Positions 1-64,000 of a stretch of 64,000 nt of DNA are shown here, one piece after another. Under the pieces are notes generated by a model. That model ran no database searches, was not told the DNA's origin, and saw only the letters and a program-made list of their open reading frames with translations. A program made the translations under genes and the position numbers. Positions within the stretch are counted from its first letter, which is position 1; each line of letters starts with the position of its first letter. Location of the stretch: positions 1-64,000 of the IMG/VR virus record IMGVR_UViG_3300009158_000031; one strand, given 5' to 3'.

Positions 1-200
1 CTTGAAAACCTAATCCACTTGGACCTTGAATACCTTGAAGACCAGTAGTTCCAATTGTACCTTGATATCCTTGAAAACCTAATCCACTTGGACCTTGAAT
101 ACCTTGAAGACCAGTAGTTCCAATTGTACCTTGATATCCTTGAGCGCCTAATCCACTCGGACCTTGAATACCCTGAGCACCAGTAGTTCCAGAAGCTCCA
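1..200. repeat. 69-bp tandem duplication (23-aa unit) within the collagen gene
   Basis: Positions 1-69 recur at 70-138, with a diverged third copy from 139. Confidence 0.85.
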
Positions 201-676
201 GCACCTTGATATCCTTGAAAACCTAATCCACTCGGACCTTGAATACCTTGAATACCAGTAGTTCCGGAAGGTCCGGCAATACCATCTGGACCTTGACGTC
301 CTTGTCGACCTTGATTACCAGTTAAACCGATAGGTCCTTGTAAACCTTGAAGTCCAGTACCTACAGAACCTTGATATCCTTGATCTCCTTTAGCTCCTTG
401 AACACCAGATCCTTGATTACCTTGATAACCCTGATCACCTTTAGCACCTTGATAACCTTGATAACCCTGAGATCCTTTAGCTCCTTGTACACCTTGATAA
501 CCTTGAGATCCTATACCTGGACCTTGTACCCCTTGAAATCCAGTAGCTCCTTGAAAACCTAATCCACTTGGACCTTGCGATCCAGTTAAGCCTTCCGAAC
601 CAGTCGAACCTTGAAATCCTTGAAATCCAAGTTCAACAAGTAATCCATTTTGTGGGGATCTTGTACCTATTGCCAT
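1..676 (-). CDS. Collagen-like (G-X-Q repeat) fibre protein, runs off the left edge
   Basis: Not in the ORF track. ATG at 676 (minus) reads MAIGTRSPQNGLLVELGFQGFQGSTGSEGLTGSQGPSGLGFQ..., with Gly-X-Y repeats open to position 1. Confidence 0.9.
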   Translation of the reverse strand, partial: MAIGTRSPQNGLLVELGFQGFQGSTGSEGLTGSQGPSGLGFQGATGFQGVQGPGIGSQGYQGVQGAKGSQGYQGYQGAKGDQGYQGNQGSGVQGAKGDQGYQGSVGTGLQGLQGPIGLTGNQGRQGRQGPDGIAGPSGTTGIQGIQGPSGLGFQGYQGAGASGTTGAQGIQGPSGLGAQGYQGTIGTTGLQGIQGPSGLGFQGYQGTIGTTGLQGIQGPSGLGFQ

Positions 677-700
677 TGTTAATATACTTTGATATTTTAT

Positions 701-708
701 TATCTATC
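701..708 (-). promoter_or_regulatory. Putative late promoter (GATAGATA) for the collagen gene
   Basis: Variant of the RATAWATA motif seen upstream of many structural genes. Confidence 0.45.
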
Positions 709-779
709 TCCGGATAAAGAGTTGTTTTTTCGTGGGATGAAAGAAATTTTTATTTGTTTTTATGTGAGAACTGGGTAAT

Positions 780-837
780 AATGTTAATAACTTTTTGTGC
801 TAAAATTTTTTTATACCAACCTTTTTTATTATATTTG
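780..837 (+). promoter_or_regulatory. Bacteroidota-type sigma promoter (early/middle) with upstream TGTTAATAAC box
   Basis: TATATTTG at 830-837 fits the Bacteroidota -7 consensus TAnnTTTG. The same architecture recurs at about 3090 and 21474. Confidence 0.75.
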
Positions 838-862
838 TATATACAATTTAAAACATATACAT

Positions 863-1393
863 ATGACACAATTACAATGTACAAGGTTTTCTTTAATAAA
901 GAATACCAAGCCATTAGGCACCGAAGATTTGCTAACAGTTTTAAACGAAATTGCATCTGACAAATACAAAGTTCAAATCGAAGAAATTCGTAAAGCCGAA
1001 AATCCTTCAAAATCTCCTTTGAAAGATAAACTTCCATTATTTACACCGACCGGTATCTTCTCTCATCGTTCAATGGCCGGACTAGAATCTTACAATGGTA
1101 TTATATGCCTCGATATTGATGGTGTATCAAATCCACAAGAACTAAAAGAAAAAGCAAAAACATTACATTGGGTATATGCTGCTTTTATTACTCCTTCTGG
1201 CCAAGGACTTAAAGTTCTAGTAAAAACTAATGCAACTTCCGAAACCTACAAACAAACCGAAATTCTGGTTGCCGAAGCATTTTTTAATATAACCGGTTCA
1301 TCTCGAGATAATCACTGCAAAGATATTGCAAGAATTCAATTCGTTTCACACGATCCAGATATTTACATTAACGAACATTCTGTAACATTTTAA
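863..1393 (+). CDS. BT4734/BF3469-like (VirE N-terminal, primase-like) protein
   Basis: Motifs LKDKLPLFTPTGIF, YNGIICLDID, FITPSGQGLK and DNHCKDIARIQFVSHDP. Start moved to ATG 863, downstream of the promoter. Confidence 0.8.
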   Translation: MTQLQCTRFSLIKNTKPLGTEDLLTVLNEIASDKYKVQIEEIRKAENPSKSPLKDKLPLFTPTGIFSHRSMAGLESYNGIICLDIDGVSNPQELKEKAKTLHWVYAAFITPSGQGLKVLVKTNATSETYKQTEILVAEAFFNITGSSRDNHCKDIARIQFVSHDPDIYINEHSVTF

Positions 1394-1436
1394 TTAATCA
1401 AATCAATAGAAAACATCATATAAAATAAAACACAAT

Positions 1437-1730
1437 ATGTATACCGAATCTACATTAGATCCTGCTGCTAAATCAGTATTGGAACACTTAAAATCAAATT
1501 GCGAAGAAGAAATTAAGATGATTGAAGATTGTATTAAGCTACGTCTTCATATGTCAAATGGTCTTACATCGAAAGAAAGAGAACAAAATCTTTTTGATCC
1601 ATTTCAACTACAACTAGTTATTCATGATACTTATGATTTAGAAATGCATGCATATGACGTTGGTGCATGGGAAACGCAAAAACAAACATTAGATACAATT
1701 AATCAATTATTAGAATATGAAGTCGAATAA
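1437..1730 (+). CDS. Hypothetical protein
   Basis: ORF in the operon with an A-rich upstream region. Confidence 0.7.
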   Translation: MYTESTLDPAAKSVLEHLKSNCEEEIKMIEDCIKLRLHMSNGLTSKEREQNLFDPFQLQLVIHDTYDLEMHAYDVGAWETQKQTLDTINQLLEYEVE

Positions 1731-2208
1731 ATCAAGAATTATACTATGCGGTAAAGCTGCATCAGGAAAAGATCATCTTCGAAAAATCCTCGAAGGTCGC
1801 GGTTTTAAGTATGGTGTATCTTATACTACTCGTCCACCACGTCAAGGAGAAATTGATGGTAAAGATTATTTCTTTTTAGAAGAATCTGAATTTAACGATC
1901 TAATCGAACAAAATTTCTTCTATGAATATGTAACCTTTAATGGTTGGTTCTATGGAACATCAAAAGATCAATGGTATAACACCGATGATATATTCATTAT
2001 GACTCCTTCAGGTATTCGCAAGCTACATGCAGCCGATAGAAAATCTTCGTTTATCATTTGTATTGATATTCCTAGAGAAACCAGAAAAGCTAGATTAACT
2101 GAAAGAAATGATACGGCAGATTCTATTGATCGTCGATTAGATGCAGATGATCGAGATTTTGAAGGATTTAACGATTTTGATATCGTAATCAACAATGAAA
2201 ATTTTTAA
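1717..2208 (+). CDS. gmk: Guanylate kinase
   Basis: P-loop GKAASGKD, plus SYTTRPPRQGEIDGKDYFF and FYGT. Confidence 0.9.
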   Translation: MKSNKSRIILCGKAASGKDHLRKILEGRGFKYGVSYTTRPPRQGEIDGKDYFFLEESEFNDLIEQNFFYEYVTFNGWFYGTSKDQWYNTDDIFIMTPSGIRKLHAADRKSSFIICIDIPRETRKARLTERNDTADSIDRRLDADDRDFEGFNDFDIVINNENF

Positions 2209-2212
2209 ATAT

Positions 2213-2644
2213 ATGGAAAAGAAATCAAAAAAACCAAGTTGGAACGAAATTATACATCGTCCACAATTACCAGAAGGATGGAGTGTTATCGAACAACAAA
2301 CATCTCTTAAATGTTCAACCACCAATTTTGTTAGATGGGGAAAAACTCATCATAATGGACAACCTGAAAGAATTTGGGTAGTATTAGTGGAACATAATCC
2401 TGAATATTACGCTGTACCTTTCGTTGTTCGAGGAGGATTACATGCTAAAGGTCCTTCAGGATTAAGTTACTTTCAAGACATTAAATCAGCAACAGAATGC
2501 TTGGTTATTATTATGGAAGCTACTGATCGTTGGATTGAAGAAATCAACTCAGAGAAATATATCAAAGCTTACAATGATAAAATTGAAGCTGCGATTAAAG
2601 CTGACGAAAAACGAAGAAAGGATTCATCCGAACTTTATGCATAA
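2213..2644 (+). CDS. Hypothetical protein
   Basis: ORF; the ATG just after the gmk stop is the preferred start. Confidence 0.7.
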   Translation: MEKKSKKPSWNEIIHRPQLPEGWSVIEQQTSLKCSTTNFVRWGKTHHNGQPERIWVVLVEHNPEYYAVPFVVRGGLHAKGPSGLSYFQDIKSATECLVIIMEATDRWIEEINSEKYIKAYNDKIEAAIKADEKRRKDSSELYA

Positions 2645-3086
2645 TTATTTAGTAGTATCTCAGAGTGGAGATTTTGGCTTAAACAAGCAATTAGCTCTAA
2701 AGGTAATGAGTATATTGAAGATGGAACATGGAAAAGATTCTGTCTATATAAATGCATCTGGCTTTACTAAAGCGGATTATGCATTTAATAAGATTATATT
2801 CATTATTCCTGAATGGAATGGAACATATCCATATCTATTCAAACAAATCATCGATAATTCAGAATGGCCTTCTCTTTTAGATAAAAAGAAAGTTCTGCTT
2901 ATTGGTACATCAAATGGTAAATTTGGTAATGTTATGGGAGTCAATCACTTTGAGTATACTCTTAATTATGTCGGTTCTTCCGTCTTTACGAAGAAGGTTT
3001 ATGTACCTAAATTAACAGAAAATATAGAAAACGAAGAGTATATAGGTTATCTAAAAGATGTACTATTAGAGTTCCATTTAGCATAA
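2637..3086 (+). CDS. NAD(P)H-dependent FMN reductase (flavodoxin-like)
   Basis: IIPEWNGTYPYLFKQIID and KKVLLIGTSNGKFG resemble the PEYNxSxPxxLKxxxD family motif. Confidence 0.75.
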   Translation: MHNYLVVSQSGDFGLNKQLALKVMSILKMEHGKDSVYINASGFTKADYAFNKIIFIIPEWNGTYPYLFKQIIDNSEWPSLLDKKKVLLIGTSNGKFGNVMGVNHFEYTLNYVGSSVFTKKVYVPKLTENIENEEYIGYLKDVLLEFHLA

Positions 3087-3088
3087 AA

Positions 3089-3156
3089 ATGTTAATAACT
3101 TTCCGAAAATAAATGTCAAAAAAGTTTTTTATTCCACAAAAAAGTATTATATTTGT
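3089..3156 (+). promoter_or_regulatory. Bacteroidota-type promoter, near-identical to 21473-21540
   Basis: TGTTAATAAC...TTTTTTATTCCACAAAAAAGTATTATATTTGT, with TAnnTTTG at 3148-3155. Confidence 0.8.
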
Positions 3157-3176
3157 ATATACAAAATAATCAAATA

Positions 3177-5075
3177 ATGAACATACGAGAAAAAGAAAAT
3201 TTATACCTTTTAGCCAAAACTAAATATTACGAAGGTGAACCTATTCTATCCGATTTCGAATTCGATAATCTCGAAGATGAATTAAAGCTAGAAAATTCTC
3301 AAGTAATTAAAATTGTAGGTTCTCAAGATCTAAAGGATATTAAGTTTAATCACGTATCTCCTATGCTTTCGTTAAACAAAATTCAAGTTCAACGAAACGA
3401 ATCAATCACTGTTGCTAATACTAAATATCTTACATGGTTAACTGCCAATCAAAGTAATACTTCCTTACAAATGGAAGCTACTCCTAAATTCGATGGTTCT
3501 TCTTGTAATTTGATTTACGAAAATGGTAAACTAACTCTCGCATTAACTCGTGGTGATGGTGCTAAAGGCCAAAATATTATTGAAAAAATGAAATTGATTG
3601 TACCTAATACAATCTCTTCAAAAGATAAAATCGAAATTCGAGGTGAAGTGGTTATTCCAGTAACTACGTTCGATTCTAAATATGCCGCAATATATAAAAA
3701 TCCACGAAACTTCGTTGCTGGTATTCTAGGTAGGGATATCGTCGATACCTCAATTATTTCAGATTTTCATTTTATAGCATTCGAATGCAGAATTCATACA
3801 AACACATCTCAACACCATTCAAACACTCTACAATTCTTAATCGATAATCAATTCAGAACTACACCAAAAATGATTATGTTCGATAAATTCGAATATGCTT
3901 ATAATGAAATACATAATTATCGAACAAACGGTTCACCTTACCAATTAGATGGTATGGTTATTAAATTCCCAGAAAATTTAAGAAATGTAATTGGCGAAAC
4001 CGATTATGCACCTAAATGGGCAGTAGCAATTAAATTTCCTCCAAAGGAATCTATTACCACAATCAAAAAAATTATATGGAACGTTGGTATATCTTCTGAA
4101 TTTACACCAGTTGCAGTACTCGATCCAATCGATTTAGATGGAACTATCGTTTCAAATGTTAATCTTCATAATTATGGTAATGTAATACGTCAAGGTTTAC
4201 TTCCAGGTGCTCAAGTAATTATCGTAAAATCTGGTGATATCATTCCTATCGTTCAAAAAGTTATTAAACCTTCTACTGAATCTATCGAAAAATATCTACC
4301 TTCTCCGTGTTCTTCTCAATGTAAAATTGAAGTACAAGGTAATATTCACTTAGTATGTACAAATCCTACATGTCCTAACAAATCAATTCTACAATTAATG
4401 CGAGGAATTGGTACCTTCGGTTTTCGAAATGTAGCCGGATCTACGATTAAGAAAATTCACAAAGCAGGTATACAATCAATACATGATATATTCGATAATT
4501 CTAAATTCAACGAACAAAAACTAATTGAAAGTGGCGAATTTAAAAAAGGAAGATCGCTAGAAATTCTTCTTAATTCTCGAAATAATCCAGAAAGAAAAAT
4601 AACGCTTCCCCTGGTTATTGCATCGTTATCCTTCGATAACGTTGGATTTTCTACTGCTACACAAATAGCTAAGTTATTCGAAAACAAAACACCTGATTGG
4701 ACCGGATTATCATCTGCATCTTATTTACCTTTCTTAAATAAACAATCTACTGAATATCTATCAGTTCTTCGCTTAATACAAACTCTAGAATCTAATGGAT
4801 TTGCAATACAAAGCGAAGAAGTTCGTACAATTTCAGTAAATTCAATTATCTTTGAAATGACCGGATCACCAAAACCTTATGGATTTAAAACCAAGGAAGA
4901 TTTCTTAAAGTTAATTACCAACAATGGTTATTCTCATGGTGATCTTAATGATAAATGCAAAATATTAATTACTGACGATATCAATTCAAATTCATCTAAA
5001 ATGACAAAAGCTAAAAAGTTAGGTGTTGAAATCATGACTTATGAAGATATTCTTAATAAAATCAAGAATATATAA
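3177..5075 (+). CDS. ligA: NAD-dependent DNA ligase
   Basis: KxDG motif (PKFDG), TRGDG, RGEV, NPRN, DGMVIK, PKWAVAIKF, a Cys4 Zn finger and a C-terminal BRCT domain. Confidence 0.95.
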   Translation: MNIREKENLYLLAKTKYYEGEPILSDFEFDNLEDELKLENSQVIKIVGSQDLKDIKFNHVSPMLSLNKIQVQRNESITVANTKYLTWLTANQSNTSLQMEATPKFDGSSCNLIYENGKLTLALTRGDGAKGQNIIEKMKLIVPNTISSKDKIEIRGEVVIPVTTFDSKYAAIYKNPRNFVAGILGRDIVDTSIISDFHFIAFECRIHTNTSQHHSNTLQFLIDNQFRTTPKMIMFDKFEYAYNEIHNYRTNGSPYQLDGMVIKFPENLRNVIGETDYAPKWAVAIKFPPKESITTIKKIIWNVGISSEFTPVAVLDPIDLDGTIVSNVNLHNYGNVIRQGLLPGAQVIIVKSGDIIPIVQKVIKPSTESIEKYLPSPCSSQCKIEVQGNIHLVCTNPTCPNKSILQLMRGIGTFGFRNVAGSTIKKIHKAGIQSIHDIFDNSKFNEQKLIESGEFKKGRSLEILLNSRNNPERKITLPLVIASLSFDNVGFSTATQIAKLFENKTPDWTGLSSASYLPFLNKQSTEYLSVLRLIQTLESNGFAIQSEEVRTISVNSIIFEMTGSPKPYGFKTKEDFLKLITNNGYSHGDLNDKCKILITDDINSNSSKMTKAKKLGVEIMTYEDILNKIKNI

Positions 5076-5083
5076 CTAACAAC

Positions 5084-5425
5084 ATGAACAAGCTACCTAC
5101 ATATCAAGAGTTCTTAAATGAATCATTAGTTATCCTTTCTTTGAAAGGTATAATGAAGAATGAATTTATGAACAATATAGAACTTAAGCAAGAGTTCGAA
5201 ACCGCTAGAAGATTATTCTTCGACAATGGTTCATGTTTATTCGATCACATTGAAGGCGATCGATTTACGCTAAGAACGCATTCTACATTCGAAACTTCGG
5301 ATATGGATGCACTCATTACAAAGATCAACGACGAAATTGAAAGGTTTTCTTTCAAGAGAGTCGGTCCGGCTAAAAAGAATATCATTAAAGAAAATCTTTG
5401 GTCTCTTAAAGCCAAACTTAATTGA
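5084..5425 (+). CDS. Putative internal head protein with a capsid-targeting N-terminus
   Basis: MNKLPTYQEFLNE resembles T4 IP MKTYQEFIAE. Late motif AATATATA at 5067-5074. Confidence 0.6.
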   Translation: MNKLPTYQEFLNESLVILSLKGIMKNEFMNNIELKQEFETARRLFFDNGSCLFDHIEGDRFTLRTHSTFETSDMDALITKINDEIERFSFKRVGPAKKNIIKENLWSLKAKLN

Positions 5426-5473
5426 TACTTTTTAATCATTTCATTCATTTAATTATTATTAATCCCACAAAAC

Positions 5474-6184
5474 ATGACAAAATACTTTAAGTATTCTGAC
5501 TTTGAGCAAGCGTTTCTTTGCATTAATGGCGAAATAATTACCAATCCTGAATATCGTTCAACTTCTCGATTAGGTGATATGTTAGAAATTCAAAGTCTTA
5601 CATATGAAGTTGCAGATCCAACAACATATAAATTCACAAACGAAAACATCGGCAGATTAAATTACGATTATGCAGATACATTTTATCAATGGATGATATC
5701 TGGATCTACTGATAATGAAGCACTTCTTAAAGATTATCCTAATGTTGCAAGATTCATGGAAAAACCTAAATCTCCTGATCTTCCAGCAAATTTCAATACA
5801 TTCTATGGTCCTCGTATTCTAGAACAACTACCTCACGTTATCAAAGAACTTAAAGATCATCCTGATACTCGTCGAGCAGTAATTTCTATCCTTGATAAAA
5901 GTGATGTACTTCTTCTCGATAAACCAAATGAAACTCTTGAATTTCCTTGTTGTGATTCTGCAACATTCTCTATTCGTGAAGGTAAGCTGAATATTCACTT
6001 ACATATGCGTTCACAAAATATAGGTCAAGTACTTAAGCTGGATATGTATCTATGGGGTAGATTTCAAACGCAAATTGCTGAAGAATTAGGTTTACCTGTT
6101 GGTAGATTCGTTTCAACTGTAGTTTCTGCTCATGTATTCGAAAAAGATATTGCTTACTTAAATGACTTAATTATTAATTCGTAA
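5474..6184 (+). CDS. Thymidylate-synthase-fold dCMP-modifying enzyme (gp42-like, atypical)
   Basis: Motifs YGPRI, DTRRAV, catalytic PC, MRS and SAH. Asp occupies the cytosine-specificity position (RSQNIGQVLKLD). Confidence 0.85.
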   Translation: MTKYFKYSDFEQAFLCINGEIITNPEYRSTSRLGDMLEIQSLTYEVADPTTYKFTNENIGRLNYDYADTFYQWMISGSTDNEALLKDYPNVARFMEKPKSPDLPANFNTFYGPRILEQLPHVIKELKDHPDTRRAVISILDKSDVLLLDKPNETLEFPCCDSATFSIREGKLNIHLHMRSQNIGQVLKLDMYLWGRFQTQIAEELGLPVGRFVSTVVSAHVFEKDIAYLNDLIINS

Positions 6185-6194
6185 ATCCAAACAA

Positions 6195-7511
6195 ATGAAA
6201 GATAAAAAACTCCAAGTATTCTATGCAGTTCAAGTATCAAACTTTACATTAGTAAATGGCAAACCTAAATGGTTATTGCGAAATGATGCATGCACTAACA
6301 TTGCAATCGGAATCATCTCTACGGTTTTAAAGAGATATCCTGATCAATTCAAATTTTTAATTAAACTTCCTTCTGCTTATGATACAGTAGATGTGGTTCA
6401 ATTAGAAGATCTATTTAAACCAGAATTTCATAAAGATATCGAATTTCTTATTGATGATATCCCTCATTCTCCAGTAACTAGTCGCTATCATTTCGATATG
6501 CAACGATATCTCGTTCATCCTGAATATGCAAAAGCTTTCAGCGAAGTAGATCTTATGATTAATGATGAAAATACATTAACGAAGAATTGGCGAGTACTTT
6601 TCAATGAAATGAAATTAACCATCCCAATCATTTCTACGAATTATTTCCTCGATTCACCTATCGCAAATAAAGTTCCAGAAAAACTTCGTTATTATGAACG
6701 TCAAATGGAATCTTTTATTACATCGGATATTGCTGCATTTCAATGCGAAGCTGGCAGAGTCGAAGCTATGGAAGCTTATGATGTTTTATTTAAGACTCGT
6801 GAGATTCTAGCTCCTCAATCCGTATGGGGTGTTGGTGCACATTATGCCGAAATCGAAGAATATCATACAGATAAAAAATTCGAGATACCTACAATTTACT
6901 TTGGCAATCGTATTTCGGATACTGCAAATCGTTATACTAATTATGATACATTCGCCGAAGCAATTGGTATTCTATCGACTATCACCGATAAACCATTTCG
7001 AGCAGTAATGCTTAATCCAACTCGTAAAGTTACTGCCGATCAATTGAATTTAATTGCAGATCTATCTAAACATCAAGTTGAAGTAATGTCTAACGATGAA
7101 AAATTCACTCGTCAAGATTATCTAACATTCATCAACAAATCTCATATTGCTTGTAACCTATTCGTCACCGAAGTTCATGGTGGTGTTACTCATTGTGAAG
7201 CAATGATGGCTAAGAATATTTTGGTAATGCCTAAAGTAAATAATTACTGGCACAAAATGAAAAAGGCTGGTCATGAAGATTATCCTCTATTCACTGCACT
7301 CGATTCAACGAATTCTCATAAACCAGATGCTCGTGATGTAGCAGAAAAATTGAAGATTGCTCTTAATTATATAGATACTCCTATAGAAAATCAATTAAGA
7401 GAATTATGTCATAATGTCGGTTATAAATACGAATCTTACGAATCTGCTTGTGATCGTATCGTAAATGATATACGTTCGCTTGTTCTTCCTATCTTGAATA
7501 ATAAAAACTAA
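6195..7511 (+). CDS. GT-B glycosyltransferase (GT4/alpha-glucosyltransferase-like)
   Basis: C-terminal donor-binding motif EVHGGVTHCEAMMAKNILVMP and YFGNR. Lies in the modification operon. Confidence 0.7.
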   Translation: MKDKKLQVFYAVQVSNFTLVNGKPKWLLRNDACTNIAIGIISTVLKRYPDQFKFLIKLPSAYDTVDVVQLEDLFKPEFHKDIEFLIDDIPHSPVTSRYHFDMQRYLVHPEYAKAFSEVDLMINDENTLTKNWRVLFNEMKLTIPIISTNYFLDSPIANKVPEKLRYYERQMESFITSDIAAFQCEAGRVEAMEAYDVLFKTREILAPQSVWGVGAHYAEIEEYHTDKKFEIPTIYFGNRISDTANRYTNYDTFAEAIGILSTITDKPFRAVMLNPTRKVTADQLNLIADLSKHQVEVMSNDEKFTRQDYLTFINKSHIACNLFVTEVHGGVTHCEAMMAKNILVMPKVNNYWHKMKKAGHEDYPLFTALDSTNSHKPDARDVAEKLKIALNYIDTPIENQLRELCHNVGYKYESYESACDRIVNDIRSLVLPILNNKN

Positions 7512-7520
7512 TTAACAATT

Positions 7521-7555
7521 TGACGAGGAGTAATCATTTGGTTACTCCTTTGTCA
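7521..7555 (+). other. Intergenic stem-loop (weak terminator or processing site)
   Basis: TGACGAGGAGTAATC-ATTT-GGTTACTCCTTTGTCA inverted repeat. Confidence 0.55.
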
Positions 7556-7571
7556 TATAATAATTAAACAT

Positions 7572-8126
7572 ATGGCAAACTTAATTCTACTTGAAGGCTT
7601 ATCCAGAACAGGCAAATCAACTATTTCAAAATCGATTGCTGATGAATTTGGATTTCGTAATTTCTCCATTAAGACTAAGATGCCGGATTATGTACAAAAT
7701 TTACCTGATTTTTATCATGGTATGCACGTTTTAGCAAATGAATTATTCAGATCTTTTCCCCATGAAACTTTCATCTTAGATAGATCTTTTTTATCTGAGA
7801 TGGTTTATTCTCAATTTTTTAACAGACATTCATATATAAATAACGATCAAGTCATTTGCGATTTACTTCTAGATAACAAGTTTATACTTGTACTTCTAGA
7901 TAACAATCATCAAAATTATTTAGATCGTGGACCAAAAGATAAAATCACTTATTCTGAACAAGAATTTATTAAACAGAAAGATCTTTTCCAATGGCACTTC
8001 CATAATTTCCGTGACAAATACGATCCACAATCATGGCGAGATAGATTTTTACACATTGATACATCAATCACAACTCTAGAAGATACAACAAAACAAATTA
8101 AAACAAAGATAAAACAAGTATTATGA
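7572..8126 (+). CDS. dNMP (thymidylate-kinase-like) kinase
   Basis: P-loop LEGLSRTGKST and the ILDRSFLSE motif. Confidence 0.85.
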   Translation: MANLILLEGLSRTGKSTISKSIADEFGFRNFSIKTKMPDYVQNLPDFYHGMHVLANELFRSFPHETFILDRSFLSEMVYSQFFNRHSYINNDQVICDLLLDNKFILVLLDNNHQNYLDRGPKDKITYSEQEFIKQKDLFQWHFHNFRDKYDPQSWRDRFLHIDTSITTLEDTTKQIKTKIKQVL

Positions 8127-9280
8127 AAAATAAAGCAGCGATAGTAACCGGTAGTTCAGGTCTTATTGGTTCGCAAACGGTTAAATCTCTTATTGAAAAG
8201 GGATATTATGTGATTGGCATTGATAATGATATGCGATCATATTTTTTCGGATCCGATGCATCTACTAAAGAATCTGAACAAAAAATGTTATCTGATTATG
8301 GTAGAGAAAAATTCAATCCTGTAAGTATCGATATTCGAGATTATGAAGGATTGGAATTCGTATTCAAATATCTAACAGAAAATATAACTACTCTTCTTGG
8401 AGAACCAGTTGAATTTGATTTTGATTTAGTTGTTCATACCGCAGCACAACCTTCACATGATTGGGCAGCTAAAGAACCTCTAACTGATTTTTCTGTTAAT
8501 GCAATCGGTACCATGAATTTACTAGAATTAACTCGACTATATGCACCAAAAGCAACCTTCATCTTTACTTCGACTAACAAAGTTTATGGTGATACTCCTA
8601 ATCGTTTGAATTTAGTTGAATTGGAAACTCGATATGAAGCAGTATCTAATCTTTCGAAAAATCTTATCGAGGTAGATGAATTTATGTCAATCGACCATAC
8701 TAAACATTCCATCTTCGGTGCATCTAAAGTTGCTGCTGATATTATGGTTCAAGAATATGGAAGATATTTTGGAATGAATACCGTAGTATTTCGAGGTGGT
8801 TGTTTAACTGGACCTAATCATGCAGGTGCTGAACTTCATGGATTCTTATCTTACTTAATCAAATGTATTGTTAATAACAAACCTTATACCATCTTTGGTT
8901 ATAAAGGAAAACAAGTTCGAGATAACATTCATTCATCAGATCTAGTAAATATGTTCTGGCATTATCATCAAAATCCTATTCCAGGTGCAGTGTATAATGC
9001 AGGTGGTGGTCGAGAAAACAGCACATCTATTCTTGAAGCTATCGCAACCACAAATACTATTCTTAAAGAAGAAAATCCTGAACATAAAGATTGGAAGAAT
9101 TTCAAAATCTCCAATGATGCTCGAATCGGTGACCATCAATGGTATATCTCAGATCTAACTAAATTTAAGACTGATTATCCACAATGGCCTGGAATTACAA
9201 TTTCATTAGATGAAACTATTCGTCAAATAATCAAATTTGAACAAACAAAAACAGCTGAAGTACTAAATGAAGCGAATTAA
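8123..9280 (+). CDS. NAD-dependent NDP-sugar epimerase (CDP-paratose 2-epimerase-like SDR)
   Basis: TGSSGLIG, AAQPSHDWAA, STNKVYGD, HSIFGASKVAAD and GKQVRDNIH. Confidence 0.9.
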   Translation: MKNKAAIVTGSSGLIGSQTVKSLIEKGYYVIGIDNDMRSYFFGSDASTKESEQKMLSDYGREKFNPVSIDIRDYEGLEFVFKYLTENITTLLGEPVEFDFDLVVHTAAQPSHDWAAKEPLTDFSVNAIGTMNLLELTRLYAPKATFIFTSTNKVYGDTPNRLNLVELETRYEAVSNLSKNLIEVDEFMSIDHTKHSIFGASKVAADIMVQEYGRYFGMNTVVFRGGCLTGPNHAGAELHGFLSYLIKCIVNNKPYTIFGYKGKQVRDNIHSSDLVNMFWHYHQNPIPGAVYNAGGGRENSTSILEAIATTNTILKEENPEHKDWKNFKISNDARIGDHQWYISDLTKFKTDYPQWPGITISLDETIRQIIKFEQTKTAEVLNEAN

Positions 9281-10535
9281 CATTGGCGTAATCATTTATA
9301 CGAAGATTGGTACTAAAACTTCTATTCTTCTAGGAGAATTCGAGTTTTGGAACGATTTTCAACGAATGAACCCTGATTGTGACTTCTATTTTATATCAAT
9401 ATCGAAGAACACAACAAAGAGTATTATTGACCATCAACATCTACTTAACTTTCCAGTTAGGATGATACAGGTGTATGATGTGAAGGATCTTTCCAAGCTA
9501 AATAACCTTTCTGGGATATTTTCATATATGACTAGAAATACCTTCTTTGGAGGTCAAATGAATCCATCATGTGTTCATAATTACGTGATATCTGCTTACT
9601 GTAGCAATACGCTAAACCTTCCTTTATTTATTAGAACTCCTGATTCAGAATATCCCTATTTGGATTATAAGAAAATGGCGGATGTTCGAATTGAGAAAGC
9701 TACACCAAGTACACCTAAATTCATTAGAGAAAATAAACGTTTTCTAGATGTTATGACTGCAGATATCAAATATGAAAATGTTTATTTTGTAGCCAATGGA
9801 TCTCGTCATATGTGTGATTGGGTACAAGATATTGTATACCATGATATTCCAGATGTTATGAGAATAATGGAACCTAAAGAAATTTCTAGAAGAACTCTTT
9901 ATGTTTCGGATGATGTTCTATTCAATCTTCATATTAATAGAGAGCGTTATGCAAATCTAAATGTTGAAGTAAAGAATAATAAGCTTTTGTTTATTGGATT
10001 CCTTTCCGGATCAGTTGCAAAAAATCGTTTAGTTGCTTTAACTAAAATGTTGAAGGAAAAAACCGAAGAAATTCCTATGGATATTATTGGACCTGGAGCA
10101 GATTTGTTGATAGAAGATATTATTCGTGAGGATGTTACTCTTGAAAACCGTTCAGTTTTTGGTGATGAATTTTTCAAGCTACTTAATACATATTTAGCTT
10201 ATGTGTTTATTGGTAAAGGTAATGCGATAAACAAATATGTAAACAAAACAATTTACGATTGTATATCTGCAAAATGTCCTATTGTCGTTTACTCTGCATG
10301 TGATACTAATCAAGCTATTTTTAAGAGCAACGAATATTATTTCTCTAACGAATCCGAACTAAAAACAACCATGGATAAATTAAGAGATCCTGCAATTCGT
10401 AATCGTTGGATCGATGAACAGAAAGCTGATATTGAAGAAAAATTAACACATAACGAAGAGATATTTAAGTTCTCTCAATTCTGTAAGCCTAAAGATCAAG
10501 TTGTTAATAACATTAGAATCGAGCCATTATTCTAA
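9267..10535 (+). CDS. T4 beta-glucosyltransferase-like DNA glycosyltransferase
   Basis: TFFGG parallels T4 BGT NFFGG, and TPDSEYP parallels FTDIRLP (catalytic Asp). The C-terminal KTIYDCISAK...YYFSNESEL parallels BGT RVWETMAS...FYVNNRAEL. Confidence 0.75.
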   Translation: MKRINIGVIIYTKIGTKTSILLGEFEFWNDFQRMNPDCDFYFISISKNTTKSIIDHQHLLNFPVRMIQVYDVKDLSKLNNLSGIFSYMTRNTFFGGQMNPSCVHNYVISAYCSNTLNLPLFIRTPDSEYPYLDYKKMADVRIEKATPSTPKFIRENKRFLDVMTADIKYENVYFVANGSRHMCDWVQDIVYHDIPDVMRIMEPKEISRRTLYVSDDVLFNLHINRERYANLNVEVKNNKLLFIGFLSGSVAKNRLVALTKMLKEKTEEIPMDIIGPGADLLIEDIIREDVTLENRSVFGDEFFKLLNTYLAYVFIGKGNAINKYVNKTIYDCISAKCPIVVYSACDTNQAIFKSNEYYFSNESELKTTMDKLRDPAIRNRWIDEQKADIEEKLTHNEEIFKFSQFCKPKDQVVNNIRIEPLF

Positions 10536-10551
10536 TTCATAAAATAATAAA

Positions 10552-11166
10552 ATGAATATATTTGTACTAGATCAAGATCCGAGAATTGCTGCACAAATGC
10601 ATTGTGACAAACATGTTCCAAAAATGATTATCGAACATGCGCAAATGATGACGGCTGCATATTATTCTACTTTAGGTATTAGCCGAAAGAAAGAAATTCC
10701 GGATCAACAATTTGTAGTAAATGAAATGTTTCGCGGTTGGCCTAGAAGAAATGCCGATGGAAGTGAATGGCATTATGCAATATCACATGTCAATCATCCA
10801 TGCACAATTTGGACACGAGCTTCAATCGAGAATTTTAATTGGTTACTAGATTGTACTGAAGAACTTTGTTACGAATTCACTCGTCGTTGGGGTGGTAAAC
10901 ATTCAATCGAAAAGATCGTAGATTGGATGCGTCAAAATCCTCCTAAATTGCCTTCTTCTAAACAAACTCCTTTCGCAATGGCAATGCCGGATTGTTTTAG
11001 AACTACTAATCCGATTGAATCTTATCGTAGATACTATGGCATGAAAACAACTTACATGAAAGTAGCTTGGATTCGAGGAACTCAACCGGATTGGTGGTCA
11101 GATCAATTTGCCAAAGATTGCGTTAATCAATATTATATTGCAAACCCAGCCTTGTTGGTTGGATAA
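10552..11166 (+). CDS. Pyrimidine-dimer DNA glycosylase / endonuclease V-like
   Basis: MNIFVLD...HCDKHVPKMIIEHAQM, HVNHPCTIW, FAMAMPD and ESYRRYY. Confidence 0.85.
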   Translation: MNIFVLDQDPRIAAQMHCDKHVPKMIIEHAQMMTAAYYSTLGISRKKEIPDQQFVVNEMFRGWPRRNADGSEWHYAISHVNHPCTIWTRASIENFNWLLDCTEELCYEFTRRWGGKHSIEKIVDWMRQNPPKLPSSKQTPFAMAMPDCFRTTNPIESYRRYYGMKTTYMKVAWIRGTQPDWWSDQFAKDCVNQYYIANPALLVG

Positions 11167-11185
11167 ATAAAAAAAACCGACACTA

Positions 11186-11791
11186 ATGCGTCTATTAACA
11201 AAAACCGAGTTTGATGCTCTTGTGCTTAATGAATCATATGATGATTACAAGAAAAGCATTAATGAAAATATCAAATATCACATAGAAAATGAGCTAACTA
11301 TATCTGAATCAATATTTAGAGTAGGATCTGAAGCTTATTTAGATTTCGTTAATGAAATGAGAGCACTTTGGAGAGATGGTAAAATATCAATATCCGAAGA
11401 CGATCAATTTATTTTAGAAAAATTATATACTGGCCAAAAAGGAACTTATACCGACCGAGATACTGATCGAAAGAAAACTGTTAATTTTGATGATCCTCAA
11501 TTATCTCCAAAGGAAATTGATACACTCTATTATGTTTATCGTCCATCTCCTTCAGGAGATAAAGATAAAGATACTGGTTTACCAAAAGCTATCATGATTG
11601 GATTTGGTGAAAAAACTGGTCCTGGTGAAGATGATGTTAGAGATAAACATCAGGATCCAGGTAAACGTGCTGGATTTCTAGCTAGACAAAATTGCAAAGA
11701 GAAGAAAGATGAATATGCTTCTGGTTGGTGGTCATGTAACATACATAAATTCTGGAAACAACTAGGACTTAAAACAAACGATCCATGGTAA
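11186..11791 (+). CDS. Putative virion/internal head protein
   Basis: Late motif at 11162, LNE/INE putative cleavage sites, and a C-terminal FLARQNC...GWWSC phage domain. Confidence 0.55.
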   Translation: MRLLTKTEFDALVLNESYDDYKKSINENIKYHIENELTISESIFRVGSEAYLDFVNEMRALWRDGKISISEDDQFILEKLYTGQKGTYTDRDTDRKKTVNFDDPQLSPKEIDTLYYVYRPSPSGDKDKDTGLPKAIMIGFGEKTGPGEDDVRDKHQDPGKRAGFLARQNCKEKKDEYASGWWSCNIHKFWKQLGLKTNDPW

Positions 11792-12114
11792 ATAAAGACT
11801 GTAATTGTAAGAATTGCGAATGCAAAGAAAGAGAATCTTTTTATCTAACATTCGAAGATTATAAACCTTTTACTGATAGTTATTTCAATGGATCTCTTGT
11901 TCGTAAATTTCCTAAAGAGACACCGGCTCATTTACTCAAATGGCATATAGACGATGAAGATCGTACAATATATCCGGTAGAAGAGAATGATTGGAAATTT
12001 CAATTTGATAATAAGTTACCTATCTCGTTTGATAGTAAAATTGAAATTCCTAAGGGAATTCAACATAGAATAATAAAAGGAACCACCGATCTAATCATCT
12101 TAATCGAAAAGTAA
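11785..12114 (+). CDS. Small cupin-like phage protein
   Basis: WHIDDEDR...IPKGIQHRIIKG pattern. Confidence 0.55.
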   Translation: MVNKDCNCKNCECKERESFYLTFEDYKPFTDSYFNGSLVRKFPKETPAHLLKWHIDDEDRTIYPVEENDWKFQFDNKLPISFDSKIEIPKGIQHRIIKGTTDLIILIEK

Positions 12115-12503
12115 TGGCTATTATACAACAAGAATTTCAACACGATCCATGGAAAATGCTTATAGGTTGCATCATGCTAAATCAAACTAGCAATAAAAAT
12201 GTACGCCAAGTAATATACGCATTCTTCGAGAAATGGCCAAATCCACTTTCCGTTTTACGAGCAAATCCAGATGATATTCGAGAACACATCAGACCTTTAG
12301 GATTCTATAATCGTAGAACTGCTACTATACAAAAATTCTCACAAGATTACATATCTAAATCTTTTAATCGAATAAGTGAACTTCATGGCATTGGCAAATA
12401 TGCCGAAGATTCATATGAAATCTTTATTCGCGGTAATGAAAATGTACAACCAACCGATAAGATATTGATTCGTTATCTTGCCGGTGAATTTATCGATCAA
12501 TAA
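12114..12503 (+). CDS. MBD4-like HhH-GPD DNA glycosylase
   Basis: HDPWKMLIGCIMLNQTS, PLGFYNRR, ELHGIGKYAEDSYEIF and VQPTDKIL match the MBD4 glycosylase domain. Confidence 0.85.
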   Translation: MAIIQQEFQHDPWKMLIGCIMLNQTSNKNVRQVIYAFFEKWPNPLSVLRANPDDIREHIRPLGFYNRRTATIQKFSQDYISKSFNRISELHGIGKYAEDSYEIFIRGNENVQPTDKILIRYLAGEFIDQ

Positions 12504-12538
12504 CCGGAATATATAACTAGAAATAAATTCTTTGAATA

Positions 12539-13090
12539 ATGAATAAACATATACCTTCCTTCAATTCTTTCATAAATGAAGGAAAAGAAATTCCTATTGA
12601 AGTGACTAAAGGTCAAGCTGCCTATTATAAAGGTCTTCCTAAATCTACTGCTCAAAAGAAGAAATCTCAAATCACCGCACAAGCAGAGAAACCTTCAGAT
12701 GATCCTTCAGCATATAAAGCTTTACCTGGAGATAAAAAAGCTCAATCTAAAGGAATAGTTAAAACTTCATCTCATGTGAAAAAATACAAAGAGATGTTTG
12801 GTGAATCTGTTATTAATGAAAAAGAAGAGGAACTTAAAAAAGGACCTATCGAAAACCCAGATATTGAAAAAGCTTTAAAGAATAAGGTAGAAGAAACCGG
12901 AGTAGATTTAGATATACTTCGAGTAGTTATGCGAAGAGGAATGGCTGCTTGGAAAGCTGGTCATCGTCCAGGAGCTACTCAAGAACAATGGGGTTATGCA
13001 AGAATTGCTTCTTTTGTTACTAAAGGACCTACTTACAAATCAACTGACTCAGATATGGCTAAAATCGCAAGAGATAGAGGTCAATTATAA
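12539..13090 (+). CDS. Putative internal head protein (conserved viral RGxAAWxxGHRPGATxxQW domain, possibly DUF5824)
   Basis: N-terminus MNKHIPSFNSFINE and a late motif at 12508. Confidence 0.6.
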   Translation: MNKHIPSFNSFINEGKEIPIEVTKGQAAYYKGLPKSTAQKKKSQITAQAEKPSDDPSAYKALPGDKKAQSKGIVKTSSHVKKYKEMFGESVINEKEEELKKGPIENPDIEKALKNKVEETGVDLDILRVVMRRGMAAWKAGHRPGATQEQWGYARIASFVTKGPTYKSTDSDMAKIARDRGQL

Positions 13091-13123
13091 CTCGAATATA
13101 TAAAATAACAAAAAAATAGAACA

Positions 13124-13639
13124 ATGCAAAAATTCACCGAATTCGTAAAAGCCCGTGAAACTTCTATTGAAGAAAATGCTAAAGCAGAAATTGCCGCAAA
13201 ATTCAATGAATTATACGAAGCAAAATTAAAAGAAATGGGAGCTAAATCTCCTTTAGATCTTACTGAAGAAGATTCTCAAGTTTTCTTTGAATACCTTAAG
13301 AGCTTAAAAGAAGCTGAATTAACTAAAGCTGACGTTAAGAAAGCCGTTAAAGCCGAGACTAAAGGTCTTGAGAAAAAAGTTGATGCTGCTGAAAAGAAAG
13401 CTGAAGCTGCCGAAGATACTGCTAAAGATGCAGAAAAAGATGCAAAGAAAGCTGGTCAAGATGAAGTTACCGATGAAAAATCTTTCAGAGAGTATGCTAC
13501 TAACCTACTTAAAACTGCACATCCTGATGATTTCGATGAGAAAATTGCTAACAAAGTAATTGATGGTATCATCGCTAAAGTTGAAGATGATAATTGGGGT
13601 GAGGCTATTGGCCGTTTAACTTCTGGTCTGGGAGGATAA
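13124..13639 (+). CDS. Putative internal/prohead core protein, charged coiled coil
   Basis: N-terminus MQKFTEFVKARE, K/E/A-rich, late motif at 13095. Confidence 0.55.
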   Translation: MQKFTEFVKARETSIEENAKAEIAAKFNELYEAKLKEMGAKSPLDLTEEDSQVFFEYLKSLKEAELTKADVKKAVKAETKGLEKKVDAAEKKAEAAEDTAKDAEKDAKKAGQDEVTDEKSFREYATNLLKTAHPDDFDEKIANKVIDGIIAKVEDDNWGEAIGRLTSGLGG

Positions 13640-13663
13640 TCAATAATATAAAACAAACACAAT

Positions 13664-14170
13664 ATGAAACATATTAAAACATTTGAAATCTTCGTTAATG
13701 AAGCAGTTAAATTCAATCCAAGAAATCTAGATCAAGGAACTTTCTTTGATTTTATCGATAGTATGGATGCAGAAACTATTGAAGATTATGGAGTTGAAAT
13801 GGATAACATGACTAAAGGTTATGAAGCCGTTGCTAAAGAATTAGGTGGTAATTTAAAAAACGTTAGCTTTGGTGATTCAGAGAATAATGATTATGAATTT
13901 TTTAAATTCTTAATGAATGTTTCTTTAGGAAGCATGGCATTTGATAAAGGAGTTAAACTTCCTGAAGTAAAATCTTTAAAAACTTTTAATATTCCATCAG
14001 GTTGGAGAGACGGTGATAATCAAGCTACATTGGTAGAAATTCCAGGAGTAGCGAATTACGTTACTTGGTTAGATGGTGATGATTTTTCTAATTTTGATTA
14101 TTGTGCTTATAAATCTTCGGATCTTCCCAAGATTGCAAAATGGGCTCAAGAGAATTACGTAGAATCTTAA
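13664..14170 (+). CDS. Putative internal head protein
   Basis: MKHIKTFEIFVNE capsid-targeting-like N-terminus. Confidence 0.6.
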   Translation: MKHIKTFEIFVNEAVKFNPRNLDQGTFFDFIDSMDAETIEDYGVEMDNMTKGYEAVAKELGGNLKNVSFGDSENNDYEFFKFLMNVSLGSMAFDKGVKLPEVKSLKTFNIPSGWRDGDNQATLVEIPGVANYVTWLDGDDFSNFDYCAYKSSDLPKIAKWAQENYVES

Positions 14171-14187
14171 TTCAATTATAACTTATT

Positions 14188-14235
14188 AACAAAGAAGGAT
14201 TTGGACGCTATGCGACTGAATCCTTTTGTTTTTTG
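14188..14235 (+). terminator. Rho-independent terminator
   Basis: AACAAAGAAGGATT...AATCCTTTTGTT stem followed by a T-tract. Confidence 0.7.
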
Positions 14236-14276
14236 ATTTCATAATAATAATACGATAAATAGAAATAAATTAGCAT

Positions 14277-14882
14277 ATGCCTAAAACATTCATGAAATAT
14301 CAGGATTTCGTTGATCCTAAAAGATCAGGGAAATATCAGAGCATCACGATATTTGATGTTGATGATACGTTAGTCGTAACTAAATCTCAAATTAAAGTAA
14401 TTGATACTAATACCAATAAGTCTTTTACTTTAACTCCGGCAGAATTTAATGAATTTGAAAAGAAATCTCATCATGAAATGGATTATTCAGATTTCAAAAA
14501 CCTAGATATTCTAAAGGCCGGTAAAATTATAGAAAATATCTTCTCTATCCTTAAGAAAGAAATGCGTAAAGGCGGAAGAGTTGGTATTATCACTGCCAGA
14601 GACGATCGAAATCTAATCTATCAATTTCTACTTCATCATGGAGTAGTGGTTAATCCAAATTACATATTTGCAGTTAATGATCCTGAACTTGAATTTACTG
14701 GAAGCGTAGCTGAAAAGAAAAAACAAGCCTTTATAGAATTAATAAAGATTGGATTTAGAGACTTTACATTTTATGACGATGATGCTGAAAATATACGAAT
14801 TGCTAAAGAGTTAGATGGTGAAATTGAAGGTATACATATTAAGACTAAACATGTAAAGGTAAGATGGAACAACAAAGACTGA
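14277..14882 (+). CDS. HAD-superfamily phosphatase
   Basis: Motif I FDVDDTL, motif II ITAR, a Lys, and motif IV FYDDD. Confidence 0.8.
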   Translation: MPKTFMKYQDFVDPKRSGKYQSITIFDVDDTLVVTKSQIKVIDTNTNKSFTLTPAEFNEFEKKSHHEMDYSDFKNLDILKAGKIIENIFSILKKEMRKGGRVGIITARDDRNLIYQFLLHHGVVVNPNYIFAVNDPELEFTGSVAEKKKQAFIELIKIGFRDFTFYDDDAENIRIAKELDGEIEGIHIKTKHVKVRWNNKD

Positions 14883-15343
14883 TACACCGAAACGATCAAA
14901 AGATTGATACATTCGCAGAAATCGTTGAATCGATTGCTACTTTATCTGCCGCATCAACTAAGAAAGTTGCATGTATGGCTATTCACAAAAATTTTATTAA
15001 GATTGCATCCTTTGGATATAATGGATCTTATGCTGGTGCTCCCATCAACGAAACAACTGGAACCGAAGAAGATTCGCTAGAACCTGGTAATTCAGGATTT
15101 ATTCATGCAGAAGTTAACATGATTTCGAAATTTCGAGAACATGATCCTGAAAATTATATCGTTTTTCTTACGCTTTCTCCTTGCAAAATGTGCACTAAGA
15201 TTCTAGTTAATTCTGGATTTAAAATGGTGTATTGGTTAGAAGATTATCGAGAACAAGAACATCTCACTATTTTCGATGAATGTGGAATTCATTATGGTAA
15301 TATAAACAAACTCAAAAAAGATTATTTCAAATTAGTAAAATGA
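14864..15343 (+). CDS. dCMP deaminase
   Basis: GYNG, HAE and SPCKMC zinc motifs. Confidence 0.9.
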   Translation: MEQQRLIHRNDQKIDTFAEIVESIATLSAASTKKVACMAIHKNFIKIASFGYNGSYAGAPINETTGTEEDSLEPGNSGFIHAEVNMISKFREHDPENYIVFLTLSPCKMCTKILVNSGFKMVYWLEDYREQEHLTIFDECGIHYGNINKLKKDYFKLVK

Positions 15344-15762
15344 AATATACTCTAACAATTCTAAAACCAGATGCAATATCTCGTGGAATAGAATCTAAAA
15401 TCACCAAACACATAACCGATGCCGGTTTTCAAATTGCCGCTCGTAAAAGAATTCACCTAACAAATGAAGAGGCCTACGATTTCTATGAGGTACACAAAGA
15501 CAAACCTTTCTTTAGATCTCTTGTAGATTACATGACTTCTGGAGCTTGTGTATTTATGGTTCTTCGTAATGAGAATTCTCCTAATGCAATAGATCATTTT
15601 CGTAAGTTAATAGGATCTACCGATCCGGCTGAAGCAGAGGAAGGAACCATTCGTAAAATGTATGCAGAATCCCTAGAAAGAAACTCTATCCATGGATCTG
15701 ATTCACCGGAATCAGTTATTAAGGAGTGTGATCTTATGTTTCCGGAATTATCGTTCAATTAA
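15340..15762 (+). CDS. ndk: Nucleoside diphosphate kinase
   Basis: LKPDA, FYEVHKDKPFF, GSTDP, GTIR and NSIHGSDS. Confidence 0.95.
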   Translation: MKYTLTILKPDAISRGIESKITKHITDAGFQIAARKRIHLTNEEAYDFYEVHKDKPFFRSLVDYMTSGACVFMVLRNENSPNAIDHFRKLIGSTDPAEAEEGTIRKMYAESLERNSIHGSDSPESVIKECDLMFPELSFN

Positions 15763-15774
15763 AATTAATAAATT

Positions 15775-16137
15775 ATGATAGGTGAAGAATTAGACAAATA
15801 TATCCAAAATCGAGTTAAAGAAGTTTTGGATAATTCAAAATTCCCTGAATATGATGACATTCATAGTGATTCATTTTCAGAGTTAATTGACAAATTAATA
15901 ATTGTACATATTAGATTATGGTACTTAGAAGATGTTATGAGTGTTGAAAAGGATGCTGATAAAATGATGATCCTTAAAAAGAAAGCCGATATAACTTTTA
16001 AAGAGAAACGTCCTATGTTAGTAAGATCAATCGATAAAATTATCAATAATATGTGTACTGGTAAATTTTCTCCTCCATCAGAAAGTCCAAAATTATATGT
16101 TGGATTTACGGATGACGATGAAAAAATTAATGCCTAA
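15775..16137 (+). CDS. Small helical protein (DUF4254-like), glycosylation-locus associated
   Basis: ELIDKLIIVHIRLWYLED motif; translationally coupled to the next GT-like gene. Confidence 0.45.
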   Translation: MIGEELDKYIQNRVKEVLDNSKFPEYDDIHSDSFSELIDKLIIVHIRLWYLEDVMSVEKDADKMMILKKKADITFKEKRPMLVRSIDKIINNMCTGKFSPPSESPKLYVGFTDDDEKINA

Positions 16138-17003
16138 TGAAATATATCATAACATCAAAAAATGTTCGTTCTGGTACTAGCGTAGATGATGCCGCTGATC
16201 CATTTCAAGTTACCGAAATAGCAACTGAATTAATAATAACTCGGTTGTATTTGATACATCTGTTAAATACCTCGATTATAGACATTGAAGATACTATCGT
16301 ATGTATAGGAGATAGACGATGTTTATATACAAACATTTTCAAAAATGTTATGTCATTCGAAGATTATACTAATTCTATTGACATCGATAAAAAAGATGTT
16401 ATAGATCTATTAGAATCCAGCAAATTTAATTCGCTTGCCTCTGGATTAGTAGACTCGAGAGAATTACCATATCTACCTTTTTATCGAAATTGGGATAGAG
16501 ATAAAAATCATATTTTAAACGTTGAAGATAGTGATCTATCAGATTATGATTTATCTTCACCGTTCTTGTGTTTAGTTATTCGAAAACGAAGTGCATGGTC
16601 AGAAAAAAACATGTCAAATGATTTTTGGAATGATGTTATATCTGAATTAGAAAATCGAGGAATTAAAATATTCGTATTTGGAAAAGAAACTGAGGGTTTT
16701 TGTACAGAAAAAACGAAGCAAATTAAAACATTTCGAGATTGGTGTTCTATTGTTAAACATGTTAATTGTAAACATGTTGCTAGTACAATGACTGGTGGAG
16801 TATATCCTCTTATCGTATTTGGAAATTCAAATTGTAAAATGACAATAATCGACAATACCAATCTTAAGAAAGCTCATGGACACGATCCATCGTTCTATAA
16901 CTCATGTATAAATTTCTCTAATATCGAAATGAAATTTATCGAAAATATACCAACAATAAAAGAATTTGCCGATGAATTATGTAGTAATTACATCAATAAA
17001 TAA
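16137..17003 (+). CDS. Putative GT-B (GT9-like) glycosyltransferase
   Basis: The C-terminal half RKRSAWSEKN...FWNDVI...IFVFGK...MTGG has the GT9-like layout. Confidence 0.45.
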   Translation: MKYIITSKNVRSGTSVDDAADPFQVTEIATELIITRLYLIHLLNTSIIDIEDTIVCIGDRRCLYTNIFKNVMSFEDYTNSIDIDKKDVIDLLESSKFNSLASGLVDSRELPYLPFYRNWDRDKNHILNVEDSDLSDYDLSSPFLCLVIRKRSAWSEKNMSNDFWNDVISELENRGIKIFVFGKETEGFCTEKTKQIKTFRDWCSIVKHVNCKHVASTMTGGVYPLIVFGNSNCKMTIIDNTNLKKAHGHDPSFYNSCINFSNIEMKFIENIPTIKEFADELCSNYINK

Positions 17004-17955
17004 TTTAACCGAATCTATTCGAAAATTCTCGGCAATACCGGATTGGCATGTTATTGTTGTAGGCGATTTAAAGAGTAAAAGATATTCACATCCAAATGTG
17101 ACTTATCTAGGAGTAGAAGAACAAACGAAACTTAATTTATTTAGTGCATTAACAACTCCATACAATCATTATTCAAGAAAGAATTTAGGTTATTTGTACG
17201 CTATAAGTAAAGGAGCTAATCTAATTTTTGATACTGACGATGATACTATTCCGTATGATGATTGGTATCCAAGAGATTTTGTATGCGATAAATTGGTAGA
17301 TGGATCAACCGTTATCAATCCCTATACGCTATTCACTAAAGAAAAATGTTGGCCTAGAGGATTAGACCTATCTCATATAAATAAGCCAAATACTTACACG
17401 ATATCTAATAAAGGCTCAAAGATAGGTGTTTGGCAAGGAGTAATTGATGATGATTCAGATTTTGATGCAATATATCGATTAACCATAAATAAGCACATAA
17501 AATTTAATAAAGAAGATGATGTCGCAATAGGAACACGATGTTACACCCCTTTCAATACACAAAGTACTTTATGGAATACTAAATTTCATTCTTTGCTTTA
17601 TGTTCCCATCTCAGTAGATTTCAGATTTACGGATATTCTAAAAGGTTATATAGCTCAAAGAATTATGTGGGATTATGGATATCAGGTGGGTTTTCATTAT
17701 CCTAACACATATCAAGTTAGAAATGAGCACGACTTCTATAAAGATTTTCTAGACGAGATTTCCATGTACCGATCAATTCCTTCATTGATGAATACTCTAG
17801 AAAGTATAAAACTCAAAAATGAGTCTATTGAAAATGATCTATTTTCGGTTTATTCTGCTTTATTAGATATTGGCATCGTGAAAGAGGAAGAGATGATAAA
17901 CCTACAACATTGGATAGATGATATCTCTAAGTTATCTAAAAAGGATTTAAGGTAA
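16972..17955 (+). CDS. STELLO/DUF288 (GT75-related) glycosyltransferase
   Basis: VITSIN, VIVVGDLKS, YNHYSRKNLGYLYAI, IFDTDDD, WPRG, PFNTQST and FRFTDILKGY. Confidence 0.8.
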   Translation: MNYVVITSINNLTESIRKFSAIPDWHVIVVGDLKSKRYSHPNVTYLGVEEQTKLNLFSALTTPYNHYSRKNLGYLYAISKGANLIFDTDDDTIPYDDWYPRDFVCDKLVDGSTVINPYTLFTKEKCWPRGLDLSHINKPNTYTISNKGSKIGVWQGVIDDDSDFDAIYRLTINKHIKFNKEDDVAIGTRCYTPFNTQSTLWNTKFHSLLYVPISVDFRFTDILKGYIAQRIMWDYGYQVGFHYPNTYQVRNEHDFYKDFLDEISMYRSIPSLMNTLESIKLKNESIENDLFSVYSALLDIGIVKEEEMINLQHWIDDISKLSKKDLR

Positions 17956-18103
17956 TATCTATAAAGGAATATTCCGTTCAACTGAGGTCACGAGAGATAT
18001 CTAGAGAGATCCTTCAGTTTATCTACTATTAACTAAAACATTAAGAAAGATCCTAAAATATTTGGCTTTTCTTTTTTGATATATACTAAAAATACTCTGT
18101 CCA

Positions 18104-18640
18104 ATGAATGGAGAAATGCTCGTAGTAGCTAACCAATTTTTAGTAAGACTTAATAAAGTAGGATTCGTTTCTAGCGATATTCGAGTAAGATCTATTGCTC
18201 ATACTGGTAATTATACAACCAGAACGAACTTTGCGAATTATGAGCAATTCTCGACTACGTTTGGTCAAGTTTTCGATTCTAACAGCCCAACTGATTATAT
18301 TGGAGATTATCCTTTTATTGAATCAATAAATATCACATATCCAAGATTAGGATATACCAACCTATTTAGATGTTATGACATTCTCAATAAACGGAAAATT
18401 GTTCAGACGGTAGGTGTAACAAAGAATAGTCAATCTAACAATTCATTAAGAGAAAGAGATCAATCAGATATAGCTAAAGTGAGAGATTTGGAAAGAGCTC
18501 TATCAAATCTAAATAATGAATTTGATACATACAAAATATCAGCTAATTCCACATATGCGGCTATCATTCAATATTATGTTGATCGTAATTATGTTATTGA
18601 TGGTTATGTTGATACTAAATCCGATACACTTATAAAATAA
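18104..18640 (+). CDS. Putative structural protein
   Basis: Late motif GATATATA at 18078, a coiled coil and a C-terminal YVxxNYVxxGYV. Confidence 0.6.
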   Translation: MNGEMLVVANQFLVRLNKVGFVSSDIRVRSIAHTGNYTTRTNFANYEQFSTTFGQVFDSNSPTDYIGDYPFIESINITYPRLGYTNLFRCYDILNKRKIVQTVGVTKNSQSNNSLRERDQSDIAKVRDLERALSNLNNEFDTYKISANSTYAAIIQYYVDRNYVIDGYVDTKSDTLIK

Positions 18641-18652
18641 TTAATATAAATA

Positions 18653-19915
18653 ATGGCTACTGGACCATACACCAATTCGTTAAACTTTCGTTTAAACCGA
18701 ACAAAACCTCTAAATTATACAGATTTAGATAATAACTTTAGATATCCAAATCAATGGGGACTCGATCGATCATATCTGTCAGGTATGATGGTTGTTTCGT
18801 ATGATTTTGGTTATACTGCATCAGATTCAATATCTATGTATATTGCTTCTAGCGATCATACGAGTACTATGCTTAATGCTCCAGGATTAACTGGTGCTCA
18901 ATGGACTGCAATTGCAGTTCCTAGTGCTGGATATGTTGGTCCAACCGGACCTCAAGGTGGAATTGGTGCTCAAGGTGCTGGATCTCAAGGATCTCAAGGT
19001 CCTCAAGGTTATCAAGGTGTTACCGGTTTTCAAGGAGTTCAAGGATCTCAAGGAGCTACTGGTATTCAAGGACATACTGGATATCAAGGGGTTCAAGGTA
19101 CTAAAGGAGATCAAGGTTTTAAAGGAGATCAAGGATTCCAAGGAGCTCAAGGTTATACTGGTAATAAAGGAGATCAAGGTTTTCAAGGTATTCAAGGAAC
19201 TGTAGGTAATCAAGGATTCCAAGGAGCTCAAGGAGAACAAGGAGATCAAGGTAACTCTATTACTGGATCTCAAGGAGATCAAGGATTTCAGGGAGATCAA
19301 GGATTTCAGGGAGATCAAGGTACTAAAGGAGATCAAGGTATTCAAGGTATTACTGGGCCAGGAGTTGGGTCTCAAGGACCTACTGGTTTCCAAGGTATTC
19401 AAGGAGCTAAAGGAGATCAAGGATTTCAAGGTATTCAAGGATCTAAAGGAGATCAAGGATTTACTGGATTTCAGGGTAATCAAGGACCTACCGGTTTCCA
19501 AGGTAATCGAGGTAATCAAGGATATCAAGGAGATCAAGGTTATCAGGGATATCAAGGTTATCAGGGATATCAAGGAGATCAAGGATTTCAAGGATTCGAT
19601 ACAGCATATGCTGCTATAAATAATCAAGTTTCTAGTTACACATTAGTGTTAGCCGATGCTGGTAAATTAGTGGAAATAGATAATGCCGCATCTTCAATTC
19701 TTACGGTTCCTTTGAATGCATCGGTTGCTTTTCCTGTAGGTACTCAAATTATTATTGCTAGACTTGGTACTGGTGAGGTGAGCGTTGTTGGTACTGGTGG
19801 TGTAACGGTTGTTAGTGCAAATTCATTTACATTCTTAAATAATCGATACTCATCTGCATCTCTCATAAAAAGAGGTACCAATGCATGGTATCTATTTGGA
19901 GATCTTAAACCTTAA
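18653..19915 (+). CDS. Collagen-like tail/head fibre protein
   Basis: N-terminal PLNYTDLDNNF fibre-attachment motif, a long G-X-Q collagen tract, and a C-terminal YTLVLADAGK domain typical of phage fibres. Confidence 0.85.
   Translation: MATGPYTNSLNFRLNRTKPLNYTDLDNNFRYPNQWGLDRSYLSGMMVVSYDFGYTASDSISMYIASSDHTSTMLNAPGLTGAQWTAIAVPSAGYVGPTGPQGGIGAQGAGSQGSQGPQGYQGVTGFQGVQGSQGATGIQGHTGYQGVQGTKGDQGFKGDQGFQGAQGYTGNKGDQGFQGIQGTVGNQGFQGAQGEQGDQGNSITGSQGDQGFQGDQGFQGDQGTKGDQGIQGITGPGVGSQGPTGFQGIQGAKGDQGFQGIQGSKGDQGFTGFQGNQGPTGFQGNRGNQGYQGDQGYQGYQGYQGYQGDQGFQGFDTAYAAINNQVSSYTLVLADAGKLVEIDNAASSILTVPLNASVAFPVGTQIIIARLGTGEVSVVGTGGVTVVSANSFTFLNNRYSSASLIKRGTNAWYLFGDLKP
18929..19600 (+). repeat. Collagen Gly-X-Y coding repeats (GFQ/GDQ/GYQ)
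   Basis: 9-nt periodic caagg repeats. Confidence 0.9.
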
Positions 19916-19930
19916 TAAATTTAAAACGAT

Positions 19931-20659
19931 ATGATAATTGGATCTATAGGAACTGTTAGTTCTACTTGGGAACCACCAATACCTATGAGTGGTTTAATGG
20001 AATGGTATGAACCTGGTAATACGGCCGGTATTATCATTGCCAATCCACCGACCACGCCTATGGATGAGATGATAAACCTTGCTAATCCAACAGGCTCACC
20101 AAAATATCAACAATTATTTGTTTCTGAATTTGGAAGTGATTTACTTGGAGCTACCACGATAACAACAAATGCAACTTCGAATAGTTGGAGTAATTCAACG
20201 GATTGGAGTTCTATGACTGCATATACAGTAATTATCATATCTAAATATAACGATCCATCAAATAATCTAGAAAATACTTTTACAAACTTAGGTGGACCAG
20301 TCACGTTTAACTTAGGTAATGGTAATAATGGTGGTCATGGAAAAATAAATTTATGTATAGTCAATGGAGATGTTTTATACGCAGGAGATGCCGCCGATAT
20401 ACTTTGGGGAATGTATACTTTATGCGGTAGCACAACCATTAAATTAAATTTTTATAGAAATGCGAATCCAACTTCAATTCTAAGTCCACCTGCTAATTTC
20501 CGACCTCTTCCCGGAGGAACCCTGATTTTTTCATTTGATCCACCTGAAACATCTTCGTCGGTTGGTGCGGTTTTGCTCTATAATAGAATAATAACCGATG
20601 ATGAAAGAAATTCGATATTTCAACATTATAAGAAACAATTTCCTTTATCTGATACTTAA
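19931..20659 (+). CDS. Fibre-associated protein, LamG/ConA-like
   Basis: GLMEWY...VGAVLLYNRIITDDE pattern; follows the fibre gene. Confidence 0.55.
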   Translation: MIIGSIGTVSSTWEPPIPMSGLMEWYEPGNTAGIIIANPPTTPMDEMINLANPTGSPKYQQLFVSEFGSDLLGATTITTNATSNSWSNSTDWSSMTAYTVIIISKYNDPSNNLENTFTNLGGPVTFNLGNGNNGGHGKINLCIVNGDVLYAGDAADILWGMYTLCGSTTIKLNFYRNANPTSILSPPANFRPLPGGTLIFSFDPPETSSSVGAVLLYNRIITDDERNSIFQHYKKQFPLSDT

Positions 20660-20667
20660 CATACAAC

Positions 20668-20699
20668 AAAAGCTCTAGAAATTAATCTAGAGCTTTTTT
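20668..20699. terminator. Bidirectional rho-independent terminator
   Basis: AAAAGCTCTAGA-aattaa-TCTAGAGCTTTT lies between the convergent + gene and the tmRNA. Confidence 0.85.
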
Positions 20700-20713
20700 C
20701 ATTTAAGTGGAAG

Positions 20714-21149
20714 TGGAGCTGGAGGGAATCGAACCCTCGTCTTGTTCAGCTAATACTAAGAATTCATTTACAGGCTTAGTTTGGTTTATGACACCAACAA
20801 ACTTTTGTGCATTTCGTTTTTCTTGTTGACTTAATGCTCGGTCAAGTTTACTCTTCGGTATAAGCCGAATTTCACAGAACAATTAACAGCGATCTTAATG
20901 GGTTACTGATTGTTCTCGGATGGTACTACTAACCCTTTTTCCCGGTGTGCACATTTTTTTAATATCAGTAAGTGCGACTGATTGGTTAGGCAGCGATAGC
21001 TACTTCACCACCAACGAATGCCATAGCATCTTCGAAGGTAAAAGTTGACGTATTGTCAGTTATTGTTTTGATAGGTAATTTAAGTGTTTCCATCTAACAC
21101 TGCCTGCATTCAAAGAACTACGACTGCCAATCGATGCCTGGTCAGCCCC
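20714..21149 (-). ncRNA. ssrA: tmRNA
   Basis: 5' GGGGCTG pairs with 3' CAGCTCC-A, giving the G3:U Ala identity. T-arm GAGGGTTCGATTCCCTC. Internal tag frame 21057-20986 reads DNTSTFTFEDAMAFVGGEVAIAA*. Confidence 0.95.
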
Positions 21150-21189
21150 ATATTAATTTGTGTATGTATTATATGTATACTACAGAAAC

Positions 21190-21218
21190 AAAAAAAGGAG
21201 AGTACGAATACTCTCCTT
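21190..21218 (-). terminator. Rho-independent terminator (UUCG loop)
   Basis: Minus strand AAGGAGAGTA-TTCG-TACTCTCCTT followed by a T run, downstream of the lipoprotein gene. Confidence 0.85.
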
Positions 21219-21240
21219 AATGCGATTGATGTTGGTACAA

Positions 21241-21408
21241 TTACTTAGTAGTAGCAGTATCAACACAAGTGGCTTTGCAAGTGGTATCAACCGAAGTTGA
21301 ATCTGTTGCAACCATCGTAGAATCAGTTGCTGTTGCAGTTGATTCAGGAGCATTTCCACAAGAAGCTAAAGCTACCGTTGCGATTAATGCGAAAATTACG
21401 TTTTTCAT
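21241..21408 (-). CDS. 55-aa lipoprotein (missed by the ORF track)
   Basis: MKNVIFALIATVALAS-CGNAPESTATATDSTMVATDSTSVDTTCKATCVDTATTK*. It has an SPII lipobox (LAS-C) and its own terminator. Confidence 0.85.
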   Translation of the reverse strand: MKNVIFALIATVALASCGNAPESTATATDSTMVATDSTSVDTTCKATCVDTATTK

Positions 21409-21472
21409 AAATTAATTATTTTAAATTGTTATAAGATAGTTATATGTAAGCCTAGGTTCGTTAGTTTTGGTA

Positions 21473-21540
21473 TTGTTAACAAGTTTCCTAAAATAAATGT
21501 TAAAATATTTTTTTATTCCACAAAAAAGTATTATATTTGT
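21473..21540 (+). promoter_or_regulatory. Bacteroidota-type promoter, copy of 3089-3156
   Basis: 32 identical bp with 3125-3156; TAnnTTTG at 21532-21539. Confidence 0.8.
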
Positions 21541-21562
21541 TATAACCAATTAAATAAATTAT

Positions 21563-21763
21563 ATGAGCATCACAAAACAAATTGAAGAAAAAATCCAAAA
21601 TGATCCAATCTTTGCAGAATTATACGAACAACACGAATCTGCAAAATTCCATCGTTTACTCAATAAGACAATAAACATTCAAGAAGCACTATCTAACTTC
21701 TTTAATGAAACTCCCATGAACAAAAATGAAAATCCTTCATATAATAAATTACATAACATATAA
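21563..21763 (+). CDS. Hypothetical protein
   Basis: First ORF after the promoter. Confidence 0.65.
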   Translation: MSITKQIEEKIQNDPIFAELYEQHESAKFHRLLNKTINIQEALSNFFNETPMNKNENPSYNKLHNI

Positions 21764-21765
21764 AC

Positions 21766-22074
21766 ATGGGAAATAAACTTACAAAATCTGAATCTGAGCA
21801 GATAACTGCACTCGCTAAAGAGTTTGCTCAGTTTTGGGAAACCATCAATGAAAGAGAAAGAGAATTGAATAAAATTGATGAAAGAAAAACGGAAATACAA
21901 ACCGAACTTGGATATGTTCTTAATAGAATAAATGAAGTTCGTGTAGAAGAGAAAAAATTTACTGATAAATTAAAGAAAAAATATGGAAATTGTGAAATCA
22001 ATATGGAGACGTTTGAAGTCTATCCTATTGCCGAAGAATCGGCTAAATCAAAAAACAACGTACCTAATGTTTAA
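21766..22074 (+). CDS. Coiled-coil hypothetical protein
   Basis: Heptad pattern and a C-terminal KKYGxxxINxET. Confidence 0.7.
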   Translation: MGNKLTKSESEQITALAKEFAQFWETINERERELNKIDERKTEIQTELGYVLNRINEVRVEEKKFTDKLKKKYGNCEINMETFEVYPIAEESAKSKNNVPNV

Positions 22075-22372
22075 CGTTTTTCGTTATCCCTATGGTAAAA
22101 TGTTATCTGCATCTAAATCAGGTTACCGAGAAAAAAATCCAGGAAACGAAGTATTCTTCAATGCAAATATCTTCACCGTGGAAGATGGCAAAATTTGGTA
22201 TGGTGATATCGACTATACTAAGGATCGAGAAACTTTAGAGAAGATCGCAACAAAATTGGAACGAAATCTATACATCCTAAAGGAGTTAGATGGTCGTTTC
22301 GAAAACGAAAAAATTGAAGCTAATCAAATTAAGAAAAAAGCTATTAAGCTTATTCAACCTACAAAATTCTAA
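22067..22372 (+). CDS. Hypothetical protein
   Basis: ORF with the start moved to ATG 22067. Confidence 0.7.
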   Translation: MFNVFRYPYGKMLSASKSGYREKNPGNEVFFNANIFTVEDGKIWYGDIDYTKDRETLEKIATKLERNLYILKELDGRFENEKIEANQIKKKAIKLIQPTKF

Positions 22373-22376
22373 TAAT

Positions 22377-22955
22377 ATGGAAGAGTTAGAAGTAAAGAAA
22401 AAATACCAATGGACTTCCGGTCCTAGATCCAATCAATTAGAAGTTTATCTTGCAGAAGACGAAACTCATATCTGGTTTGAAAGTGGTAGAAATGTACAAA
22501 AAGAAATGATGGATGTTCAACTTCGACAAATTGAAGATTCGATGTACAATTCATTAGTTGGTGCACAAACTGAACGTGAACGTATACAAGGTTTACTAGG
22601 AAATGATGCACCATTGACAATGTCAAATATCACTCCTGAGCAATTGGGATTAAATCAACCGGCACATATTGTTGAAGTCGCACCACCAGCACCTATCAAA
22701 GAAGAAAATCCAATTTCTCTTATTCTAGCCAAACAAAAAAAGCTGGAAGTAGTCGATATCAAAATGAATATGCCGGTAGAAATTCCTTCGGCTAAAGTTT
22801 TCGAATTTCTTACAATGATGTTCGATGAAGAAGAAGTACTTGATATTCTATCGGCTAAAATCACAGAGAAATTCTCTACCGAAGATATCCAAATCATTGT
22901 TAGAAATTCAATCATAAAATATTATACAGAAGAAAATAATTCAAAACCAGAATAA
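22377..22955 (+). CDS. Hypothetical protein
   Basis: ORF with the start moved to ATG 22377. Confidence 0.7.
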   Translation: MEELEVKKKYQWTSGPRSNQLEVYLAEDETHIWFESGRNVQKEMMDVQLRQIEDSMYNSLVGAQTERERIQGLLGNDAPLTMSNITPEQLGLNQPAHIVEVAPPAPIKEENPISLILAKQKKLEVVDIKMNMPVEIPSAKVFEFLTMMFDEEEVLDILSAKITEKFSTEDIQIIVRNSIIKYYTEENNSKPE

Positions 22956-22956
22956 T

Positions 22957-23295
22957 ATGAAAAAACCACAATCTCAAGCAAGAGCACAACGTCGTGCATA
23001 TGAATCTTTCCTAAAACAAACTAATCCACAAGCTTATAAGCAATGGAAAGCTGAATCTATCGAAAGAGGAAATCAAATACATGAATCTAATGTTGAGGCT
23101 GTTCGTAAAGCAGAGGAAGAACATTATGAAAAATTACAAACTTCAATTATTGAATCAATGAGAGCAGATGGAAAATCTGATTCTGAAATTGATGCATATG
23201 TTGCTGATTGGGTACAAACCATTAAAGTATGGGGTTCCGGAGAAAGACCTAAAAGAATTAGAGAAATTCACCGAGAAAAATTAAATAAAGCCTAA
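22957..23295 (+). CDS. Hypothetical protein
   Basis: Tightly packed operon ORF. Confidence 0.7.
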   Translation: MKKPQSQARAQRRAYESFLKQTNPQAYKQWKAESIERGNQIHESNVEAVRKAEEEHYEKLQTSIIESMRADGKSDSEIDAYVADWVQTIKVWGSGERPKRIREIHREKLNKA

Positions 23296-23636
23296 TGGTT
23301 TCTATCGAATTAACTAATGCTTCGAATGGATTAATCAAAAAAATTACAGATACCAATTATAATGGTGCCGGTGAGCGCTTTGAGGAAGTTATCGTTTATC
23401 AGATAGATAATAAAGAACAACGCTTCGAAGTAATCACTGATTTTTTGTATGAGATATCTGCCGATTTAGGTTTAGATCTAGGAAGCGATTTTTCTTCGGC
23501 TCAATTAAAGATTAATGCGGATTGGGGCGAAAATTATAATCCATCTATAAAAGAGATCGATGATAAAATCAAAGAGTTACAAGAAGTAACTAAATTTCTT
23601 AAGTCTATTAGGAAATCAAAAGAAGGAAATATATAA
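23295..23636 (+). CDS. Hypothetical protein
   Basis: TAATG translational coupling. Confidence 0.7.
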   Translation: MVSIELTNASNGLIKKITDTNYNGAGERFEEVIVYQIDNKEQRFEVITDFLYEISADLGLDLGSDFSSAQLKINADWGENYNPSIKEIDDKIKELQEVTKFLKSIRKSKEGNI

Positions 23637-23639
23637 ACA

Positions 23640-24017
23640 ATGCCGATTCAATCAAAAAACGTTTTTCTTGTCAAATGCGAAATAGCTGTGTTTGAATCTC
23701 TATTCTCAAAAAAGAAGAATTTAGAGGTTATAAACCATCGAGAAATTCGTGAAAAGATGCAGAATTCGGACTATCAAAAATTTGAACCATCTGATGATGT
23801 GGTTCAACTTCAAATAATCAAGAAAATAAACACATTCAAGGATTGTAAGAGAACCGAAACTCTATACATTCATCGTGAAAAAGTTGACAAAGACTTTATC
23901 CAAAGAATTAAAGGACTTCTTAAATCCTCTCCGTTTATTATCGAATATCATCTATTACATGATGGTAAAATGGAAAGAGGGATAAAACGAGAATTCGATA
24001 CCATCAAAGAAATCTAA
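23640..24017 (+). CDS. Hypothetical protein
   Basis: Operon ORF. Confidence 0.7.
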   Translation: MPIQSKNVFLVKCEIAVFESLFSKKKNLEVINHREIREKMQNSDYQKFEPSDDVVQLQIIKKINTFKDCKRTETLYIHREKVDKDFIQRIKGLLKSSPFIIEYHLLHDGKMERGIKREFDTIKEI

Positions 24018-24018
24018 A

Positions 24019-24558
24019 ATGATAACATCTAATATCCTAGATAAAAAATCAATTTGTCATGGATTTATTTCATCCACAAGTAAGCCAGATGTTTTGATTC
24101 CTTTTAAAGGAATTATAGAAGATATTCAATTTCATGAAAACTTTCCCAGATATTCTATTCGAATTATCAAGTTTTACGATAACATATACTTCTTAAAAGA
24201 ATTTTTGACTGATGGATTCTATCAACAAAAATTTGAAGGAAAACCAAAATCTGTTACAATTCCTGCTTCGATAAAAACCGTTCCTGATCTCGAATCTTGG
24301 ATAGTCTCTTGCCGATTTGTGGTTGAGAGTAACTTTGTCGTAAAGACTAAAAATGAAATGGTAGAGATATTCACAAAGCTTCAAGAGTATCTAATTGCAA
24401 AAGCCTATCGAGAGATTCAACAATTCTCGGTAAGATCTTTATTAGAATCTCCTCTTAAGCTAGAATCAAAAGTTGAACTTAAGGCTAGAATTAAGCGAAT
24501 GTACGGAGATAAGTTCAAATCGATCGAAGATCTCGATTCTTTCTTGGATTGCATATAG
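24019..24558 (+). CDS. Hypothetical protein
   Basis: Operon ORF. Confidence 0.7.
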   Translation: MITSNILDKKSICHGFISSTSKPDVLIPFKGIIEDIQFHENFPRYSIRIIKFYDNIYFLKEFLTDGFYQQKFEGKPKSVTIPASIKTVPDLESWIVSCRFVVESNFVVKTKNEMVEIFTKLQEYLIAKAYREIQQFSVRSLLESPLKLESKVELKARIKRMYGDKFKSIEDLDSFLDCI

Positions 24559-24603
24559 TCTAAGATGGAATGAGAATATATAATAAAATAGTATTCACAA
24601 ATT

Positions 24604-26349
24604 ATGGCAAATGGTAGTACCCCACAGAATATAAATGCAACCGAGTATTATGGTATTGTTGGTGCACCGGAAAATGGTGGAAAAGCAATAATCGGTTCTT
24701 TCTATGATGGAACCTATGATTGGCCAGCACCAAAACCGGTAAAGGCTCAAGGACAAGAAATTACATCTTCTCTTCAAGGCAGAAAAGCTCCAAGTTCAAT
24801 ATTCAATAGATATGCCATATTTTTCTATAATAATCGAGTTGGATCGGTTGGTACTACAACTGATCAATATCTAGATGATCCCAAATGGTATACTGATGCA
24901 GAAAAGAAGAGAGTTCAAAATCCTACGGCTGCACAAATTATTAAATGGTCAAGAGAAAGTAAACAGGCTAATCAAGCCGATTTTGCATGGGAAGATTTCC
25001 TTTGGTGTAAGAATTATGGAGTAGTTCCAAATAATTATATGATTACTTTACGTCGTTTTAAGATGCCAGTTAATGATGATCTTTTAGATGCTGGAAAAAA
25101 TCCTGCTCCGGATGTTGGTCGTATGATTGCTTGGGTTGATGGAGAAGCTAATACATGGGAAGCAGTTGGTTTGAAATGGACACAAAAATTAAAATGGAAG
25201 GATCTTGAATCGAAAGTTAGTGAGGTAACCTCTTCAAGTCAAGCTTCCGGTAATGAAGGTGCCGCTCTTTCGAAAAAGATGCCAATCCTCGGAGCTGTCG
25301 TACAACAAGGGTCATATTTGTCTCAAAAGGACAATGCACAATCATCTTTAGCCGGAAATAACAAAGGTCAATCATTTGACCCATATTCCGATCCATCTAA
25401 AATTTATGGAAATATTAATGTAATTGAAAAGATGATTATTAGAGATAGAGGTTTAGACTTTACTCAAGAGATGACTGTCAAATTTGAATTTGAATTGCGA
25501 TCTATCGATGGAATAAATCCTAGAATTGCAATGTTAGATTTACTATCAAATGTAATGGTATGCACTTATAATAAAGGTCAATGGTGGGGTGGAGAAATTC
25601 GTTTTACTGGAGGAGCAAATTCTCGTAACATTAAACCTTTAGGAAATCCTGCGCTATTAGCTTCTGGTGATTATGGTGGATATTTAAAATCATTAACCTC
25701 TGGAATATCTGAAAGAATTGGTTCATTAACCGGTGGTGCTGGACTTTCTCTTGAAGGTATTGGTAATGCCGCTAAAAATCTAGGAGGTAATTTGATGGCT
25801 AAAATTGCCGGAGGTGCTTTAGATGATATGGGTAGACCGGATCCATCAGCAATGAACGGTATTCAATCTCTTCTAAGCGGAGCTGATACTGGAGAATGGC
25901 ATCTTACAGTTGGAAATCCAATGAATCCTATTCTTATGGTAGGTAATCTTGTATTAGATAAAACTGATGTTAAAATACATGGTGCATTGGGATTAGATGA
26001 TTTTCCTACGAAACTAGAAGTTGTATGTACATTAAAACCTGCAAGATCTAGAGATTTAAACGATATTATGGGAATGTTTCATAGAGGAGGTAGAACTTAT
26101 TTAACAAATCCTCCAGCTGCACAAAAATTTGGAGATGGATCGAAACAATTAAATCCAGGAGTTACTCCAAAACATCCTAAGAAAAATAAAAAATCGCCAA
26201 AAGTTGGAAGTGGACAAGATGCACAGAAATTTTATTATGCCGATGCATCATTCTTTTCAAATGATGCTAGAGCTAAGGCTCGATTCCCTAATCAAACGGA
26301 TGAAGCTGCAAAAGCAATCCTTCAACAAGTGGCAGGAATGCTAGATTAA
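24604..26349 (+). CDS. Putative baseplate/tail-tube initiator structural protein
   Basis: First gene of the baseplate cluster; late motif at 24575. Confidence 0.5.
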   Translation: MANGSTPQNINATEYYGIVGAPENGGKAIIGSFYDGTYDWPAPKPVKAQGQEITSSLQGRKAPSSIFNRYAIFFYNNRVGSVGTTTDQYLDDPKWYTDAEKKRVQNPTAAQIIKWSRESKQANQADFAWEDFLWCKNYGVVPNNYMITLRRFKMPVNDDLLDAGKNPAPDVGRMIAWVDGEANTWEAVGLKWTQKLKWKDLESKVSEVTSSSQASGNEGAALSKKMPILGAVVQQGSYLSQKDNAQSSLAGNNKGQSFDPYSDPSKIYGNINVIEKMIIRDRGLDFTQEMTVKFEFELRSIDGINPRIAMLDLLSNVMVCTYNKGQWWGGEIRFTGGANSRNIKPLGNPALLASGDYGGYLKSLTSGISERIGSLTGGAGLSLEGIGNAAKNLGGNLMAKIAGGALDDMGRPDPSAMNGIQSLLSGADTGEWHLTVGNPMNPILMVGNLVLDKTDVKIHGALGLDDFPTKLEVVCTLKPARSRDLNDIMGMFHRGGRTYLTNPPAAQKFGDGSKQLNPGVTPKHPKKNKKSPKVGSGQDAQKFYYADASFFSNDARAKARFPNQTDEAAKAILQQVAGMLD

Positions 26350-26350
26350 T

Positions 26351-26944
26351 ATGGTTATTAAATTACTCAATCTGAAAAATGAAATGATTCGTAATGGTGA
26401 AACCATGGTGGATTTTTTATCAAATAATTTCAAAGTAAATTACTTTGACCCTCAGTTAGAAATAGGTAAAATTATGCTAATTGAAGAACGTCACTTATGT
26501 AGGTTAGATTTAATCTCATATGAAGCATATGCATCTATTGATTTTGTTGATGTTATAATGAAATTTAATCAAATCACTAACCCATTCTCTATGCAGATAC
26601 ATGATTTAATTGTATGTCCTACAAGAGAATCCGCTTCAAGATTCTATCAACAAGAAGCATTACGTAATGATAAATTAATTCTAGACACTAAAGCATTATT
26701 TATAGATCCTAGTAGAGCTAGTCAAAAAGATAAAGCTCGATTAGAACAACTACAAAAAATCGCAGATAAGCGTAAAAATGGATCGAAAGAAATTAAACCT
26801 GCGAATTTACTTAAAGCCGGAGAAGTTCCTTTTATTGCCGATGGTACCGCATTGAGATTTTCACCATATAACTCTAAGGCTAGACCTTCATTAACGGATT
26901 CCACTTCACAGATACCAAAAACCAGTGATAATAGAAACATATGA
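26351..26944 (+). CDS. Baseplate wedge protein, T4 gp53-like (LysM-like)
   Basis: RLDLISYEAY...IMKFNQITNPF pattern. Confidence 0.7.
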   Translation: MVIKLLNLKNEMIRNGETMVDFLSNNFKVNYFDPQLEIGKIMLIEERHLCRLDLISYEAYASIDFVDVIMKFNQITNPFSMQIHDLIVCPTRESASRFYQQEALRNDKLILDTKALFIDPSRASQKDKARLEQLQKIADKRKNGSKEIKPANLLKAGEVPFIADGTALRFSPYNSKARPSLTDSTSQIPKTSDNRNI

Positions 26945-28482
26945 GTAATTTTGAAAGAAGTATTGTAACTCTTATAGAACCAACTATTAAAGTCGATGCT
27001 CTGTTTCTACAGGATTCAGAATCTAAAGAAGCGATTGATAAAAAAAGTTCTGCTGCACCTAGTGGTGATGATAAATTAAAACAATCAAATAGACAAGGTT
27101 TTACTTCTCCAGTTATCTTTATCAATACGACTAAATTTGAAGAGGCAGAAATAGATAGCTTTGAACTTGATATGTATGGTCCTGTACCAACAATAAGTTT
27201 TTCTATTACTGATGCAACTAGGAAAATGAATATTTCTGGTCCTTTAGATGGTGATGTAATTTCGTTGTATATGAAACCGCCGGATGATAAGAATCAAAGA
27301 CCCTTTAGAATGGATTTTGATATAACATCAATGGATCCTTCCGGAGATGCTAATTTTCGTTTTGAAGGATTGATGAAAATTCCAGGTTTATATGCCGAAA
27401 CAAACAAATCATTTCCAAAAGATACTTCATTTAATCATCTACAAGATGTTGCTGAATTTTTAAAAATTGGTTTTGCTTCCAATGAGACTCTTACTCAAGA
27501 TAAAATGATTAGACTTTGTCCTTATACAACTTTGAATGAGTTTTTAGATGAAACTGTTAATAGCTCTTATAAAGATGATGATTCTTTCTTTTGTTGGTTT
27601 ATCGATCCATATTACTATTTGAATTTCGTAAACCTAAATAAACAATTTTCATTAGATGATAAAACGGATCCAATCAATATAACCAATGGAAATATTGGTT
27701 TAGGTTGGGATCAAGGAGAAACAGAAAAATCCGTAAAAGGATCTTTAGTTTTATCGAATAAAAATGATAAAGTCGGAACTAACGTTTACATAAAAACTTT
27801 CTCGTTAGAGAATAATGCCGCGGCAATAGCATTAAGTGAAGGTTATAAAAGATATGCTCAATATTATAATGTAGGTGATGGTAAGGCTAAAGGCGAATAC
27901 GTTTCTAATTTTGTAGATCCTTTAACTACTAAAGGAGCAGAAGATAAGCTAATATTAGCTAAAGGAAGAAGAGACGAAGATCGATACAAGAAACAAGTTA
28001 AATATAAATGGTTAGGTAAACTTTCAGGAGATGTTGATGGAGGAAATATGCATGACAATTTTATATTCTCTGAAGTTCTCAATCATCAAAATAAGAAAGA
28101 AATAACCAAACAATCTTTAAAGATAGAAATGGAACAGGTGAATTTTTACATATATAAATATATGAGAATTCCAATTCTAATTTATCAAGGTGCAGAGAAT
28201 AAAAGTTCATTTAGTAGAGCAGATTCAAGAGATAAAGATTTAGGAGAAAACAAATCAGATGCTGATCCTAATGGTCGTAGTGATATTCAAGGAAATACTC
28301 AAACTGCTCCAGGAGGAAAAGTTGGAGATGACGAAAGAGACGCAATCAAAAACGAATTTTTGAGTGGGTATTATGTAGTTAGTGGAATGAAATATAAATG
28401 GACTTCTCCTGGACCAATAAGCATGGAAATGACTCTTCTTCGTAGAGAATGGCCAATACCAGCTAAGTTGAAAAATTATTAA
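26941..28482 (+). CDS. Putative baseplate hub (gp27-like)
   Basis: Position between the gp53-like gene and the spike; C-terminal FLSGYYVVSGMKY...MTLLRREW. Confidence 0.55.
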   Translation: MSNFERSIVTLIEPTIKVDALFLQDSESKEAIDKKSSAAPSGDDKLKQSNRQGFTSPVIFINTTKFEEAEIDSFELDMYGPVPTISFSITDATRKMNISGPLDGDVISLYMKPPDDKNQRPFRMDFDITSMDPSGDANFRFEGLMKIPGLYAETNKSFPKDTSFNHLQDVAEFLKIGFASNETLTQDKMIRLCPYTTLNEFLDETVNSSYKDDDSFFCWFIDPYYYLNFVNLNKQFSLDDKTDPINITNGNIGLGWDQGETEKSVKGSLVLSNKNDKVGTNVYIKTFSLENNAAAIALSEGYKRYAQYYNVGDGKAKGEYVSNFVDPLTTKGAEDKLILAKGRRDEDRYKKQVKYKWLGKLSGDVDGGNMHDNFIFSEVLNHQNKKEITKQSLKIEMEQVNFYIYKYMRIPILIYQGAENKSSFSRADSRDKDLGENKSDADPNGRSDIQGNTQTAPGGKVGDDERDAIKNEFLSGYYVVSGMKYKWTSPGPISMEMTLLRREWPIPAKLKNY

Positions 28483-28496
28483 AATAAAAGAAAGAA

Positions 28497-30293
28497 ATGG
28501 CATTTTCAGCTAGATCCGCAAAATATAAAGATGGAGCACTTAATAGATTTGTAAAGACTAATTTATTTTTTGAAACAAATCCATATATTCTATTTCAGGA
28601 TCCTACATATCTAGGATTCAAACTATTCTTTTTGGTTAATCAACCGGATAGTAAGTTATTATCAGATGAGCCTTTGCCTAATACCGCAATGTCATACTTG
28701 TATAATATTGGAGATACCGCTAGAATGCATTATCTTCAAAAATTCGTACAACATTTAGTTGCTATTAATCAACAAACTCCTTGGTTCTTTCAATCAATTG
28801 AAGGTTTAGCAGAGGCATGGAAACATGGTTTTCAAGAAGCAGATTTTAAACCTAAATTAGGTGATGATAGAAAAATTTCTATTAAATGTTTGGAAAGTAT
28901 AGATCTTCGCATGACTGCATTAATAGATCTTTATCGTAAAGCATGTTTTGATTGGCCAAATAGAAGAGAAGTAGTTCCCAAGAATTTAAGACAATTTACG
29001 ATGTATATTTATTGTTATGAGAATCGTACTATAAATGTTAAAGGTCAACCTGGCTCTAATTCCCTATCATCTCTTAAAGAATATGCCGCATTGCCTGAGG
29101 TTAATCAAAGACAAATAGATCAAAATAAAATTTTATTAGGTTTACCATTAAGTAAAGGTGGTGGAGCAAAACCTATTCCATCTGCTACCGAAATTACAGC
29201 CGGTGTACAAAGTATTATTGGTATAGGAGGAGGAGAAGAGGATGATGGTTTTGATAATGATTCTCAGTTTGCAAATACCATCAATGATAATATTAATAGA
29301 GTAATGTTTAAATTTGATCTTTGTGAATGGTTACCTGACGAGAGCGGGGTTATTGGTGCTAAAATTAATAACATAACTGGTGAAGCGGCTGATCAAACTC
29401 TAGCATTCTCATATAAAACCGTATATGAAGAAAATGTTTATAATATGTTTTCCGGAATTAGTGTTACCGATCTAAATTATATTCTAGATCAATCATCATT
29501 AGATAATGCTGATAAAACATTAACCGGATTAAGATCTAAATTTACTGAAGGTGGTGGATTTGGTTTACAATCCATTACAAATGGAAATTTTAATGCACTT
29601 ACGCCTTTTGCATCTATGGCTGCTGATAGATTAACTGAAGCAATTTCTTCTAAAGCTAAAGGTCTTCTATTAGGTAATATATTTGGATTTTCTCCAGCAA
29701 ATGTTGCTGGTGCTGCACAATCAATACTTACTGGAGATCCATCCGCGATGGTTCAAGGAGTAACACAATTAGCTAATGCTGGTGGTGGTGCATCTATAAA
29801 AAATGCCACAAATAAAATTCAAGGAGCACCAAACGTATTCGATTCAATTACTGGAGCATTAGGCGGTATCGTCGATAATGGTGATCTAGGAAACATATTT
29901 AATGATAGATCTGCTTCATTGGCAAATGATAATGGACCAGATGCTAAATCTCAAGGAACGGGTAATCCTACGGCTTCATTGGCAAACGATAATGGACCGG
30001 ATGCTAAATCACAAGGAACGGGTAATTCAACAGCCTCTTTAACAAATAATAATAGTTCTGGTGCTAAATCACAGGGAAAAGGCAATGATCAATCTTCTTT
30101 ATCGAATGATAATGGTTCAGATGCTAAATCCCAAGGAACAGGTAATTCAACTGCATCATTATCTAACAATCCTAGCTCTGGTGCTAAAACTCAAGGTTCA
30201 GGTAATCCAACTGCTTCTTTAGCAAATGATAATGGACCAGATGCTAAATCACAAGGAACAGGTAATGATCGAGCTTCATTGTCTAATGGATAA
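28497..30293 (+). CDS. Tail-tube-fold baseplate protein (gp54-like) with C-terminal 20-aa repeats
   Basis: Genomic context, a tube-like N-terminal half (CLESIDLRM) and a repeat tail. Confidence 0.45.
   Translation: MAFSARSAKYKDGALNRFVKTNLFFETNPYILFQDPTYLGFKLFFLVNQPDSKLLSDEPLPNTAMSYLYNIGDTARMHYLQKFVQHLVAINQQTPWFFQSIEGLAEAWKHGFQEADFKPKLGDDRKISIKCLESIDLRMTALIDLYRKACFDWPNRREVVPKNLRQFTMYIYCYENRTINVKGQPGSNSLSSLKEYAALPEVNQRQIDQNKILLGLPLSKGGGAKPIPSATEITAGVQSIIGIGGGEEDDGFDNDSQFANTINDNINRVMFKFDLCEWLPDESGVIGAKINNITGEAADQTLAFSYKTVYEENVYNMFSGISVTDLNYILDQSSLDNADKTLTGLRSKFTEGGGFGLQSITNGNFNALTPFASMAADRLTEAISSKAKGLLLGNIFGFSPANVAGAAQSILTGDPSAMVQGVTQLANAGGGASIKNATNKIQGAPNVFDSITGALGGIVDNGDLGNIFNDRSASLANDNGPDAKSQGTGNPTASLANDNGPDAKSQGTGNSTASLTNNNSSGAKSQGKGNDQSSLSNDNGSDAKSQGTGNSTASLSNNPSSGAKTQGSGNPTASLANDNGPDAKSQGTGNDRASLSNG
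29913..30290 (+). repeat. 60-bp coding tandem repeat, six full copies plus a partial one (ASLANDNGPDAKSQGTGNxT)
   Basis: Successive 60-nt lines align, with synonymous divergence. Confidence 0.9.
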
Positions 30294-30315
30294 CCAAATC
30301 ATATAATAGTATACG

Positions 30316-30993
30316 ATGGCAATAAGAGACTTTTCAAAAGACGATTTACGAAACACCTCATGGTTAGGTGAAGTGGTAGATATTGCTGATCCTCAAAAAA
30401 TTGGTCGCATCAAAGTTAAAGTATTTGGTAAATTCGACGAATTAACTAATGATGCTATTCCATGGGCTTATCCAGGAAATAATATTTCTGCCGGAAGTGC
30501 GGATGGTGGATCTTTCTTTTCGGTTCCTAAAATGGGATCTATAGTTTCTATTAAATTTGATAATGGAAATATCTATTACCCTGAATATTTTTTCAATCAG
30601 CATTTATCACAAGATGCACGTAAAGAAATTGAGAATTCTTATGAAAACGCTCATATAATAGTTTATGATACTGTTACTGATGGAAAACTTAAAATCTTCT
30701 TTACTCAAGAAAAGGGACTTATGCTAGATTATAAAGAGACTCAAATTAACATCAAACCAGACAAATCTATTGTGATAAAAGCGGAGAATGTTATAATCGA
30801 TCAAGCAAAATCAATTGAATTAGGAAAAGGTGCAACGGATCCAGTAATTTTAGGAAATGCTTTCTTGACTCTTTTTAATGCACATACTCATTTAGGTAAT
30901 CTAGGAGCTCCTACATCACCACCGACCTCACCAATGACTCCGGCTGCTCATCTTAGTGGTAAAGGATCTACTCCACAAACTACCGTAAAATAA
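30316..30993 (+). CDS. Baseplate central spike (gp5/gpV-like, no lysozyme domain)
   Basis: OB-fold WLGEVVDIADPQKIGRIKVKV...IPWAYP...VPKMGS and apex metal motif FNAHTH. Confidence 0.85.
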   Translation: MAIRDFSKDDLRNTSWLGEVVDIADPQKIGRIKVKVFGKFDELTNDAIPWAYPGNNISAGSADGGSFFSVPKMGSIVSIKFDNGNIYYPEYFFNQHLSQDARKEIENSYENAHIIVYDTVTDGKLKIFFTQEKGLMLDYKETQINIKPDKSIVIKAENVIIDQAKSIELGKGATDPVILGNAFLTLFNAHTHLGNLGAPTSPPTSPMTPAAHLSGKGSTPQTTVK

Positions 30994-31003
30994 TAAAAAG
31001 AAT

Positions 31004-31399
31004 ATGCCTTTAATCCCAATTGCAATAGAAACTCCTCTAGATACTGCGTTTAAAGCATCTAGAAATAAATTCAAAATATCTTCTAGAAAAGCCTTTCTTG
31101 ATGCAATGACAAAATTTAAAACAGAATCTGCAGCAGCAGCTGCAGAGAAAACAATTAATAAAGATGGAATTTTTGATACTGCAGTAGCAGCTGCATCTGA
31201 TGTTTTTATGAATGAGATGGATAACGCCTATGGCGATACATTTGAAGGTCTAGGTAAAATTATCGCTGCACAAGTAGACGCTTACATCAGAACAATGACT
31301 ATCATTGTTCCTCCAGGACAAGTTGTTCTTACTCCTTTTGCTCCATCCCCACTTCCTGGATCAACAACCGCACCTTCACCTCCAGCAATAATCTCATAG
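31004..31399 (+). CDS. Spike-adjacent hypothetical structural protein
   Basis: Genomic context. Confidence 0.55.
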   Translation: MPLIPIAIETPLDTAFKASRNKFKISSRKAFLDAMTKFKTESAAAAAEKTINKDGIFDTAVAAASDVFMNEMDNAYGDTFEGLGKIIAAQVDAYIRTMTIIVPPGQVVLTPFAPSPLPGSTTAPSPPAIIS

Positions 31400-31462
31400 A
31401 AACGAGAGATATATAATCTAATAATACAATAATCTATTTATATTCACTTAACAAACAAAAAA

Positions 31463-32632
31463 ATGACAGAACAAATCGAATCTTTAATGACTAAAAAAGT
31501 ATGGACCGACACAGATTGGGAAAACTATGAGTCAGAATCCTTTGGGAAACGAAGAATCAACAAAAAAATTAAACACACTCTAGGTGACACCTCAAAAGTC
31601 TTTTACAATGGGCCAGACGCTCAAAAGATTTATGATTTGTATATGGGATCTCTTTCAAATTTAAAAGAACCTAAAACTGGAGATGTTGTCCTTGCAACCG
31701 TTTTATCGGTTAATCAAGAAAAAAATCATGCTATTCTCTATGTAGGCTGGAGAGAAGATGCTATCCTAGATCTTAAAAAAGAATTAGCCGAGTACATTCC
31801 TAACATTAAAGTAGGAAATCAAATTGAGGTTATCATTGAGACTAAAGGTCAAAATGTGCCTATTACCGCATCTTATTCTAAAAACATTCAAGCCCTTAAG
31901 CGTAACGAAGTATTCGATGCTATTGGCAAAAATGTTGCTTATGCCGCTAAAGTTGAAGAACTTATTCATGGTGGTTACTTCTTAAACATTGATGGAGTTC
32001 GTTGTTTCATGCCAGGATCTCTTGGTGGAATGAACAAATTAGTTAACTTCGAATCTTTAATTGGCCAAACTATTTATGTAGTTCCCATCAATTACTCAAA
32101 AGAGAAAGATTATATCGTGGTTTCTCATCGCGAATATCTTAAAGCTCTGGTTCCTCAAGAAATTGAAAAACTTATCATTAGTCAAAAATACAATGGTTTC
32201 GTTACTGGAACTAGCCGACATGGAATATTCGTTGAATTTAATGGTTGCTTAACTGGATTAATTACCAAATCAGATATCGATGATATGAACCTGGTAAATT
32301 ACAACGAAGGTCGTATTAAACCAGGTGATCCAATTGAATTCTATTTAAAAGAAGTTCTCGATGATACAAAAATCATCCTTTCTTGTAAACCGGAAACTAT
32401 TATTAATGAATGGGACGGAATCGAAGATAAATACAAAGTGCCATCGATGGTAACTGGTAAAGTGAAGAGAATCGTGAAATACGGAATATTCGTTGAACTA
32501 GAACCTAAAATCGTAGGCTTATTACATAAATCACATCTTAATGAAGATATGCAATTTGAAGTTGGTCAAGATATCGATGTTAAAATCGTAAAGATCGACA
32601 AAGAATCCAAGAAAGTAGACTTTACTGTATAA
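31463..32632 (+). CDS. Ribosomal protein S1-like multi-S1-domain protein
   Basis: About four S1/OB repeats, including GGYFLNIDGVRCFMPGS, IVVSHRE, HGIFVEF...GLI and YGIFVELEPKIVGLLHKS. Confidence 0.85.
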   Translation: MTEQIESLMTKKVWTDTDWENYESESFGKRRINKKIKHTLGDTSKVFYNGPDAQKIYDLYMGSLSNLKEPKTGDVVLATVLSVNQEKNHAILYVGWREDAILDLKKELAEYIPNIKVGNQIEVIIETKGQNVPITASYSKNIQALKRNEVFDAIGKNVAYAAKVEELIHGGYFLNIDGVRCFMPGSLGGMNKLVNFESLIGQTIYVVPINYSKEKDYIVVSHREYLKALVPQEIEKLIISQKYNGFVTGTSRHGIFVEFNGCLTGLITKSDIDDMNLVNYNEGRIKPGDPIEFYLKEVLDDTKIILSCKPETIINEWDGIEDKYKVPSMVTGKVKRIVKYGIFVELEPKIVGLLHKSHLNEDMQFEVGQDIDVKIVKIDKESKKVDFTV

Positions 32633-32670
32633 TTTCTTTAAGATAAATAATAAAAGGAAATGGTAAGGAA

Positions 32671-34029
32671 ATGGATTATAACTCACTTAATTTTACACCT
32701 CTATTCGAAAAGAGCTTAGTAAGGGTTACTGCTGAATTTCACAGTGACAAGAGTAATAGTGCAGCACTTGAAACATTATCGAAGGATCTGAAGCGTAAGG
32801 TAACTCCTTCAGATCCTTCTTCTATGTCTTTCCAGTTGAAAAGAGATGAATCCGGAAAATTCACATTTTCTACTGGATTCTTGTTGTACCGAGATGCTCG
32901 GCTTACGTTAATAGATCTATTCAAATGGATGGAACGTAATTCAAAAACCGAAAGAACGGATAATCTTTATCTAGATCTTAAGTTTATTGATGTAATTTCA
33001 GGACCTTTCAAAGGAACTTTGTTTAATACATCTACAAAAATTGATTCAATTGATAAAATCAAATTCGCTTTAGGATTTGATGAAGATGCCGTGTATAAAG
33101 TTTTCCCATCTAGAAAGAATGGATTTAATTCTCAAACTATTCGAAATTTCGCACCTCAACAAAAGTTTTTAGTGAAAACTAAATACATAGATCCTACATC
33201 ATATGATATTCCAAACACTCTTAATAGTGGAGTAAACTTCGAAACTTTAACTGATGGATATGTTAGATTACAATATATTGGTGGAACTAAATATGAAGAA
33301 AAATCTAGTGAAATTCTTACAATCCTTAATCAATTCACGATCACTGCTTGGGATTCGGTTATTAATAAAACTTACACCAAAGACAATTTAGATAAATTTG
33401 TATCTATGTTATCAAGAACAAAAGGTGCAAGAGAAGCCTATTTAGATTATGATTTATTTCTTAAGAATTTTCCAAAAGTTAAATTTACGGTAGATCTATT
33501 AGGTGATAAGAAAATTCTTGAATCTTATTATGGAATTTTAAAAGATCGAGTATATGAGATATTCAGTAATATTACAATTGAAGGTGATTGCGATCTTAAT
33601 TATGATACTCTTCTTTGTACGTTTCAAATACGTTCAGCTAAATTTAGAGCTAACAAACTAGTTAAAATAGACTTTATTGATTGTGAAATTGCGAGTGGAT
33701 CTTTTGAAATGTGTGATTTTTATGATTGTCGATTAATTGATTCATCTTTAAATTATTGCAATTTATTTCTACATTCTATTGTTGATAGATCTAATATATT
33801 AGATTCCTTTGCAAATAGAACGGTTCAACTTAAAAATTGTGAAATTGATGGTATGAATACCGTTATTAATTGCGATGTTATTGGAGGACTAATTAAAAAA
33901 TGTAAAGTCGGTGAACATGCTAGCATTGCAAAAGATGTCGTTGTTATCGAATATTCACCAATCAAATCAGGGTATTTTGTTGCTGGTGATAGAGTAATTA
34001 TACCTACAAAAAAATTTAATACACTGTGA
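32671..34029 (+). CDS. Hypothetical late protein: possible degenerate amidoligase-like N-domain plus a beta-helix C-domain
   Basis: GVNF...YVRLQYIGGTKYE resembles phage amidoligase motifs; Cys/Ile periodic C-terminus; late motif at 32642. Confidence 0.4.
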   Translation: MDYNSLNFTPLFEKSLVRVTAEFHSDKSNSAALETLSKDLKRKVTPSDPSSMSFQLKRDESGKFTFSTGFLLYRDARLTLIDLFKWMERNSKTERTDNLYLDLKFIDVISGPFKGTLFNTSTKIDSIDKIKFALGFDEDAVYKVFPSRKNGFNSQTIRNFAPQQKFLVKTKYIDPTSYDIPNTLNSGVNFETLTDGYVRLQYIGGTKYEEKSSEILTILNQFTITAWDSVINKTYTKDNLDKFVSMLSRTKGAREAYLDYDLFLKNFPKVKFTVDLLGDKKILESYYGILKDRVYEIFSNITIEGDCDLNYDTLLCTFQIRSAKFRANKLVKIDFIDCEIASGSFEMCDFYDCRLIDSSLNYCNLFLHSIVDRSNILDSFANRTVQLKNCEIDGMNTVINCDVIGGLIKKCKVGEHASIAKDVVVIEYSPIKSGYFVAGDRVIIPTKKFNTL

Positions 34030-34811
34030 TAGACAATTGTAACGATCCAAATTCTCCGGCTGCAATAGCTTACGATCAATTCATATCGGATGTTCAACAA
34101 GAATTAAGTGTTGCTTGTGCTTTACCGTTCACAACACCAAGACCAGAAATTGAACGTATTATTAAGTATTCTGCTGATTGGTTCTATAAAAAATACGAAG
34201 ATGCGGTTGAGGAAAAATACTACATTATTCCTGTAACCTGGTTTAGTTTACCTCAATTTAAAAGAGAAAGATCTATAACTCTTCCTGATTGTGTTTTTTC
34301 CGTTTTCTCTGTTAAAAAGCTAAGAGAAGATTTTGGACGTAATATGACATTTGATGGTACTGCCGATTTTGGTATTGAACGTTTGTTCTTATCAGATTCT
34401 GTTTCATTAGGTCAAGGAACGGAAAACTTAATGTATTACACATTGAACATGTATTGGTTAGACGTTGCATCGCATATAATCAATCACACCATCAGTTTTA
34501 ATTATAACCGTAATACTCATAAATTATTCTTTCCTGGACAAACTCCGGATAGAGATTGTGTGTTACATACATATACTAAGCTACCAATTGATATGTTAAT
34601 GAGAGATGAATTATTCTTTCGTTATGTAGTAGCTAAATGTAAAATGCAATTATCTAGAGTAATTGGAACATTTGACTTTAATCTTCCTGGAGGAATAAAA
34701 ATTAATTTCGATTTGATTCGAGGTGAAGGTGAAAGTGCTCTAGAAAAGATTGAAGAAGAAATCAAATCCGAAGAAGGAATGGATTTTTTCTTTACATCTG
34801 GAGGATCTTAA
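34026..34811 (+). CDS. Neck / head-tail adaptor (T4 gp13-like)
   Basis: C-terminal RYVVAKCKMQLSRVIGTFDFNLPGGIKINFD resembles gp13 (LPGGV). Confidence 0.7.
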   Translation: MIDNCNDPNSPAAIAYDQFISDVQQELSVACALPFTTPRPEIERIIKYSADWFYKKYEDAVEEKYYIIPVTWFSLPQFKRERSITLPDCVFSVFSVKKLREDFGRNMTFDGTADFGIERLFLSDSVSLGQGTENLMYYTLNMYWLDVASHIINHTISFNYNRNTHKLFFPGQTPDRDCVLHTYTKLPIDMLMRDELFFRYVVAKCKMQLSRVIGTFDFNLPGGIKINFDLIRGEGESALEKIEEEIKSEEGMDFFFTSGGS

Positions 34812-34878
34812 TATACATCGAGACGATCATACCGGATCATCTAATGAAACGAAAATAAACCTAAAAGAATTAATATTA

Positions 34879-35247
34879 ATGGCAATTGACATATACTTAA
34901 GGATCCCTACCGATCCTAATTATGACCCAACGCAAATTGATGGCGATGACGAATTTCAACAATTTTTACAATTGATAGAAATGCTATTGACTACAAAAAG
35001 AGGTGAAGTTTTAGGTAATCCTGGTTTAGGTTGTAATTTAGAGCAATTTCTTTGGAATGAACAAATAACGTCTAGTGCAGTTAAGACTGAGATAATGACG
35101 CAAATTTTAGATTTTGGAAGTGATTATGGTACTAGAATTTCGTATGATATTGATGTCAATTTCATTGCAGGACCTATTACCGATAGTATTTTAGTAGATG
35201 TTTATATTGAAGATCAAAAAGTCTTAGGTATTGCAGCAACCCCTTAA
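34879..35247 (+). CDS. Baseplate wedge / sheath initiator (gp25-like)
   Basis: LLTTKRGEVLGNPGLGCNLEQFLW motif; start moved to ATG 34879. Confidence 0.85.
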   Translation: MAIDIYLRIPTDPNYDPTQIDGDDEFQQFLQLIEMLLTTKRGEVLGNPGLGCNLEQFLWNEQITSSAVKTEIMTQILDFGSDYGTRISYDIDVNFIAGPITDSILVDVYIEDQKVLGIAATP

Positions 35248-35267
35248 TAACATGAATAGATATAATA

Positions 35268-37043
35268 ATGGCAAAGCTTAACAAGATATTCACACCCAAT
35301 AGGATTGGATACCAACAACTTATTAATGATACATACCTTTACCTGATAGATACTTACTCTCAGGCACAAACTGTATTTTCTAAGGCTTCGCCTTATGGAC
35401 AATTACTTGATGTAATTAATAACTTCTCTCAGCTATTCTTCTTATATTTAGAAGATGCGATAGTGGAAAATAACATATTAACTGCACAGAAACAAAAATC
35501 TATTTATGGATTATCCCGATTAGTTGGGCACAATCCAACTAGAGCACTTTCTGCACAAGGAACTATTCGAGTTAAAATGAAACCTGGTGCTCAATCTGAT
35601 GTTAATGCGTCTTACCTTTTATTTCTTAATAAGAGTAAATTAAATTGCATAAATAATGGATTAGATTATTTTGTCCAAATGGGTAATGCTCTAGGTAATA
35701 CTAAAATAGATTCAAACAATATTGGATTTACTAGTTTTAAATTAATTCAAGGTATATTAGATACGCAAACCGCTATATCTAATGGAGATCCTCTACAAAC
35801 TTATAATTTCCAAACCGATAGACCTATAGAAAACGATATGGTTTATGTTTTTGTTAATGGAGAACCTTTTGATATTAAAGACTCTCTATACGATATGACT
35901 AGAGATCAAAAGCAATGTATGGTTAAAACTGGTGTTGCCGGTGGTATTGACGTTATTTTTGGAAATGAAGATTATGGATACATTCCTCCTTTTGGTAATA
36001 AAATTATGGTTGAATATGTAAAAACTGATGGTTTTCAAGGAAATATTTTTGGAAAAGGTAATTCAATACAATTCAAATGGGCAGATCCTGCATATACTAA
36101 TACCGGAGAAGAAATTGATATTAATGAATTTTTTATAACAGAAATAGAAAAACCTCTTATTTTAGGTGCAGATGAAGAACCGGTAGAATTAACAAAACTA
36201 ATTGCTCCTAAAACTTCTAGATCTTTTGTCCTAGCAAATCCAGACAATTACGTTAATTTACTTTCAAGATTTAATTATTCATATGTGGATGCATATACTA
36301 CAAAAGATGATGGATTCGTTGCAGATGACAATGTGATTTATTTATTTTTGCTACCAGATATTTCTAGAAGATTATCCAAAAATGCAGATTATTTTACAAC
36401 AGATATCAAAAACTTCTATTTAGATACAGATGAAAAAGATGCAATTATTTCATATATTAATCAAAGTGGAAGACAGATAATTTCAACAGAATTAAGTGTT
36501 GTTGATCCGGTTATTAAAAAATATGCGGTAAATGTTTTTCTTAGAGTATTTGATACGGTAGATACAACAACGATTAAAAATGACGTTATCAATCAAATAA
36601 CAAATTACTTAATTAATGTTACTCGAAGAGACAGAGTTCCTAAATCGGATTTGGTTGCTATTATTGAGGCAATTAACGGAGTAGATTCAGTAGATGTAAC
36701 TTTCGTTTCTCAAGAAAATGAAGATGCAATTATTGATGGATTTTATTATAGAGTAGAAAAGACCTCTTCTATAGTTAGATCATTAACAACCGAGACTTTA
36801 AAGAAAATAACGGTTGCACCTGGTCAAAATCCCAATTTAGGATTAGACGAATTTGGTGATATTGTTATCGAACAAAATGAAGTACCTATTATTAGAGGTG
36901 GATGGTATGATCGAAATAATAATTTCTATGAAGAAGGATTAAGTGAAAGAGATTTCTCTTCGGTTAACGTCATCATAAAAAGTGTAATTCCGGAAACTCT
37001 ATCTACTAGAATAACCATGAAAAATAAAGATGCCATTAAATAA
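35268..37043 (+). CDS. Baseplate wedge protein (gp6/baseplate J-like)
   Basis: TAQKQKSIYGLSRLVGHNP, VIFGNEDYGYIP, GADEEP and AINGVDSV. Confidence 0.85.
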   Translation: MAKLNKIFTPNRIGYQQLINDTYLYLIDTYSQAQTVFSKASPYGQLLDVINNFSQLFFLYLEDAIVENNILTAQKQKSIYGLSRLVGHNPTRALSAQGTIRVKMKPGAQSDVNASYLLFLNKSKLNCINNGLDYFVQMGNALGNTKIDSNNIGFTSFKLIQGILDTQTAISNGDPLQTYNFQTDRPIENDMVYVFVNGEPFDIKDSLYDMTRDQKQCMVKTGVAGGIDVIFGNEDYGYIPPFGNKIMVEYVKTDGFQGNIFGKGNSIQFKWADPAYTNTGEEIDINEFFITEIEKPLILGADEEPVELTKLIAPKTSRSFVLANPDNYVNLLSRFNYSYVDAYTTKDDGFVADDNVIYLFLLPDISRRLSKNADYFTTDIKNFYLDTDEKDAIISYINQSGRQIISTELSVVDPVIKKYAVNVFLRVFDTVDTTTIKNDVINQITNYLINVTRRDRVPKSDLVAIIEAINGVDSVDVTFVSQENEDAIIDGFYYRVEKTSSIVRSLTTETLKKITVAPGQNPNLGLDEFGDIVIEQNEVPIIRGGWYDRNNNFYEEGLSERDFSSVNVIIKSVIPETLSTRITMKNKDAIK

Positions 37044-37291
37044 TGTATAAAGACAGTATCTATACGAAGATGTTAAATGAATCTTCTAATTTAAAATATA
37101 AAGGATTTGAGTATCAGAATACAAATATAATGGAAAAATTTGTTTCTAACCGAATGACCGGAAATCCAATAATGGCTGGATTTCTTAAATTACTTAGTCC
37201 AATTTTTATAAATTGGCTAGAATCTGTTAAAAGAGTTCAATTCTTTTACAACTACATAATTGATAAAAACGATAATAGTATAAACCGATAA
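37043..37291 (+). CDS. Small baseplate-associated protein
   Basis: TAATG coupling on both sides. Confidence 0.6.
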   Translation: MYKDSIYTKMLNESSNLKYKGFEYQNTNIMEKFVSNRMTGNPIMAGFLKLLSPIFINWLESVKRVQFFYNYIIDKNDNSINR

Positions 37292-40200
37292 TGTTCAAAT
37301 ATCTTAATTTTTTTAGTAAAGATGGTGAATATCTTTCATTTGATTACGACGAGACTACTGATTTTTGGTCTGGTCGAATTGACATGAATACGGTTTCTCA
37401 AGGACTAATAGAAGACTACCAAATTTATATAATGGAAGAGGTTTGGAATCCAAACCCTGGCCAAATCGAATATAGCTGGCCAAGATTGTCTACGATCGAT
37501 GGTGTTCGAGCTTACTTCAATGCCGATGGTATAGCAAAACCTCTATCGGATTATTCACCAGAATCATATGATGTTACTCAGATATTTATGTATGATCCAA
37601 TATCATCTACTCCGGCAGATGGTTTGAATCAAGTTCCAGAACCTTATGTAAAATCTGATTATGAATTAGGTGGTACTCCAGGAGCAACAGGAACTTATAT
37701 AATTAATCAAATATATGGTAATCCTTATTCATCTGGATCTACTGCAGTCGGTCAACAACCAATAACTATAGGTGCAACTATTGGATATGGATATAGCAAT
37801 ATAGGAGATTATCAACATGGATCTACCGGAGATTATCCATACATATCATATACAAATAATCCTTATAATAGAGCAATGCAAATCAATCTGGCTTTTAGAC
37901 CAGATGATGAAGATGCCTATAAAACATACTTATTTCTTGAAACTTTAGGAGGAACCGCTTTCGCTAAAATTGAAATATATGGTGAAGGTCTAAATGAAGA
38001 TGAACGTCTTCGTGCATTATTAGAAACTTTAGGTTATGATATTCTACCGAGTGATTCTATAATATTTGATTCATCAGATGTTAATGAACCAAACCCGGAT
38101 TGGAATTTGATTAACCGAAAGAGAAAAGAACTCATAAATGAACATTCGAATATCTTTCCTTTCTTAGGTTCCTATAAAGCCCTGATTAATATTATTAAGT
38201 TTTATGGATATCAAAATGTAAGAGTTAAAGAATATTGGAAGAATGTAGATTTACAATCTAAGAATTATGGAAAGGTTCGCCAAACAAATATTATTGATAT
38301 ATTTTCACCAGCTGCTAATTTCAATGATGCTAGAACTTTACCTAGTAAAATATACAAGAAGACTAATCAATTCGGTTTATTCTATGACATAACTGAGGCA
38401 ACTAATGAATTTGATGATGATGGATTGCCTATCGTAAAGGAATCCTTTACTTTTACTATTCAAGAAGTTTTAATTAAGCTATTTGCTTTAAAGAAAAAGC
38501 TAGAACAATTCTTTCTTCCACTCAATACCAGAATTATTGATATTGTTGGCGAAGCTATTTACTTTGCTAAATATGATATTAATGTTTGGAATGACCAATC
38601 AAGAATTGAAGCTGTTAGTTTAGGAATCAATCCAACAATAAGTATTATTCCTGGAATAACTGGTCAAATAGAAGATCTTCGTCCTCTATATTTCTATGGA
38701 GCGGCAGTTGGTCCAGATCTTACTGTAGGCGGAACTTCTAATTATTACTCATGGAATATTCAAGTAGGAAATACGGCTAGTACTGTAGGTCCTTTGAGTT
38801 CTATACAAACCTATTATTTGGATCTAGTTCCTGCCGGATCTACAACATATTATCGAGTTGCTACTACTGTTAAGACTGATGATGATAATGGAAAACAAAT
38901 TTATCCGGCAAATGTTATTGTTGATAAAATGATAACCGATTGGAAAGGTGCTACTGAATCAGTATTCCGTAATTATAACATTTTTCAAGAAGGAGGAACT
39001 AGTGGAGTAATGCGAATCGTATCTACAATCGAAGGTGCTAGTGGAACAGTATTTGCTGGATGGTATTCTAATACAACTACCGCAATTCCTTCAGGAACTT
39101 ACCTATCACCTGGACTTACTGGTGGTACTGCAACATATATTGATATTTCCCCAAACGGAACATTCGGTCCAACCGGTGCATCTATTGGATATTATGGAAG
39201 TGCATTCATTGGATATTTCGATGGATTAAACCGAACAGTATACGAACTTAATGATGAACCTGATATTCCGGTTGGATATTCAATAGTTCTTCAAAATGAT
39301 ACATTTGATTTAACATGGGATGAAGCTGAAGTATCATATAATCAATTAGATATCGTTGGATCAACCGGTCCAAGTGCTGGATCTGGATATACTTTATTCT
39401 CATCATTTGATAATAGCTATGAAGTTACTGGATGGACATCGGTGAGTGGTGGACCTACTGGAGCTTATCCTATAGGTGCAACCTACATTAGTATACCGGT
39501 AGTTCAAGGTGCCACAGATTTTCCAACATCCCTTTATCCATACACAAATCAATATTCTTGGTATAATGTCGGTGATAGAGGATTCGTTGAATTAGAATGG
39601 AAAATTGAAATGGTTCCTGGAGCCGGTGCTACATTTACTCATACGTCACCAAGATTATCTGCAAGAGATGGATATCAATATCCTATAATCCTACCTTATG
39701 TTGGTAAATATCGAGTTACCCTTAAGATGTGGGATCTTTGGAATAATATGTCAATTAGAGTGAATGATGATTTCATTACGGTTAACGAAAGTGGAGCATC
39801 TGACTTTATTGGATGGTATCAGCAATTACAGAAATCCTACAATTGGAATGATGCTGATAGAAGATATCCAGTACAAAGTGATTATTCAATATTATCAGAA
39901 GAATGGAAAGATTCACATAAACCAGTTTTACGATGGAAAGATTATAATTCTACATGGGCATTACCTTTCCATCCTAATGAAGAGATTGGTATGTGTGACC
40001 TTACATATGACACATTAGACACAATCGAATTTTATCAATCTAAAACTAATACTAATTACGTCGATAATTACATTGACAAATTTCCTTACACATGGGATCT
40101 AGTAGGTGATTGGATGTCATGGTTCGATGGTTATCATTTATGGTGGGATGGAACTGGACCCAAGTTCAGTCAAGCTATTGTAAATTCTTTAGGTTATCAA

Positions 40201-41376
40201 ACTGGATCTACTGGATCTACTGCATATATGTATGTGTCTAGAGGAAACAGTACATTAAATATAAATGAAGGAACTCAAATACTTTGGACTGATGGTCCAA
40301 CAGGATTTAGTGGTCCAACCGGTGCTAGTGCTGCTCCATCTGGAGGAACTGGATCTATCATTTATTCTGCATCTAATGCTAGGGTTTATGTTTGGAATGG
40401 AACCGAATGGAAATATAGTAATGAGGATCTAGATGGTATTGCGATTCCTAATGTAACTTCCGGTTCAACTTCAGGATATATTGAAGCCATTAAGAAGATA
40501 AATGGTATTGGAGAAACTAATCCACATAACGTATTCCCTGATCTAATTGGATATTACGATGAGGTTTATGATACAAGCTACATACCTCAACCTAGAATTA
40601 CTTTAGTATCGAGAGATTATAGTCATAAAGGTCAATATAAATTCAATTATGGATTTAATTATGCTATACCGGCTGGAGGAACTATGATCGCTGGTACCGG
40701 TACAGTAACTTCATTTGAAACTCCGTTCTTTGGATATGCTGGAGATATGCCCGCCACATTTGAAATTTATGAAATCAACGGATATTCTTCTATTTTAATA
40801 GGACCAACCACTTCAACCGGAATGATAGATCCATTTGTTACTGGAGCAACTAATTTAATAGATCTAGCTAAGTACTTAAATGAGGCATCTGATTTAGGTT
40901 ATCCTGGTTTGATGGAGTATACATATAATACTGTATATTCAGCACCTGGATGGACCGGTGGAGCAGGACCTACTTCGTCAATACCTGTAAAAATACAGGC
41001 AATTGCCAAAGCCTTTACTTCCCCATTTCATGTAGATGTTGAATATACTGGTAACATTGTAGGTACAACTTATGGAAGACCATCAATACAAAATATTGAT
41101 TGGGATGCTATTAGAATACTTAAATATCGTGAAATTCTACCAAGAATGACACTTTTGAGCTTCTGTTATGATAATTCAAAAATGAAAGGAAAGAAAAATC
41201 CTGTATGGATTATCACAAGAGAAGGAAGTAATTCTACTGAGAATATATACTATAATAATCAGTACTTTTCGTACTTATTTAGAGATTCAGGAGATTATAC
41301 AATATCTCTTCAACTTGAAGATACTAACGGAAACATAAGTAAAATAGATAAAAAACAAATAATAAAAATTGTATAA
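37291..41376 (+). CDS. Large baseplate wedge protein (gp7-like) with Ig/PKD-like domains
   Basis: GSYKALINIIKFYGY gp7-like motif and PKD-like GKYRVTL / GDYTISL. Follows the gp6-like gene. Confidence 0.6.
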   Translation: MFKYLNFFSKDGEYLSFDYDETTDFWSGRIDMNTVSQGLIEDYQIYIMEEVWNPNPGQIEYSWPRLSTIDGVRAYFNADGIAKPLSDYSPESYDVTQIFMYDPISSTPADGLNQVPEPYVKSDYELGGTPGATGTYIINQIYGNPYSSGSTAVGQQPITIGATIGYGYSNIGDYQHGSTGDYPYISYTNNPYNRAMQINLAFRPDDEDAYKTYLFLETLGGTAFAKIEIYGEGLNEDERLRALLETLGYDILPSDSIIFDSSDVNEPNPDWNLINRKRKELINEHSNIFPFLGSYKALINIIKFYGYQNVRVKEYWKNVDLQSKNYGKVRQTNIIDIFSPAANFNDARTLPSKIYKKTNQFGLFYDITEATNEFDDDGLPIVKESFTFTIQEVLIKLFALKKKLEQFFLPLNTRIIDIVGEAIYFAKYDINVWNDQSRIEAVSLGINPTISIIPGITGQIEDLRPLYFYGAAVGPDLTVGGTSNYYSWNIQVGNTASTVGPLSSIQTYYLDLVPAGSTTYYRVATTVKTDDDNGKQIYPANVIVDKMITDWKGATESVFRNYNIFQEGGTSGVMRIVSTIEGASGTVFAGWYSNTTTAIPSGTYLSPGLTGGTATYIDISPNGTFGPTGASIGYYGSAFIGYFDGLNRTVYELNDEPDIPVGYSIVLQNDTFDLTWDEAEVSYNQLDIVGSTGPSAGSGYTLFSSFDNSYEVTGWTSVSGGPTGAYPIGATYISIPVVQGATDFPTSLYPYTNQYSWYNVGDRGFVELEWKIEMVPGAGATFTHTSPRLSARDGYQYPIILPYVGKYRVTLKMWDLWNNMSIRVNDDFITVNESGASDFIGWYQQLQKSYNWNDADRRYPVQSDYSILSEEWKDSHKPVLRWKDYNSTWALPFHPNEEIGMCDLTYDTLDTIEFYQSKTNTNYVDNYIDKFPYTWDLVGDWMSWFDGYHLWWDGTGPKFSQAIVNSLGYQTGSTGSTAYMYVSRGNSTLNINEGTQILWTDGPTGFSGPTGASAAPSGGTGSIIYSASNARVYVWNGTEWKYSNEDLDGIAIPNVTSGSTSGYIEAIKKINGIGETNPHNVFPDLIGYYDEVYDTSYIPQPRITLVSRDYSHKGQYKFNYGFNYAIPAGGTMIAGTGTVTSFETPFFGYAGDMPATFEIYEINGYSSILIGPTTSTGMIDPFVTGATNLIDLAKYLNEASDLGYPGLMEYTYNTVYSAPGWTGGAGPTSSIPVKIQAIAKAFTSPFHVDVEYTGNIVGTTYGRPSIQNIDWDAIRILKYREILPRMTLLSFCYDNSKMKGKKNPVWIITREGSNSTENIYYNNQYFSYLFRDSGDYTISLQLEDTNGNISKIDKKQIIKIV

Positions 41377-41379
41377 AAA

Positions 41380-41952
41380 ATGAGTATTTCAATAACCTCG
41401 CTTAACGGAACTGATGCACTATCATCATCTAGAATAACCATTAACGACAACTTTGCAACAATTAGTGATGCATTAAATTCAGTACTCGCTATCATTGATA
41501 TTTCAACCGGTAAGATTAATAATTCTGCCTATGGAAGTGATAACGATATTGAAACCGAAGATCTAATTGTTAGAGGATCAACTGGTGGTGGTATTACAGT
41601 TATTACCGGAAGTGTTACAGTCAATAATGGAAATGTAATTTCTGGTGGATATGTTGAATTAGGTTCTGGATCAAATGTTAGATTTGAAAAAATTAACAGA
41701 GTATTTAACAGTTCTCCATCATCTACTATTCCGATAATTAATTTCTCGGGAACTGCTGGAACTGGTGGTGTTGGACCTGTTGGTGCAATGATTCTTCCTC
41801 GTTTAGCACTTGCTGATATTATAGACATTCGTTACCCACAAATTGGTGCGGTTGTTAATGTTGTTACTGGTGCTAGTTGCTATCCAGTAATATGTACACA
41901 ATCTGGAACTACTGGAACTTGGAAACCGCTTACCTTAGGTACAGCAATATAA
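41380..41952 (+). CDS. Short fibre/baseplate attachment protein
   Basis: N-terminal D-x-L-x5-INDNF motif (T4 gp9/gp10-like). Confidence 0.55.
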   Translation: MSISITSLNGTDALSSSRITINDNFATISDALNSVLAIIDISTGKINNSAYGSDNDIETEDLIVRGSTGGGITVITGSVTVNNGNVISGGYVELGSGSNVRFEKINRVFNSSPSSTIPIINFSGTAGTGGVGPVGAMILPRLALADIIDIRYPQIGAVVNVVTGASCYPVICTQSGTTGTWKPLTLGTAI

Positions 41953-41967
41953 TAAAATTAATAATTA

Positions 41968-44013
41968 ATGGCTACACCTTTATTAAGTCCACTAAGGGTA
42001 CAAGGAGGAACATTTTATACTTTCACGTCTTCAGCTGAAGACATTTCGAAAACGTTTACTGACGATGATACTCGATTCGTCTTTTCGAAGTATGCTCTCC
42101 TTGATATCCCAGATGTAAGAACTCCATCTAATAATCGAGAAAATTATCTTGTATGGGAAGGGATTGGATCCGTTGCAGCTGGTGGAACTTCATCCGTAGC
42201 CACTTTATCAATAGATGATAATATTAATGCGGCAGAATCTCTTCAAAATTATTTACTTAATTTTGAACAATTAATCCTAGAAGGAAGTAATACTTTAGCT
42301 AGAGGATATAATCAATCTGAACTATACACAGTTTCTGAACGTTTGTTTTGGCGATGGTTAGCTCAAGTAAATGCCATTCGTTTTAAAAATGCCACTGCAT
42401 CTGAAAGTGCAGCCGGTACAAGATATACTGAAGAAGATTCTTCATCAGTTTATAATAAAGTTGTTAAATATCTAGGCGATATTGACATTATCAATAATGT
42501 ATCTAGAGACGGTCATTCATATTCAGAAATTTATTTGAATGTGCCTACTCAACATGGAAATACTCCATTTGCTCTATTCAAAACTTACCAAGATTATAAT
42601 TACTTCCCTGGAGGAATTTGGTCTAATGGAAACACTTATATTGATGGTCGTGATTCTGGATCTACTTCACCAAGTGGTTTAGATTTAAGAGCTTATTATG
42701 ATAGTGATTTAACTGATTATTACTCTACCGGTGCCACATTTGGTATGGTAACTAACAATTCAGGTTTTGCTAAAATTTCAGGAGGTAGTGCTAAACCAGT
42801 ACTCATATCTAATATGGATGGTGCTATCCTGGATTTTGAAGCCGCTTCATATCGTCCTATCGTTGATGATCCAGGTATTAATATCATTCCTGAATGGAAT
42901 GCCAGTGGTGCTGCTGGAGACTTCTCATTTAATGCAGTTCTAGTTTATTATGATGTTTATCAATCATCCAATCCTACAGTAAGAGCAAGAAACCTTTATG
43001 GTATTCTATTCCTAGATGATTATACTAACGCTTCATCTAGTTTCTCATATCTAAAAAGATTCGATAAATACAAACCAAATGCCATTACCAAACTAAATGG
43101 TAATTCATATGGATTGAAGCTAAATCTAAAATTTGATACATCTGCTGATAATGTTGGAGTTGAAACTGTAATCAATGATTACAATACATTTTCTATGGAT
43201 TTATTCATTGATGCTTCTGTTAGATTACAAGAAGCCGGTGAAATGTTTTTGCGACAAAGAAATGACGTTTCAGAAATCCGTCAAGAAATTTTAAATTTAA
43301 AAAATGTTGCATATTCTCAAGGCGGTTTAGATCTTTTAGCTCAAAGACTTTCTCTTCTGGAAAAACAATTAAATAATGCTAGATTAGCATTCTCTAGTGA
43401 AACTTCGTTATTAGATCTAATTGATAAAAATTCAGAGGATATTAGTAATATTCTTTCTGGAAGAACTAGTATTAGTTTAACCTATGATCTTGGTACTTTT
43501 ATGCCAGGTCCTGGAATTCTAATAGACAAATCAATACCTAATCAAATAAAGATTATCAATCGTAAACAAAATTACGATAATTTCGTTATTTGTAAGAATA
43601 CATCCGGACAATTGCTTACCGATGTAAATAATGGTCGAGTGGTTACTTCAACTACAAACGGAAACGTTTTAACTTTAGGTACATTTACCAATTACTTTAA
43701 ACAAAAAAATACAAATGCTGATCCTGATACTGGTATTGAAACTTTACAAGATTCTTTGTATATAAATATAGACGATACAAACGTTAAGTGGAAAAAAGGT
43801 CAAACTTTTAGATTAGTATTTAATGACCCTATAGCAACCGATGGCTACAACATGGTTTTCCGAACAGACGCTGCTAATACTTTAGGCGGTGGTGCCTATG
43901 GAAAAATAATTTATACCGTACTTACATCAGAATTATTATCATCAAAACCTATAATTGAAATTACTTGTACTGATGATAGTGGTTTCAATTTCGAATTAGA
44001 CATATTAAGATAA
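41968..44013 (+). CDS. Virion structural protein
   Basis: 681 aa in the structural module, with a central coiled coil. Confidence 0.6.
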   Translation: MATPLLSPLRVQGGTFYTFTSSAEDISKTFTDDDTRFVFSKYALLDIPDVRTPSNNRENYLVWEGIGSVAAGGTSSVATLSIDDNINAAESLQNYLLNFEQLILEGSNTLARGYNQSELYTVSERLFWRWLAQVNAIRFKNATASESAAGTRYTEEDSSSVYNKVVKYLGDIDIINNVSRDGHSYSEIYLNVPTQHGNTPFALFKTYQDYNYFPGGIWSNGNTYIDGRDSGSTSPSGLDLRAYYDSDLTDYYSTGATFGMVTNNSGFAKISGGSAKPVLISNMDGAILDFEAASYRPIVDDPGINIIPEWNASGAAGDFSFNAVLVYYDVYQSSNPTVRARNLYGILFLDDYTNASSSFSYLKRFDKYKPNAITKLNGNSYGLKLNLKFDTSADNVGVETVINDYNTFSMDLFIDASVRLQEAGEMFLRQRNDVSEIRQEILNLKNVAYSQGGLDLLAQRLSLLEKQLNNARLAFSSETSLLDLIDKNSEDISNILSGRTSISLTYDLGTFMPGPGILIDKSIPNQIKIINRKQNYDNFVICKNTSGQLLTDVNNGRVVTSTTNGNVLTLGTFTNYFKQKNTNADPDTGIETLQDSLYINIDDTNVKWKKGQTFRLVFNDPIATDGYNMVFRTDAANTLGGGAYGKIIYTVLTSELLSSKPIIEITCTDDSGFNFELDILR

Positions 44014-44014
44014 A

Positions 44015-47000
44015 ATGAGCGAAACTAAATATACATTAACTACCCTTCTTAGTGACCTACTGGCATTACAGAATAATGGTTACGAGATTATGAGTAAACT
44101 ATCTGAGGTAGTTTCTTCTAAATCAGATACCGTTGAAATACTTGTACTAGATCCTAGTGATCGTAGTAAAATGATGACTGTTAAAGTTCCATCATTCGGT
44201 GCAATGAAAGAGCAAATCTCTGCATTATCGAAAAATGTAGAAGCCCTTTCAGGTGTAGGAGAATCCGCATCTAATGTTCAATTATCTGATGGTTCATTTA
44301 GAAAAATTTTAGTTAGCGAACTTAAAAAAGAGGCTGCTAATATTCAAAAAGTTGCAAATCCAACTACTTTTAATACACGAGAAAATTGGTTCTTTGAATC
44401 TTTTCTTAATCCTTTAATGTATGTTTCATACGATCTAACTGATCAAGTTAAATTCAATACTGAAAATGTAGATGTTGCTCGTTACATCCTTAGTTTAGAT
44501 ACTTTTGAAAAAACTCAAGTATTCGAGCAAAGACTTAAAGGTAGATCAGATATTAGTTATGATGATTTTGTAAAGATTTTAATTGATTATAATATTGCCT
44601 ATTTCCTAGATAAAGACGTTATCACTGTTCCTCCTAGAGCAGTTAGATTCTATGGAGATTTTTCAGTTCTTAATGTTGAAGATTCTACAATATCTAATGT
44701 TGTAGATGGAGTAACTATACAAAACCGTCAAATCATTGTTCAACTAGATAATCTTTTCTATAATGATTCTAATTCTCCTTATTTAGCTACTCAATCTCTT
44801 AAATTAGGAGATTATCTAATAATCAAAGGTGGAAGAGGAAATACTCGATATGAAATTACATCAATCGATGGAGGTCAACGTAAAGTTGCTCTTAAATTAA
44901 TTGAAGGATTCGATCCAGTTTCAATTGGAGCTGGAGTTTTATCTTTTTATACAGAAGATGTTTCGACGATCAGCATTAATATTAATGTAGGATTCAATGA
45001 AAACTGTGTGGTATTCATTAAACCAATTGATCCAGAATCTAAATTAGAAGCTATCAAATGGTCTCCAGGATCTTCTTTCTATACAAATGAATTAACTATC
45101 GTAGATCAAGCTACAGGAAACTTAATATTCTTATCGGATTATTATAAGAATTCCGTAATTGACTTTGGTGCTTTTCTTTATTCAATGTCTAAAGAGAAAG
45201 TTCCACCTGCTATTTTCGGATTAGTTCCTGATGCTCCAAAACTTAATGCCGGAGATTTTAAAGTGGTACAAATCAATAATCATTTAACAGATACTTCACC
45301 GGCTGCTAAATTGAAAGGTCTTCAAGCAGATAAAATTCGTATTTCCGCTGATATATCTTCATTGGATGCATCTATTAATCAATTGAGATCCAAGATACAA
45401 ACCGTTAAATATACAACTACTCGTTTAAGAGATGTAGATGAGAATAAACTTAATGCGCTAATAACACAAAAAGATGCAGCAACTCAGCTATATGGTACTA
45501 CGGTTAATGAGATCGTTAAAATTGGAACAGATCCAAACTCTGATATTGTTCCTAAATACCGACTTAGAGGTTTCTTTCCAATACCACAACCTAAATTATC
45601 AGATAGAACAAACCCTCAACAAGTTGTTCAATTCAATATTCAATACCGATACTTACAGAAAAATGGAAGTGCTAATTCACCGCAACAAATTCCTTTTACT
45701 GATAACAACGGTCAACCTAGAACAGGAACTTTTTCTACATGGACAGAATACAAATCCGAAGTAAGAAAGAGAGCAGTGGATCCTACAAGCGGTTCTCAGA
45801 AATGGGTGGTTGAAGATGTTGAAAATCCTGATTATGTAAATATCAATCAAATAGATATTGCTATTCAAGCCGGAGAAGCCGTTGAATTTAAAGTTCAATC
45901 TTTATCTGAAGCTGGATGGCCAATATCGCCTTCAACTTCCGTTTATAGCGAAACTATTAAAGTTGATTTTCCTTCAGATTTAGAAGTAGATCAAGGATTA
46001 ACGAAGATAATCGAACAAGCAAAACAAGATAAAGTTAGAGTAGATCTAGAACTTGCTCTTATTCAAGATGGAGTTCCTCAACATATATCTACATCATTTA
46101 CTCAAGGAGAAAATTATTGGGCACATAACGCATTCGATATTGCTTCCGGATTCTTAACACCTGAAAATAATATTCTCTCATTATTTGATAAAATAAATGA
46201 TTTACAAACGCAAATACAAAATCTTGCTGCACTTATTACGGTTGCAAAAGGTGTATTAGTAGTTAAAGTTATTGAGGATGGTGGTACTGAATATAGTGTT
46301 GAAGCTAATAAAACGCTTAAGATTTTTGCTGGAAACTATAAAGATGAAGTTGCCGGATTAAACGTTAAGAAAGGCGTTATTATGACTAAGAATTATTATG
46401 TTCAAATTCAAAATGCCGATACATCTCCATTAGAAATGTATGCAAGAATTTGGGGTTCTAAATATCAAATTGCAAATGCATCTTATTCAGAAGGTTTTGG
46501 ATATTCTACAACGGATTCAGATTATAATACCGTTAGACGCTATGATTATGTTCCTTTAGGACTTTCAAATCCTGCAACCCTAGATGTTAATAGATATGGA
46601 ATTATCAATCGTCAACCAGAACAAAGTGCTCAAGTTAGAGGTCAATTTATTAATTCTCGTTTCCTAGCAATCGATGGAATTTCTAAATTATTTTCTAATG
46701 TTGGTGGTGCTACTTATGGAGTTGAACGTACTGACTTATTCTTACAATATGGAACTGGTGGTCTTCCATCAGCTACTACACAAGCAAATGCTCAATATGC
46801 CACTTCGTTAGATCAAATGGAATATTTTGCTGGAACTACCGCATTAAGTGCAATAACATCTTTAGCAAATGGACAGGCTGCCTCAGATTTTATTTGGAAA
46901 CCTACACCTACGGTAAATTCTAAATTTGTGGTTGGATCTACTTCATCTATTATTAATACATTCTATGATAGTGATATTCTAATTCACATTGACCATCCAT

Positions 47001-47743
47001 CAATTATTGATTGGCAAACTGCATGTGCTGGATCTACTGCAAATCTACTTAATATAACTAAAGGTACAATAAGAAATTCTCGTTTTGCTCCTGTTCAAGT
47101 TCCTAATTATGGATATGGAAGACAAAGTGCTCTTTATTTTAATGGTGCTTCTGCCGGTGCAATTGGTGCAACATATTCTAAGGTTGCCTTTGTTGAATAC
47201 GATCAATATTTATTAGGTCCTAAATCATGTGGATCTTATCTATTCCTTAATCCAAATACTCATGGAGATGTAGTGGTTGATGGTAGCGGATTCGATGCAG
47301 TTAAGACTGTGCAATTTGGTGGAGCTAATGCTATTAATATTCCCATCACTTTTCAATATCGAATGACTGATTATTTTGGATTTGGAACTTCCGGATTAGG
47401 AAAAATTGGAGGAAATCTAAATGCATCTCCGAATGCAAATGTTGAATATTCAAAAACGATTGGTATAGACATTTACACAAATCCCAAGGAAACTCAAAGG
47501 TTCTCATTTGATATTGAAATTACCGCTAGATATCGTTCTAATTCTATCGTAGGTTCTCTTTTACCAGTAACTACATTCGAATCCCAAATTAATACATTAA
47601 CTAATGTGGTTAAGAACATTAATCCTACAGTTACTCAAATTAAAGGAACTGGTATTAGTCAAGTATCGTCGGCTCCAGCTCCAAAGACTAAAGCTGGAAT
47701 TTCGTCTCTTAAGAATCTGATCAAATCTGCTAAAGGTGGTTAA
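44015..47743 (+). CDS. Large virion structural protein
   Basis: 1242 aa with coiled coils, in structural context. Confidence 0.6.
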   Translation: MSETKYTLTTLLSDLLALQNNGYEIMSKLSEVVSSKSDTVEILVLDPSDRSKMMTVKVPSFGAMKEQISALSKNVEALSGVGESASNVQLSDGSFRKILVSELKKEAANIQKVANPTTFNTRENWFFESFLNPLMYVSYDLTDQVKFNTENVDVARYILSLDTFEKTQVFEQRLKGRSDISYDDFVKILIDYNIAYFLDKDVITVPPRAVRFYGDFSVLNVEDSTISNVVDGVTIQNRQIIVQLDNLFYNDSNSPYLATQSLKLGDYLIIKGGRGNTRYEITSIDGGQRKVALKLIEGFDPVSIGAGVLSFYTEDVSTISININVGFNENCVVFIKPIDPESKLEAIKWSPGSSFYTNELTIVDQATGNLIFLSDYYKNSVIDFGAFLYSMSKEKVPPAIFGLVPDAPKLNAGDFKVVQINNHLTDTSPAAKLKGLQADKIRISADISSLDASINQLRSKIQTVKYTTTRLRDVDENKLNALITQKDAATQLYGTTVNEIVKIGTDPNSDIVPKYRLRGFFPIPQPKLSDRTNPQQVVQFNIQYRYLQKNGSANSPQQIPFTDNNGQPRTGTFSTWTEYKSEVRKRAVDPTSGSQKWVVEDVENPDYVNINQIDIAIQAGEAVEFKVQSLSEAGWPISPSTSVYSETIKVDFPSDLEVDQGLTKIIEQAKQDKVRVDLELALIQDGVPQHISTSFTQGENYWAHNAFDIASGFLTPENNILSLFDKINDLQTQIQNLAALITVAKGVLVVKVIEDGGTEYSVEANKTLKIFAGNYKDEVAGLNVKKGVIMTKNYYVQIQNADTSPLEMYARIWGSKYQIANASYSEGFGYSTTDSDYNTVRRYDYVPLGLSNPATLDVNRYGIINRQPEQSAQVRGQFINSRFLAIDGISKLFSNVGGATYGVERTDLFLQYGTGGLPSATTQANAQYATSLDQMEYFAGTTALSAITSLANGQAASDFIWKPTPTVNSKFVVGSTSSIINTFYDSDILIHIDHPSIIDWQTACAGSTANLLNITKGTIRNSRFAPVQVPNYGYGRQSALYFNGASAGAIGATYSKVAFVEYDQYLLGPKSCGSYLFLNPNTHGDVVVDGSGFDAVKTVQFGGANAINIPITFQYRMTDYFGFGTSGLGKIGGNLNASPNANVEYSKTIGIDIYTNPKETQRFSFDIEITARYRSNSIVGSLLPVTTFESQINTLTNVVKNINPTVTQIKGTGISQVSSAPAPKTKAGISSLKNLIKSAKGG

Positions 47744-47820
47744 TAAGATCTTATAGGTGATATATCATCTAATATCATAGAGTAGATCTATGAACTAAAC
47801 TAATTGGATAAATATATTGT

Positions 47821-50800
47821 ATGGCAAATAAGATACTAAAGAGAACCTCATTCGGTCTCATAAGAACTAATCCTAGATTATCAACTAACGTAAAAATAGT
47901 TGCAAGCTCTTCAGATGAACTTTTTCTGGAGAGTATAGACTCGAATCCAATTTTAAGTAGCTCTTTATATAAAGGGTATGGAGTACAAGGTTACTATTCA
48001 CAAGATCTTTTTAATTTTTTCAATCAAGGAAATGCAATTCCTAAAAATCTTCTTTACGAAGTATACGAAGAAGATGGAGCTATTTCAGTAAAAGATCGTT
48101 ATAAATTTCAAAGAGATTTCACATATGCTTTAGGATCTTATCCTAAAAATTCAAAGTTATATACCGAAGAATTTGCTGCATTTGCTCCTCTTTGGTTAGA
48201 ACGAGACAATATTCCTGACTATTTTATCATATTTAGAATGGATGGTCCAGTTACCAAGAATATCAATACTGCTGAATATTCTGGAATTGATAAAGATACT
48301 GATCCTATATTGGATAAACTTATTAAAAGTCCAGATCTATTTTTCTCTAATTATATTCAAAAGGCTAAAATCATTGCTCAATTTGATCTGACTGGTAACA
48401 CAAACGTTGGATCATATATTCGTCGACATGTCAATGATCCTAATTTCCCAGAAGCTCCTCTATACTTTTCGCCAGAAGAAGGAGATTTAACTTATTGGCA
48501 AGGAATATCTCTAGATGAAGGCGGATTCACTAGAAAATCAGAGCCAATTAATACTGAATATGTTTTACCAGACAAGACTATAATTGAATCTGAAGATTTT
48601 ATCACGTTTGGTTTTTCTAGAAATTCTATTGTTTGTGCAAATCTATTAAACATGGAATTTTTATTCGATGATACCGAGCAAGAAGATTACAAATTCTATC
48701 GTTACTTTGGTATGTACGTTAGTGAACAGGAATTAGGACAATTCACGATTGATCCAGATAGGCTATATGCCGATAGATTTGTTGAAAATACTCAATCACC
48801 AATTCCTATTCTTCCTAATGTAGGAGATCCAACATTAGCGGAAAATCAAATACAAACAAATCCAAAAGGTCTTAAAGTTTATCCTAGAATTATTACAGGT
48901 TCTACCGGAATTTATTCAGGTAGATTACTTACATGGGAAGAAACTCAAAAACCGAGGTTTGGTTATTTAAAAGATACCCTTGGTAATGTTTATTCAATAG
49001 ACAATAATTATAAATGGGATAGCGAATATCAAAATCCAGGAACAACGGCTAAAGGAGATACATATACCGATAGTTCATTCTTAAGAGTAAAAGATACTAC
49101 CGTCAATTGGGCAGCATTTGGCGGATTCCAAGAGCCTTTTAAGTATATTACCACTCAACAAAATGGATTGAATGGAAGTGCTAATTTTGCATTTGATGTA
49201 CTAAAAAAACCAAAAGGAAAGGATCAGATTAGAATTAAATATATCAATCCTACTAATTCAAAGGCATCTACTAAAATTACAACCGGTAATACCTTTAAAG
49301 CTTTAATAGATCAATATACAATTAGAGGAAATTCCAGTCTATCTGCCGGAACTAATGATGGAAATGAATATAGTACTTTAGGTACAACCGATCAAGTTGC
49401 TAGTTCAATAGCATTAGCTATTAATAACATAACATCATTAATTACAAGAGATCCTAGTAATTTCGGTGAAGAAATTTTATTTGAAGCGGTTTCGCAAAAA
49501 TCGACAGTAGTTGTTTATTATAAAAATACATCTGAAATTTTTAACAATATAGAATTTAGTATATTTGCTGACGTTCTTTATGCTGAAGATATACCTTATT
49601 CCAGTCCTTCCTCTTTATCTGAATGGAATCAAGAACAATATTTAGCATCTCCAATTTTTACATCAACCGGTGCCACTTATAATGCATCTCAAATGGGATT
49701 TGTTTATAAATATAAATTTGTAGGAGGAAATACGAAACCAGGTACTAGATTTATAATTGAAAAAGATTTTGTTGATAATTTCCTAGATCAAACCGATAAA
49801 ACTTATGTTAAAACCGATAAAGGATATTCTACAATAGTTCATGAATACTCGAATTATCTAGATTCTCCTCTTTATGAAGGAGCTAATATTGTTGGATTTA
49901 CCGGACTTGATAAATATTATGTTCTATCGATAACCGAGAAAACTCATTCATTAGAAATAGGAAGTGAAGGAAAGATACCTTTAAGAAAGCTAATAAAAAA
50001 TTCAGTTGGTTATCTTTCATTAATGCCTATTAGAGATTTTGATTTTGACTTCTTCAATACAGATTACAATAAAGATGGAGATGCTTCATTAGACAATCTA
50101 TTTGAATGGGAATTAGGTGAAGGAGTTTTAGGAGATGGTTATGTTGCCGGTTCTTATGCCGGAGCCACTTCGCTTTTAGTTACCACTAAAAATGCCTTCA
50201 CTAATCAAACTTTATATCCTATTCCAGTTGGTGCAAATTCACCTTCATTAAGAGTGGTATTCGCAAAAAGTCCTACTGGAGAAAAAGGTATGACCGGAGC
50301 TCTGCTTAATTTGCATGAAATATACACAACGGTAGATGGCGGAGATACTTGGAACATTTATCAATCTCTACCCGCTTTTGATTATATCGATTTAGATTGG
50401 GCAGAAAACGATATTTTTATGTCATCTTCATCGGAAGAATATCCTACTATTAGAAAATTTAGCGTTACTTCGACCGGTGCAAGTCAACTAGCAATTATAA
50501 AATTAATGGATTATCCAAATTTTGGAATGCGAACTTTATCGGCTATCAACGAAGATGAGGTTGTTTTTGCTGGAACTAGAACATATCCTGAACCAGCCGA
50601 ATATCCTGAATATTTTCCATATCAAAATCAGAATGAATTGTTCTTCTATAACAGACCTTATGGTAGATGGACTACGATAGGTGCAACCGCAATAGCTCCA
50701 ATAACCCGAGCAGATTTAGGTGCTGAAGGTATTCAAGGAGGAATTGGTCAATTTGCAAGCGGAGATCCACAAGCAACATCTTATCAATCTGCGTATATTG

Positions 50801-53800
50801 GCTCAAATTTTGGATTTAAACTTCAGGCAAATTTAGTCAATCCTTTTAATTTTTGTCAATTCGGAATACCGGGTAATACAGGAGGTGGAACTGCTGGAGA
50901 TATGCCACTTTGGAGTTGTGGTGACGGAAGATTTAAAGTTGGTCCAGATATCGTCGCATACAATGGATTAGGTGCATTACTTACTGCTCAAGATATGTCT
51001 GGTGGAGGTGCATCTGCTGAATGGGTATTTCAAAATATTTCGACTGGAGCTACTACTGTAGCAGCGTTTGGTATTACTGGATCTTATTCAGATCATTATA
51101 ATGTTATGGACGGAAAACCAGTAGGTGCCTTATCTTTCTTTAGTGTTGGAGGAGCTGGATCTAGCGCATCCGTATATTTGGGAAAAGACATGGTGCTCAG
51201 TAATTATTTAGTAAGTAATTATAATACAACTAGAAAATATGTTATCGGAAGAAATATGTGGAATCAAAATGATTTTGCTACTCAATTCGGTAATTCATTA
51301 AATTTAGTATCTGCAACCTTTCCAGAATTCGGAGGAATATTTACTGCAACTTGGAATCAGGGAGATGATCCTATCTATAATGCCTCATTTGATATGCCAG
51401 GACACTCAATTTACATACCTGAGCAAACTGGATGTGTTGCTGCAATTCCAACCGGTACAAACACCGATTCATCAATATGGGGCAAAGCGACGAATTTAGA
51501 TACTGGTTTAATTGGACCGGCAAATCTAACATTCGATTATCGACAAATGTATTGGGATACGATTCCAGCAAGTGCTCCAACTGCCGGATATGGTTATGGT
51601 TTACCTAAATTTGATGGAATTGATGGTGAATTATACCTTCAAACTGGATATGCCATAGATGCTATTCAATCGAATAATTTTACTTTTCGATCAATATATC
51701 ATGTATGGAAGTGGAGTGCTAGTCTAAGTCAATGGCGATGGGAAGATCGTACTCTTTATGATAATGAAATAGCGGTTAAAACGGTTACATTTGAAGATAA
51801 ACCTATTTGGTTTGGTGTAGCTCCTCTAGGAGGAATTGAGGCAGTAGAAGCTAGTGGCACTGGAAACTTAAATACTGGAGGAACTATTTTCTCATGGGAT
51901 GAAGATAGAGGAATTCAAGTTCTTTATTATTTTGGTGGAACTGCTACAGTTCAACCAAGAGGTTCTTTGATTGACGATCCAACAAACTCGGGTTTTCATC
52001 GACTTTTCGGTTGCGCAAGTGGAGGACCTTTTAGTCTTGATCTAGATGCCCTTTATTCAACTGCTCTTCCGGCAAATTTTATGTTTCCTAAAGATAATAC
52101 TGGACAATTCCAAGCTAACAACGGTTCGATGTTTACCACAACATCCACTTTTGGAAGTGGTATTTTAGGAGGAATTTCGATTGGATCTTCGGCAAATCCT
52201 CATAGATTACATGGAGTATCATCCGCTGGAGGAATTGGCGGACAAGGAGTTGTATGGAGCTATGATGCTAATTTACCAATTAATGTTAGTACTTCATATC
52301 AAGTAGAAGCTAATTTTAAAGGAGCTACAAATGGAGCTAATCCTCTTTATGCTCCATTCCAAGGTCCTGAAGGATTCGTTTATGGAGATGTTTATAGCGG
52401 ATCCGATTTTGGATTAGGAGCTCTTTATAAAATTGCTCCGATTGCTCCTACTGGACAGGTTTGGTATGGAAATTTTGACACTAATTATATTTCCGGTTTA
52501 ACTGGATCCGGTACTATATTTGAAGATTATGATGGAGAATCCGAATTCGTTTCGATATCTGCTACTAAATCTGCGCAATTCCATACTGTTGGTAATACGG
52601 TAGTTGCACTATCGAATTATTCAACTGGCCTTATAGGATCTGTAGGAGCTAGTGCTGGTCCCTGGATTTATGGAACTAAATTTATAGGTTCCACTTCGTT
52701 ATCCAATCAATATCAACCAATGGGACCTACTGGAGCCAGTGTTGGAGGTACTTCTGGTGGATACTTCTATTCATTTAATCGAGTAAAGAATTTCCCTTGG
52801 TTAGGATCCACTGCAAATCCGGATTATTATGTTGTAAGTGGACAATCCACATTCGCTAATACTTCTGGAGCAACTTCAATTGTAATATCTAGAGGAATTA
52901 CTGGATTCTCACCTATAACAGATTACGGTATAATTAAACCGATACCTACTAGTCTTAATTTAGGTTCTGGTCCAGCATACTCAACATCGGCACATGAAAA
53001 TGATTTTGGATTATTATCTTTATGGACCTTAACTCAAGGAGGAAATCTTCTAAATTCAGTTATCGGAACAACTTCAGTCAATGTGGCATGGGGAAGTATC
53101 ACTTTACCAGGAGCTACTAATACAAGTCCTTCATTTGGAGAAGATCTAGAAATATTCCCAGTAGATATTCCTGATGAAAATCCATTTGTTCAATGGTGGG
53201 CGCTTACCGAGGAATCTAGAAACAATGTTACCGAAGCCGTTGGTGCTGAATCTCCTTTTACCATCACTGGAGGATTCCAAAAACTTATTGGTTTATACAA
53301 TGAATATGATGATACGGCAGATGACATAACAAATGAATATGATCGTCTAAAAGAAAATGACAATCCTACACTTTCAGTTTATTCTAGAGTAGTTCCATTT
53401 ATAAACAAATGGGTTTATGATAATGAATCAACTGACGTTAGAGAAAATGGATATCGTCTAAATGTCGATCAAGCATTCGGTATGTTCAATTTTACGCCTT
53501 CATTTGATGAATATAATAGAAATCCCAAGCTATTTACTCATGAATGGTATTATCTACAAGAATATCCCAAGTATATGACATTCGATGAAAAGCGAAATTC
53601 ATTTTCATATTTCGATTCAGCAATTATTAATCCTACTGGACCTACTGGTGATTATGCTTCTTATACAGGAATAACCGGATCTTCCGGTGGTGGTTTATAT
53701 AGTATAGTCGATGATTATTTCGTTGATTATTTCACTAGAGAAACGGTGGATGGAAATCCAGTGCCTAGAGATTTTAGATATTCAATATTCAATGGTGGAA

Positions 53801-55788
53801 ACGATTTTGCCTTTGCCGAAGCTTTATTTAGAGGAGCTAAGGTTGCAATTAAAGACCGAAGTGGTACATCTAATATTGATTATAATGTTGAGGAAATTAA
53901 AACAGTTCCTAGCGCAATATATGATGATTATAAATTCTCAGCAATATTAACTTATGGAGAATCTACTGCAATCAAAGCTATCAAAAATGATAAATGGAAA
54001 ACTTTAACGGTTTTAATCGAAGCTGATATGAATGATCCGCTTTTAACAAATTATGTTGGAGATCGTTGGATTGATCGTGCTTACTTATACTCGGCAAACG
54101 ACAAATATAGCTATGTTGGATATGGTGGTGCTTTTCAATATGCCGATATTGTAATTAAAGGATCTATTAATGGTTGGGTAGATACTGGAGAATATTTTGA
54201 AATTTATAGCGGAACGGATATTAATGGAGAACAACCGGATTTTAGAAATGATTTAACTCTTAATCAAGAAGGTGGATTCAATTCCGTATACCTAGCTAAT
54301 ACGGTAGGTGTAACTACATACATATATAAATTTGGAGGAATATTTGATATTTCTACTAGATCATTTAAATGTACAACGATTGAAGGTCTTCCACTCAATC
54401 CAACTTTAACGCCTAATGGTTATAATTCATATGTGAATATTCGAAATGCTTGGCCGGGTTCAGTGAGAGCAGATTATACAAAACCATTTCAACCAGGAAT
54501 TGGATCTCGGATATATTATGAATTCGGTGGATATAACGCATATTCTAATATCTTAACCGGTATTAGCTTTGCTTCTATTGCCGATGCATTTAATAGTGGA
54601 GATCCACATGTTCAATATATTCAAGTAAACGATGATGGTACTGTAGAATTTAATACATTTATGCTTTCAGTATTACCACCGGATGATCTTGTTAAAGCCA
54701 GTTATTTAGACATTGCTACATCTCAAGATAAACCTTCTGGTCTACAATCATCAGTTGATATTGGATTCGAATTAATAGGTGCACCAAGAGTAGAATTATC
54801 TAGAATGAACAGATATCGTGGAGAATATGTTCCCAGATGGTATGATGTTATTAAATTTGTAGATGAAACGGATCTTAAAGAAGAAGGTCTTCAATATCTT
54901 AATATTAATATATGGGATGTTCAACGTGGAGGAAGTGGAAGTACGGCTTCGCCATATTACTATTGGAAAGATGAATCGTTAGGAATTATCCCGAATCTTT
55001 ATGTTTATAAAGTTAATGTTGAAAATCCAAATATAGTTGGTGGACAAAATATAACTGGCTCAACTCGTTCAATATATCCAGCAATAGGAGAGATTTCTAT
55101 TGACCATAAAGACTTCTTTGTATTTCGTTCTAATTGGGATCCGTATTATTATTGGAAATATATACGACGTAATATATCTCAAGCGGTTATAGGTACAAGA
55201 GAACCTAAAGAAGAAAAAGCTTTTTTTGGATCTAAGGTTATTGCTATTCCGGATTCTCCAATTATTGAAAAATTTGATGGAGGAGCTATTGATAGAAACG
55301 ATTTTGGTCGAAGATCTACTAGGGCTAAAATCAAAACAATAACTCAAGATATTGTATTTGAAATAACTAATACTACTGCCATACAAAAAGAGTTAACCTT
55401 AGATGTTTATGTTACATCAGCATTAAGTAAATGGTTAATCTCCGAAGGATTTGGTGCTGAATTTACTAAATATATGGATCCTGATTATTCATTTGATCAG
55501 CGAACAATAGACGACGATATCACTAAATACATCGAAGAAAATATCTTTGATCGGTATGAGGTATCGAACATAACATTCTGGGAAAAGACTTATCAACCAA
55601 ATATTGTTGAACCTTTGATTCGATTAGATTATACAGATGCTCAAAAGAAAGATAATGGTTATGTGGTTTCGACTAATTTCCAAACCGTTCCTTTGGGAAA
55701 TAACCCATTGAATTTTAGCTTGATATATAAACTACCAACAGACAAGCAAGTGTCTATTTCTTGCACAGTCACATTAAATAAAAAATAA
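47821..55788 (+). CDS. Very large virion/baseplate protein with a beta-propeller-like insert
   Basis: 2655 aa; late motif at 47807; Asp-box TVDGGDTW and GloVer-like repeats. Confidence 0.65.
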   Translation: MANKILKRTSFGLIRTNPRLSTNVKIVASSSDELFLESIDSNPILSSSLYKGYGVQGYYSQDLFNFFNQGNAIPKNLLYEVYEEDGAISVKDRYKFQRDFTYALGSYPKNSKLYTEEFAAFAPLWLERDNIPDYFIIFRMDGPVTKNINTAEYSGIDKDTDPILDKLIKSPDLFFSNYIQKAKIIAQFDLTGNTNVGSYIRRHVNDPNFPEAPLYFSPEEGDLTYWQGISLDEGGFTRKSEPINTEYVLPDKTIIESEDFITFGFSRNSIVCANLLNMEFLFDDTEQEDYKFYRYFGMYVSEQELGQFTIDPDRLYADRFVENTQSPIPILPNVGDPTLAENQIQTNPKGLKVYPRIITGSTGIYSGRLLTWEETQKPRFGYLKDTLGNVYSIDNNYKWDSEYQNPGTTAKGDTYTDSSFLRVKDTTVNWAAFGGFQEPFKYITTQQNGLNGSANFAFDVLKKPKGKDQIRIKYINPTNSKASTKITTGNTFKALIDQYTIRGNSSLSAGTNDGNEYSTLGTTDQVASSIALAINNITSLITRDPSNFGEEILFEAVSQKSTVVVYYKNTSEIFNNIEFSIFADVLYAEDIPYSSPSSLSEWNQEQYLASPIFTSTGATYNASQMGFVYKYKFVGGNTKPGTRFIIEKDFVDNFLDQTDKTYVKTDKGYSTIVHEYSNYLDSPLYEGANIVGFTGLDKYYVLSITEKTHSLEIGSEGKIPLRKLIKNSVGYLSLMPIRDFDFDFFNTDYNKDGDASLDNLFEWELGEGVLGDGYVAGSYAGATSLLVTTKNAFTNQTLYPIPVGANSPSLRVVFAKSPTGEKGMTGALLNLHEIYTTVDGGDTWNIYQSLPAFDYIDLDWAENDIFMSSSSEEYPTIRKFSVTSTGASQLAIIKLMDYPNFGMRTLSAINEDEVVFAGTRTYPEPAEYPEYFPYQNQNELFFYNRPYGRWTTIGATAIAPITRADLGAEGIQGGIGQFASGDPQATSYQSAYIGSNFGFKLQANLVNPFNFCQFGIPGNTGGGTAGDMPLWSCGDGRFKVGPDIVAYNGLGALLTAQDMSGGGASAEWVFQNISTGATTVAAFGITGSYSDHYNVMDGKPVGALSFFSVGGAGSSASVYLGKDMVLSNYLVSNYNTTRKYVIGRNMWNQNDFATQFGNSLNLVSATFPEFGGIFTATWNQGDDPIYNASFDMPGHSIYIPEQTGCVAAIPTGTNTDSSIWGKATNLDTGLIGPANLTFDYRQMYWDTIPASAPTAGYGYGLPKFDGIDGELYLQTGYAIDAIQSNNFTFRSIYHVWKWSASLSQWRWEDRTLYDNEIAVKTVTFEDKPIWFGVAPLGGIEAVEASGTGNLNTGGTIFSWDEDRGIQVLYYFGGTATVQPRGSLIDDPTNSGFHRLFGCASGGPFSLDLDALYSTALPANFMFPKDNTGQFQANNGSMFTTTSTFGSGILGGISIGSSANPHRLHGVSSAGGIGGQGVVWSYDANLPINVSTSYQVEANFKGATNGANPLYAPFQGPEGFVYGDVYSGSDFGLGALYKIAPIAPTGQVWYGNFDTNYISGLTGSGTIFEDYDGESEFVSISATKSAQFHTVGNTVVALSNYSTGLIGSVGASAGPWIYGTKFIGSTSLSNQYQPMGPTGASVGGTSGGYFYSFNRVKNFPWLGSTANPDYYVVSGQSTFANTSGATSIVISRGITGFSPITDYGIIKPIPTSLNLGSGPAYSTSAHENDFGLLSLWTLTQGGNLLNSVIGTTSVNVAWGSITLPGATNTSPSFGEDLEIFPVDIPDENPFVQWWALTEESRNNVTEAVGAESPFTITGGFQKLIGLYNEYDDTADDITNEYDRLKENDNPTLSVYSRVVPFINKWVYDNESTDVRENGYRLNVDQAFGMFNFTPSFDEYNRNPKLFTHEWYYLQEYPKYMTFDEKRNSFSYFDSAIINPTGPTGDYASYTGITGSSGGGLYSIVDDYFVDYFTRETVDGNPVPRDFRYSIFNGGNDFAFAEALFRGAKVAIKDRSGTSNIDYNVEEIKTVPSAIYDDYKFSAILTYGESTAIKAIKNDKWKTLTVLIEADMNDPLLTNYVGDRWIDRAYLYSANDKYSYVGYGGAFQYADIVIKGSINGWVDTGEYFEIYSGTDINGEQPDFRNDLTLNQEGGFNSVYLANTVGVTTYIYKFGGIFDISTRSFKCTTIEGLPLNPTLTPNGYNSYVNIRNAWPGSVRADYTKPFQPGIGSRIYYEFGGYNAYSNILTGISFASIADAFNSGDPHVQYIQVNDDGTVEFNTFMLSVLPPDDLVKASYLDIATSQDKPSGLQSSVDIGFELIGAPRVELSRMNRYRGEYVPRWYDVIKFVDETDLKEEGLQYLNINIWDVQRGGSGSTASPYYYWKDESLGIIPNLYVYKVNVENPNIVGGQNITGSTRSIYPAIGEISIDHKDFFVFRSNWDPYYYWKYIRRNISQAVIGTREPKEEKAFFGSKVIAIPDSPIIEKFDGGAIDRNDFGRRSTRAKIKTITQDIVFEITNTTAIQKELTLDVYVTSALSKWLISEGFGAEFTKYMDPDYSFDQRTIDDDITKYIEENIFDRYEVSNITFWEKTYQPNIVEPLIRLDYTDAQKKDNGYVVSTNFQTVPLGNNPLNFSLIYKLPTDKQVSISCTVTLNKK

Positions 55789-55792
55789 GTAA

Positions 55793-58345
55793 ATGGCTAA
55801 CATTTCAATAAAAGAACTTTTTCCAGCGGATTCGCTAATAAATGCCGTTGAAAAAATAAATTTTAACTTCGATCAAGTAATTCTTGGTGGCGGTGGCCCT
55901 CAAGGAGATACTGGTGTTACTGGTCCTGCTGGTGGACAAGGTCCAGTAGGAGATCGAGGAAATTATTGGTTTGCTGGAACTACTTATGGAGGAGTTACTG
56001 GTGATGCCTATGGTAATCCATTAGAATTAGGTGATGGATTTGTAAGTAGTGGAGGAACTGTCTACATATACTCTTTTACTGGAGGTTCAACCGGATGGTA
56101 CAATACCGGAATTAGTCTTGTTGGTCCTAGTGGTCCTCAAGGAGTTACTGGTGGATCATTCGAATGGCAATATTTTAGAGGAGCTACCGACATTGGTGTT
56201 AACTCATGGATTGCTGCTACTGCATATGGTGCAACTACGACGGTTAGTTCAAATCGAGATATTATTTCGTATGTTGGTGCCGAGAAGAATATTGTATTTA
56301 TGGGATCTACTGGTTGGGCAATTGACCAACTTTCGGATTTTGGTTACTTCCCGACTGGATCTAATTTACAAAAACAGCTACCTACATTAACAGTAATTCA
56401 AAGATATATTGATGGAGATAGTGTTAGTGGAATTGCATTTGGTGCAGTAGGTTTAACTTCTGGTACTGCTGGAACACTTCCTACTTCAGGAGATCTTAAT
56501 GAACCGGTATCTGCTCTAGATTTTACATATTATGGATTTGAAACTACAACAACGGATCCTTGGTATAACGGAACTCTTATACAAAGAGCGGTTATTCACT
56601 CACCTAAAATGCCTATGGCAATTAAGATTGGTGGAACCACTCCTCTAGAAACACCGGCTAACCTTTATATAGAATCTCAATTCTTAAAATTTAACGATTA
56701 TCTAAGTGAAAAATCTTGGTTAACCGGAAACGATTCAACCGGATCTACTCCATTAGGTTTTCATCATATATTTTCAAAATCCGTTGGATTAAATCCTCTT
56801 TCAACCGGAGTTGGTAAACAAGGTGCTGTGGTACTTCAAGGAATTGATGGAACTTATTCGATAGGATCTTATCAACATCGATTGGGAAATACCATTATTG
56901 GTACTACTGCCGGTTTAGCTGGTAATATTGTTGCTGGATTAATTATATCAAGAGGAAATACCGGTGGAATTAGTGCATCAAATAATTACGATTCTCATAT
57001 ATCATTACATGCCGATAACACATCAAATGCAGTTGCAAAAATTATTGCTTCAACTGATGCGAATGGAATTCCTAGAACTCAATTTGCTTCGAGTCGTTTA
57101 GGTATTATTGGTGCTACTCCAGGAGCTACTGGATCTGCCGGATTTTTAAAAGGCGCTTGGAATTCAGAAAATTATACGCCTAAGGTTCCCTTTCACATCA
57201 TTCAAGATAGTGGAAATCTAAATACAATTAATGGATCAGGTGCTGGTATATCCAGTTTAACTCTTCCTGCAAATTTATCTGGTTTAAGAGTTTTATCAAT
57301 GACTGATGTTATTGATGCTCGAGGTGGTGGTCTTATTCATGGACTTACTCCAGCTTATAATATTACATCTTTATCAGGTCCAATGGGAGCTACTGTAATT
57401 TATTCATGGGATGATATTGTTCTAAGAACATTTGCTAGAGGAGCAACAAATATGTCTCCTAACATTTGGGTTAATCCTGGAGGAAGTGCAAATGGTGGAT
57501 CTTTAATAGTAGGTTTAAGTTTTCCAACTACTTCGTCTAATCTTTTAGGAGGAACCGGTCAATATATTAGATCTAAACTTGCCATTGGTGGATCAATAAC
57601 TGTAGGAGAGATTGCATGGCATAGAGATTATCAACCACCAACAAATGGTATTAGACTTCAAGGTTCTATATACCAAGGGGTAACCGCAAATAATCCAGGA
57701 GCTTCTGCATCATTTGATGGTTATGGATATTATGGAGGAACCGGAGGAATTGGATCTGAATCATTTTTAGCGATTGGTGATTCTACATTTACTGCTAGAG
57801 CATTAGGTGGATATAAATATTACCAATCACAAGTTGGAAATGGAGGAATTCCATCAATATTTGCTGGAGCATTCCAAGGACCTATAATTATTGAAGGATC
57901 TAATAAAACAACGGATGGAGCAAATGGTCAATTACAAGATATTCGTATAGTTAACTCAAGTATGTTTAATCATGCGGCTGCCTTAATTGGAGGAAAAGTT
58001 ATTATTGGAGGATCTGCATATTCTCAATCATGGTACACAAAAGACCCGTATTATACCGGTGGTTTAGTTGCTAATGTAGTTGTAGTTGGAGATCCAATAA
58101 CCGGAGCTACTGTATCAGGACATGGTTTAGGTTATCCTGAAACTGCTGCTCTATCAGTTAACTCAACAACTAAAGGTTTTGCACCACCGAGAATGAGCCA
58201 GACACAAAGAGTTGCAATGGGATCCGTCGCCCAAGGTCTTATGGTTTATCAAGTAACTGGAACTCCCGGTGCTCCTGGTCCTACTGGAGAAGGTTTATAT
58301 ATGTACACTAGTGCTGGATGGACTGGTCCAATGAGATTCTCGTAA
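55793..58345 (+). CDS. Tail fibre protein
   Basis: N-terminal DSLxxAxxKINxNF, short collagen segments, and a C-terminal STTKGFAPPRM...QGLMVY motif common in Bacteroidota fibres. Confidence 0.75.
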   Translation: MANISIKELFPADSLINAVEKINFNFDQVILGGGGPQGDTGVTGPAGGQGPVGDRGNYWFAGTTYGGVTGDAYGNPLELGDGFVSSGGTVYIYSFTGGSTGWYNTGISLVGPSGPQGVTGGSFEWQYFRGATDIGVNSWIAATAYGATTTVSSNRDIISYVGAEKNIVFMGSTGWAIDQLSDFGYFPTGSNLQKQLPTLTVIQRYIDGDSVSGIAFGAVGLTSGTAGTLPTSGDLNEPVSALDFTYYGFETTTTDPWYNGTLIQRAVIHSPKMPMAIKIGGTTPLETPANLYIESQFLKFNDYLSEKSWLTGNDSTGSTPLGFHHIFSKSVGLNPLSTGVGKQGAVVLQGIDGTYSIGSYQHRLGNTIIGTTAGLAGNIVAGLIISRGNTGGISASNNYDSHISLHADNTSNAVAKIIASTDANGIPRTQFASSRLGIIGATPGATGSAGFLKGAWNSENYTPKVPFHIIQDSGNLNTINGSGAGISSLTLPANLSGLRVLSMTDVIDARGGGLIHGLTPAYNITSLSGPMGATVIYSWDDIVLRTFARGATNMSPNIWVNPGGSANGGSLIVGLSFPTTSSNLLGGTGQYIRSKLAIGGSITVGEIAWHRDYQPPTNGIRLQGSIYQGVTANNPGASASFDGYGYYGGTGGIGSESFLAIGDSTFTARALGGYKYYQSQVGNGGIPSIFAGAFQGPIIIEGSNKTTDGANGQLQDIRIVNSSMFNHAAALIGGKVIIGGSAYSQSWYTKDPYYTGGLVANVVVVGDPITGATVSGHGLGYPETAALSVNSTTKGFAPPRMSQTQRVAMGSVAQGLMVYQVTGTPGAPGPTGEGLYMYTSAGWTGPMRFS

Positions 58346-58362
58346 TAAAAAATTAAAAAATT

Positions 58363-59142
58363 ATGAAATTTGACTATAAAAAATTGAAGCTTAATCAAAT
58401 CTTAATGATTGGATTTGTGATTGTGCTGCTTCTATTTCTTAGACAATGTTCAGTTACGGATGGTCTTAAAGATGAATTGATGGTAGCCGGACAAAATGAA
58501 AAAGCACTTAACGACTCAGTTAGAGAAACAACTAATAAGCTAGGCGAACAAGTTTTTCTAAAGAACACCTTCATTGCAGACGGTAAGAAACTTAAAGAAC
58601 TTAATGCGGAACTTTATAGAGAAGTTAAAAATCTAAAGGGTGACGTTAAGATGATTACTACCGCCAATGCCGGAATCAAATCGGATCCAATTTATCTGAC
58701 AAATACCATCACTAAATATGCCGATGGAATTGTAGATATTGGTTGGAAATATGATTCCATCTTTTCGAAAGGTAATTACAGAAAGTTGGCAGGGATATCT
58801 AAGATTCAATACGATTCAGCGAATGTTCTAGATAAAGGAACCACTATAACACAAGATGAAATCGGTATCTCGGTGACCACAGGTTTGGTTAAACTTGATG
58901 GATCTTATCAAATATTTGTAAAATCTAATTATCCTGGAATGACAATTTCTGATATACAAGGATCTATTCTTGACAAGAACATGATTCAATCTGATGAATC
59001 TTCTTGGGTATTTGGACCTTATGTAGGTGTTGGTGTTGGTGTTGATCCCATGAATAAAACTATTGGACCTAATGTATCTTTTGGATTGGGAATTACATAT
59101 AACTTGAATAAGAAGATTAAAAGGCTCTTTAAGCCCTTCTAA
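58363..59142 (+). CDS. Membrane protein, spanin candidate
   Basis: N-terminal hydrophobic segment ending LRQC, a coiled coil, and C-terminal amphipathic beta-strands GPYVGVGVG...GLGITYNL. Confidence 0.5.
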   Translation: MKFDYKKLKLNQILMIGFVIVLLLFLRQCSVTDGLKDELMVAGQNEKALNDSVRETTNKLGEQVFLKNTFIADGKKLKELNAELYREVKNLKGDVKMITTANAGIKSDPIYLTNTITKYADGIVDIGWKYDSIFSKGNYRKLAGISKIQYDSANVLDKGTTITQDEIGISVTTGLVKLDGSYQIFVKSNYPGMTISDIQGSILDKNMIQSDESSWVFGPYVGVGVGVDPMNKTIGPNVSFGLGITYNLNKKIKRLFKPF

Positions 59143-59155
59143 ATAATAAACGTAA

Positions 59156-61750
59156 ATGGCTACATCTTCAAAATTTATTTTACTTAATGATGCGGTATTG
59201 ATGGAATACATCTATGCGGATCAGGCTCAAATAAATGTACCAGGGAACGAATTCCGTATCCCTACTACAACTGCACCGTTATGGAAGACTCAAAATCTAC
59301 ATACCGGAGAATATCAAATTCTTAATGATGATGCTTGTGGAATAATTCAGGATGGTCTTCCAGTAGGAACGGCTAATATCCGAAATCATTCATATGCTCA
59401 AATCTCAAGATCTAAAGTTGCAGAATTAGATATTGATCGTATTGTATTCTATAATGATTTCGATACAGATCTTACTTCGTCTGCTAGTTTACCTATCAGT
59501 TTCAACACAGGAAAATCTCCGGTATATGATACTGTCAAATTTCATCTTGTACAAGGATTTAATTTTCAAGGTAATGAAGCTTTTGCGGCATCAATAAAAG
59601 CCAAGAAGAGAAATGGAACTAATCTAATTTTAGCCAATATACTTTATTCTAAATCAGATGCATGGGAAACTCTTAATCCATCATCATTCTTATTTGGTGG
59701 TAGAGTTTATGATTCATATGTAGAAGTAAGAGTTCTTTCTCTTTACAATCTAGTATATGATTATTGGTATACTACACTTAATGGAGATTCAGTTGCTGAA
59801 AAAATTACGGATGGATCCGGTTTTGAACCTTCTCAAAATATACAAATAGATTTTAGATTTTTGAATAATCCAACTTTTGTTGATGGACAAAATTATCTAA
59901 CTTTTTACGAAGGAGTTCAAGCAGAAATACCTACTAAAGATCAATTCGAATCTATTAGTGCTTATATTGCAGAATCTAATGATGGTGATTATATAGAATT
60001 TTATGGAAAATTCAATGGTGATATTATCGAGAATTTTATTCTAGATATTAATGCATCTGGTTATGATTACATGTTACTTCACGATTTAGTCGTTTCTGAA
60101 TATGTTTACGATCAAACTAGTGCAACTTATGCGTGGGTACAAACTGCCGATGTTCAACTTTCACAAGTTGACAATTATGATTTACCCAATACATTTCGTC
60201 CAGTAATTAAGAACACGAATGCAATATCTTTTAAAATAGATTATGTACTTCGACTATATAATAGATCAGATAATTCACAAATTTGGAAAGCCTCATCTAT
60301 GATTTCTAGTAAGGTTAATAAATATGGAAGAGTTCTTAAGGCTATTAATTTAGGTTCAAATCCTATTCAACTTAAAGTATACAATCAATTAGTATCTAAA
60401 GAAATAAATTTACAAAGGGCTTTAGATCCAGTCATTAGCAATGTAAGATATTTGACATCGTTCACCGACAATAACGCTATTTCTATCGCATGGGATAATA
60501 TTACTACTGGTGGAACTGCCACTCAAGGAACTATTCAAAATGTGTTACAAAACGGAACTAATCTGAGAATATATCCTCAAAGTTTAGGAAGAATAATGGT
60601 ATCTAAAGGAACCTCGTATGTACGTTTTACTTTATATCAGACTAAAAATAATGCTAATACAATTCTAGATCTTTCTGGTCTAGGTGATGTTATTTTAGAA
60701 TTTGGATCTAATACTGATGAATCTATTACATTTGATGAATTTCCAACAACGGCAGCCGATAAAGCAAGAGGTCAAGTTGTATTTCGTTTAAATGAAACTC
60801 AATCAACTAATATTCTAGGTTTAAAAAATCGAGAATTTAATCTTTACATACGAAATGAAAAGGGAACTACTGCCGGTTTAACCGGAGTAACTTCTATGGA
60901 AATAACCAATACAGCAGCAGCTAATGATGCATCCTCTAGAGGAGAAAAACAACAACTCTATACTGGTAAATTCTATTCATCTAGCGAATATGCTAAATTA
61001 AAAGAAATTGATAAAATTGAAGATCTTCTAATAACCATTAACGAAAAAAATGGTCAAATCAGTAGACAAGAAACGATTATCGTTGAAAGAAATTCTACCG
61101 TTGTTAACAAAGATAATCAAATTTCATCTCTTAATTCTCAATTAACTAAATCTAATTCAGATTTATCTCAGGCTTTAACAAATAACGCTGCATTAGTAGC
61201 AGCAGATAATATAGAAGACGCTGAATTCAATGCAACAATTGCTTCATTATCAAAACAATTATCTACAATTCAATCCGTAGTAGGACAACAAACTACATTT
61301 ATACAAAATATAAGTAATGAAAAGACTACATTGACTAACGAGAATAATCGTTTGCTAGCTTTAATAAGTACTCTTAATGCAACAATCTCTGCTTTACGAG
61401 CAGTTCCAGTTCAACAACCGATTCAGACTTTTACTCCTATAGAAGTTAGAAACTTTGGAACTTCTAGTAGTATTTCTGCGAATACCAATTTGATAAGCTC
61501 TCCTACTGCAATAACTAGAAATGAAGTAGCAGTATTACCTCCTTCTTCTTCAGTTATATCTAGTCCTGTTCCTAGTTTTGCAGTTACTCCAGTATCAGCT
61601 CCTAGAGTGGTAACGGTTTCTCCGAATGTAATTGCCGCTCCATCGGTAACAATTTCAGTTCCTGCACCTTTCCAAACTGCAATTAAAGGAACTAATGTTA
61701 AAGGAACTAATGTTAAAGGAACTTCATCTAAAGGAACAAATCAACAATAA
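59156..61750 (+). CDS. Structural protein with a C-terminal coiled coil and low-complexity tail
   Basis: 864 aa; ends with KGTNV repeats. Confidence 0.6.
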   Translation: MATSSKFILLNDAVLMEYIYADQAQINVPGNEFRIPTTTAPLWKTQNLHTGEYQILNDDACGIIQDGLPVGTANIRNHSYAQISRSKVAELDIDRIVFYNDFDTDLTSSASLPISFNTGKSPVYDTVKFHLVQGFNFQGNEAFAASIKAKKRNGTNLILANILYSKSDAWETLNPSSFLFGGRVYDSYVEVRVLSLYNLVYDYWYTTLNGDSVAEKITDGSGFEPSQNIQIDFRFLNNPTFVDGQNYLTFYEGVQAEIPTKDQFESISAYIAESNDGDYIEFYGKFNGDIIENFILDINASGYDYMLLHDLVVSEYVYDQTSATYAWVQTADVQLSQVDNYDLPNTFRPVIKNTNAISFKIDYVLRLYNRSDNSQIWKASSMISSKVNKYGRVLKAINLGSNPIQLKVYNQLVSKEINLQRALDPVISNVRYLTSFTDNNAISIAWDNITTGGTATQGTIQNVLQNGTNLRIYPQSLGRIMVSKGTSYVRFTLYQTKNNANTILDLSGLGDVILEFGSNTDESITFDEFPTTAADKARGQVVFRLNETQSTNILGLKNREFNLYIRNEKGTTAGLTGVTSMEITNTAAANDASSRGEKQQLYTGKFYSSSEYAKLKEIDKIEDLLITINEKNGQISRQETIIVERNSTVVNKDNQISSLNSQLTKSNSDLSQALTNNAALVAADNIEDAEFNATIASLSKQLSTIQSVVGQQTTFIQNISNEKTTLTNENNRLLALISTLNATISALRAVPVQQPIQTFTPIEVRNFGTSSSISANTNLISSPTAITRNEVAVLPPSSSVISSPVPSFAVTPVSAPRVVTVSPNVIAAPSVTISVPAPFQTAIKGTNVKGTNVKGTSSKGTNQQ

Positions 61751-62317
61751 ATGATACTTCAAAATAGAAATGATCTTTTTAAAGTTGAGTTACCTAGAAT
61801 ATTCGTACCTCAAGAAATAAAAGATCGATACGCACCATACCTCTTTAGGATGCCAACTCCAGTAACGGATGTGGCCGATATTGTGAATTATTCTATTCAA
61901 TCAATAACTATTCCTAATTTTAATTTTCAACCAATTGAACAGGTTAAGCCTGGTTATTATGCAGAAGCTAAAGGTACTACAAGAAGATTTCGTCAAGCTC
62001 TATCACCAGAGATGTTAATTGATAGAAACTTCACCGTCACATTTCAGCTGTTAGACGGAAATGTTAATTATTGGATATTATTAGAAACATTCTTTCATTA
62101 TTATAGCTTTGATAATCGTAATCCATATACATTTGATGTTCCTATTGGTATATTTGATGCTGAAGGAAATAAGATGTACTCATCAATATTCAAAGATTGT
62201 TTGTTTACCGGAATGAATCAATTCACACTTTCTTATTCAGAATTAACTCCTGAATTTAGAACCTTCGAAGCTACATTTGCATTTAATGAGATAAAATTAG
62301 AATTTGAAACTCAATAA
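61751..62317 (+). CDS. Tail-tube-fold protein (gp3 tail terminator-like)
   Basis: SIQSITIP...FTVTFQL...FKDCLF...FEATFAF pattern of the tube/terminator fold. Confidence 0.55.
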   Translation: MILQNRNDLFKVELPRIFVPQEIKDRYAPYLFRMPTPVTDVADIVNYSIQSITIPNFNFQPIEQVKPGYYAEAKGTTRRFRQALSPEMLIDRNFTVTFQLLDGNVNYWILLETFFHYYSFDNRNPYTFDVPIGIFDAEGNKMYSSIFKDCLFTGMNQFTLSYSELTPEFRTFEATFAFNEIKLEFETQ

Positions 62318-62318
62318 A

Positions 62319-62957
62319 ATGAAATTTTACAAATATCATGAATTTCTAAATGAGGCATCTATTGCATCGGTGATTGATAGAATAGGAAATGAAGAGAATA
62401 TTCAAATTGAAAATATGGATGATTATGTTAATCATTTCATAAATATAGGCGCAAAAAGGATTGCCGGCGGTTCATCTGCTGAAATACTCGAATACCAAGG
62501 TGGAGTTATCAAGATATATGCTCCTATCAATGATCCAGGAATGACTAGATATTTAGCATTTTGTTTATCTAATAAAACGAATTCATATACTCCTAAAATA
62601 GAAAAAATTCTAAAGGTTTGGGCCAATGAAGAAAGATGGATATTTGCAGTATTCATGGAAAATCTAGAAAAACCAAGTGGAGATTTTACCAATGAATTAA
62701 ACATGTATTTAGAAACTCAATTAAAGGGATATCGTTTCGGTAATAATAAAGAGGATACCAACTTTTTTGAAGGTTTAAAATCTATTATAATTAAATATTC
62801 AAAAGATTCAGATAAAAAATCTTTAAACGATATAATTGCATTCCTTAATGGATCAATTGACAAATATCGATATCAGGTAGATTTTGGTCCTCAGAATTGG
62901 ATGATGCGAAGAGGTCAATTAGTTTTAATTGATCCATTTTGGCCAAGTATGGAATAG
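62319..62957 (+). CDS. Ser/Thr protein-kinase-fold protein with a capsid-targeting-like N-terminus
   Basis: Gly loop IAGGSSAEI, VIK lysine, MENL hinge, catalytic DFGPQN and metal-binding LIDP. N-terminus MKFYKYHEFLNE. Confidence 0.75.
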   Translation: MKFYKYHEFLNEASIASVIDRIGNEENIQIENMDDYVNHFINIGAKRIAGGSSAEILEYQGGVIKIYAPINDPGMTRYLAFCLSNKTNSYTPKIEKILKVWANEERWIFAVFMENLEKPSGDFTNELNMYLETQLKGYRFGNNKEDTNFFEGLKSIIIKYSKDSDKKSLNDIIAFLNGSIDKYRYQVDFGPQNWMMRRGQLVLIDPFWPSME

Positions 62958-62994
62958 GATTGAATATATAAATTAATATAAAAACAACAAACTA

Positions 62995-63300
62995 ATGAAT
63001 ATCATTCCAACATTTGATGGATTTATTAACGAAGGAAAGATTTCCATCGGAAAAATGAATTTTTTTGTACGAGTTTTTAACGATGCAAAAGGACTATACG
63101 TACAATTTATACCGGATGGCAAGACTTTAGATAAATTTTCTAAGAATGACATGGTAGAAAATATAAAAGATAAACTAGATTCAGCAATGCCTCAATTTGC
63201 AAGTGCTCTTTGGTTCGCAATTGACAATCAAGCCACAGGAGTAATTTTCAGATTAGACCCATATAAATTAGAAGAAATAATTACAAAAGCTATTAAATAA
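62995..63300 (+). CDS. Putative internal head protein
   Basis: N-terminus MNIIPTFDGFINE; late motif at 62963. Confidence 0.6.
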   Translation: MNIIPTFDGFINEGKISIGKMNFFVRVFNDAKGLYVQFIPDGKTLDKFSKNDMVENIKDKLDSAMPQFASALWFAIDNQATGVIFRLDPYKLEEIITKAIK

Positions 63301-63665
63301 TGAAAACATTCAAAGAATATCTTATTGAAAGTAATACTTTCTCTGAAGAAGAAATCAAAGCACTTAATGAAAATCTTAAGTCTGAATTAACTGAAGCTGA
63401 AGAAGCTAAAATCGATAAAGCTATCAAAGAATTTTGTAGTCAATATCTTGATAAAAACAAGAATATAAAAGAATTTAATGAAGAGCTTACAAATGAAGGT
63501 TTTCTAGGATCTATCCTAGGAGGTCTTACCGGTTTTGCTCTAGGATCTTCGATCGGTAAAATTATTGCAAATGTACTAGGTATTGAGAGAGGCGTAATTT
63601 ACGATTTACTAACAAGTAGACTTGTTGGAGCTGCATTAGGTGCTGCATTAGGAAAACGTGTATGA
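63300..63665 (+). CDS. Putative internal head protein with a glycine-zipper C-terminus
   Basis: N-terminus MKTFKEYLIE; LTNE is followed by GFLGSILGGLTGFALG...VGAALGAALG. Confidence 0.65.
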   Translation: MKTFKEYLIESNTFSEEEIKALNENLKSELTEAEEAKIDKAIKEFCSQYLDKNKNIKEFNEELTNEGFLGSILGGLTGFALGSSIGKIIANVLGIERGVIYDLLTSRLVGAALGAALGKRV

Positions 63666-64000
63666 TAATAGGAATTGATTTCTCAATTAACAGTACAGCC
63701 GTATCTATAAACGAAGGAGGTAACCTCACTCTATTTTCATTCGTTCCAAATTTTCAATCAGGTAAAGCCGCATTCAGAACACATGATGCAATACGAGAAA
63801 TTGTCACGGTTGTTAGCTATAATAAAGAACCTAATACTAAAGATAGTTTAGAAGATCAAAGAATTAAGATTCGTAATGCTAACGAATTATCCGATCAAAT
63901 AATATCTCACATTAGACCTTATTTAGAAGAAGCAGAATTTATCAATATAGAAGGTTTCTCATTTGGATCTAAAGGAAATTCTTTCATCGATCTAATATCA
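63662..64000 (+). CDS. RuvC-like Holliday junction resolvase (truncated at the window end)
   Basis: Not in the ORF track. MIIGIDFSINSTAV...FINIEGFSFGSKGNS has the RNase H-fold D and E motifs. Confidence 0.8.
   Translation, partial: MIIGIDFSINSTAVSINEGGNLTLFSFVPNFQSGKAAFRTHDAIREIVTVVSYNKEPNTKDSLEDQRIKIRNANELSDQIISHIRPYLEEAEFINIEGFSFGSKGNSFIDLIS

What the first reader, a model, noticed from the sequence alone, without database searches (positions are those of the whole stretch)
21241..21408. Unannotated tiny lipoprotein loaded with Bacteroidota O-glycosylation motifs
It has its own terminator and lies on the opposite strand to nearly all other genes. After the LAS-C lipobox, the 39-aa mature part has four D-(S/T)-(T/A) sites (DST, DST, DTT, DTA). 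These match the Bacteroidota general O-glycosylation motif D-(S/T)-(A/I/L/V/M/T). Inference: a host-glycosylated envelope peptide acting in superinfection exclusion, receptor masking or as a glycan sink.
Basis: partly seen in the sequence, partly recalled or inferred. Interest (0 to 1): 0.6.

Follow-up and report, generated by a model that had tools for sequence, protein, structure and literature searches.

The report
Tiny phage lipoprotein of sugar-attachment sites
A 55-residue gene in a 254-kb lake phage encodes a membrane-anchored peptide that is little more than four Bacteroidota-type sugar-attachment sites; many large phages carry relatives, and it resembles the host's own PG1828 mini-lipoproteins, whose role is still unknown.

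Summary
Window 21241-21408 (-) is a 55-aa ORF with a textbook lipoprotein signal (lipobox LAS|C) and four D-(S/T)-(T/A) sites. Its own hairpin terminator follows, in a genome where about 97% of ORFs lie on the other strand. It is a real gene: relatives keep the frame, with pN/pS 0.3-0.5. All four Asp-Ser/Thr pairs are invariant among 11 close homologues.

It belongs to a family of 43-64-aa lipoproteins found in about a dozen different phage contexts, including Prevotella Lak megaphages. In these, 53 of 57 Asp residues in the mature part are followed by Ser/Thr.

The closest named family is NCBIfam NF050142, the PG1828 family lipoprotein, which is chromosomal in Bacteroidota. PG1828 itself is 7.1 kDa with four predicted O-glycosylation sites. 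The phage protein aligns over its full length but scores below the cut-off.

In 7 of 13 phage contexts the gene sits in or beside a tRNA/tmRNA/GOLLD island.

A Bacteroidota host is inferred, not shown. Lipidation, glycosylation and transcription of the ORF are untested. Superinfection exclusion or envelope masking remains a guess.

The parts
21241..21408 (-). Whole ORF of the mini-lipoprotein, 55 codons plus TAA stop (stop at 21241-21243)
   Evidence: The frame is kept open in 20 family members, and indels come only in multiples of three. pN/pS is 0.3-0.5.
21361..21408 (-). Signal peptide, residues 1-16 (MKN + hydrophobic core + LAS)
   Evidence: PS51257-type rule met. LPAM_1 16.6 bits.
21358..21369 (-). 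Lipobox L14-A15-S16-C17. The Cys17 codon (21358-21360) is the predicted lipidation and cleavage site.
   Evidence: Cys is invariant in all aligned members.
21244..21357 (-). Tail of 38 residues after Cys17: Thr/Ala/Ser/Val/Asp-rich, predicted unstructured, ending in Lys55
   Evidence: AlphaFold2 with the family alignment gives pLDDT 58.6, pTM 0.12 and no secondary structure. A C-terminal Lys is present in 12 of 13 non-redundant phage members.
21316..21324 (-). Sequon 1, D29-S30-T31
   Evidence: D29 and S30 are invariant in both alignments.
21295..21303 (-). Sequon 2, D36-S37-T38
   Evidence: D36 is invariant; S37 is at least 90% conserved.
21280..21288 (-). Sequon 3, D41-T42-T43
   Evidence: D41 is invariant among close homologues.
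21253..21261 (-). Sequon 4, D50-T51-A52
   Evidence: D50 and T51 are invariant among close homologues. D50 is at least 90% conserved in the wider family.
21187..21218 (-). Intrinsic terminator of the ORF: 10-bp stem, UUCG loop, U-run
   Evidence: Invariant in six related contigs.
21440..21448 (-). Conserved upstream motif TACATATAA, about 35 nt before the ATG; candidate promoter element
   Evidence: Conserved in six relatives. The only other minus-strand copy in the genome lies before the tmRNA. Its function as a promoter is inferred.
21169..21178 (-). The same motif (ATACATATAA), about 20 nt before the tmRNA 5' end
20711..21149 (-). tmRNA gene directly downstream on the same strand. It is a neighbour, probably co-regulated, and not part of the protein.
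   Evidence: Rfam RF00023, 85.6 bits, E 2.6e-33. The pair is syntenic in L009. Lake metatranscriptome contigs match 20713-21140 exactly and stop there.
20668..20697 (.). Two-way hairpin terminator that closes both the + strand tail-fibre block and the minus-strand tmRNA unit

Best explanation
This is a real phage gene for a PG1828-like 'sequon-repeat' mini-lipoprotein.

Proposed course of events:
- The pre-protein is exported by Sec, lipidated on Cys17 and cut by signal peptidase II. These steps are inferred from a canonical lipobox.
- That leaves a 39-residue unstructured peptide tethered to a membrane on the periplasmic side or on the cell surface.
- In a Bacteroidota host, the general O-glycosylation system would add its oligosaccharide to the Ser/Thr of up to four D-(S/T)-(T/A) sites. 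This is inferred. The product would then be mostly lipid and glycan: a membrane-anchored mini-mucin.

Origin and expression:
- The gene is a diverged, phage-borne relative of small chromosomal Bacteroidota lipoproteins of the same build.
- It is an independent transcription unit, with its own upstream motif and its own terminator.
- In many phages it travels with the stable-RNA genes (tRNA, tmRNA, GOLLD). This suggests expression by the host polymerase alongside them.

Most likely role (the weakest step): remodelling the envelope of the infected cell with a host-like glycolipopeptide. This would mask or exclude, either against superinfecting phages or against re-adsorption of progeny to debris. 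It would not be an enzyme or a folded receptor blocker.

My step-wise odds: real gene 0.95; lipoprotein 0.85; Bacteroidota host 0.85; glycosylated 0.65; exclusion or masking role 0.25. The overall confidence given refers to the molecular identity (an exported, lipidated, host-glycosylated PG1828-like peptide), not to the role.
For: Gene is real:
- Ten database homologues at 60-93% identity.
- pN/pS 0.3-0.5, with in-frame indels only.
- The sense frame is open in all 20 members. The antisense frame is broken in four.

Family:
- 23 IMG/VR loci fall into about 11 contexts, plus a 642-kb megaphage and the Lak phages.
- All have a lipobox.
- 53 of 57 Asp residues are followed by S/T; 55 of 57 residues at the next position are T, V or A. 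Asp-to-Asp spacing is 5 or 7. Per-sequence shuffle P is 0.001-0.03.

Relation to host proteins:
- NF050142 matches over full length at E 6e-8.
- hhalign of phage versus bacterial alignments gives 98.2%, E 4e-14.
- Tiny ORFs of the same build occur in Bacteroidota genomes: 81 of 401 match NF050142 at E <= 1e-5 and 10 pass the cut-off. No control genome passes the cut-off.

Glycosylation rules from the literature:
- Sites are nearly fully occupied.
- Engineered motifs become glycosylated.
- Cross-species glycosylation works (PMC12871550).
- PG1828 has 4 predicted sites.

Host:
- Only 6% of genes have a Shine-Dalgarno-like 4-mer, and leaders are 53% A.
- About 18 copies of a promoter repeat carry TAnnTTTG.
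- The nearest ligase relatives belong to phage PAU, whose host is Sphingobacterium (PMC3738902), and to Prevotella Lak phages.

Disorder. Own transcription unit.
Against: - No transcript of the ORF appeared in four lake metatranscriptomes that do hold the adjacent tmRNA. These are contigs only, so this is weak evidence.
- The score against NF050142 is 33.2 bits, below the 50-bit cut-off. That model also rings below cut-off in Bacillus subtilis. Signal peptide plus low-complexity repeats can inflate both HMM and hhalign scores, so convergence cannot be told from homology.
- The host is not identified. The phage tmRNA gives no useful match to 401 Bacteroidota genomes.
- One family member (L039) lies beside a permuted tmRNA, so its host is uncertain.
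- In what I could read, no PG1828-family member has been shown to be glycosylated. PG1828 gave 0 MS matches in Veith 2022.
- Nothing computed bears on exclusion versus other roles.
Confidence: 0.5

Rival explanations
1. Host-like maintenance gene. The phage supplies its own copy of an abundant PG1828-type envelope lipoprotein, to keep the envelope intact until lysis while host gene expression is shut down. It would have no role against other phages.
For: The same architecture occurs as housekeeping-flanked chromosomal genes, often in tandem arrays, in many Bacteroidota. The phage gene travels with other 'keep the host machinery running' genes: tRNAs, tmRNA, and in L040 an ATP-dependent protease. 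PG1828 is abundant enough to co-purify with LPS (PMC13466725).
Against: The phage versions are a distinct Thr/Val-rich branch below the family cut-off. The function of the host proteins is itself unknown. An infection cycle is short compared with lipoprotein turnover (my knowledge).
Confidence: 0.2
2. Decoy or sink. A highly expressed peptide made only of sequons and a lipobox soaks up the host's O-oligosaccharyltransferase, undecaprenyl-linked glycan or lipoprotein-maturation capacity. Host envelope proteins, including receptors or defence proteins, are then under-modified.
For: The protein has no feature other than a lipobox and 3-5 sequons. Motif density is about 34 times the proteome average. 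Almost every Asp is used for a sequon.
Against: Host genomes encode the same kind of protein for themselves, which argues against a purely parasitic sink. No expression level is known.
Confidence: 0.1
3. The repeats serve another purpose and the match to the sequon is coincidental. For example, they could be a binding or spacer repeat, possibly in a host outside Bacteroidota, and the peptide is not glycosylated.
For: The extended repeat [V/T]-A-[T/V]-D-S-T-x-V is conserved beyond the minimal three-residue motif. The host is not proven. L039 has a permuted tmRNA.
Against: The family occurs in Prevotella Lak phages, and its bacterial relatives are in Bacteroidota. The spacers vary freely in length and residue while D-[ST]-[TVA] is kept. 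The genome shows Bacteroidota-style expression signals.
Confidence: 0.12
4. Outer-membrane spanin (Rz1-like) that takes part in lysis.
For: Size and lipobox resemble Rz1. There is a weak PHROG hit to an Rz-like spanin (E 0.05).
Against: That hit covers mostly the signal peptide. No neighbouring or embedded inner-membrane spanin, holin or endolysin recurs across contexts. The tail has only one Pro and is not Pro-rich. The extra Cys residues are not conserved.
Confidence: 0.04
5. Braun-lipoprotein-like tether. The conserved C-terminal Lys is cross-linked to peptidoglycan.
For: A C-terminal Lys is present in 12 of 13 non-redundant phage members and many bacterial ones. Some bacterial members show VDSAAA(V/K) heptads.
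Against: No helix or coiled coil is predicted. Repeat spacing varies between 5 and 7. Several bacterial members end in H, Q or M. I know of no such cross-link in Bacteroidota.
Confidence: 0.04
6. Chance ORF, or a frame over some other element.
For: The ORF is short and low-complexity. The antisense frame is also open in most members. No RNA contig covers it.
Against: The start, stop, lipobox and sequons are conserved across sequences that share about 45-55% identity and sit in unrelated genomic contexts. pN/pS is below 0.5.
Confidence: 0.03

Closest known systems
PG1828 family lipoprotein (NCBIfam NF050142; founding member Porphyromonas gingivalis PG1828/PGN_1739)
   Same: Both are about 55-75-aa pre-proteins with a lipobox, followed only by a short Ala/Thr/Val-rich tail carrying 4-6 D-(S/T)-x sites. 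The phage protein aligns over the full 59-position model (E 6e-8). Profile-to-profile comparison gives 98%. PG1828 is 7.1 kDa with 4 predicted O-glycosylation sites.
   Different: The phage protein is phage-encoded and scores 33 bits, below the 50-bit cut-off. Its tail is Thr/Val-rich rather than Ala-rich. PG1828 is known as a triacylated TLR2 agonist; nothing of that kind is known here. The physiological role of PG1828 is unknown too.
Superinfection-exclusion lipoproteins of coliphages (T5 Llp; Cor of T1/phi80/HK022)
   Same: Small phage-encoded lipoproteins made from their own transcription unit. In the window the gene lies about 0.6 kb from tail-fibre-like genes, as llp lies beside the receptor-binding gene (the T5 arrangement is from my knowledge).
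   Different: There is no sequence relation beyond the signal peptide (PHROG Cor E 0.0096, residues 1-40). Llp is a folded receptor-binding protein, whereas this tail is predicted unstructured. Adjacency to tail-fibre genes is not kept in the family.
Substrates of the Bacteroidota general O-glycosylation system (motif D-(S/T)-(A/I/L/V/M/T))
   Same: It is a predicted non-cytoplasmic protein, and four exact motifs are conserved. Lipoproteins are a main substrate class in P. gingivalis, 42 of 145 glycoproteins.
   Different: Ordinary substrates are folded proteins with one or a few sites. Here the sites are the whole protein. No glycan has been observed.
Rz1-type outer-membrane spanins
   Same: Tiny phage lipoproteins with a mature part of about 40 residues.
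   Different: No partner gene, no lysis cassette, not Pro-rich.
Braun's lipoprotein Lpp
   Same: A small, abundant lipoprotein ending in Lys.
   Different: No predicted coiled coil. The weak Ala-zipper hit came only from a bacterial relative (E 0.26).

Membership tests
PG1828 family lipoprotein (NF050142) | Score at or above the curated cut-off of 50 bits | tested here: not met
   Window protein 33.2 bits; phage relatives 41.2 and 25.3; bacterial relatives 59.0 and 49.5.
PG1828 family lipoprotein (NF050142) | End-to-end alignment to the 59-position model | tested here: met
   Residues 1-53 align to model positions 1-52, E 6.3e-8. hhalign of phage versus bacterial alignments gives 98.2% over 52 columns. 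Low complexity may inflate both.
PG1828 family lipoprotein (NF050142) | About 7-kDa lipoprotein with roughly four D-(S/T)-x sites | tested here: met
   55 aa with 4 sites. PG1828 is 7.1 kDa with 4 predicted sites.
PG1828 family lipoprotein (NF050142) | Chromosomal gene of a Bacteroidota bacterium | tested here: not met
   The gene lies in a 254-kb virus record.
PG1828 family lipoprotein (NF050142) | Triacylated N-terminal Cys, TLR2 agonist | not testable with these tools
   This property is known for PG1828 from the literature.
Bacterial lipoprotein (signal peptidase II substrate) | PS51257-type rule: K/R in the first 7 residues, six uncharged residues, then [LIVMFWSTAG]2-[LIVMFYSTAGCQ]-[AGS]-C, with Cys at position 15-35 | tested here: met
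   Met by the window protein (Cys17) and by all 20 family members tested. LPAM_1 is below cut-off, 16.6 versus 20 bits. SignalP was not available.
Bacteroidota general O-glycosylation substrate | D-(S/T)-(A/I/L/V/M/T) motif in a non-cytoplasmic region | tested here: met
   Four motifs lie after the lipobox and are conserved in the family.
Bacteroidota general O-glycosylation substrate | Made in a host that has the system | tested here: inconclusive
   Indirect evidence only: leaders lack Shine-Dalgarno motifs, TAnnTTTG promoter repeats are present, and relatives occur in Lak and PAU phages. The tmRNA comparison was uninformative.
Bacteroidota general O-glycosylation substrate | Glycan actually attached | not testable with these tools
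   Needs mass spectrometry or a gel shift in a glycosylation mutant.
Cor / Llp superinfection-exclusion lipoproteins | Sequence relation beyond the signal peptide | tested here: not met
   phrog_1119 E 0.0096 over residues 1-40, driven by the signal peptide.
Cor / Llp superinfection-exclusion lipoproteins | Conserved linkage to the receptor-binding or tail-fibre gene | tested here: not met
   The gene is near tail-fibre-like genes only in the window-type contigs. Other members sit in RNA islands or beside gp32, a protease and others.
Rz1-type o-spanin | Adjacent or embedded i-spanin within a lysis cassette; Pro-rich mature part | tested here: not met
   No such neighbours. One Pro in 38 residues.
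Lpp/OprI alanine-zipper lipoproteins | Helical coiled coil with C-terminal Lys | tested here: not met
   The Lys is present, but no helix is predicted and repeat spacing is irregular.

The most novel reading that the evidence does not exclude
Large phages of Bacteroidota repeatedly carry a minimal 'lipid anchor plus glycan sites' gene inside their stable-RNA islands. Through it they hijack the host's general O-glycosylation system, turning the peptide into a glycolipid-like coat component that protects the infected cell from further phage attack or from a host defence. That would be the first phage function known to depend on this phylum-specific glycosylation. It would also be a handle on the unknown role of the host PG1828 family.
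Probability: 0.15. Interest if true: 0.75.

Novelty: new variant of a known kind. Interest (0 to 1): 0.5.

Why it matters
The purpose of the general O-glycosylation system of Bacteroidota is still an open question (PMC12871550), and so is the purpose of the abundant PG1828-type mini-lipoproteins. This family has almost nothing but a lipid anchor and glycosylation sites. Both the hosts and many of their largest phages, including the gut Lak megaphages, keep it.

That gives a very small, easily engineered test substrate and a clear experiment: is the glycan itself the functional part?

In my literature searches I found no description of phage-borne copies. Their recurrent placement beside tRNA, tmRNA and GOLLD genes is also unexplained.

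Tried and rejected
- ARAGORN found no tmRNA in the window; Rfam did.
- blastn of the 7-kb neighbourhood against deposited phages hit only collagen repeats.
- The genome-contig scan returned only signal-peptide matches to larger lipoproteins of Limisoma and Taibaiella, which are not family members.
- Pfam has no family for the protein.
- PHROG hits to Cor and Rz-like spanin are signal-peptide driven.
- The phage tmRNA against 401 Bacteroidota genomes matched only the last 30 nt, so it gives no clue to the host.
- AlphaFold2 gave no fold, so no fold search was run.
- The supplement of the P. intermedia glycoproteome paper holds no PG1828 entry. The F. johnsoniae glycoproteome paper is not in the library.
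- The lake metatranscriptome data are contigs, not reads. They show the tmRNA but cannot show absence of the mRNA.
- A sigma-70 consensus scan found no minus-strand promoter. No TAnnTTTG lies upstream of the ORF by eye.
- Neighbours of family members in non-RNA contexts gave no common theme.
- Not run: the large profile search of 1.84 billion representatives.

Full report
**1. What is there**

Window 21241-21408 (-) is an ATG-started ORF of 55 codons.
- Signal and lipobox: residues 1-17 (MKN, a 12-residue hydrophobic core, L-A-S-C) meet the PROSITE-type rule for signal peptidase II substrates. Pfam LPAM_1 matches only below its cut-off.
- Tail: the remaining 38 residues are 32% Thr and contain four Asp. 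Each Asp opens a D-(S/T)-(T/A) triplet at 29-31, 36-38, 41-43 and 50-52.
- Terminator: a 10-bp hairpin with a UUCG loop and seven U lies 23 nt after the stop (21218-21187; dG -14.6 kcal/mol, z -4.9).
- Genome and strand: the window is the first 64 kb of a 254,393-bp virus record with 33% G+C. In it, 329 of 338 crude ORFs lie on the + strand.

**2. More than chance**

The motif D[ST][AILVMT] occurs 0.31 times per 100 residues in the rest of the phage's ORFs. No other 38-residue window holds more than two. Shuffling the mature peptide puts all four Asp into a motif in 0.19% of trials.

**3. A real gene**

- The word-indexed protein search found ten metagenomic homologues of 54-57 aa at 60-93% identity.
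- In their alignment the Cys and all four Asp are invariant, while the two extra Cys (C-K-A-T-C) are not.
- On the DNA, differences between contigs give pN/pS of 0.3-0.5. All length changes are whole codons.
- The lipoprotein frame is open in all 20 family members examined.
- The antisense frame that is also open in the window (+ strand 21269-21415) is a by-product of codon composition. It is broken in four members.

**4. A phage family**

A pattern scan of IMG/VR returned 23 loci. tblastn of deposited phages added a 642-kb uncultured megaphage and the Prevotella Lak phages.
- All encode 43-64-aa proteins of one build. They have a signal peptide, a lipobox Cys, a short linker and three to five repeats of about [V/T]-A-[T/V]-D-S-T-x-V, and they usually end in V-K or T-K.
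- Over 13 non-redundant members, 53 of 57 Asp are followed by Ser/Thr, and 55 of 57 residues at the next position are T, V or A.
- Asp-to-Asp spacing is 5 or 7. Each sequence on its own beats its shuffles at P 0.001-0.03.
- The spacers vary; the sequons do not.
- AlphaFold2 with this alignment finds no structure (pLDDT 58.6, pTM 0.12).

**5. Relation to host proteins**

NCBIfam NF050142, 'PG1828 family lipoprotein' (59 positions, cut-off 50 bits), matches the window protein end to end at 33.2 bits (E 6e-8). It matches other phage members at 25-41 bits.

Searching 401 Bacteroidota genomes gave these results:
- The phage alignment hit tiny ORFs (54-77 aa) of the same architecture.
- NF050142 matched 81 genomes at E <= 1e-5, and 10 passed the cut-off.
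- Among 14 control genomes the family rang, below cut-off, only in Bacteroides thetaiotaomicron and Bacillus subtilis.
- The B. subtilis hit shows that sub-threshold scores of this low-complexity model are not fully specific.

The bacterial genes are chromosomal. They lie between housekeeping genes and often form tandem arrays of two to four. Profile against profile, the phage and bacterial sets align at 98.2% probability. I therefore call the phage protein PG1828-like but not a member by NCBI's criterion. Homology and convergence on 'anchor plus sequons' cannot be separated.

**6. What is known of PG1828**

It is a triacylated P. gingivalis outer-membrane lipoprotein and the main TLR2 agonist contaminating LPS preparations (PMC13466725, PMC10126205). 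In the P. gingivalis O-glycoproteome study it is listed as PGN_1739, 7.1 kDa, with no MS matches, no identified sites and four predicted sites (PMC8729774 Table S6). Its cellular role is unknown.

**7. Would it be glycosylated?**

The 2025 review of the system (PMC12871550) makes four points:
- Asp almost always precedes the modified Ser/Thr.
- Common motifs are nearly fully occupied in non-cytoplasmic proteins.
- Engineered motifs become glycosylated.
- Proteins are cross-glycosylated between species.

Lipoproteins are a major substrate class (42 of 145 glycoproteins in P. gingivalis). If the host is a Bacteroidota member and the peptide is exported, glycosylation is the expected outcome.

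**8. The host**

The host is inferred, not shown. Four lines of evidence point to Bacteroidota:
- Only 6% of genes have a Shine-Dalgarno-like 4-mer upstream, and leaders are 53% A.
- About 18 copies of a + strand promoter repeat carry TAnnTTTG, the Bacteroidota -7 element (the consensus is from my knowledge).
- The NAD-ligase's nearest named relatives are from phage PAU, whose host is a Sphingobacterium (PMC3738902), and from Prevotella Lak phages.
- Family members occur in Lak phages.

Against this, the tmRNA comparison gave nothing. One family member, L039, lies next to a permuted tmRNA.

**9. Surroundings**

Directly downstream on the same strand, past the terminator, lies a tmRNA gene (20711-21149). 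It is closed by a two-way terminator that also ends the + strand tail-fibre block.
- Synteny: the ORF-terminator-tmRNA arrangement is kept in L009 (tmRNA confirmed). The ORF-terminator-tmRNA start is kept in L014, L016, L017 and L043.
- Shared motif: both units are preceded by (A)TACATATAA, the only two minus-strand copies in the genome. They may share a promoter type.
- RNA evidence: contigs from four lake metatranscriptome studies match 20713-21140 without mismatch and stop there. So the tmRNA exists as a discrete RNA. None covers the ORF, which neither shows nor excludes its mRNA.

Across the family, 7 of 13 contexts have a tRNA, tmRNA or GOLLD gene within 86 nt to 1.3 kb, often on the same strand inside a tRNA array. 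The others lie beside gp32, an ATP-dependent protease and a polynucleotide kinase-like ATPase, or unknown genes. No lysis cassette recurs.

**10. Interpretation**

The shown facts are a conserved, independently terminated gene and a canonical lipoprotein signal. They also include a tail whose only conserved features are sequons and a C-terminal Lys, and relatives in phages and in Bacteroidota chromosomes.

The inferred steps are export, lipidation and O-glycosylation, giving a membrane-anchored glycopeptide.

The role is a guess. I rank the options as follows:
- envelope masking or exclusion, 0.25;
- host-like maintenance, 0.2;
- the sequon match being coincidental, about 0.12;
- decoy or sink for the glycosylation or lipoprotein pathway, 0.1;
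- spanin, Braun-like tether, or a chance ORF, each 0.05 or less.

**11. Verdict**

This is a new variant of a known kind: a phage-borne, diverged PG1828-like mini-lipoprotein. Interest is moderate, because the family offers a minimal substrate for asking what the phylum's O-glycans are for, and because its linkage to stable-RNA islands is unexplained.

Noticed in passing
window 20711-21149 (-): Phage-encoded tmRNA (Rfam 85.6 bits) that ARAGORN missed. Lake metatranscriptome contigs match it exactly and end at its borders, so it is made as a discrete RNA.
   Followed up: partly
window about 20986-21057 (-); L009 6269-6715; L020 369-743: The tmRNA tag reading frame is unusually long and is conserved between diverged phages...TFTFEDAMAFVGGEVAIAA in the window, and AEEKSSFTFADAMAFVGADLAVAA in L020 as called by ARAGORN. 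From memory, Bacteroidota tags are only about 9-10 residues.
   Followed up: partly
window 21474-21560 (+), plus 19 more places in the 254-kb genome, e.g. 3090-3175: A roughly 60-nt repeat, TGTTAATAACTTT...TTTTTTTATTCCACAAAAAAGTATTATATTTGT, lies upstream of + strand genes. It is probably the phage's main promoter class and contains the Bacteroidota-type TAnnTTTG.
   Followed up: partly
L019 2235-2644, L020 2222-2633, L021 1747-2154 (-), L030 1713-2122 (-): GOLLD RNAs (260-327 bits) lie next to tmRNA and tRNA genes and to the mini-lipoprotein gene in related lake phage contigs.
   Followed up: no
own genome C1:240522-241014 (outside the window): The phage's only two tRNAs (Leu-tag, Met) flank another, unrelated 104-aa lipoprotein ORF at 240619-240933. 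A third lipoprotein ORF lies at 144843-145088.
   Followed up: no
window 18653-19915 (+) and 19931-20659 (+): A collagen-like (G-x-Q/D repeats) tail-fibre-type protein and a following ORF end the + strand block just before the minus-strand unit. The only DNA-level matches to deposited phages were to this collagen repeat.
   Followed up: no
window 16966-17955 (+) and 3153-5075 (+): An ORF with a STELLO-like glycosyltransferase domain (E 6.5e-11) and an NAD-dependent DNA ligase with BRCT domain. Eight of ten large ORFs tested have no Pfam family at all.
   Followed up: no
L080 3745-5017; L081 3504-4412; L082 3705-4642; L083 3496-4334; L084 3467-4007: Bacteroidota chromosomes carry tandem arrays of 2-4 PG1828-like mini-lipoprotein paralogues. 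They sit in one conserved neighbourhood: ECF-type sigma plus trypsin-like peptidase on one side, adenylosuccinate-lyase-like and NfuA genes on the other.
   Followed up: partly
L053, L055, L060, L061, L063, L065 (bacterial): One bacterial orthologue group of the mini-lipoprotein lies about 0.8 kb from a pair of tRNA genes. This echoes the phage linkage to RNA genes, but it may be a single lineage's accident.
   Followed up: no
L039 3901-4188: A permuted (two-piece type) tmRNA with tag ANDNFALAA lies next to a family member. The host range of the family may not be uniform.
   Followed up: no
window 21269-21415 (+): The antisense frame of the gene is open (48 aa) in the window and in most relatives. 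This is a side effect of the Ala/Thr/Val/Asp codon mix and not a second gene.
   Followed up: yes

Follow-up and report, generated by a model that had tools for sequence, protein, structure and literature searches.

A phage-encoded, four-domain homologue of ribosomal protein S1 at a fixed position between the spike and neck genes of uncultured jumbo phages

The window (the whole stretch of DNA analysed here, 64,000 nucleotides) covers the first 64 kb of a linear IMG/VR virus record with a length of 254,393 bp (CheckV 83%). The genome has a GC content of 33%, and 315 of its 317 ORFs lie on the + strand. At 31463..32632 it carries a gene for a homologue of bacterial ribosomal protein bS1 (hereafter P0001), set among tail and neck genes. 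The features on which the analysis draws are listed below, with residue numbers referring to P0001 and SD standing for Shine-Dalgarno.

20711..21149, - strand: tmRNA (Rfam, 85.6 bits), with the tag (A)DNTSTFTFEDAMAFVGGEVAIAA
30316..30993, + strand: spike or baseplate-hub OB-domain protein (Phage_base_V PF04717, phrog_37871/430), the upstream neighbour
31004..31399, + strand: small ORF of 131 aa between the spike and S1 genes; a small ORF is found at the same position in relatives
31408..31416, + strand: promoter-like element of the late class, GATATATAA, 55 nt ahead of the S1 ATG
31417..31462, + strand: A/U-rich, SD-less, unstructured S1 leader, containing no SD-like tetramer
31463..32632, + strand: gene for the 389 aa bS1 homologue P0001, an intact ORF with an ATG start
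31463..31618, + strand: N-terminal extension (residues 1-52), which contains a basic loop and an F-D-W-x-x-F/Y motif whose W19 is invariant
31619..31657, + strand: pre-D1 helix (residues 53-65), corresponding to the N-terminal helix with which E. coli bS1 binds uS2; Q54 and Y57 are invariant and Y60 is nearly so
31685..31873, + strand: OB domain D1 (residues 75-137), with a W96-R97-E98-D99 loop in which R97 aligns with E. coli K43
31940..32125, + strand: OB domain D2 (residues 160-221), the best conserved of the four, whose Y172 and F182 occupy the places of F120 and F130 in the E. coli OB2 mRNA pocket
32186..32383, + strand: S1 domain D3 (residues 242-307; PF00575, 39.6 bits), with F256 invariant
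32444..32626, + strand: S1 domain D4 (residues 328-388; PF00575, 52 bits), a canonical S1 RNA-binding domain
32671..34029, + strand: ORF of 452 aa, the downstream neighbour, 38 nt after S1, with weak pentapeptide-repeat matches
34026..34811, + strand: T4 gp13-like neck or head-tail adaptor gene (PF26809, phrog_211)
between the neck and gp6-like wedge genes: gp25-like ORF
35268..37043, + strand: baseplate wedge (gp6-like) gene (phrog_219)

P0001 scores 97.2 bits against the Pfam S1 family (PF00575), for which the cut-off is 22. When the protein was searched as separate pieces, D3 and D4 each passed this threshold alone, D2 fell below it at 18.4 bits, and D1 gave no PF00575 match. The NCBIfam RpsA models, E. 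coli bS1 and a 591 aa bS1 (PDB 9zcd) are all collinear with residues ~62-387 of the phage protein, a stretch corresponding to residues 11-343 of E. coli bS1, i.e. D1-D4, in the HMMER alignment; the full-length collinear matches have E-values of 1e-45 to 1e-47. The RpsA equivalog cut-offs all lie far above the scores of P0001 (131.9 bits versus 577 for TIGR00717), the best ratio of score to cut-off being that of PRK06676 (136.8 bits versus 368). The RpsA models, the alignment and an AlphaFold model agree that the protein ends after D4, with D5-D6 absent. The AlphaFold model, built from a 32-sequence family alignment (pLDDT 81.6), contains four beta-barrels (residues 75-137, 160-221, 242-307 and 328-388), a helix at 53-65, and the N-terminal extension at lower confidence. 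Its top Foldseek match is E. coli bS1 (E 1e-23), and its D1-D2 pair superposes on ribosome-bound bS1 D1-D2 with a TM-score of 0.70-0.74 at 3.6-4.2 Å. Within D4, the invariant F343, together with Y340 and H355 (both near-invariant), matches the Y/F/H residues of E. coli D4; D3 is without the conserved His of canonical S1 domains in the alignment. P0001 is thus a genuine shortened bS1 homologue, consisting of D1-D4 preceded by an N-terminal extension of ~50 residues, and a reading made earlier from the DNA sequence alone (the sequence-only reading), which had described a shortened protein of about four S1 domains, was correct on this point.

The location of the gene, and the OB folds known in spike and hub proteins, would also suit a structural tail or baseplate OB-fold protein that merely resembles S1. 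We consider this very improbable, given the full-length collinear match to bS1, the canonical RNA-binding character of D4, and a structural search in which bS1 is the top match and tail proteins are absent from the Foldseek matches. PDB entry 28jw/9tvu, titled 'Ribosomal protein S1 homologue', was set aside as a chlororibosome protein and not a phage one.

The S1 gene is under purifying selection (dN/dS 0.14 versus an 87%-identical relative) and is the most conserved gene of its cluster. D2 has the highest mean column identity of the four domains (0.83), and its 'MPGS' block is present in all 78 full-length relatives. The FDW/FNW of the N-terminal extension occurs in 56 of these 78, the pre-D1 helix motif in 47, and the WRED/WRES block of the D1 loop in only 22, W-R-E-D being invariant in the close family.

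Turning to the gene neighbourhood, Pfam and PHROG assignments for the spike (30316..30993) and neck (34026..34811) genes support the earlier placement of S1 between the two. IMG/VR holds 453 contigs encoding an S1 relative and more than 1000 family proteins. Among the best 80 loci of relatives having enough flank, which reach down to 38% identity, S1 is preceded by the spike gene in 68 of 71 cases and followed by both the 452 aa gene and the neck gene in 73 of 73. The same gene order is found in identical contigs from freshwater metagenomes, in family members at 52-57% identity on contigs as long as 308 kb, and, around an S1 gene of 42% identity, in phage LR756500 (462 kb). S1 homologues also occur in LR756500-504, LR745206 and Lak phages, at 25-33% identity outside LR756500; the context of S1 is topoisomerase II in a 735 kb phage and tRNA-His guanylyltransferase in a Lak phage, neither of them structural. 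Across loci, S1 diverges in step with the wedge and neck genes (Spearman 0.87-0.93, a descriptive value only, the loci being related). Cultured Tenacibaculum relatives of the wedge gene are without S1: Tenacibaculum phage PTm1 has only the p122-wedge-p1361 part of the cluster. A megablast search of the 10 kb region against phage records returned no match, and an S1 relative was found in just one of ~185,000 species genomes, on a rumen contig that is probably mis-binned. The fixed position, the co-divergence with neighbouring genes and the near-absence from species genomes all indicate that S1 is an old, phage-restricted core gene, inherited vertically and not a recent capture of host rpsA. The lineage that carries it is one of uncultured jumbo phages of ~250 kb infecting Bacteroidota.

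Promoter classes were read from all intergenic regions of the genome, and three were recognized.

Class 1: a cassette of ~60 nt ending in TATATTTG, in 21-28 copies, before NAD ligase and many small ORFs
Class 2: CATATAAW, before DNA polymerase, UvsX, DnaB, clamp loader, exonuclease and thymidylate kinase
Class 3: RATATATAA, before head maturation protease, tail sheath, the tail-fibre operon and S1

The class 3 motif, written as [GA]ATATATA[ACT], occurs 34 times on the + strand and three times on the - strand, with 25 copies at most 80 nt upstream of a + start, and the element is kept in the same gap before S1 in two relatives (L011 and L012). The copy of GATATATA before S1 is located at 31408-31415. 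By count this octamer is not over-represented in the window (3 versus 8.4 expected from shuffling); in the 254 kb genome it occurs 11 times on the + strand and never on the - strand (~17 expected, P 6e-8), and nine of the 11 copies fall in the 7.5% of the genome that is intergenic (P 1e-8). A late-type promoter at 31408 had been proposed in the sequence-only reading, and association now supports it: one motif class precedes structural genes and another precedes replication genes, and we call the element late-type because class 3 elements precede structural genes. The consensus of the Bacteroidota sigma-A -7 element is TAnnTTTG, and the end of the class 1 cassette fits it, which points to host-type promoters for that class.

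S1 is the first gene behind its late-class promoter, in a unit that continues into the neck and baseplate genes. Between 28 and 38 kb, sigma-70-type promoters and intrinsic terminators were found at or below chance. S1 is probably co-transcribed with the 452 aa gene, and since no above-chance terminator separates S1 from the genes downstream, transcription from this promoter probably extends to the neck and baseplate genes.

The wedge gene has relatives in cultured phages of Tenacibaculum, Chryseobacterium, Flavobacterium and Prevotella; together with the TAnnTTTG promoters, these hosts indicate that the phage itself infects Bacteroidota. In Bacteroidia the anti-SD is sequestered, and initiation relies on unstructured A-rich leaders and on bS1. 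The S1 leader is of this kind: the segment 31416-31500 has a minimum free energy of 0 kcal/mol, and 200 of 200 shuffles fold at least as well. Genome-wide, an SD-like tetramer at -18..-4 is absent from 95% of 315 starts versus 89% of internal ATG controls, and the 20 nt upstream of starts contain 53% A and 7% G versus 35% and 18% at the controls, with peaks of A at -11 to -13 and at -2/-3. The earlier remark that starts here are A-rich and lack an SD is therefore borne out across the genome, and the phage leaders match ordinary Bacteroidia leaders.

The further suggestion that a phage S1 biases ribosomes toward late AU-rich mRNAs fared less well. The frequency of A at -11..-13 is 0.71, 0.55 and 0.65 in early, middle and late leaders, respectively, and late leaders do not differ from early and middle ones, being equally SD-less and similarly A-rich. 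The leaders thus show no late-specific signal, and nothing in them points to selective favouring of phage or late mRNAs. Searches of the genome for S21, IF3, deformylase and release factor genes found none, and only two tRNAs are encoded.

Both the promoter and the neighbourhood bear on the possibility that P0001 is a virion-carried translation factor, packaged, delivered with the DNA and acting on the first transcripts of the next infection. Such a factor could explain the invariant position within the spike-neck-baseplate cluster, the late promoter and the co-divergence with structural genes. However, S1 sits beside non-structural genes in the 735 kb phage and in the Lak phage, and early genes have host-type promoters and ordinary leaders, so that no special early factor is evidently needed. 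Non-structural genes also occur within the tail gene clusters of T4-like phages. We give this alternative a low probability.

The sequence-only reading had further supposed that S1 might work with the tmRNA as a translation-takeover module. The tmRNA it mentioned does exist: Rfam finds it at 20711..21149 on the - strand, though ARAGORN missed it. It is 10 kb away from S1 and on the other strand; the SmpB gene, at 116 kb, is separated from S1 by 84 kb. Nine long relatives keep S1, with tmRNA in four of them and SmpB in three; in a complete 256 kb genome with terminal repeats S1 is present and both tmRNA and SmpB are absent. Among five huge phages, a tmRNA passes in two and SmpB in four. With the genes unlinked and S1 persisting in relatives without one or both of the others, an obligate module is not supported. 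A functional S1-tmRNA contact is reported for E. coli, and such a contact may occur in the phage.

The residues by which bS1 docks on the ribosome and holds mRNA can be mapped onto the phage protein by alignment. In E. coli bS1, Phe5 and Phe9 stack on uS2 and Lys43 enters the zinc pocket of uS2, while Lys117, Phe120 and Phe130 of OB2 hold mRNA at the exit channel. F9 corresponds to the near-invariant Y60 of P0001, F5 to I56, and K43 to R97 at the tip of D1 loop 2; in D2, F120 corresponds to Y172, near-invariant in the family, and F130 to F182, which is invariant. The positions of the OB2 aromatic pocket are accordingly retained, except for K117, which falls inside a four-residue deletion. A complex of P0001 residues 1-160 with F. 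johnsoniae uS2 was modelled in three runs alongside three controls, and scored 0.75 over the three runs versus 0.00 for the best control; a score of 0.75 is reached by 51 of 78 solved complexes and by two of 108 mismatched pairs. At least 64% of contacts agree between runs, and the partner pLDDT is at least 69. The modelled contacts join residues 56-67 (56, 59, 60, 63, 64 and 67) and 97-99 of P0001 to residues 204-209 and 14-19 of uS2. They match the known bS1-uS2 geometry, to which the model's memory of solved complexes may contribute; because bS1-uS2 complexes have already been solved, we read the model as showing likeness to a known interface and not as proof of binding. Taken as a set, the predicted uS2 contacts show a conservation that does not exceed that of the remainder of D1 (0.63 versus 0.65, p = 0.58).

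The N-terminal extension offers a second, slighter parallel. In F. johnsoniae the bS1 helix FLANFNWHNF contacts uS8, and the motif F-D/N-W-x-x-F/Y of the extension resembles it, a comparison of a 10-residue peptide that provides a lead only. A phmmer search of P0001 residues 1-110 against the PDB returned only a chance match to YoeB (E 0.6).

We propose, with moderate confidence, that P0001 is a phage-specific four-domain descendant of bS1 that docks on the host 30S subunit and aids the translation of SD-less mRNAs; from the features above we infer both ribosome binding and a stimulation of translation initiation. Late in infection, P0001 would occupy the bS1 site on host 30S subunits, held on uS2 by its pre-D1 helix and the loop of D1, with the N-terminal extension perhaps gripping adjacent proteins. 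The aromatic pocket of D2 (Y172 and F182) and D3-D4 would then bind unstructured, A-rich, SD-less leaders, so that P0001 might top up or replace host bS1 while structural proteins are needed in bulk.

A different assignment would place P0001 off the ribosome, as an RNA-binding factor (a cytoplasmic RNA chaperone, an mRNA protector or a cofactor of a phage enzyme) whose D1-D2 bind a phage partner and not uS2. Several observations lean this way: conservation is highest in D2 (0.83), the uS2 contacts as a set show no excess of conservation, the WRED loop is confined to part of the family, and Q-beta replicase is bound by bS1 D1-D2, as in PDB 4q7j and 4r71, two entries that are among the matches of P0001. 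Extraribosomal roles of bS1 in phage biology are also documented, as with T4 RegB and Q-beta replicase, and Al-Shayeb et al. left 'on or off the ribosome' open for phage S1 (PMC7162821). Against these, P0001 keeps the putative uS2-anchor helix, the basic residue of the D1 loop and the geometry of the D1-D2 pair, and the genes linked to S1 include neither a nuclease nor a replicase partner, its fixed neighbours being tail and neck genes. On balance we regard an off-ribosome role as unlikely, if credible.

The same putative docking features, combined with the missing D5-D6, could alternatively describe a competitive blocker, in which truncated P0001 fills the bS1 site on uS2 and fails host mRNAs, leading to shut-off of host translation. 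A mere plug would not need the RNA-binding residues of D3-D4 or the D2 pocket, which are strongly conserved; moreover, P0001 would be produced late, when host shut-off has usually been achieved, and since the phage leaders resemble those of Bacteroidia such a block would harm the phage too. A blocking role therefore appears improbable to us.

More far-reaching than the docking role that we favour is a scheme in which P0001 displaces host bS1 to create a 'late ribosome', with the uS2 anchor assisted by an F-D/N-W-x-x-F/Y helix imitating the Bacteroidia bS1 anchor on uS8, and with altered D2-D4 favouring phage messages, or with the protein carried in the virion for use from the first minute. We consider this scheme quite unlikely; if true, a virus would be replacing the subunit chiefly responsible for recruiting mRNA, in a phylum that initiates without Shine-Dalgarno pairing. 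Under the favoured docking role, since initiation in Bacteroidia relies on A-rich leaders and bS1, a phage-made bS1 would touch the mRNA-selecting step of translation. An in vitro initiation system exists for F. johnsoniae, and because the P0001 family is large, compact (389 aa) and well conserved, it lends itself to testing the long-held hypothesis that ribosomal proteins made by phages join host ribosomes and redirect them.

Among known systems, P0001 can be compared first with bacterial bS1 (RpsA; E. coli, 557 aa; PDB 9zcd; F. johnsoniae), with which it has in common tandem S1/OB domains, the OB2 pocket and a canonical D4, and, as a candidate uS2 anchor, a pre-D1 helix with an aromatic face and a basic residue at the tip of D1 loop 2. 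It differs from bS1 in lacking D5-D6, in its identity of only ~20-25%, in a basic insertion of ~22 residues within the N-terminal extension, and, relative to E. coli bS1, in the four-residue deletion where K117 sits. It is also phage-encoded within a tail gene cluster and has an unstructured leader, whereas the E. coli rpsA leader is hairpin-rich and autoregulated. The Firmicutes four-domain S1 (NCBIfam PRK06676, 391 positions) is similar in length and likewise has four S1 domains, and P0001 aligns with it over 9-344; P0001 is nevertheless a non-member (137 bits versus 368), with a Bacteroidota host and a putative uS2-type N-terminal helix.

Among phage-encoded proteins, the sequence-only reading had noted that S1 genes are reported in huge phages, as is indeed the case: Al-Shayeb et al. 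(2020; PMC7162821) described possible rpS1 genes accompanying SD-less genes and suggested that they act in initiation, 'on or off the ribosome'; LR756500, with its syntenic 42%-identical copy, is one of their genomes. These are the same kind of gene, with the same correlation with SD-less genomes, so that the general idea was already published for huge phages in 2020 and P0001 adds to a known gene kind. It differs from the huge-phage rpS1 in coming from a ~250 kb lineage, as a fixed core gene between spike and neck with a defined late promoter. The present contribution is the size and coherence of the family, the fixed spike-neck position, the class of late promoter, the mapping of anchor and pocket residues, and the independence from tmRNA and SmpB; in addition, the promoters of this uncultured jumbo-phage lineage are now mapped in three classes.

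Chen et al. (2022; PMC9723584) found phage bS21 within the structural region of large freshwater Bacteroidetes phages, expressed late and linked to late replication, a parallel that we count in favour of the docking role. Like P0001, it is an initiation-related ribosomal protein (mRNA-exit/platform region) encoded in a conserved region of structural genes; it is a different protein, the genome studied here is without S21, and expression has been measured for bS21 whereas P0001 is known from sequence. The Microcystis jumbo phage PhiMa05 (PMC13157829) also encodes a bS1 homologue, which is only 21% identical to P0001. The PhiMa05 gene adjoins other ribosomal protein genes and is apparently a recent acquisition from a Vampirovibrio-like host (PMC13157829), in contrast to the P0001 family, which is old, phage-restricted and solitary.

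Components of trans-translation were found in two places in the 254 kb genome (G000) to which the window belongs:

Window 20711-21149, minus strand: full-length tmRNA (Rfam, 85.6 bits)
G000 116243-116647, plus strand: SmpB gene (locus L025; E 5e-48)

The tmRNA, detected by Rfam but not by ARAGORN, lies on the minus strand in a genome with 315 of 317 ORFs on the plus strand, and its tag, (A)DNTSTFTFEDAMAFVGGEVAIAA, is of unusual length and ends in the canonical AIAA. With SmpB encoded in the same genome, this phage has both parts of the trans-translation system. Among relatives the distribution of the pair is patchy. Two IMG/VR records, G001 (294 kb, locus L031) and G006 (129 kb, locus L057), carry tmRNA and SmpB at identical coordinates and are thus the same phage; the 'provirus' label on G006, the shorter of the two, looks doubtful. 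In bacterial genome collections, the sole match for the S1 protein was a relative of 35% identity on a 43 kb rumen MAG contig (L024; ONCO01000010.1, 'Erysipelotrichaceae bacterium RUG187'), which probably comes from a phage and was put into a bacterial bin. Huge phages that carry S1 have far more tRNA genes than G000, in which only two were found:

G000 240522-241014: tRNA genes Leu-TAG and Met-CAT

Turning to promoter-like sequences, two classes were noted besides the late one ahead of S1. The first is a conserved cassette of about 60 nt, TTGTTAATAACTTT ... TTTTTTTATTCCACAAAAAAGTATTATATTTGTATATAC, the 3' end of which matches the Bacteroidota-type -7 element TAnnTTTG. Between 21 and 28 copies were counted, nearly all on the plus strand and mostly upstream of ORFs of 60-130 aa:

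Window, about 800-860, 3090-3176 and 21490-21562: cassette copies
G000, e.g. 111-119 kb, 143-158 kb and 196-250 kb: about 20 further sites

These cassettes probably serve the host RNA polymerase as promoters early in infection. The second class, CATATAAW, occurs 64 times on the plus and 20 times on the minus strand of G000, 10-30 nt upstream of genes for replication and nucleotide metabolism:

G000 7554, 79509, 86212, 87738, 111531 and 119630: CATATAAW examples

The spike gene (30316) also has this motif, 16 nt upstream, an exception within the late region.

The S1 gene has a GC3 of 0.27, above the 0.14-0.22 of its neighbors, and its overall GC equals that of the genome. Four ORFs were also noted:

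Window 32671-34029, plus strand: 452 aa ORF, weak pentapeptide-repeat matches only
Window 28497-30293, plus strand: 598 aa ORF preceding the spike gene
Window 47821-55788, plus strand: 2655 aa ORF, tail region
Window 44015-47743: 1242 aa ORF adjoining the latter, matching phrog_29329 (function unknown)

The 452 aa ORF follows S1 in all 73 relatives' loci with enough flank, drawn from the best 80 loci of 453 IMG/VR contigs, and diverges much faster than S1 (median identity to the window 27% versus 44%). The 598 aa ORF, which gave no family match, ends C-terminally in about six tandem 18-residue repeats resembling ASL[A/S]NDNGPDAKSQGTGN, and the 1242 aa ORF is shared with the huge phages of 634-642 kb.

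What the first reader, a model, noticed from the sequence alone, without database searches (positions are those of the whole stretch)
37291..58345. Pervasive dispersed G-x-T/S motifs in virion proteins, a possible glycosylation sequon
Seen: the 1361-, 190-, 1242-, 2655- and 850-aa proteins are peppered with non-tandem GAT, GST, GPT, GGT, GIT, GLT and GAS tripeptides. Examples are GGTPGATGT, QTGSTGSTA, GPTGFSGPTGAS and GPTGASVGGTSGG. These cluster in variable inserts and look scarce in the enzymes; the collagens also carry GxT triplets. Known: some mycobacteriophages glycosylate their virions with their own GTs. Inference: selection for a recurrent short motif on exposed domains fits O-glycosylation sites for a phage-encoded transferase, forming a glycan shield or adhesion coat. 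Frequencies were not counted.
Basis: partly seen in the sequence, partly recalled or inferred. Interest (0 to 1): 0.75.

Follow-up and report, generated by a model that had tools for sequence, protein, structure and literature searches.

The report
Gly-x-Thr motif in phage fibre proteins
Three giant baseplate or tail-fibre proteins of an uncultured 254-kb phage carry twice as many Gly-x-Thr tripeptides as their composition predicts; these look like collagen-type triplets and may be sugar-attachment sites, because the phage encodes about ten glycosyltransferases, but no attachment has been shown.

Summary
The quoted strings are present. The enrichment is real but narrower than described. It is Thr-only: pooled over the 1361-, 2655- and 850-aa proteins, G-x-T is 99 observed against 47.6 expected (z 9.3), while G-x-S is 49 against 47.7. 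It survives local shuffling and is specific to that spacing. It concentrates in G-[A/S/G/P]-T (3.5x) and G-x-T-G (5.5x). The 190-aa protein shows nothing and the 1242-aa protein shows little.

In G-X-Y-G, X is Pro-rich and Y is Thr- or Gln-rich, which is the signature of prokaryotic collagen triplets. About a third to a half of the sites are conserved in orthologues and the rest turn over. T4 fibres show a weaker Thr-not-Ser bias; lambda shows none.

The genome, mostly outside the window, encodes about ten glycosyltransferases and sugar-nucleotide enzymes. One is a conserved SunS/GmaR-like GT-A enzyme with a TPR-like tail. It lies near a 105-aa protein packed with G-x-T.

My verdict is a structural collagen-like or turn motif (confidence 0.5). 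O-glycosylation of these Thr residues, as in BclA3/SgtA, remains plausible (about 0.3) and can be tested. Both structure models had low confidence, so surface mapping failed.

The parts
37291..41376 (+). 1361-aa protein directly downstream of the gp6-like baseplate wedge gene. It has the strongest G-x-T enrichment (35 sites vs 13.4 expected), including a run of four triplets, GPTGFSGPTGAS.
   Evidence: the central region matches phrog_28177; orthologues
41380..41952 (+). 190-aa protein with a fibre-like N-terminus (the INDNF motif). G-x-T is not enriched (3 vs 2.6).
41968..44013 (+). 681-aa structural-module protein with weak, non-significant enrichment (8 vs 4.7).
44015..47743 (+). 1242-aa protein (phrog_29329) with weak enrichment (10 vs 6.2, z 1.7). 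Its orthologues are not enriched.
47821..55788 (+). 2655-aa protein (N-terminus matches phrog_31887). G-x-T is 36 vs 20.7 (z 3.7), densest at aa 1450-1770.
55793..58345 (+). 850-aa fibre protein. It has an INFNFD N-terminus, nine uninterrupted Gly-X-Y triplets at aa 32-58 and further runs of four triplets. G-x-T is 28 vs 13.7 (z 4.5).
18653..19915 (+). Collagen-like tail-fibre protein (420 aa, 22% Gly). The Y position is mostly Gln; G-x-T is 12 vs 6.2.
16966..17955 (+). 329-aa protein with a STELLO-type glycosyltransferase domain, 0.7 kb upstream of the collagen-like fibre gene. It is the only glycosyltransferase-like gene found inside the window.
   Evidence: PF03385, E 6.5e-11, aa 220-323
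35268..37043 (+). gp6-like baseplate wedge subunit. It anchors the region as the baseplate and fibre module. G-x-T is not enriched (2 vs 2.3).

Best explanation
The enriched element is a short protein-level motif, Gly-[Ala/Ser/Gly/Pro]-Thr, often followed by Gly. It occurs in the very large, beta-rich and probably trimeric baseplate and fibre proteins of an uncultured jumbo myovirus.

Its primary role is structural. About a third of the copies are collagen-type Gly-X-Y triplets (Pro at X, Thr or Gln at Y), in runs of one to nine. These would give polyproline-II or triple-helix-like connectors. The others are Gly-small-Thr turns at loop-to-strand junctions.

Shown: the statistics, the Thr specificity, the collagen-like X/Y bias, partial conservation, selection at the protein level, and restriction to certain protein families. 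Inferred: the trimeric state and the local conformation.

The same Thr residues could also be glycosylated, as in BclA-type collagens. That is treated as the first rival.
For: G.T is the only outlier among 400 gap-1 pairs (99 vs 47.6, z 9.3), and G.S is flat.

G..G is 91 vs 64, and nearly all of that excess is G-x-T-G (34 vs 6.1). X is Pro at 14 vs 3.6; Y is Thr or Gln.

The 850-aa protein has a genuine run of nine triplets and several runs of four. The 1361-aa protein has a run of four.

10-11 of 35 sites in the 1361-aa protein are invariant in orthologues of 42% identity. Thr within G-x-T is more conserved than other Thr: 0.80 vs 0.62 and 0.49 vs 0.30. In the 850-aa family it is replaced by Ile or Val as often as by Ser.

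At 52% identity, the 850-aa orthologues share 15 sites. The 12-13 unshared sites roughly equal the chance expectation, so the excess is a conserved core.

T4 distal fibres show the same Thr-not-Ser bias more weakly: G.T 60 vs 43.6 and G.S 27 vs 43.3. A relative's fibre proteins carry GGTLTG-type motifs.

The enrichment follows protein family (orthologues of the 1361-, 850- and 2655-aa proteins). It does not extend to virion proteins in general.
Against: The enrichment (G[ASGP]T 3.5x, G.TG 5.5x) is well above T4 (1.7x, 1.4x) and lambda (none).

The 1361-aa lineage gained about 24 sites, many at positions where orthologues have Asp, Asn or Ser, and this exceeds chance.

Isolated single triplets cannot form a collagen helix on their own.

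The structural context is unverified. The AlphaFold models had pLDDT 42 and 47.

The genome's glycosylation genes give the Thr residues an obvious alternative purpose.
Confidence: 0.5

Rival explanations
1. The motif Thr residues are O-glycosylation acceptor sites, and their number is maintained by selection for a glycan coat on the fibres. The initiating enzyme would be the conserved SunS/GmaR-like GT-A enzyme with a TPR-like tail at genome 181260-182441. The STELLO-like enzyme beside the collagen gene is another candidate. The GT2, GT10, GT11 and GT32-like enzymes and the GDP-6-deoxyhexose and amino-sugar pathways would extend the glycan. This would parallel C. difficile SgtA, which adds O-GlcNAc to Thr of the GPT triplets of BclA3.
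For: There are ten glycosyltransferase-like genes and many sugar-nucleotide enzymes.

The best solved relatives of the 393-aa enzyme are SunS and GmaR, which glycosylate a peptide and flagellin. Its only NCBIfam hit is the SunS family. Its C-terminal half looks TPR-like by Atlas features. A DxD motif is invariant.

SgtA has the same GT-A plus TPR build and acts on GPT Thr (PMC7157674).

The enzyme is conserved at 90%, 67% and 37% identity in three clades. In each it lies next to a small protein rich in G-x-T-G-x-T.

Lineage-specific sites accumulate in loop-like positions. In the low-confidence models, no motif Thr lies in a strand interior.

PTm1 and MaF61 lack the enzyme and lack the enrichment.
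Against: There is no direct evidence of any glycan.

Ser is not enriched, although SgtA accepts Ser in vitro.

Capsid-side virion proteins are not enriched, unlike the glycosylated mycobacteriophage capsids.

G002 has the enzyme, but its orthologue of the 1361-aa protein is not enriched.

The comparison across phages has six points and is confounded by phylogeny.

The complex prediction gave no answer.

Gene order is conserved generally in these phages, so adjacency carries little weight.

GT-A enzymes of phages also glycosylate DNA (bioRxiv 10.1101/2023.12.21.572611). Jumbo-phage glycosyltransferase clusters have also been read as modifiers of host polysaccharide (PMC7824862).
Confidence: 0.3
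2. The motif is a by-product of Gly- and Thr-rich composition, or of chance.
For: About half of the raw density difference between fibre proteins and enzymes is composition. Isolated G-x-[TS] sites reach only z 1.3-1.7 per protein.
Against: Local shuffles keep the composition, and the pooled z is still 9.3. Only this spacing and only Thr are affected. Orthologues reproduce the effect independently.
Confidence: 0.03
3. The motif is a DNA-level signal, such as a recombination linker, a restriction or methylation site, or a repeat, that happens to encode G-x-T-G.
For: Thr codons within the motif are skewed: ACT plus ACC make up 84% against 60% elsewhere (chi-square p 1e-4). T-even fibre genes are known, from my own knowledge, to recombine at short conserved motifs.
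Against: The 34 G-x-T-G sites use 31 different 12-mers, and Gly codon use is unchanged. Much of the codon skew is a general avoidance of ACA before a Gly codon, which is also seen at non-motif Thr.
Confidence: 0.03
4. The phage's glycosyltransferases serve other targets, namely glycosylated hydroxymethyl-pyrimidine DNA or host surface polysaccharide, and have nothing to do with the fibre motif.
For: There is a second ThyA-like gene at window 5474-6184. PTm1's counterpart is annotated as a pyrimidine hydroxymethylase. Phage GT-A enzymes are known to glycosylate DNA. The 609-aa enzyme with two GT-A domains resembles polysaccharide synthases and TarP. A review reads such clusters as surface-polysaccharide modifiers.
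Against: No Tet/JBP enzyme and no C5-methyltransferase were found. GT10 and GT11 fucosyltransferases and the SunS/GmaR-like enzyme are not the known DNA glycosyltransferase types. This rival concerns the enzymes and is compatible with the structural reading of the motif.
Confidence: 0.14

Closest known systems
BclA (Bacillus) and BclA3 with SgtA (C. difficile): collagen-like spore-surface glycoproteins
   Same: They have Gly-Pro-Thr-type triplets whose Thr is the acceptor. SgtA is a GT-A domain plus TPR repeats and is encoded next to its substrate (PMC7157674). Here the triplets are rich in Pro at X and Thr at Y. A GT-A enzyme with a TPR-like tail lies near a small G-x-T-rich gene, and a STELLO-like glycosyltransferase lies next to the collagen-like fibre gene.
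   Different: BclA proteins have long uninterrupted GPT arrays. Here most motifs are single or double triplets scattered through beta-rich proteins. The candidate enzyme is 120 kb from the fibre genes. No glycan has been shown. The context is a phage, not a spore.
Mycobacteriophage virion glycosylation (Che8, Rita; Freeman et al. 2023, as cited in PMC11256854)
   Same: Phage-encoded glycosyltransferases are proposed to decorate virion proteins.
   Different: In those phages the major capsid protein is the glycosylated protein named in the source I could read. Here capsid-side genes show no motif enrichment and the candidates are fibre and baseplate proteins. The primary paper was not available to me, so its site rules are not compared.
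SunS-family glycocin glycosyltransferases and Listeria GmaR
   Same: They are the best solved relatives of the 393-aa enzyme and its only NCBIfam hit. These enzymes glycosylate Ser, Thr or Cys of peptides or proteins in the cytoplasm (PMC12457901, PMC8620827).
   Different: The score of 53.9 bits is far below the family's equivalog cut-off of 350. No glycocin-like precursor, transporter or thiol-disulfide oxidoreductase genes were seen nearby.
Prokaryotic and phage collagen-like proteins (Gly-X-Y fibres)
   Same: They share Gly every third residue, Pro at X and Thr or Gln at Y, and location in phage tail fibres.
   Different: Only the 850-aa protein (nine triplets) and gene 18653-19915 have runs long enough for a triple helix. 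Pfam Collagen does not match the five proteins.
Autonomous glycosylation of giant viruses (chloroviruses, mimiviruses; PMC4691112)
   Same: The virus encodes GDP-mannose 4,6-dehydratase-like and epimerase enzymes, amino-sugar enzymes and several glycosyltransferases alongside collagen-like or fibre proteins.
   Different: This is a tailed phage of a bacterium. The acceptor molecules are unknown.

Membership tests
Collagen-like triple-helix proteins | An uninterrupted run of Gly-X-Y triplets long enough for a helix (roughly 6 or more) | tested here: inconclusive
   Met only by the 850-aa protein at aa 32-58 (nine triplets) and by gene 18653-19915. All other motif sites lie in runs of 1-4 triplets.
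Collagen-like triple-helix proteins | Pro-rich X position and Thr- or Gln-rich Y position | tested here: met
   In G-X-Y-G, X is Pro at 14 vs 3.6, Y is Thr at 34 vs 6.1 and Y is Gln at 7 vs 2.2.
Collagen-like triple-helix proteins | Match to the Pfam Collagen model (PF01391) | tested here: not met
   No Pfam family at E 0.01 or better for the 1361-, 190-, 681-, 1242-, 850- and 2655-aa proteins.
BclA/BclA3-SgtA-type Thr-O-glycosylated collagens | A GT-A plus TPR glycosyltransferase encoded in the same genome, beside its substrate | tested here: inconclusive
   A GT2 domain with a TPR-like C-terminus exists at 181260-182441. It lies beside a 105-aa G-x-T-rich gene, not beside the fibre genes. 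The TPR assignment rests on Atlas features only; Pfam finds none.
BclA/BclA3-SgtA-type Thr-O-glycosylated collagens | A glycan covalently attached to the triplet Thr | not testable with these tools
   This needs mass spectrometry or glycostaining of expressed proteins or virions.
SunS family peptide S/O-glycosyltransferases (TIGR04195) | Score above the curated equivalog cut-off | tested here: not met
   53.9 bits against a cut-off of 350. It is a distant relative only.
GT-A fold glycosyltransferase family 2 | PF00535 match above the cut-off, and a conserved DxD motif | tested here: met
   Six genes exceed the cut-off. In the 393-aa enzyme, D99 and D101 are invariant across 25 homologues.
Bacteroidota general O-glycosylation sequon | Enrichment of D-[ST]-[ALIVMT] | tested here: not met
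   12 observed vs 16.8 expected in the three proteins.
N-glycosylation sequon | Enrichment of N-x-[ST] | tested here: not met
   48 observed vs 49.4 expected.
Mycobacteriophage-type virion glycan shield | Capsid and tail-tube proteins as acceptors | not tested
   No modification data exist. The virion genes at 24.6-37 kb show no motif enrichment, but the sequon of that system was not available to me.

The most novel reading that the evidence does not exclude
An abundant group of uncultured jumbo phages O-glycosylates its baseplate and tail-fibre proteins on the Thr of dispersed Gly-small-Thr(-Gly) mini-collagen motifs. The GT-A plus TPR enzyme family has more than 2,700 homologues in metagenomes. 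Glycosylation would start with the conserved SunS/GmaR/SgtA-like enzyme, and phage-made fucose-type and amino-deoxy sugars would extend the glycan. This would be a phage counterpart of BclA spore-coat glycosylation and of giant-virus autonomous glycosylation, with a definable sequon.
Probability: 0.27. Interest if true: 0.78.

Novelty: new member of a known kind. Interest (0 to 1): 0.5.

Why it matters
If the motif is only structural, it is a useful sequence signature of fibre proteins in a poorly annotated phage group, where Pfam and PHROGs name almost nothing in this module.

If the Thr residues are glycosylated, this would be the first case I know of where phage tail fibres carry a defined O-glycosylation motif, made by a phage-encoded enzyme family that is common in metagenomes. 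Glycans on fibres would bear on host recognition, resistance to proteases and grazers, and how receptor-binding proteins are predicted from sequence.

Either way, the genome's sugar toolkit is unusually rich for a phage. It includes GT2, GT10, GT11, GT32-like and STELLO-like enzymes, a GDP-mannose-dehydratase-like enzyme, an NDP-hexose 2,3-dehydratase, aminotransferases and an acetyltransferase. Its target deserves an experiment.

Tried and rejected
Composition or chance: rejected by local shuffles and by the spacing and Thr specificity.

DNA-level motif: rejected, because 31 different 12-mers sit at the 34 G-x-T-G sites.

Bacteroidota O-sequon and the N-x-S/T sequon: not enriched.

A repeated domain around the motif: the position profile shows little beyond G-[ASGP]-T-[GA], and I saw no repeated unit when reading the marked-up 2655-aa protein.

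Surface mapping: AlphaFold2 with orthologue alignments gave pLDDT 42 (850-aa protein) and 47 (1361-aa protein, aa 440-1361). Neither could support exposure claims or fold searches. Only a crude secondary-structure tally was made.

Complex prediction of the 393-aa enzyme with the 105-aa protein: no answer, with a score of 0.07.

Annotation and similarity searches: Pfam gave nothing for the large proteins. Megablast against phage records found nothing. The PDB sequence search for the 850-aa protein found nothing.

Counting GT2 genes against enrichment in relatives: not discriminating.

The isolates PTm1 and MaF61 are too distant to be more than two weak data points.

The primary mycobacteriophage glycosylation paper could not be read.
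Full report
CONTEXT. The window is the first 64 kb of a 254,393-bp virus record. CheckV estimates it as 83% complete. GC content is about 33%, and my own greedy ORF picking (not a gene predictor) placed 313 of 322 chosen ORFs on the + strand. Protein-level relatives are Tenacibaculum phages PTm1 and pT24, Sphingomonas phage PAU, Chryseobacterium and Flavobacterium jumbo phages, Lak megaphages and uncultured huge phages. It is therefore a jumbo myovirus, probably of Bacteroidota. Gene 35268-37043 is a gp6-like baseplate wedge subunit. The tail sheath lies elsewhere, at 128909-132160. The finding's region, 37291-58345, follows the wedge gene and holds the baseplate-periphery and fibre proteins. 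Pfam names none of them, and PHROGs gives only families of unknown function.

THE OBSERVATION. All four quoted strings are present. I counted G-x-[TS] against shuffles that preserve local composition in blocks of 20-40 residues.
- 1361-aa protein: 47 vs 25 (z about 5).
- 850-aa protein: 42 vs 27 (z 3.7).
- 2655-aa protein: 59 vs 43.5 (z 2.8).
- 1242-aa protein: 20 vs 14 (z 1.8).
- 190-aa protein: 4 vs 5.3.
Only the one-residue spacing is enriched. Spacings 0 and 2-5, and the reverse order, are flat.

The signal is wholly Thr. Pooled over the three proteins, G.T is 99 vs 47.6 (z 9.3) and is the single outlier among all 400 residue pairs at that spacing. G.S is 49 vs 47.7, and Val and Ile are not enriched after G-x. 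The motif sharpens to G-[A/S/G/P]-T (60 vs 16.9) and G-x-T-G (34 vs 6.2). G-[other]-T is only 1.27x.

The rest of the genome has G.T at 1.24x. The virion genes at 24.6-37 kb are at chance, and the collagen-like gene has 12 vs 6.2. The DNA behind the 34 G-x-T-G sites uses 31 different 12-mers, and Gly codon use is unchanged, so the constraint is on the protein.

WHAT THE MOTIF LOOKS LIKE. Gly three residues apart is over-represented (91 vs 64), and almost all of that excess is G-x-T-G. Within G-X-Y-G, X is Pro (14 vs 3.6) and Y is Thr (34 vs 6.1) or Gln (7 vs 2.2). That is the residue signature of prokaryotic collagen triplets. The 850-aa protein has nine uninterrupted triplets at aa 32-58 and several runs of four. 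The 1361-aa protein has GPTGFSGPTGAS. Beyond G-[ASGP]-T-[GA] there is little flanking conservation: mild Thr, Pro, Ile or Val before the motif, and Tyr, Ala or Ser at +5. So it is a short linear motif, not a repeated domain.

EVOLUTION. IMG/VR holds full-length orthologues.
- For the 1361-aa protein, the 87%-identical orthologue has 37 sites vs 15 expected. Five orthologues of about 42% identity have 16-23 vs 8-10 (z 3-5). Eight of about 33% identity have 5-10 vs 5-7, which is not significant.
- Of the 35 sites in the window's copy, 33 are kept at 87% identity, and 10-11 are invariant at 42%. About 8 lie in insertions, and about 16 arose by substitution where orthologues have Asp, Asn, Ser or other residues.
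- In the 850-aa family the count stays at 25-32 from 83% down to 52% identity. At 52% identity 15 sites are shared, 13 are lost and 12 are gained. The unshared number is close to the chance expectation of about 13, so the excess is largely a conserved core.
- Thr within the motif is more conserved than other Thr. In the 850-aa family it is replaced by Ile or Val as often as by Ser.
- Enrichment follows protein family. Orthologues of the 1361-, 850- and 2655-aa proteins are enriched. Orthologues of the wedge protein and of the 1242-aa protein are not.

CONTROLS. In T4, I pooled gp34, gp35, gp36, gp37, gp7, gp10, gp12 and Wac. G.T is 60 vs 43.6 and G.S is 27 vs 43.3; gp36 and gp37 are positive and gp34 is not. 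G[ASGP]T is 1.7x and G.TG is 1.4x. Lambda J and Stf show nothing. A Thr-not-Ser preference after Gly-x is thus a mild general trait of some fibres. The strength seen here (3.5x and 5.5x) is specific to this phage group.

THE GLYCOSYLATION IDEA.
- Six GT2 genes at 64301, 141685, 172342, 181260, 194301 and 237829.
- A run of four consecutive genes at 171.7-174.6 kb: GT32-like, GT2 (the 172342 gene above), GT11 and GT10. An SDR epimerase and a DegT aminotransferase follow it.
- A cluster of NDP-hexose 2,3-dehydratase, oxidoreductase, DegT aminotransferase and PglD-like acetyltransferase just before the GT2 at 141685.
- A UDP-glucose/GDP-mannose dehydrogenase.
- A full-length GDP-mannose-4,6-dehydratase-like gene at 245813.
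- Inside the window, an SDR at 8123-9280 and a STELLO-type glycosyltransferase at 16966-17955, just upstream of the collagen-like fibre gene.
- No match to two GT-B family models (PF00534, PF13692) and none to NTP_transferase (PF00483).

The most telling enzyme is the 393-aa GT2 at 181260-182441. Its best solved relatives are SunS (a peptide S-glycosyltransferase of the SPbeta prophage) and GmaR (the Listeria flagellin O-GlcNAc transferase). Its only NCBIfam hit is the SunS family, far below the cut-off. Its C-terminal half resembles TPR proteins by language-model features, although Pfam sees no TPR. A DxD motif is invariant.

That build, GT-A plus TPR, is the one reported for C. difficile SgtA. 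SgtA adds beta-O-GlcNAc to Thr of the GPT triplets of the collagen-like BclA3 and is encoded next to it (PMC7157674).

The phage enzyme has 2,789 homologues in the metagenome protein set. Its orthologues in three clades are 90%, 67% and 37% identical. In each clade the same neighbourhood holds a small protein rich in G-x-T-G-x-T: 105 aa with 10 sites here, 102 aa with GLTGATGAT, and 315 aa with GVTGATGAT. PTm1 and MaF61 lack the enzyme, and their homologues of the 1361-aa protein are at chance.

WHY I STILL RANK THE STRUCTURAL READING FIRST.
- No datum shows a glycan.
- Ser is not enriched, though SgtA takes Ser in vitro.
- The excess is in large part a conserved core with a collagen-type residue pattern.
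- Capsid-side proteins are not enriched.
- The far clade has the enzyme, but its orthologue of the 1361-aa protein is not enriched.
- Gene order is conserved generally in these phages, so adjacency is weak evidence.
- The enzymes have other plausible targets. GT-A enzymes of phages glycosylate hydroxymethyl-cytosine DNA. This phage has a second ThyA-like gene (window 5474-6184), and the PTm1 counterpart is annotated as a pyrimidine hydroxymethylase. A review reads jumbo-phage glycosyltransferase clusters as modifiers of host surface polysaccharide. The 609-aa enzyme just past the window's end has two GT-A-like domains and resembles polysaccharide synthases.

The two readings do not exclude each other. 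In BclA-type proteins, structural GPT triplets are also the glycosylated ones.

WHAT FAILED. AlphaFold2 models of the 850-aa protein and of aa 440-1361 of the 1361-aa protein had pLDDT 42 and 47. The requested surface mapping could not be done, and no fold search was run on them. In those weak models, none of the 57 motif Thr residues lies in a strand interior and 68-76% lie in loops, against 52-53% of other Thr. This is suggestive only. The complex prediction of the enzyme with the 105-aa protein returned no answer.

VERDICT.
- Best reading: a collagen-type or turn structural motif (confidence 0.5).
- O-glycosylation sequon: about 0.3. This is higher than a bare motif would deserve, because of the SunS/GmaR/SgtA-like enzyme and the sugar toolkit.
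- Composition, chance or DNA-level causes are excluded.
- The sequon hypothesis can be tested directly by co-expression and mass spectrometry.

Noticed in passing
L014:17260-18441 (genome 181260-182441): A 393-aa GT2 enzyme whose best solved relatives are SunS and GmaR, with a TPR-like C-terminal half. It is a highly conserved core gene: 2,789 metagenomic homologues, more than 100 clusters at 50% identity or above, annotated only as a cell-wall glycosyltransferase.
   Followed up: yes
L014:16134-16451 (genome 180134-180451): A 105-aa protein with a fibre-like N-terminus and 10 G-x-T in 105 residues (GPTGMTG, GPTGGT, GFTGASGMTGQT). It lies 0.8 kb upstream of the SunS/GmaR-like enzyme. Counterparts with GLTGATGAT or GVTGATGAT occupy the same place in two other clades.
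   Followed up: partly
L014:7692-12713 (genome 171692-176713): Six consecutive sugar genes: GT32-like (DXD), GT2, GT11 (alpha-1,2-fucosyltransferase family), GT10 (fucosyltransferase C-terminal domain), an SDR epimerase/dehydratase and a DegT aminotransferase. A GDP-mannose-4,6-dehydratase-like gene lies at 245813-246739.
   Followed up: partly
L012:13689-18566 (genome 137689-142566): A cluster of NDP-hexose 2,3-dehydratase, GFO/IDH/MocA oxidoreductase, DegT aminotransferase, PglD-like acetyltransferase and GT2. This looks like a pathway for an acetamido-deoxy sugar, which is unusual in a phage.
   Followed up: no
L009:301-2130 (genome 64301-66130, 300 bp past the window end): A 609-aa protein with two GT-A-like domains: an N-terminal one with a DDD motif and a C-terminal GT2. 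It sits directly after the fibre module. It resembles heparosan and chondroitin synthases, TuaG, WcaA and TarP. It is present in the close clade (616-aa frame in G005); the GT2-family scan of the mid and far clades found no frame of that length.
   Followed up: partly
window 16966-17955: A STELLO-type glycosyltransferase domain protein 0.7 kb upstream of the collagen-like tail-fibre gene (18653-19915). This pairs a glycosyltransferase with a collagen gene.
   Followed up: no
window 5474-6184: A second, short ThyA-family protein (236 aa). It is 2.5e-76 to PDB 9iqu/9iqc and also similar to CMP 5-hydroxymethylase. It lies next to the NAD-dependent DNA ligase. PTm1's counterpart is annotated as a thymidylate synthase and pyrimidine hydroxymethylase. 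It may signal hydroxymethyl-pyrimidine DNA. A canonical ThyA lies at 204810-205871.
   Followed up: partly
window 37291-58345: Thr codons inside the motif are ACT or ACC in 84% of cases against 60% elsewhere (p about 1e-4). ACA is also avoided before Gly codons at non-motif Thr, so part of this is a codon-context effect.
   Followed up: partly
window 55793-55960, 41380-41500, and L014:16134-16260: The 850-aa, 190-aa and 105-aa proteins share an N-terminal motif of the type (K/I)-(I/F)-N/A-D/F-N/L-F/I-D, such as EKINFNFDQV, ITINDNFATI and TKFADLIDSAFN. It is probably a common baseplate or fibre attachment module.
   Followed up: no
genome 128909-132160 and 150265-154005: The tail sheath is unusually long (1083 aa, with the sheath domain at 716-1074) and mildly enriched in G-x-T (17 vs 10.7). 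An unannotated 1246-aa protein has 14 vs 6.9.
   Followed up: no
window 31463-32632: A 389-aa protein in the structural block ends in an S1 RNA-binding domain (E 7e-28). This is unexpected among virion genes.
   Followed up: no

Follow-up and report, generated by a model that had tools for sequence, protein, structure and literature searches.

A T7 gp0.7-family kinase with a T4-type capsid-targeting-like leader in a 254-kb phage: a candidate for injection with the phage DNA

Close to the end of the window analysed here, which covers positions 1–64,000 of a linear IMG/VR virus record of 254,393 bp, a short gene encodes a protein that the sequence evidence supports well as a minimal member of the phage T7 gp0.7 (T7K) family of Ser/Thr(/Tyr) protein kinases. 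The N-terminus of this kinase closely resembles, as a sequence, the capsid-targeting sequence of phage T4, and it ends in a gp21-type [LI]xE site. As the kinase thus bears a T4-type head-loading tag, it probably reaches the host as a finished protein, injected along with the DNA. The reading that we prefer, and to which we assign a probability of roughly 55% on the analogy with T4, is that a leader of the T4 type has made a T7K-family kinase a cargo of the head, and that this kinase would lose the leader by cleavage behind E12 and enter the host together with the genome. Both the kinase family and the capsid-targeting leader are already known, and it is their combination that constitutes the new element; the literature searched yielded no paper joining a capsid-targeting sequence with a phage kinase.

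The record has a G+C content of 33% and an estimated completeness of 83%, and almost all of its genes lie on the plus strand. The same is true for the kinase gene, which is present only once in the genome and runs from an ATG at position 62319 to a stop codon at 62955–62957. Its product begins with MKFYKYHEFLNEA. A TTG at position 62304 that opens the same frame was also considered as the start, and was rejected because the orthologues begin at the ATG (MKFYKYHEF...). There are 21 metagenomic homologues of equal length, with identities of 41–86% and with names that are absent or uninformative. The coordinates of the gene, of its parts and of the other features discussed below are collected in Table 1. 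Since the distant relatives and T7 gp0.7 align with the protein only from about residue 27 onwards, the leader and the linker that follows it are best regarded as an add-on to the kinase core.

Table 1. Coordinates of the kinase gene, its parts, its surroundings and the leader genes (a slash marks the end of a leader)
Feature	Position	Strand	Basis or remark
Upstream gene, 188 aa, weakly tail-tube-like	61751..62317	+	phrog_45, E 2.2e-4; stop 1 nt before kinase ATG
Leader-tagged T7K-family kinase, complete ORF, 212 aa plus stop	62319..62957	+	21 orthologues of the same length
Leader, aa 1-12 (MKFYKYHEFLNE), predicted prohead-protease cleavage after E12, before A13	62319..62354	+	Orthologue conservation; resembles T4 IPII/IPIII
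Linker helix, aa 13-26	62355..62396	+	Close subfamily only; precedes the region aligned with distant relatives and T7 gp0.7 (from about residue 27)
Kinase core, aa 27-212: N-lobe, three helices, catalytic loop, DP motif, nothing after	62397..62954	+	hhalign, AF2, fold matches
Gly-rich ATP loop, aa 44-56 (GAKRIAGGSSAEI)	62448..62486	+	G44, G51, S53, A54 invariant in 21 close homologues; G51 also in 66 relatives
Strand-3 lysine, V63-I64-K65	62505..62513	+	K65 invariant in 21 close homologues, at least 90% in 66 relatives; aligns to VIKV of T7 gp0.7
Catalytic loop, D188-F-G-P-Q-N193	62880..62897	+	D188, N193 invariant in 66 relatives; aligns to DMHSGN of T7 gp0.7
DP motif in DFG place, I204-D205-P206	62928..62936	+	D205 invariant, P206 at least 90% in 66 relatives; aligns to ITDPV of T7 gp0.7
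Two overlapping late-promoter-like ATATA[TA]AA motifs	62964..62983	+	Just past kinase gene, before next leader gene
Neighbouring leader gene, 101 aa (MNIIPTFDGFINE/G; start MNIIPTFDGFINEG)	62995..63300	+	PSSM rank 10 of 342
Neighbouring leader gene, 121 aa (MKTFKEYLIE/S), Gly-zipper C-terminus	63300..63665	+	Closest in the genome to the T4 sequence; adjoins kinase in locus L009 too
Leader gene (MNKLPTYQEFLNE/S)	5084..5425	+	ATATATAA motif 8 nt upstream
Leader gene (MNKHIPSFNSFINE/G)	12539..13090	+	Leader family
Leader gene (MKHIKTFEIFVNE/A)	13664..14170	+	Leader family
Leader-gene clusters	5-14 kb; 62.3-63.7 kb; 217-224 kb		
Leader-gene cluster beside portal gene	93-98 kb		
Leader gene, RimK-type ATP-grasp enzyme	109 kb		
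Leader-gene cluster, ten in tandem	133-137.6 kb		

The leader, the head genes and the position of the kinase gene

The N-terminus had been described as a capsid-targeting-like leader in a sequence-only reading of this DNA, and this description is borne out by its likeness to the T4 sequence, by the gp21-type [LI]xE site at its end and by the T4-type head machinery that the genome encodes. In T4, the internal proteins IPII and IPIII start with MKTYQEFIAEA and are cut as MKTYQEFIAE/A, and IPI starts with MKTFKEF and is cut further on (NC_000866). Among the 21 orthologues of the kinase E12 is invariant; counting from it, position −2 is L, I or V, position −1 is free, and the next residue after the glutamate is A, S or G. 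This pattern agrees with the [LI]xE rule that gp21 follows in processing its substrates (PMC5694885). All full-length close orthologues retain the leader, some of them in canonical versions such as MKHIKVFEQYVNEA and MKNLHTFEEFLFES. The leader of the kinase considered here is a divergent member of the family, ranking 32nd of 342 genes with the leader PSSM at 9.2 bits, compared to 20–30 bits for typical members, and it shares the exact segment YHEFLNE with the leader of the gene at position 217410. A secretion signal peptide was also considered for this N-terminus and ruled out, because the leader is not hydrophobic.

The head genes of the phage are of the T4 type. The genome carries a T4-type portal gene (Portal_T4, E 5e-71), a gp23-type major capsid protein (Gp23) and a gp21-type prohead protease (Peptidase_S77), the latter constituting the N-terminal part of a 633-residue protease-scaffold ORF. 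The closest capsid proteins are those of an uncultured 462-kb phage (54% identity), followed by those of the Prevotella Lak megaphages (about 40%). In the protease-scaffold ORF there are 23 [LI]xE sites where 8.1 are expected, which is the second highest density in the genome, the highest being that of a 468-residue ORF within the head module. Residues 1–45 of the capsid protein hold four such sites compared to 0.58 expected (Poisson P about 0.003). This enrichment in the scaffold and in the capsid propeptide supports, at the level of sequence, a T4-like specificity of the protease. The kinase itself has just two [LI]xE sites, the one in the leader and one within a strand of the N-lobe. Membership of the T4 type was judged by a gp21-type protease together with a scaffold core with [LI]xE sites, and the genome encodes both.

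The kinase is one of many genes with this kind of N-terminus. Leaders of the type MKxIxTFxEFLNE begin about 31 genes genome-wide, which is roughly a tenth of the genes, and the pattern [FY][LIV]NE occurs within the first 20 residues in 26 of the 342 genes, compared to 0–5 in later 20-residue windows. The cargoes of the leader genes are otherwise unrelated, and in 28 of them, once aligned, F and E are the only conserved positions. Leader genes are found on the flanks of the head genes, and the motif ATATA[TA]AA precedes many leader genes as well as the protease gene. This motif is close to the T4 late-promoter consensus, which is TATAAATA. Over the whole genome it is found at most 40 nt upstream of 52 gene starts, where 5 are expected, and among these are the prohead protease gene and many of the leader genes.

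The kinase gene closes a same-strand run of genes, among them one for a baseplate wedge and others for very large fibre-like proteins. No late-promoter-like motif was found directly upstream of it, nor upstream of its homologues in loci L006–L009 and L018, and a scan of the 58–64 kb region for sigma-70 promoters and terminators gave results at chance level. Considering that the gene abuts the upstream structural gene and lacks a motif of its own, it is most simply read as being transcribed together with the tail genes, and the position suggests late rather than early expression. The earlier placement of the kinase in a late region can thus be kept as far as gene position is concerned, namely 1 nt after a weakly tail-tube-like gene and at the end of a baseplate-containing run, and no further. 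In locus L009, a 64%-identical kinase orthologue has the same neighbours, that is, the upstream gene and the leader gene starting with MKTFKEYLIE.

Of the alternatives to packaging, the one that survives best, unlikely as we consider it, is that the kinase is never packaged and acts in the producing cell only, the N-terminus being a translation-start or recombination cassette that spreads accessory genes and has no targeting role. The codon usage of the leader could be taken in this way. Namely, the phenylalanine at position −3 is encoded by TTC in 22 of 28 cases, compared to 39% genome-wide, so that the DNA rather than the protein could account for part of the leader conservation. The tandem arrays of leader genes are typical of cassette expansion, T7K itself is early and unpackaged, and in loci L006–L008 a 45%-identical kinase lies not with structural genes but among accessory ones (UvdE, NT5C, RNase HII), within a group of genes that share this leader. 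However, the [LIV]-x-E element is conserved at the protein level, with several codons used for L, I and V and with a free middle residue, and the leader matches a sequence that has been defined experimentally in T4. A matching protease, a scaffold and a capsid propeptide rich in [LI]xE sites are moreover all encoded by the same genome, and it is the head module that the leader genes flank.

The kinase domain

The assignment of the protein as a kinase is based on conservation, profile comparisons and a predicted structure. A profile made from the 21 close sequences was searched against 1.84 billion representative proteins, which gave 812 relatives, mostly of 170–230 residues, and two alignments were considered, one of the 21 close homologues and one of 66 diverse relatives with a mean column identity of about 21%. 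In the former, G51, S53, A54, K65, D188, N193 and D205 are invariant. In the latter, G51, D188, N193 and D205 are still invariant and K65 is conserved in at least 90% of the sequences. The four elements that had been picked out from the letters, that is, the glycine loop (here G50-G51-S52-S53-A54), VIK, DxxxxN and IDP, are thus all present, and they are conserved in both sets. The chain ends 7 residues past D205 of the DP motif, and there is no shut-off domain.

The family membership follows from the relatives rather than from the single sequence. As many as 62 of the 66 relatives match phrog_15752, the T7 gp0.7 kinase (best E 1e-21), while phrog_18305 (kinase) is matched by 39 and phrog_2828 (serine-threonine kinase) by 37; the kinase sequence by itself matches phrog_15752 weakly, with an E-value of 0.0038. 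When the diverse alignment is compared by hhalign with residues 51–232 of T7 gp0.7, the probability is 98.5% and the E-value 2.3e-15 over 169 columns, with the Gly loop, VIKV, D-x4-N and ITDP all in register. The close family by itself is barely detected in the same comparison (E 0.014), and the T7K membership is therefore a transitive chain, although a strong one. One of the intermediates, P0035, which is listed under Pfam PF27024 (Phage_T7_kinase), matches T7-like and Munch-type kinases directly in tblastn. The suggestion that the IDP ending recalls T7 gp0.7 turns out to be well founded in this sense: it corresponds to the published DP(V) motif, and the homology can be traced via the intermediate sequences at the hhalign E-value given above.

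The other searches place the protein outside of the better-known kinase families. With the kinase sequence as query, no match was found in Pfam at E-values up to 1 or among PDB sequences at E-values up to 10, and tblastn against 50,697 phage records gave Erwinia phage matches at chance level only. In particular, neither Kinase-PolyVal (PF18762) nor the APH/choline-kinase type (PF01636) is matched by the kinase itself, the likeness to the latter being at the fold level only. Among the 66 relatives, YrbL-PhoP_reg is matched by 16, Kinase-PolyVal by two (best E 5.8e-4) and APH by one (E 0.0032). The marks of a eukaryotic-like kinase, namely a match to Pfam Pkinase, an activation loop, an APE motif and helices F–I, are absent from the protein, which ends right after the DFG-equivalent.

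The AlphaFold2 model (pLDDT 84.5, pTM 0.79) shows an N-lobe of five strands, followed by three helices and, at the extreme C-terminus, a short hairpin that holds the catalytic and DP elements; the leader segment is modelled with low confidence (pLDDT 51–65). A Foldseek search of the PDB and Swiss-Prot with this model returned kinase-like folds only, with E-values of about 1e-4 and TM-scores of 0.3–0.4, in agreement with the minimal kinase fold that had been proposed from the sequence. Against BFVD, the best matches are small phage kinases, many of them annotated as T7-type, with E-values from 7e-9 to 1e-6 and TM-scores up to 0.68/0.75. The VIA Z-score of the model is about 8, which is middling.

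Foldseek also finds the folds of small-molecule kinases, that is, thiamine kinase, homoserine kinase and FN3K, together with CcrZ, and it does so at similar E-values. One could hence imagine that the protein, packaged or not, transfers phosphate not to proteins but to a small molecule (a metabolite, an antibiotic, a sugar or a nucleotide signal), in the manner of APH, choline kinase or thiamine kinase. The single relative that touches APH and the 16 that touch YrbL-PhoP_reg, a family of unknown function, would fit with this, as would the absence from the model of the C-lobe that binds protein substrates. We regard this option as improbable, since profile comparisons tie the protein much more strongly to the T7 protein-kinase family and since T7K, which is truncated to the same extent, has been proven experimentally to be a protein kinase (PMC13645617). 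Least probable of all is a packaged but catalytically idle protein, that is, a pseudokinase or structural internal head protein that acts by binding, like the T4 inhibitor IPI*, or as head filling: most T4-type internal proteins are indeed non-enzymatic and the predicted alpha-C helix (residues 73–84) has no evident acidic partner for K65, but D72 at the start of this helix is invariant in the close family and might stand in for the missing acidic residue, and the invariance of all ATP-binding, Mg-binding and catalytic residues over very divergent relatives argues for retained catalysis.

Relatives in other phages and comparison with known systems

We now turn to the more distant relatives, several of which lie in a comparable setting. 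P0035 is located between T4-gp15 and sheath genes, and the products of its neighbour genes start with MITFKQFIAEA, MISFKQFITEK and MITFKQFIQEK. Among 145 distant kinase relatives, 49 have an Alt-like N-terminus of the form M-x-[LIV]-x-E-[LI] (given also as M-[KR]-[LIV]-x-E-[LI]), a pattern that is present in only 10 of the 342 genes of the 254-kb genome; T4 Alt itself starts with MELITELF. A cultured phage, Rhizobium phage RHph_I1_18, encodes both Peptidase_S77 and a homologous kinase (hhalign E 6.5e-9), the latter starting with KSFSEHIAES and adjoining a gene whose product starts with MISFKSHLNES. In that phage the kinase is EVB91_002 and its neighbour EVB91_003. In the 1,769-residue relative P0027, the kinase domain is fused to the anti-CBASS domain Acb1, which gives a hint of an anti-defence role for the kinase family. 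The kinase of Salmonella phage Munch has no recognisable leader, and no informative Pfam domains were found in the large multi-stretch relatives P0024, P0026, P0028 and P0029.

The closest functional comparison is with T7 gp0.7. According to a 2026 study, the hallmark of T7K is a DPV motif in place of DFG, and the enzyme disarms many bacterial defence systems by mass phosphorylation (PMC13645617). The kinase described here shares with it a homologous core, a minimal architecture that stops at the DFG position, the DP motif and the restriction of the family to phages, and it likely also acts promiscuously on proteins of the host and serves against defences (PMC13645617). There are, however, several differences. 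The C-terminal DNA-binding shut-off (SO) domain is absent, the motif is DPF (F207) instead of DPV, no conserved serine follows directly after it, and the N-terminus bears a leader of the capsid-targeting type. In addition, gp0.7 belongs to the early region of a 40-kb podovirus, whereas the kinase gene here stands at the end of a string of tail and baseplate genes in a 254-kb T4-headed phage. Homologues of T7K in jumbo phages have been reported to lose the V of DPV as well as the shut-off domain, and prophage homologues also lack this domain (PMC13645617). The kinase, which is without an SO domain like these homologues, can therefore be placed in a divergent, kinase-only branch.

As to the mode of delivery, the internal proteins and Alt of T4 are packaged, cut at [LI]xE sites and injected (PMC3012670, PMC5694885), and T4 internal proteins are known that counter host defences at injection (PMC3012670; bioRxiv 2022.04.14.488369). 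The likeness to IPI, IPII and IPIII consists of a leader of about 10–12 residues, common to unrelated cargoes, with [LI]xE followed by a small residue, and it extends to the gp21-type protease, the portal and the gp23 capsid protein of the 254-kb genome. While T4 has three internal proteins, none of which is such an enzyme, about 31 leader genes are counted here, including those for the kinase and the RimK-type ATP-grasp enzyme, and their products are candidates for packaging.

T4 Alt provides a precedent for an enzyme that is delivered in this way: this modifier of host proteins is synthesised late and enters the head, where gp21 trims it at ITE-6, and it reaches the next cell along with the injected DNA (PMC5694885). 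The alt gene adjoins the tail-tube-like gene 54, and the kinase gene here follows a weakly tail-tube-like gene. The chemistry is different, however, with ADP-ribosylation in one case and phosphorylation in the other, the folds are unrelated, and the leader of the kinase is of the internal-protein type and not of the Alt type. Finally, the kinase domains of polyvalent proteins (Kinase-PolyVal), which have lost the C-terminal subdomain, have been predicted to be packaged in the capsid and delivered with the DNA; they occur in Bacteroidetes phages and prophages and include stand-alone versions (Iyer et al. 2017, PMC5512222). What they have in common with the present case is the truncated kinase with a predicted capsid delivery, while the difference is that their delivery was deduced from multidomain architecture rather than from a cleavable leader.

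Proposed mechanism and its meaning

The preferred reading, in which the kinase is head cargo, can be formulated as follows. The gene would be transcribed along with the tail and baseplate genes, and the leader would bring the kinase precursor into the prohead, within its scaffolding core. The precursor would be cut past L10-N11-E12 by the prohead protease of the gp21 type (Peptidase_S77), and the mature kinase, of about 200 residues, would remain in the head amid the DNA and be ejected into the next host together with the genome. Host proteins could then be phosphorylated before any phage gene is expressed, most plausibly proteins involved in defence and nucleic-acid handling, as is the case for T7K. 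The T4 internal proteins and Alt serve as the model for these steps, from late expression through packaging, cleavage and ejection to the activity and targets of the kinase, all of which we infer.

A more general proposal, which we put forward tentatively and would place somewhat below even odds, is that T4-headed phages of several lineages, among them the 254-kb phage, metagenomic relatives and RHph_I1_18, load a promiscuous kinase of the T7K type by means of leaders of the internal-protein or Alt type and deliver it to the host as a weapon against a broad range of defences, at work from the moment of infection. In the phage studied here, the kinase would be one of about 31 leader-tagged injected proteins, which is far more than the set of T4. 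As the same arrangement occurs in a cultured phage, RHph_I1_18, the idea is directly testable.

T7 must first transcribe and translate T7K during the infection (PMC13645617). If the proposal is correct, a pre-packaged kinase would skip this expression delay and would counter first-response defences as the DNA enters. It would, as far as the literature searches reach, be the first kinase among the T4-type internal proteins. The leader provides a simple sequence rule by which candidate injected effectors can be listed in uncultured large phages, and the class of T4-type internal proteins would then grow from three small proteins to dozens of cargoes, enzymes included.

Leader-bearing genes across the genome

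The N-terminal MKxIxTFxEFLNE leader is common to about 31 genes of the whole record, roughly one tenth of the genome, which show no other likeness to each other. Ten of them form a consecutive run at 133-137.6 kb. The set looks like a very large array of T4-type internal or ejected proteins. The phenylalanine three residues before the leader glutamate is encoded by TTC in 22 of 28 leaders, compared to 39% of Phe codons genome-wide, and this excess hints at some DNA-level conservation of the leaders or recombination between them.

Recognisable domains are found in several of these proteins. The 501-residue one with the N-terminus MMNLKYFSDFVNEA belongs to the RimK-type ATP-grasp enzymes (E 2e-34) and carries a Zn_protease-like tail. 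Encoded close to the head genes, it is a second candidate for a packaged protein-modifying enzyme. In the aligned set (A3), one protein contains a KTSC domain, one has DUF5824 and one matches weakly the NleE cysteine-methyltransferase effector family (E 7e-5). Matches to PHROG families include a cytidyltransferase and a ParB-like nuclease.

Neighbours, head module and late-promoter-like motif

A membrane-like glycine zipper forms the C-terminus of the 121-residue leader protein adjoining the kinase, where Gly-zipper Pfam families match weakly. The gene for this protein is kept beside the kinase in the locus of the orthologue (L009). Upstream of the kinase, an 850-residue protein has collagen-like G-x-x repeats at its N-terminus, and its L009 counterpart has PTL_trimer. 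The C-terminal part of an 864-residue protein comprises a coiled coil, Ser/Pro/Val-rich repeats and KGTNVKGTNVKGTS. These two proteins, which have no family assignment, are probably fibre or tail proteins.

In the head module, the prohead protease shares its ORF with a long region, acidic and rich in helices, that is probably the scaffold; this ORF has 23 [LI]xE sites. A 468-residue ORF of the same module has 21 such sites, and the capsid protein, starting with MYLINE, has four within its first 45 residues.

The motif ATATA[TA]AA, which resembles the T4 late promoter, precedes 52 gene starts genome-wide by no more than 40 nt, compared to 5 expected; the protease gene is one of those concerned, as are many of the leader genes. 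Since the same scan found no motif adjoining any gene start across 24.6-62.9 kb, very long structural transcripts are suggested there.

Coordinates of the features discussed
Feature	Whole record	Locus
Leader genes, window	5084-5425, 12539-13090, 13664-14170, 62995-63300, 63300-63665 (121 residues)	
Leader genes, elsewhere	69416, 93264, 96008, 96296, 97953, 109121, 112546, 133186-137603, 217410-224112	
RimK-type leader protein	109121-110626	L015:10121-11623
KTSC leader protein	222842-223450	
850-residue protein	55793-58345	
864-residue protein	59156-61750	
468-residue ORF	94045 onwards	
Prohead protease	101682-103583	
Capsid protein	103692-105302	
ATATA[TA]AA, examples in window	5068, 12509, 13646, 24576, 62964	
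Relative in L018		1943-2560
P0027		L017:3254-8563
RHph_I1_18 kinase		L020:1201-1866
Gene after RHph_I1_18 kinase		L020:1866-2567

Leaders among kinase relatives

One third of the distant kinase relatives (P0024-P0168) begin with M-[KR]-[LIV]-x-E-[LI], which resembles the start of T4 Alt, MELITE|LF. Beside the relative in L018, the adjoining genes begin MITFKQFIAEA-like. Kinases may be delivered by both of two leader types. In one distant relative, P0027, the kinase domain is joined to Acb1 (anti-CBASS).

A homologous kinase gene is also present in the cultured, T4-headed Rhizobium phage RHph_I1_18 (MN988519), where tblastn finds a second matching place within the genome. Its annotated start is TTG (Met in vivo, printed as L), followed by KSFSEHIAES, and the next gene begins MISFKSHLNES. 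This phage is a ready experimental model.
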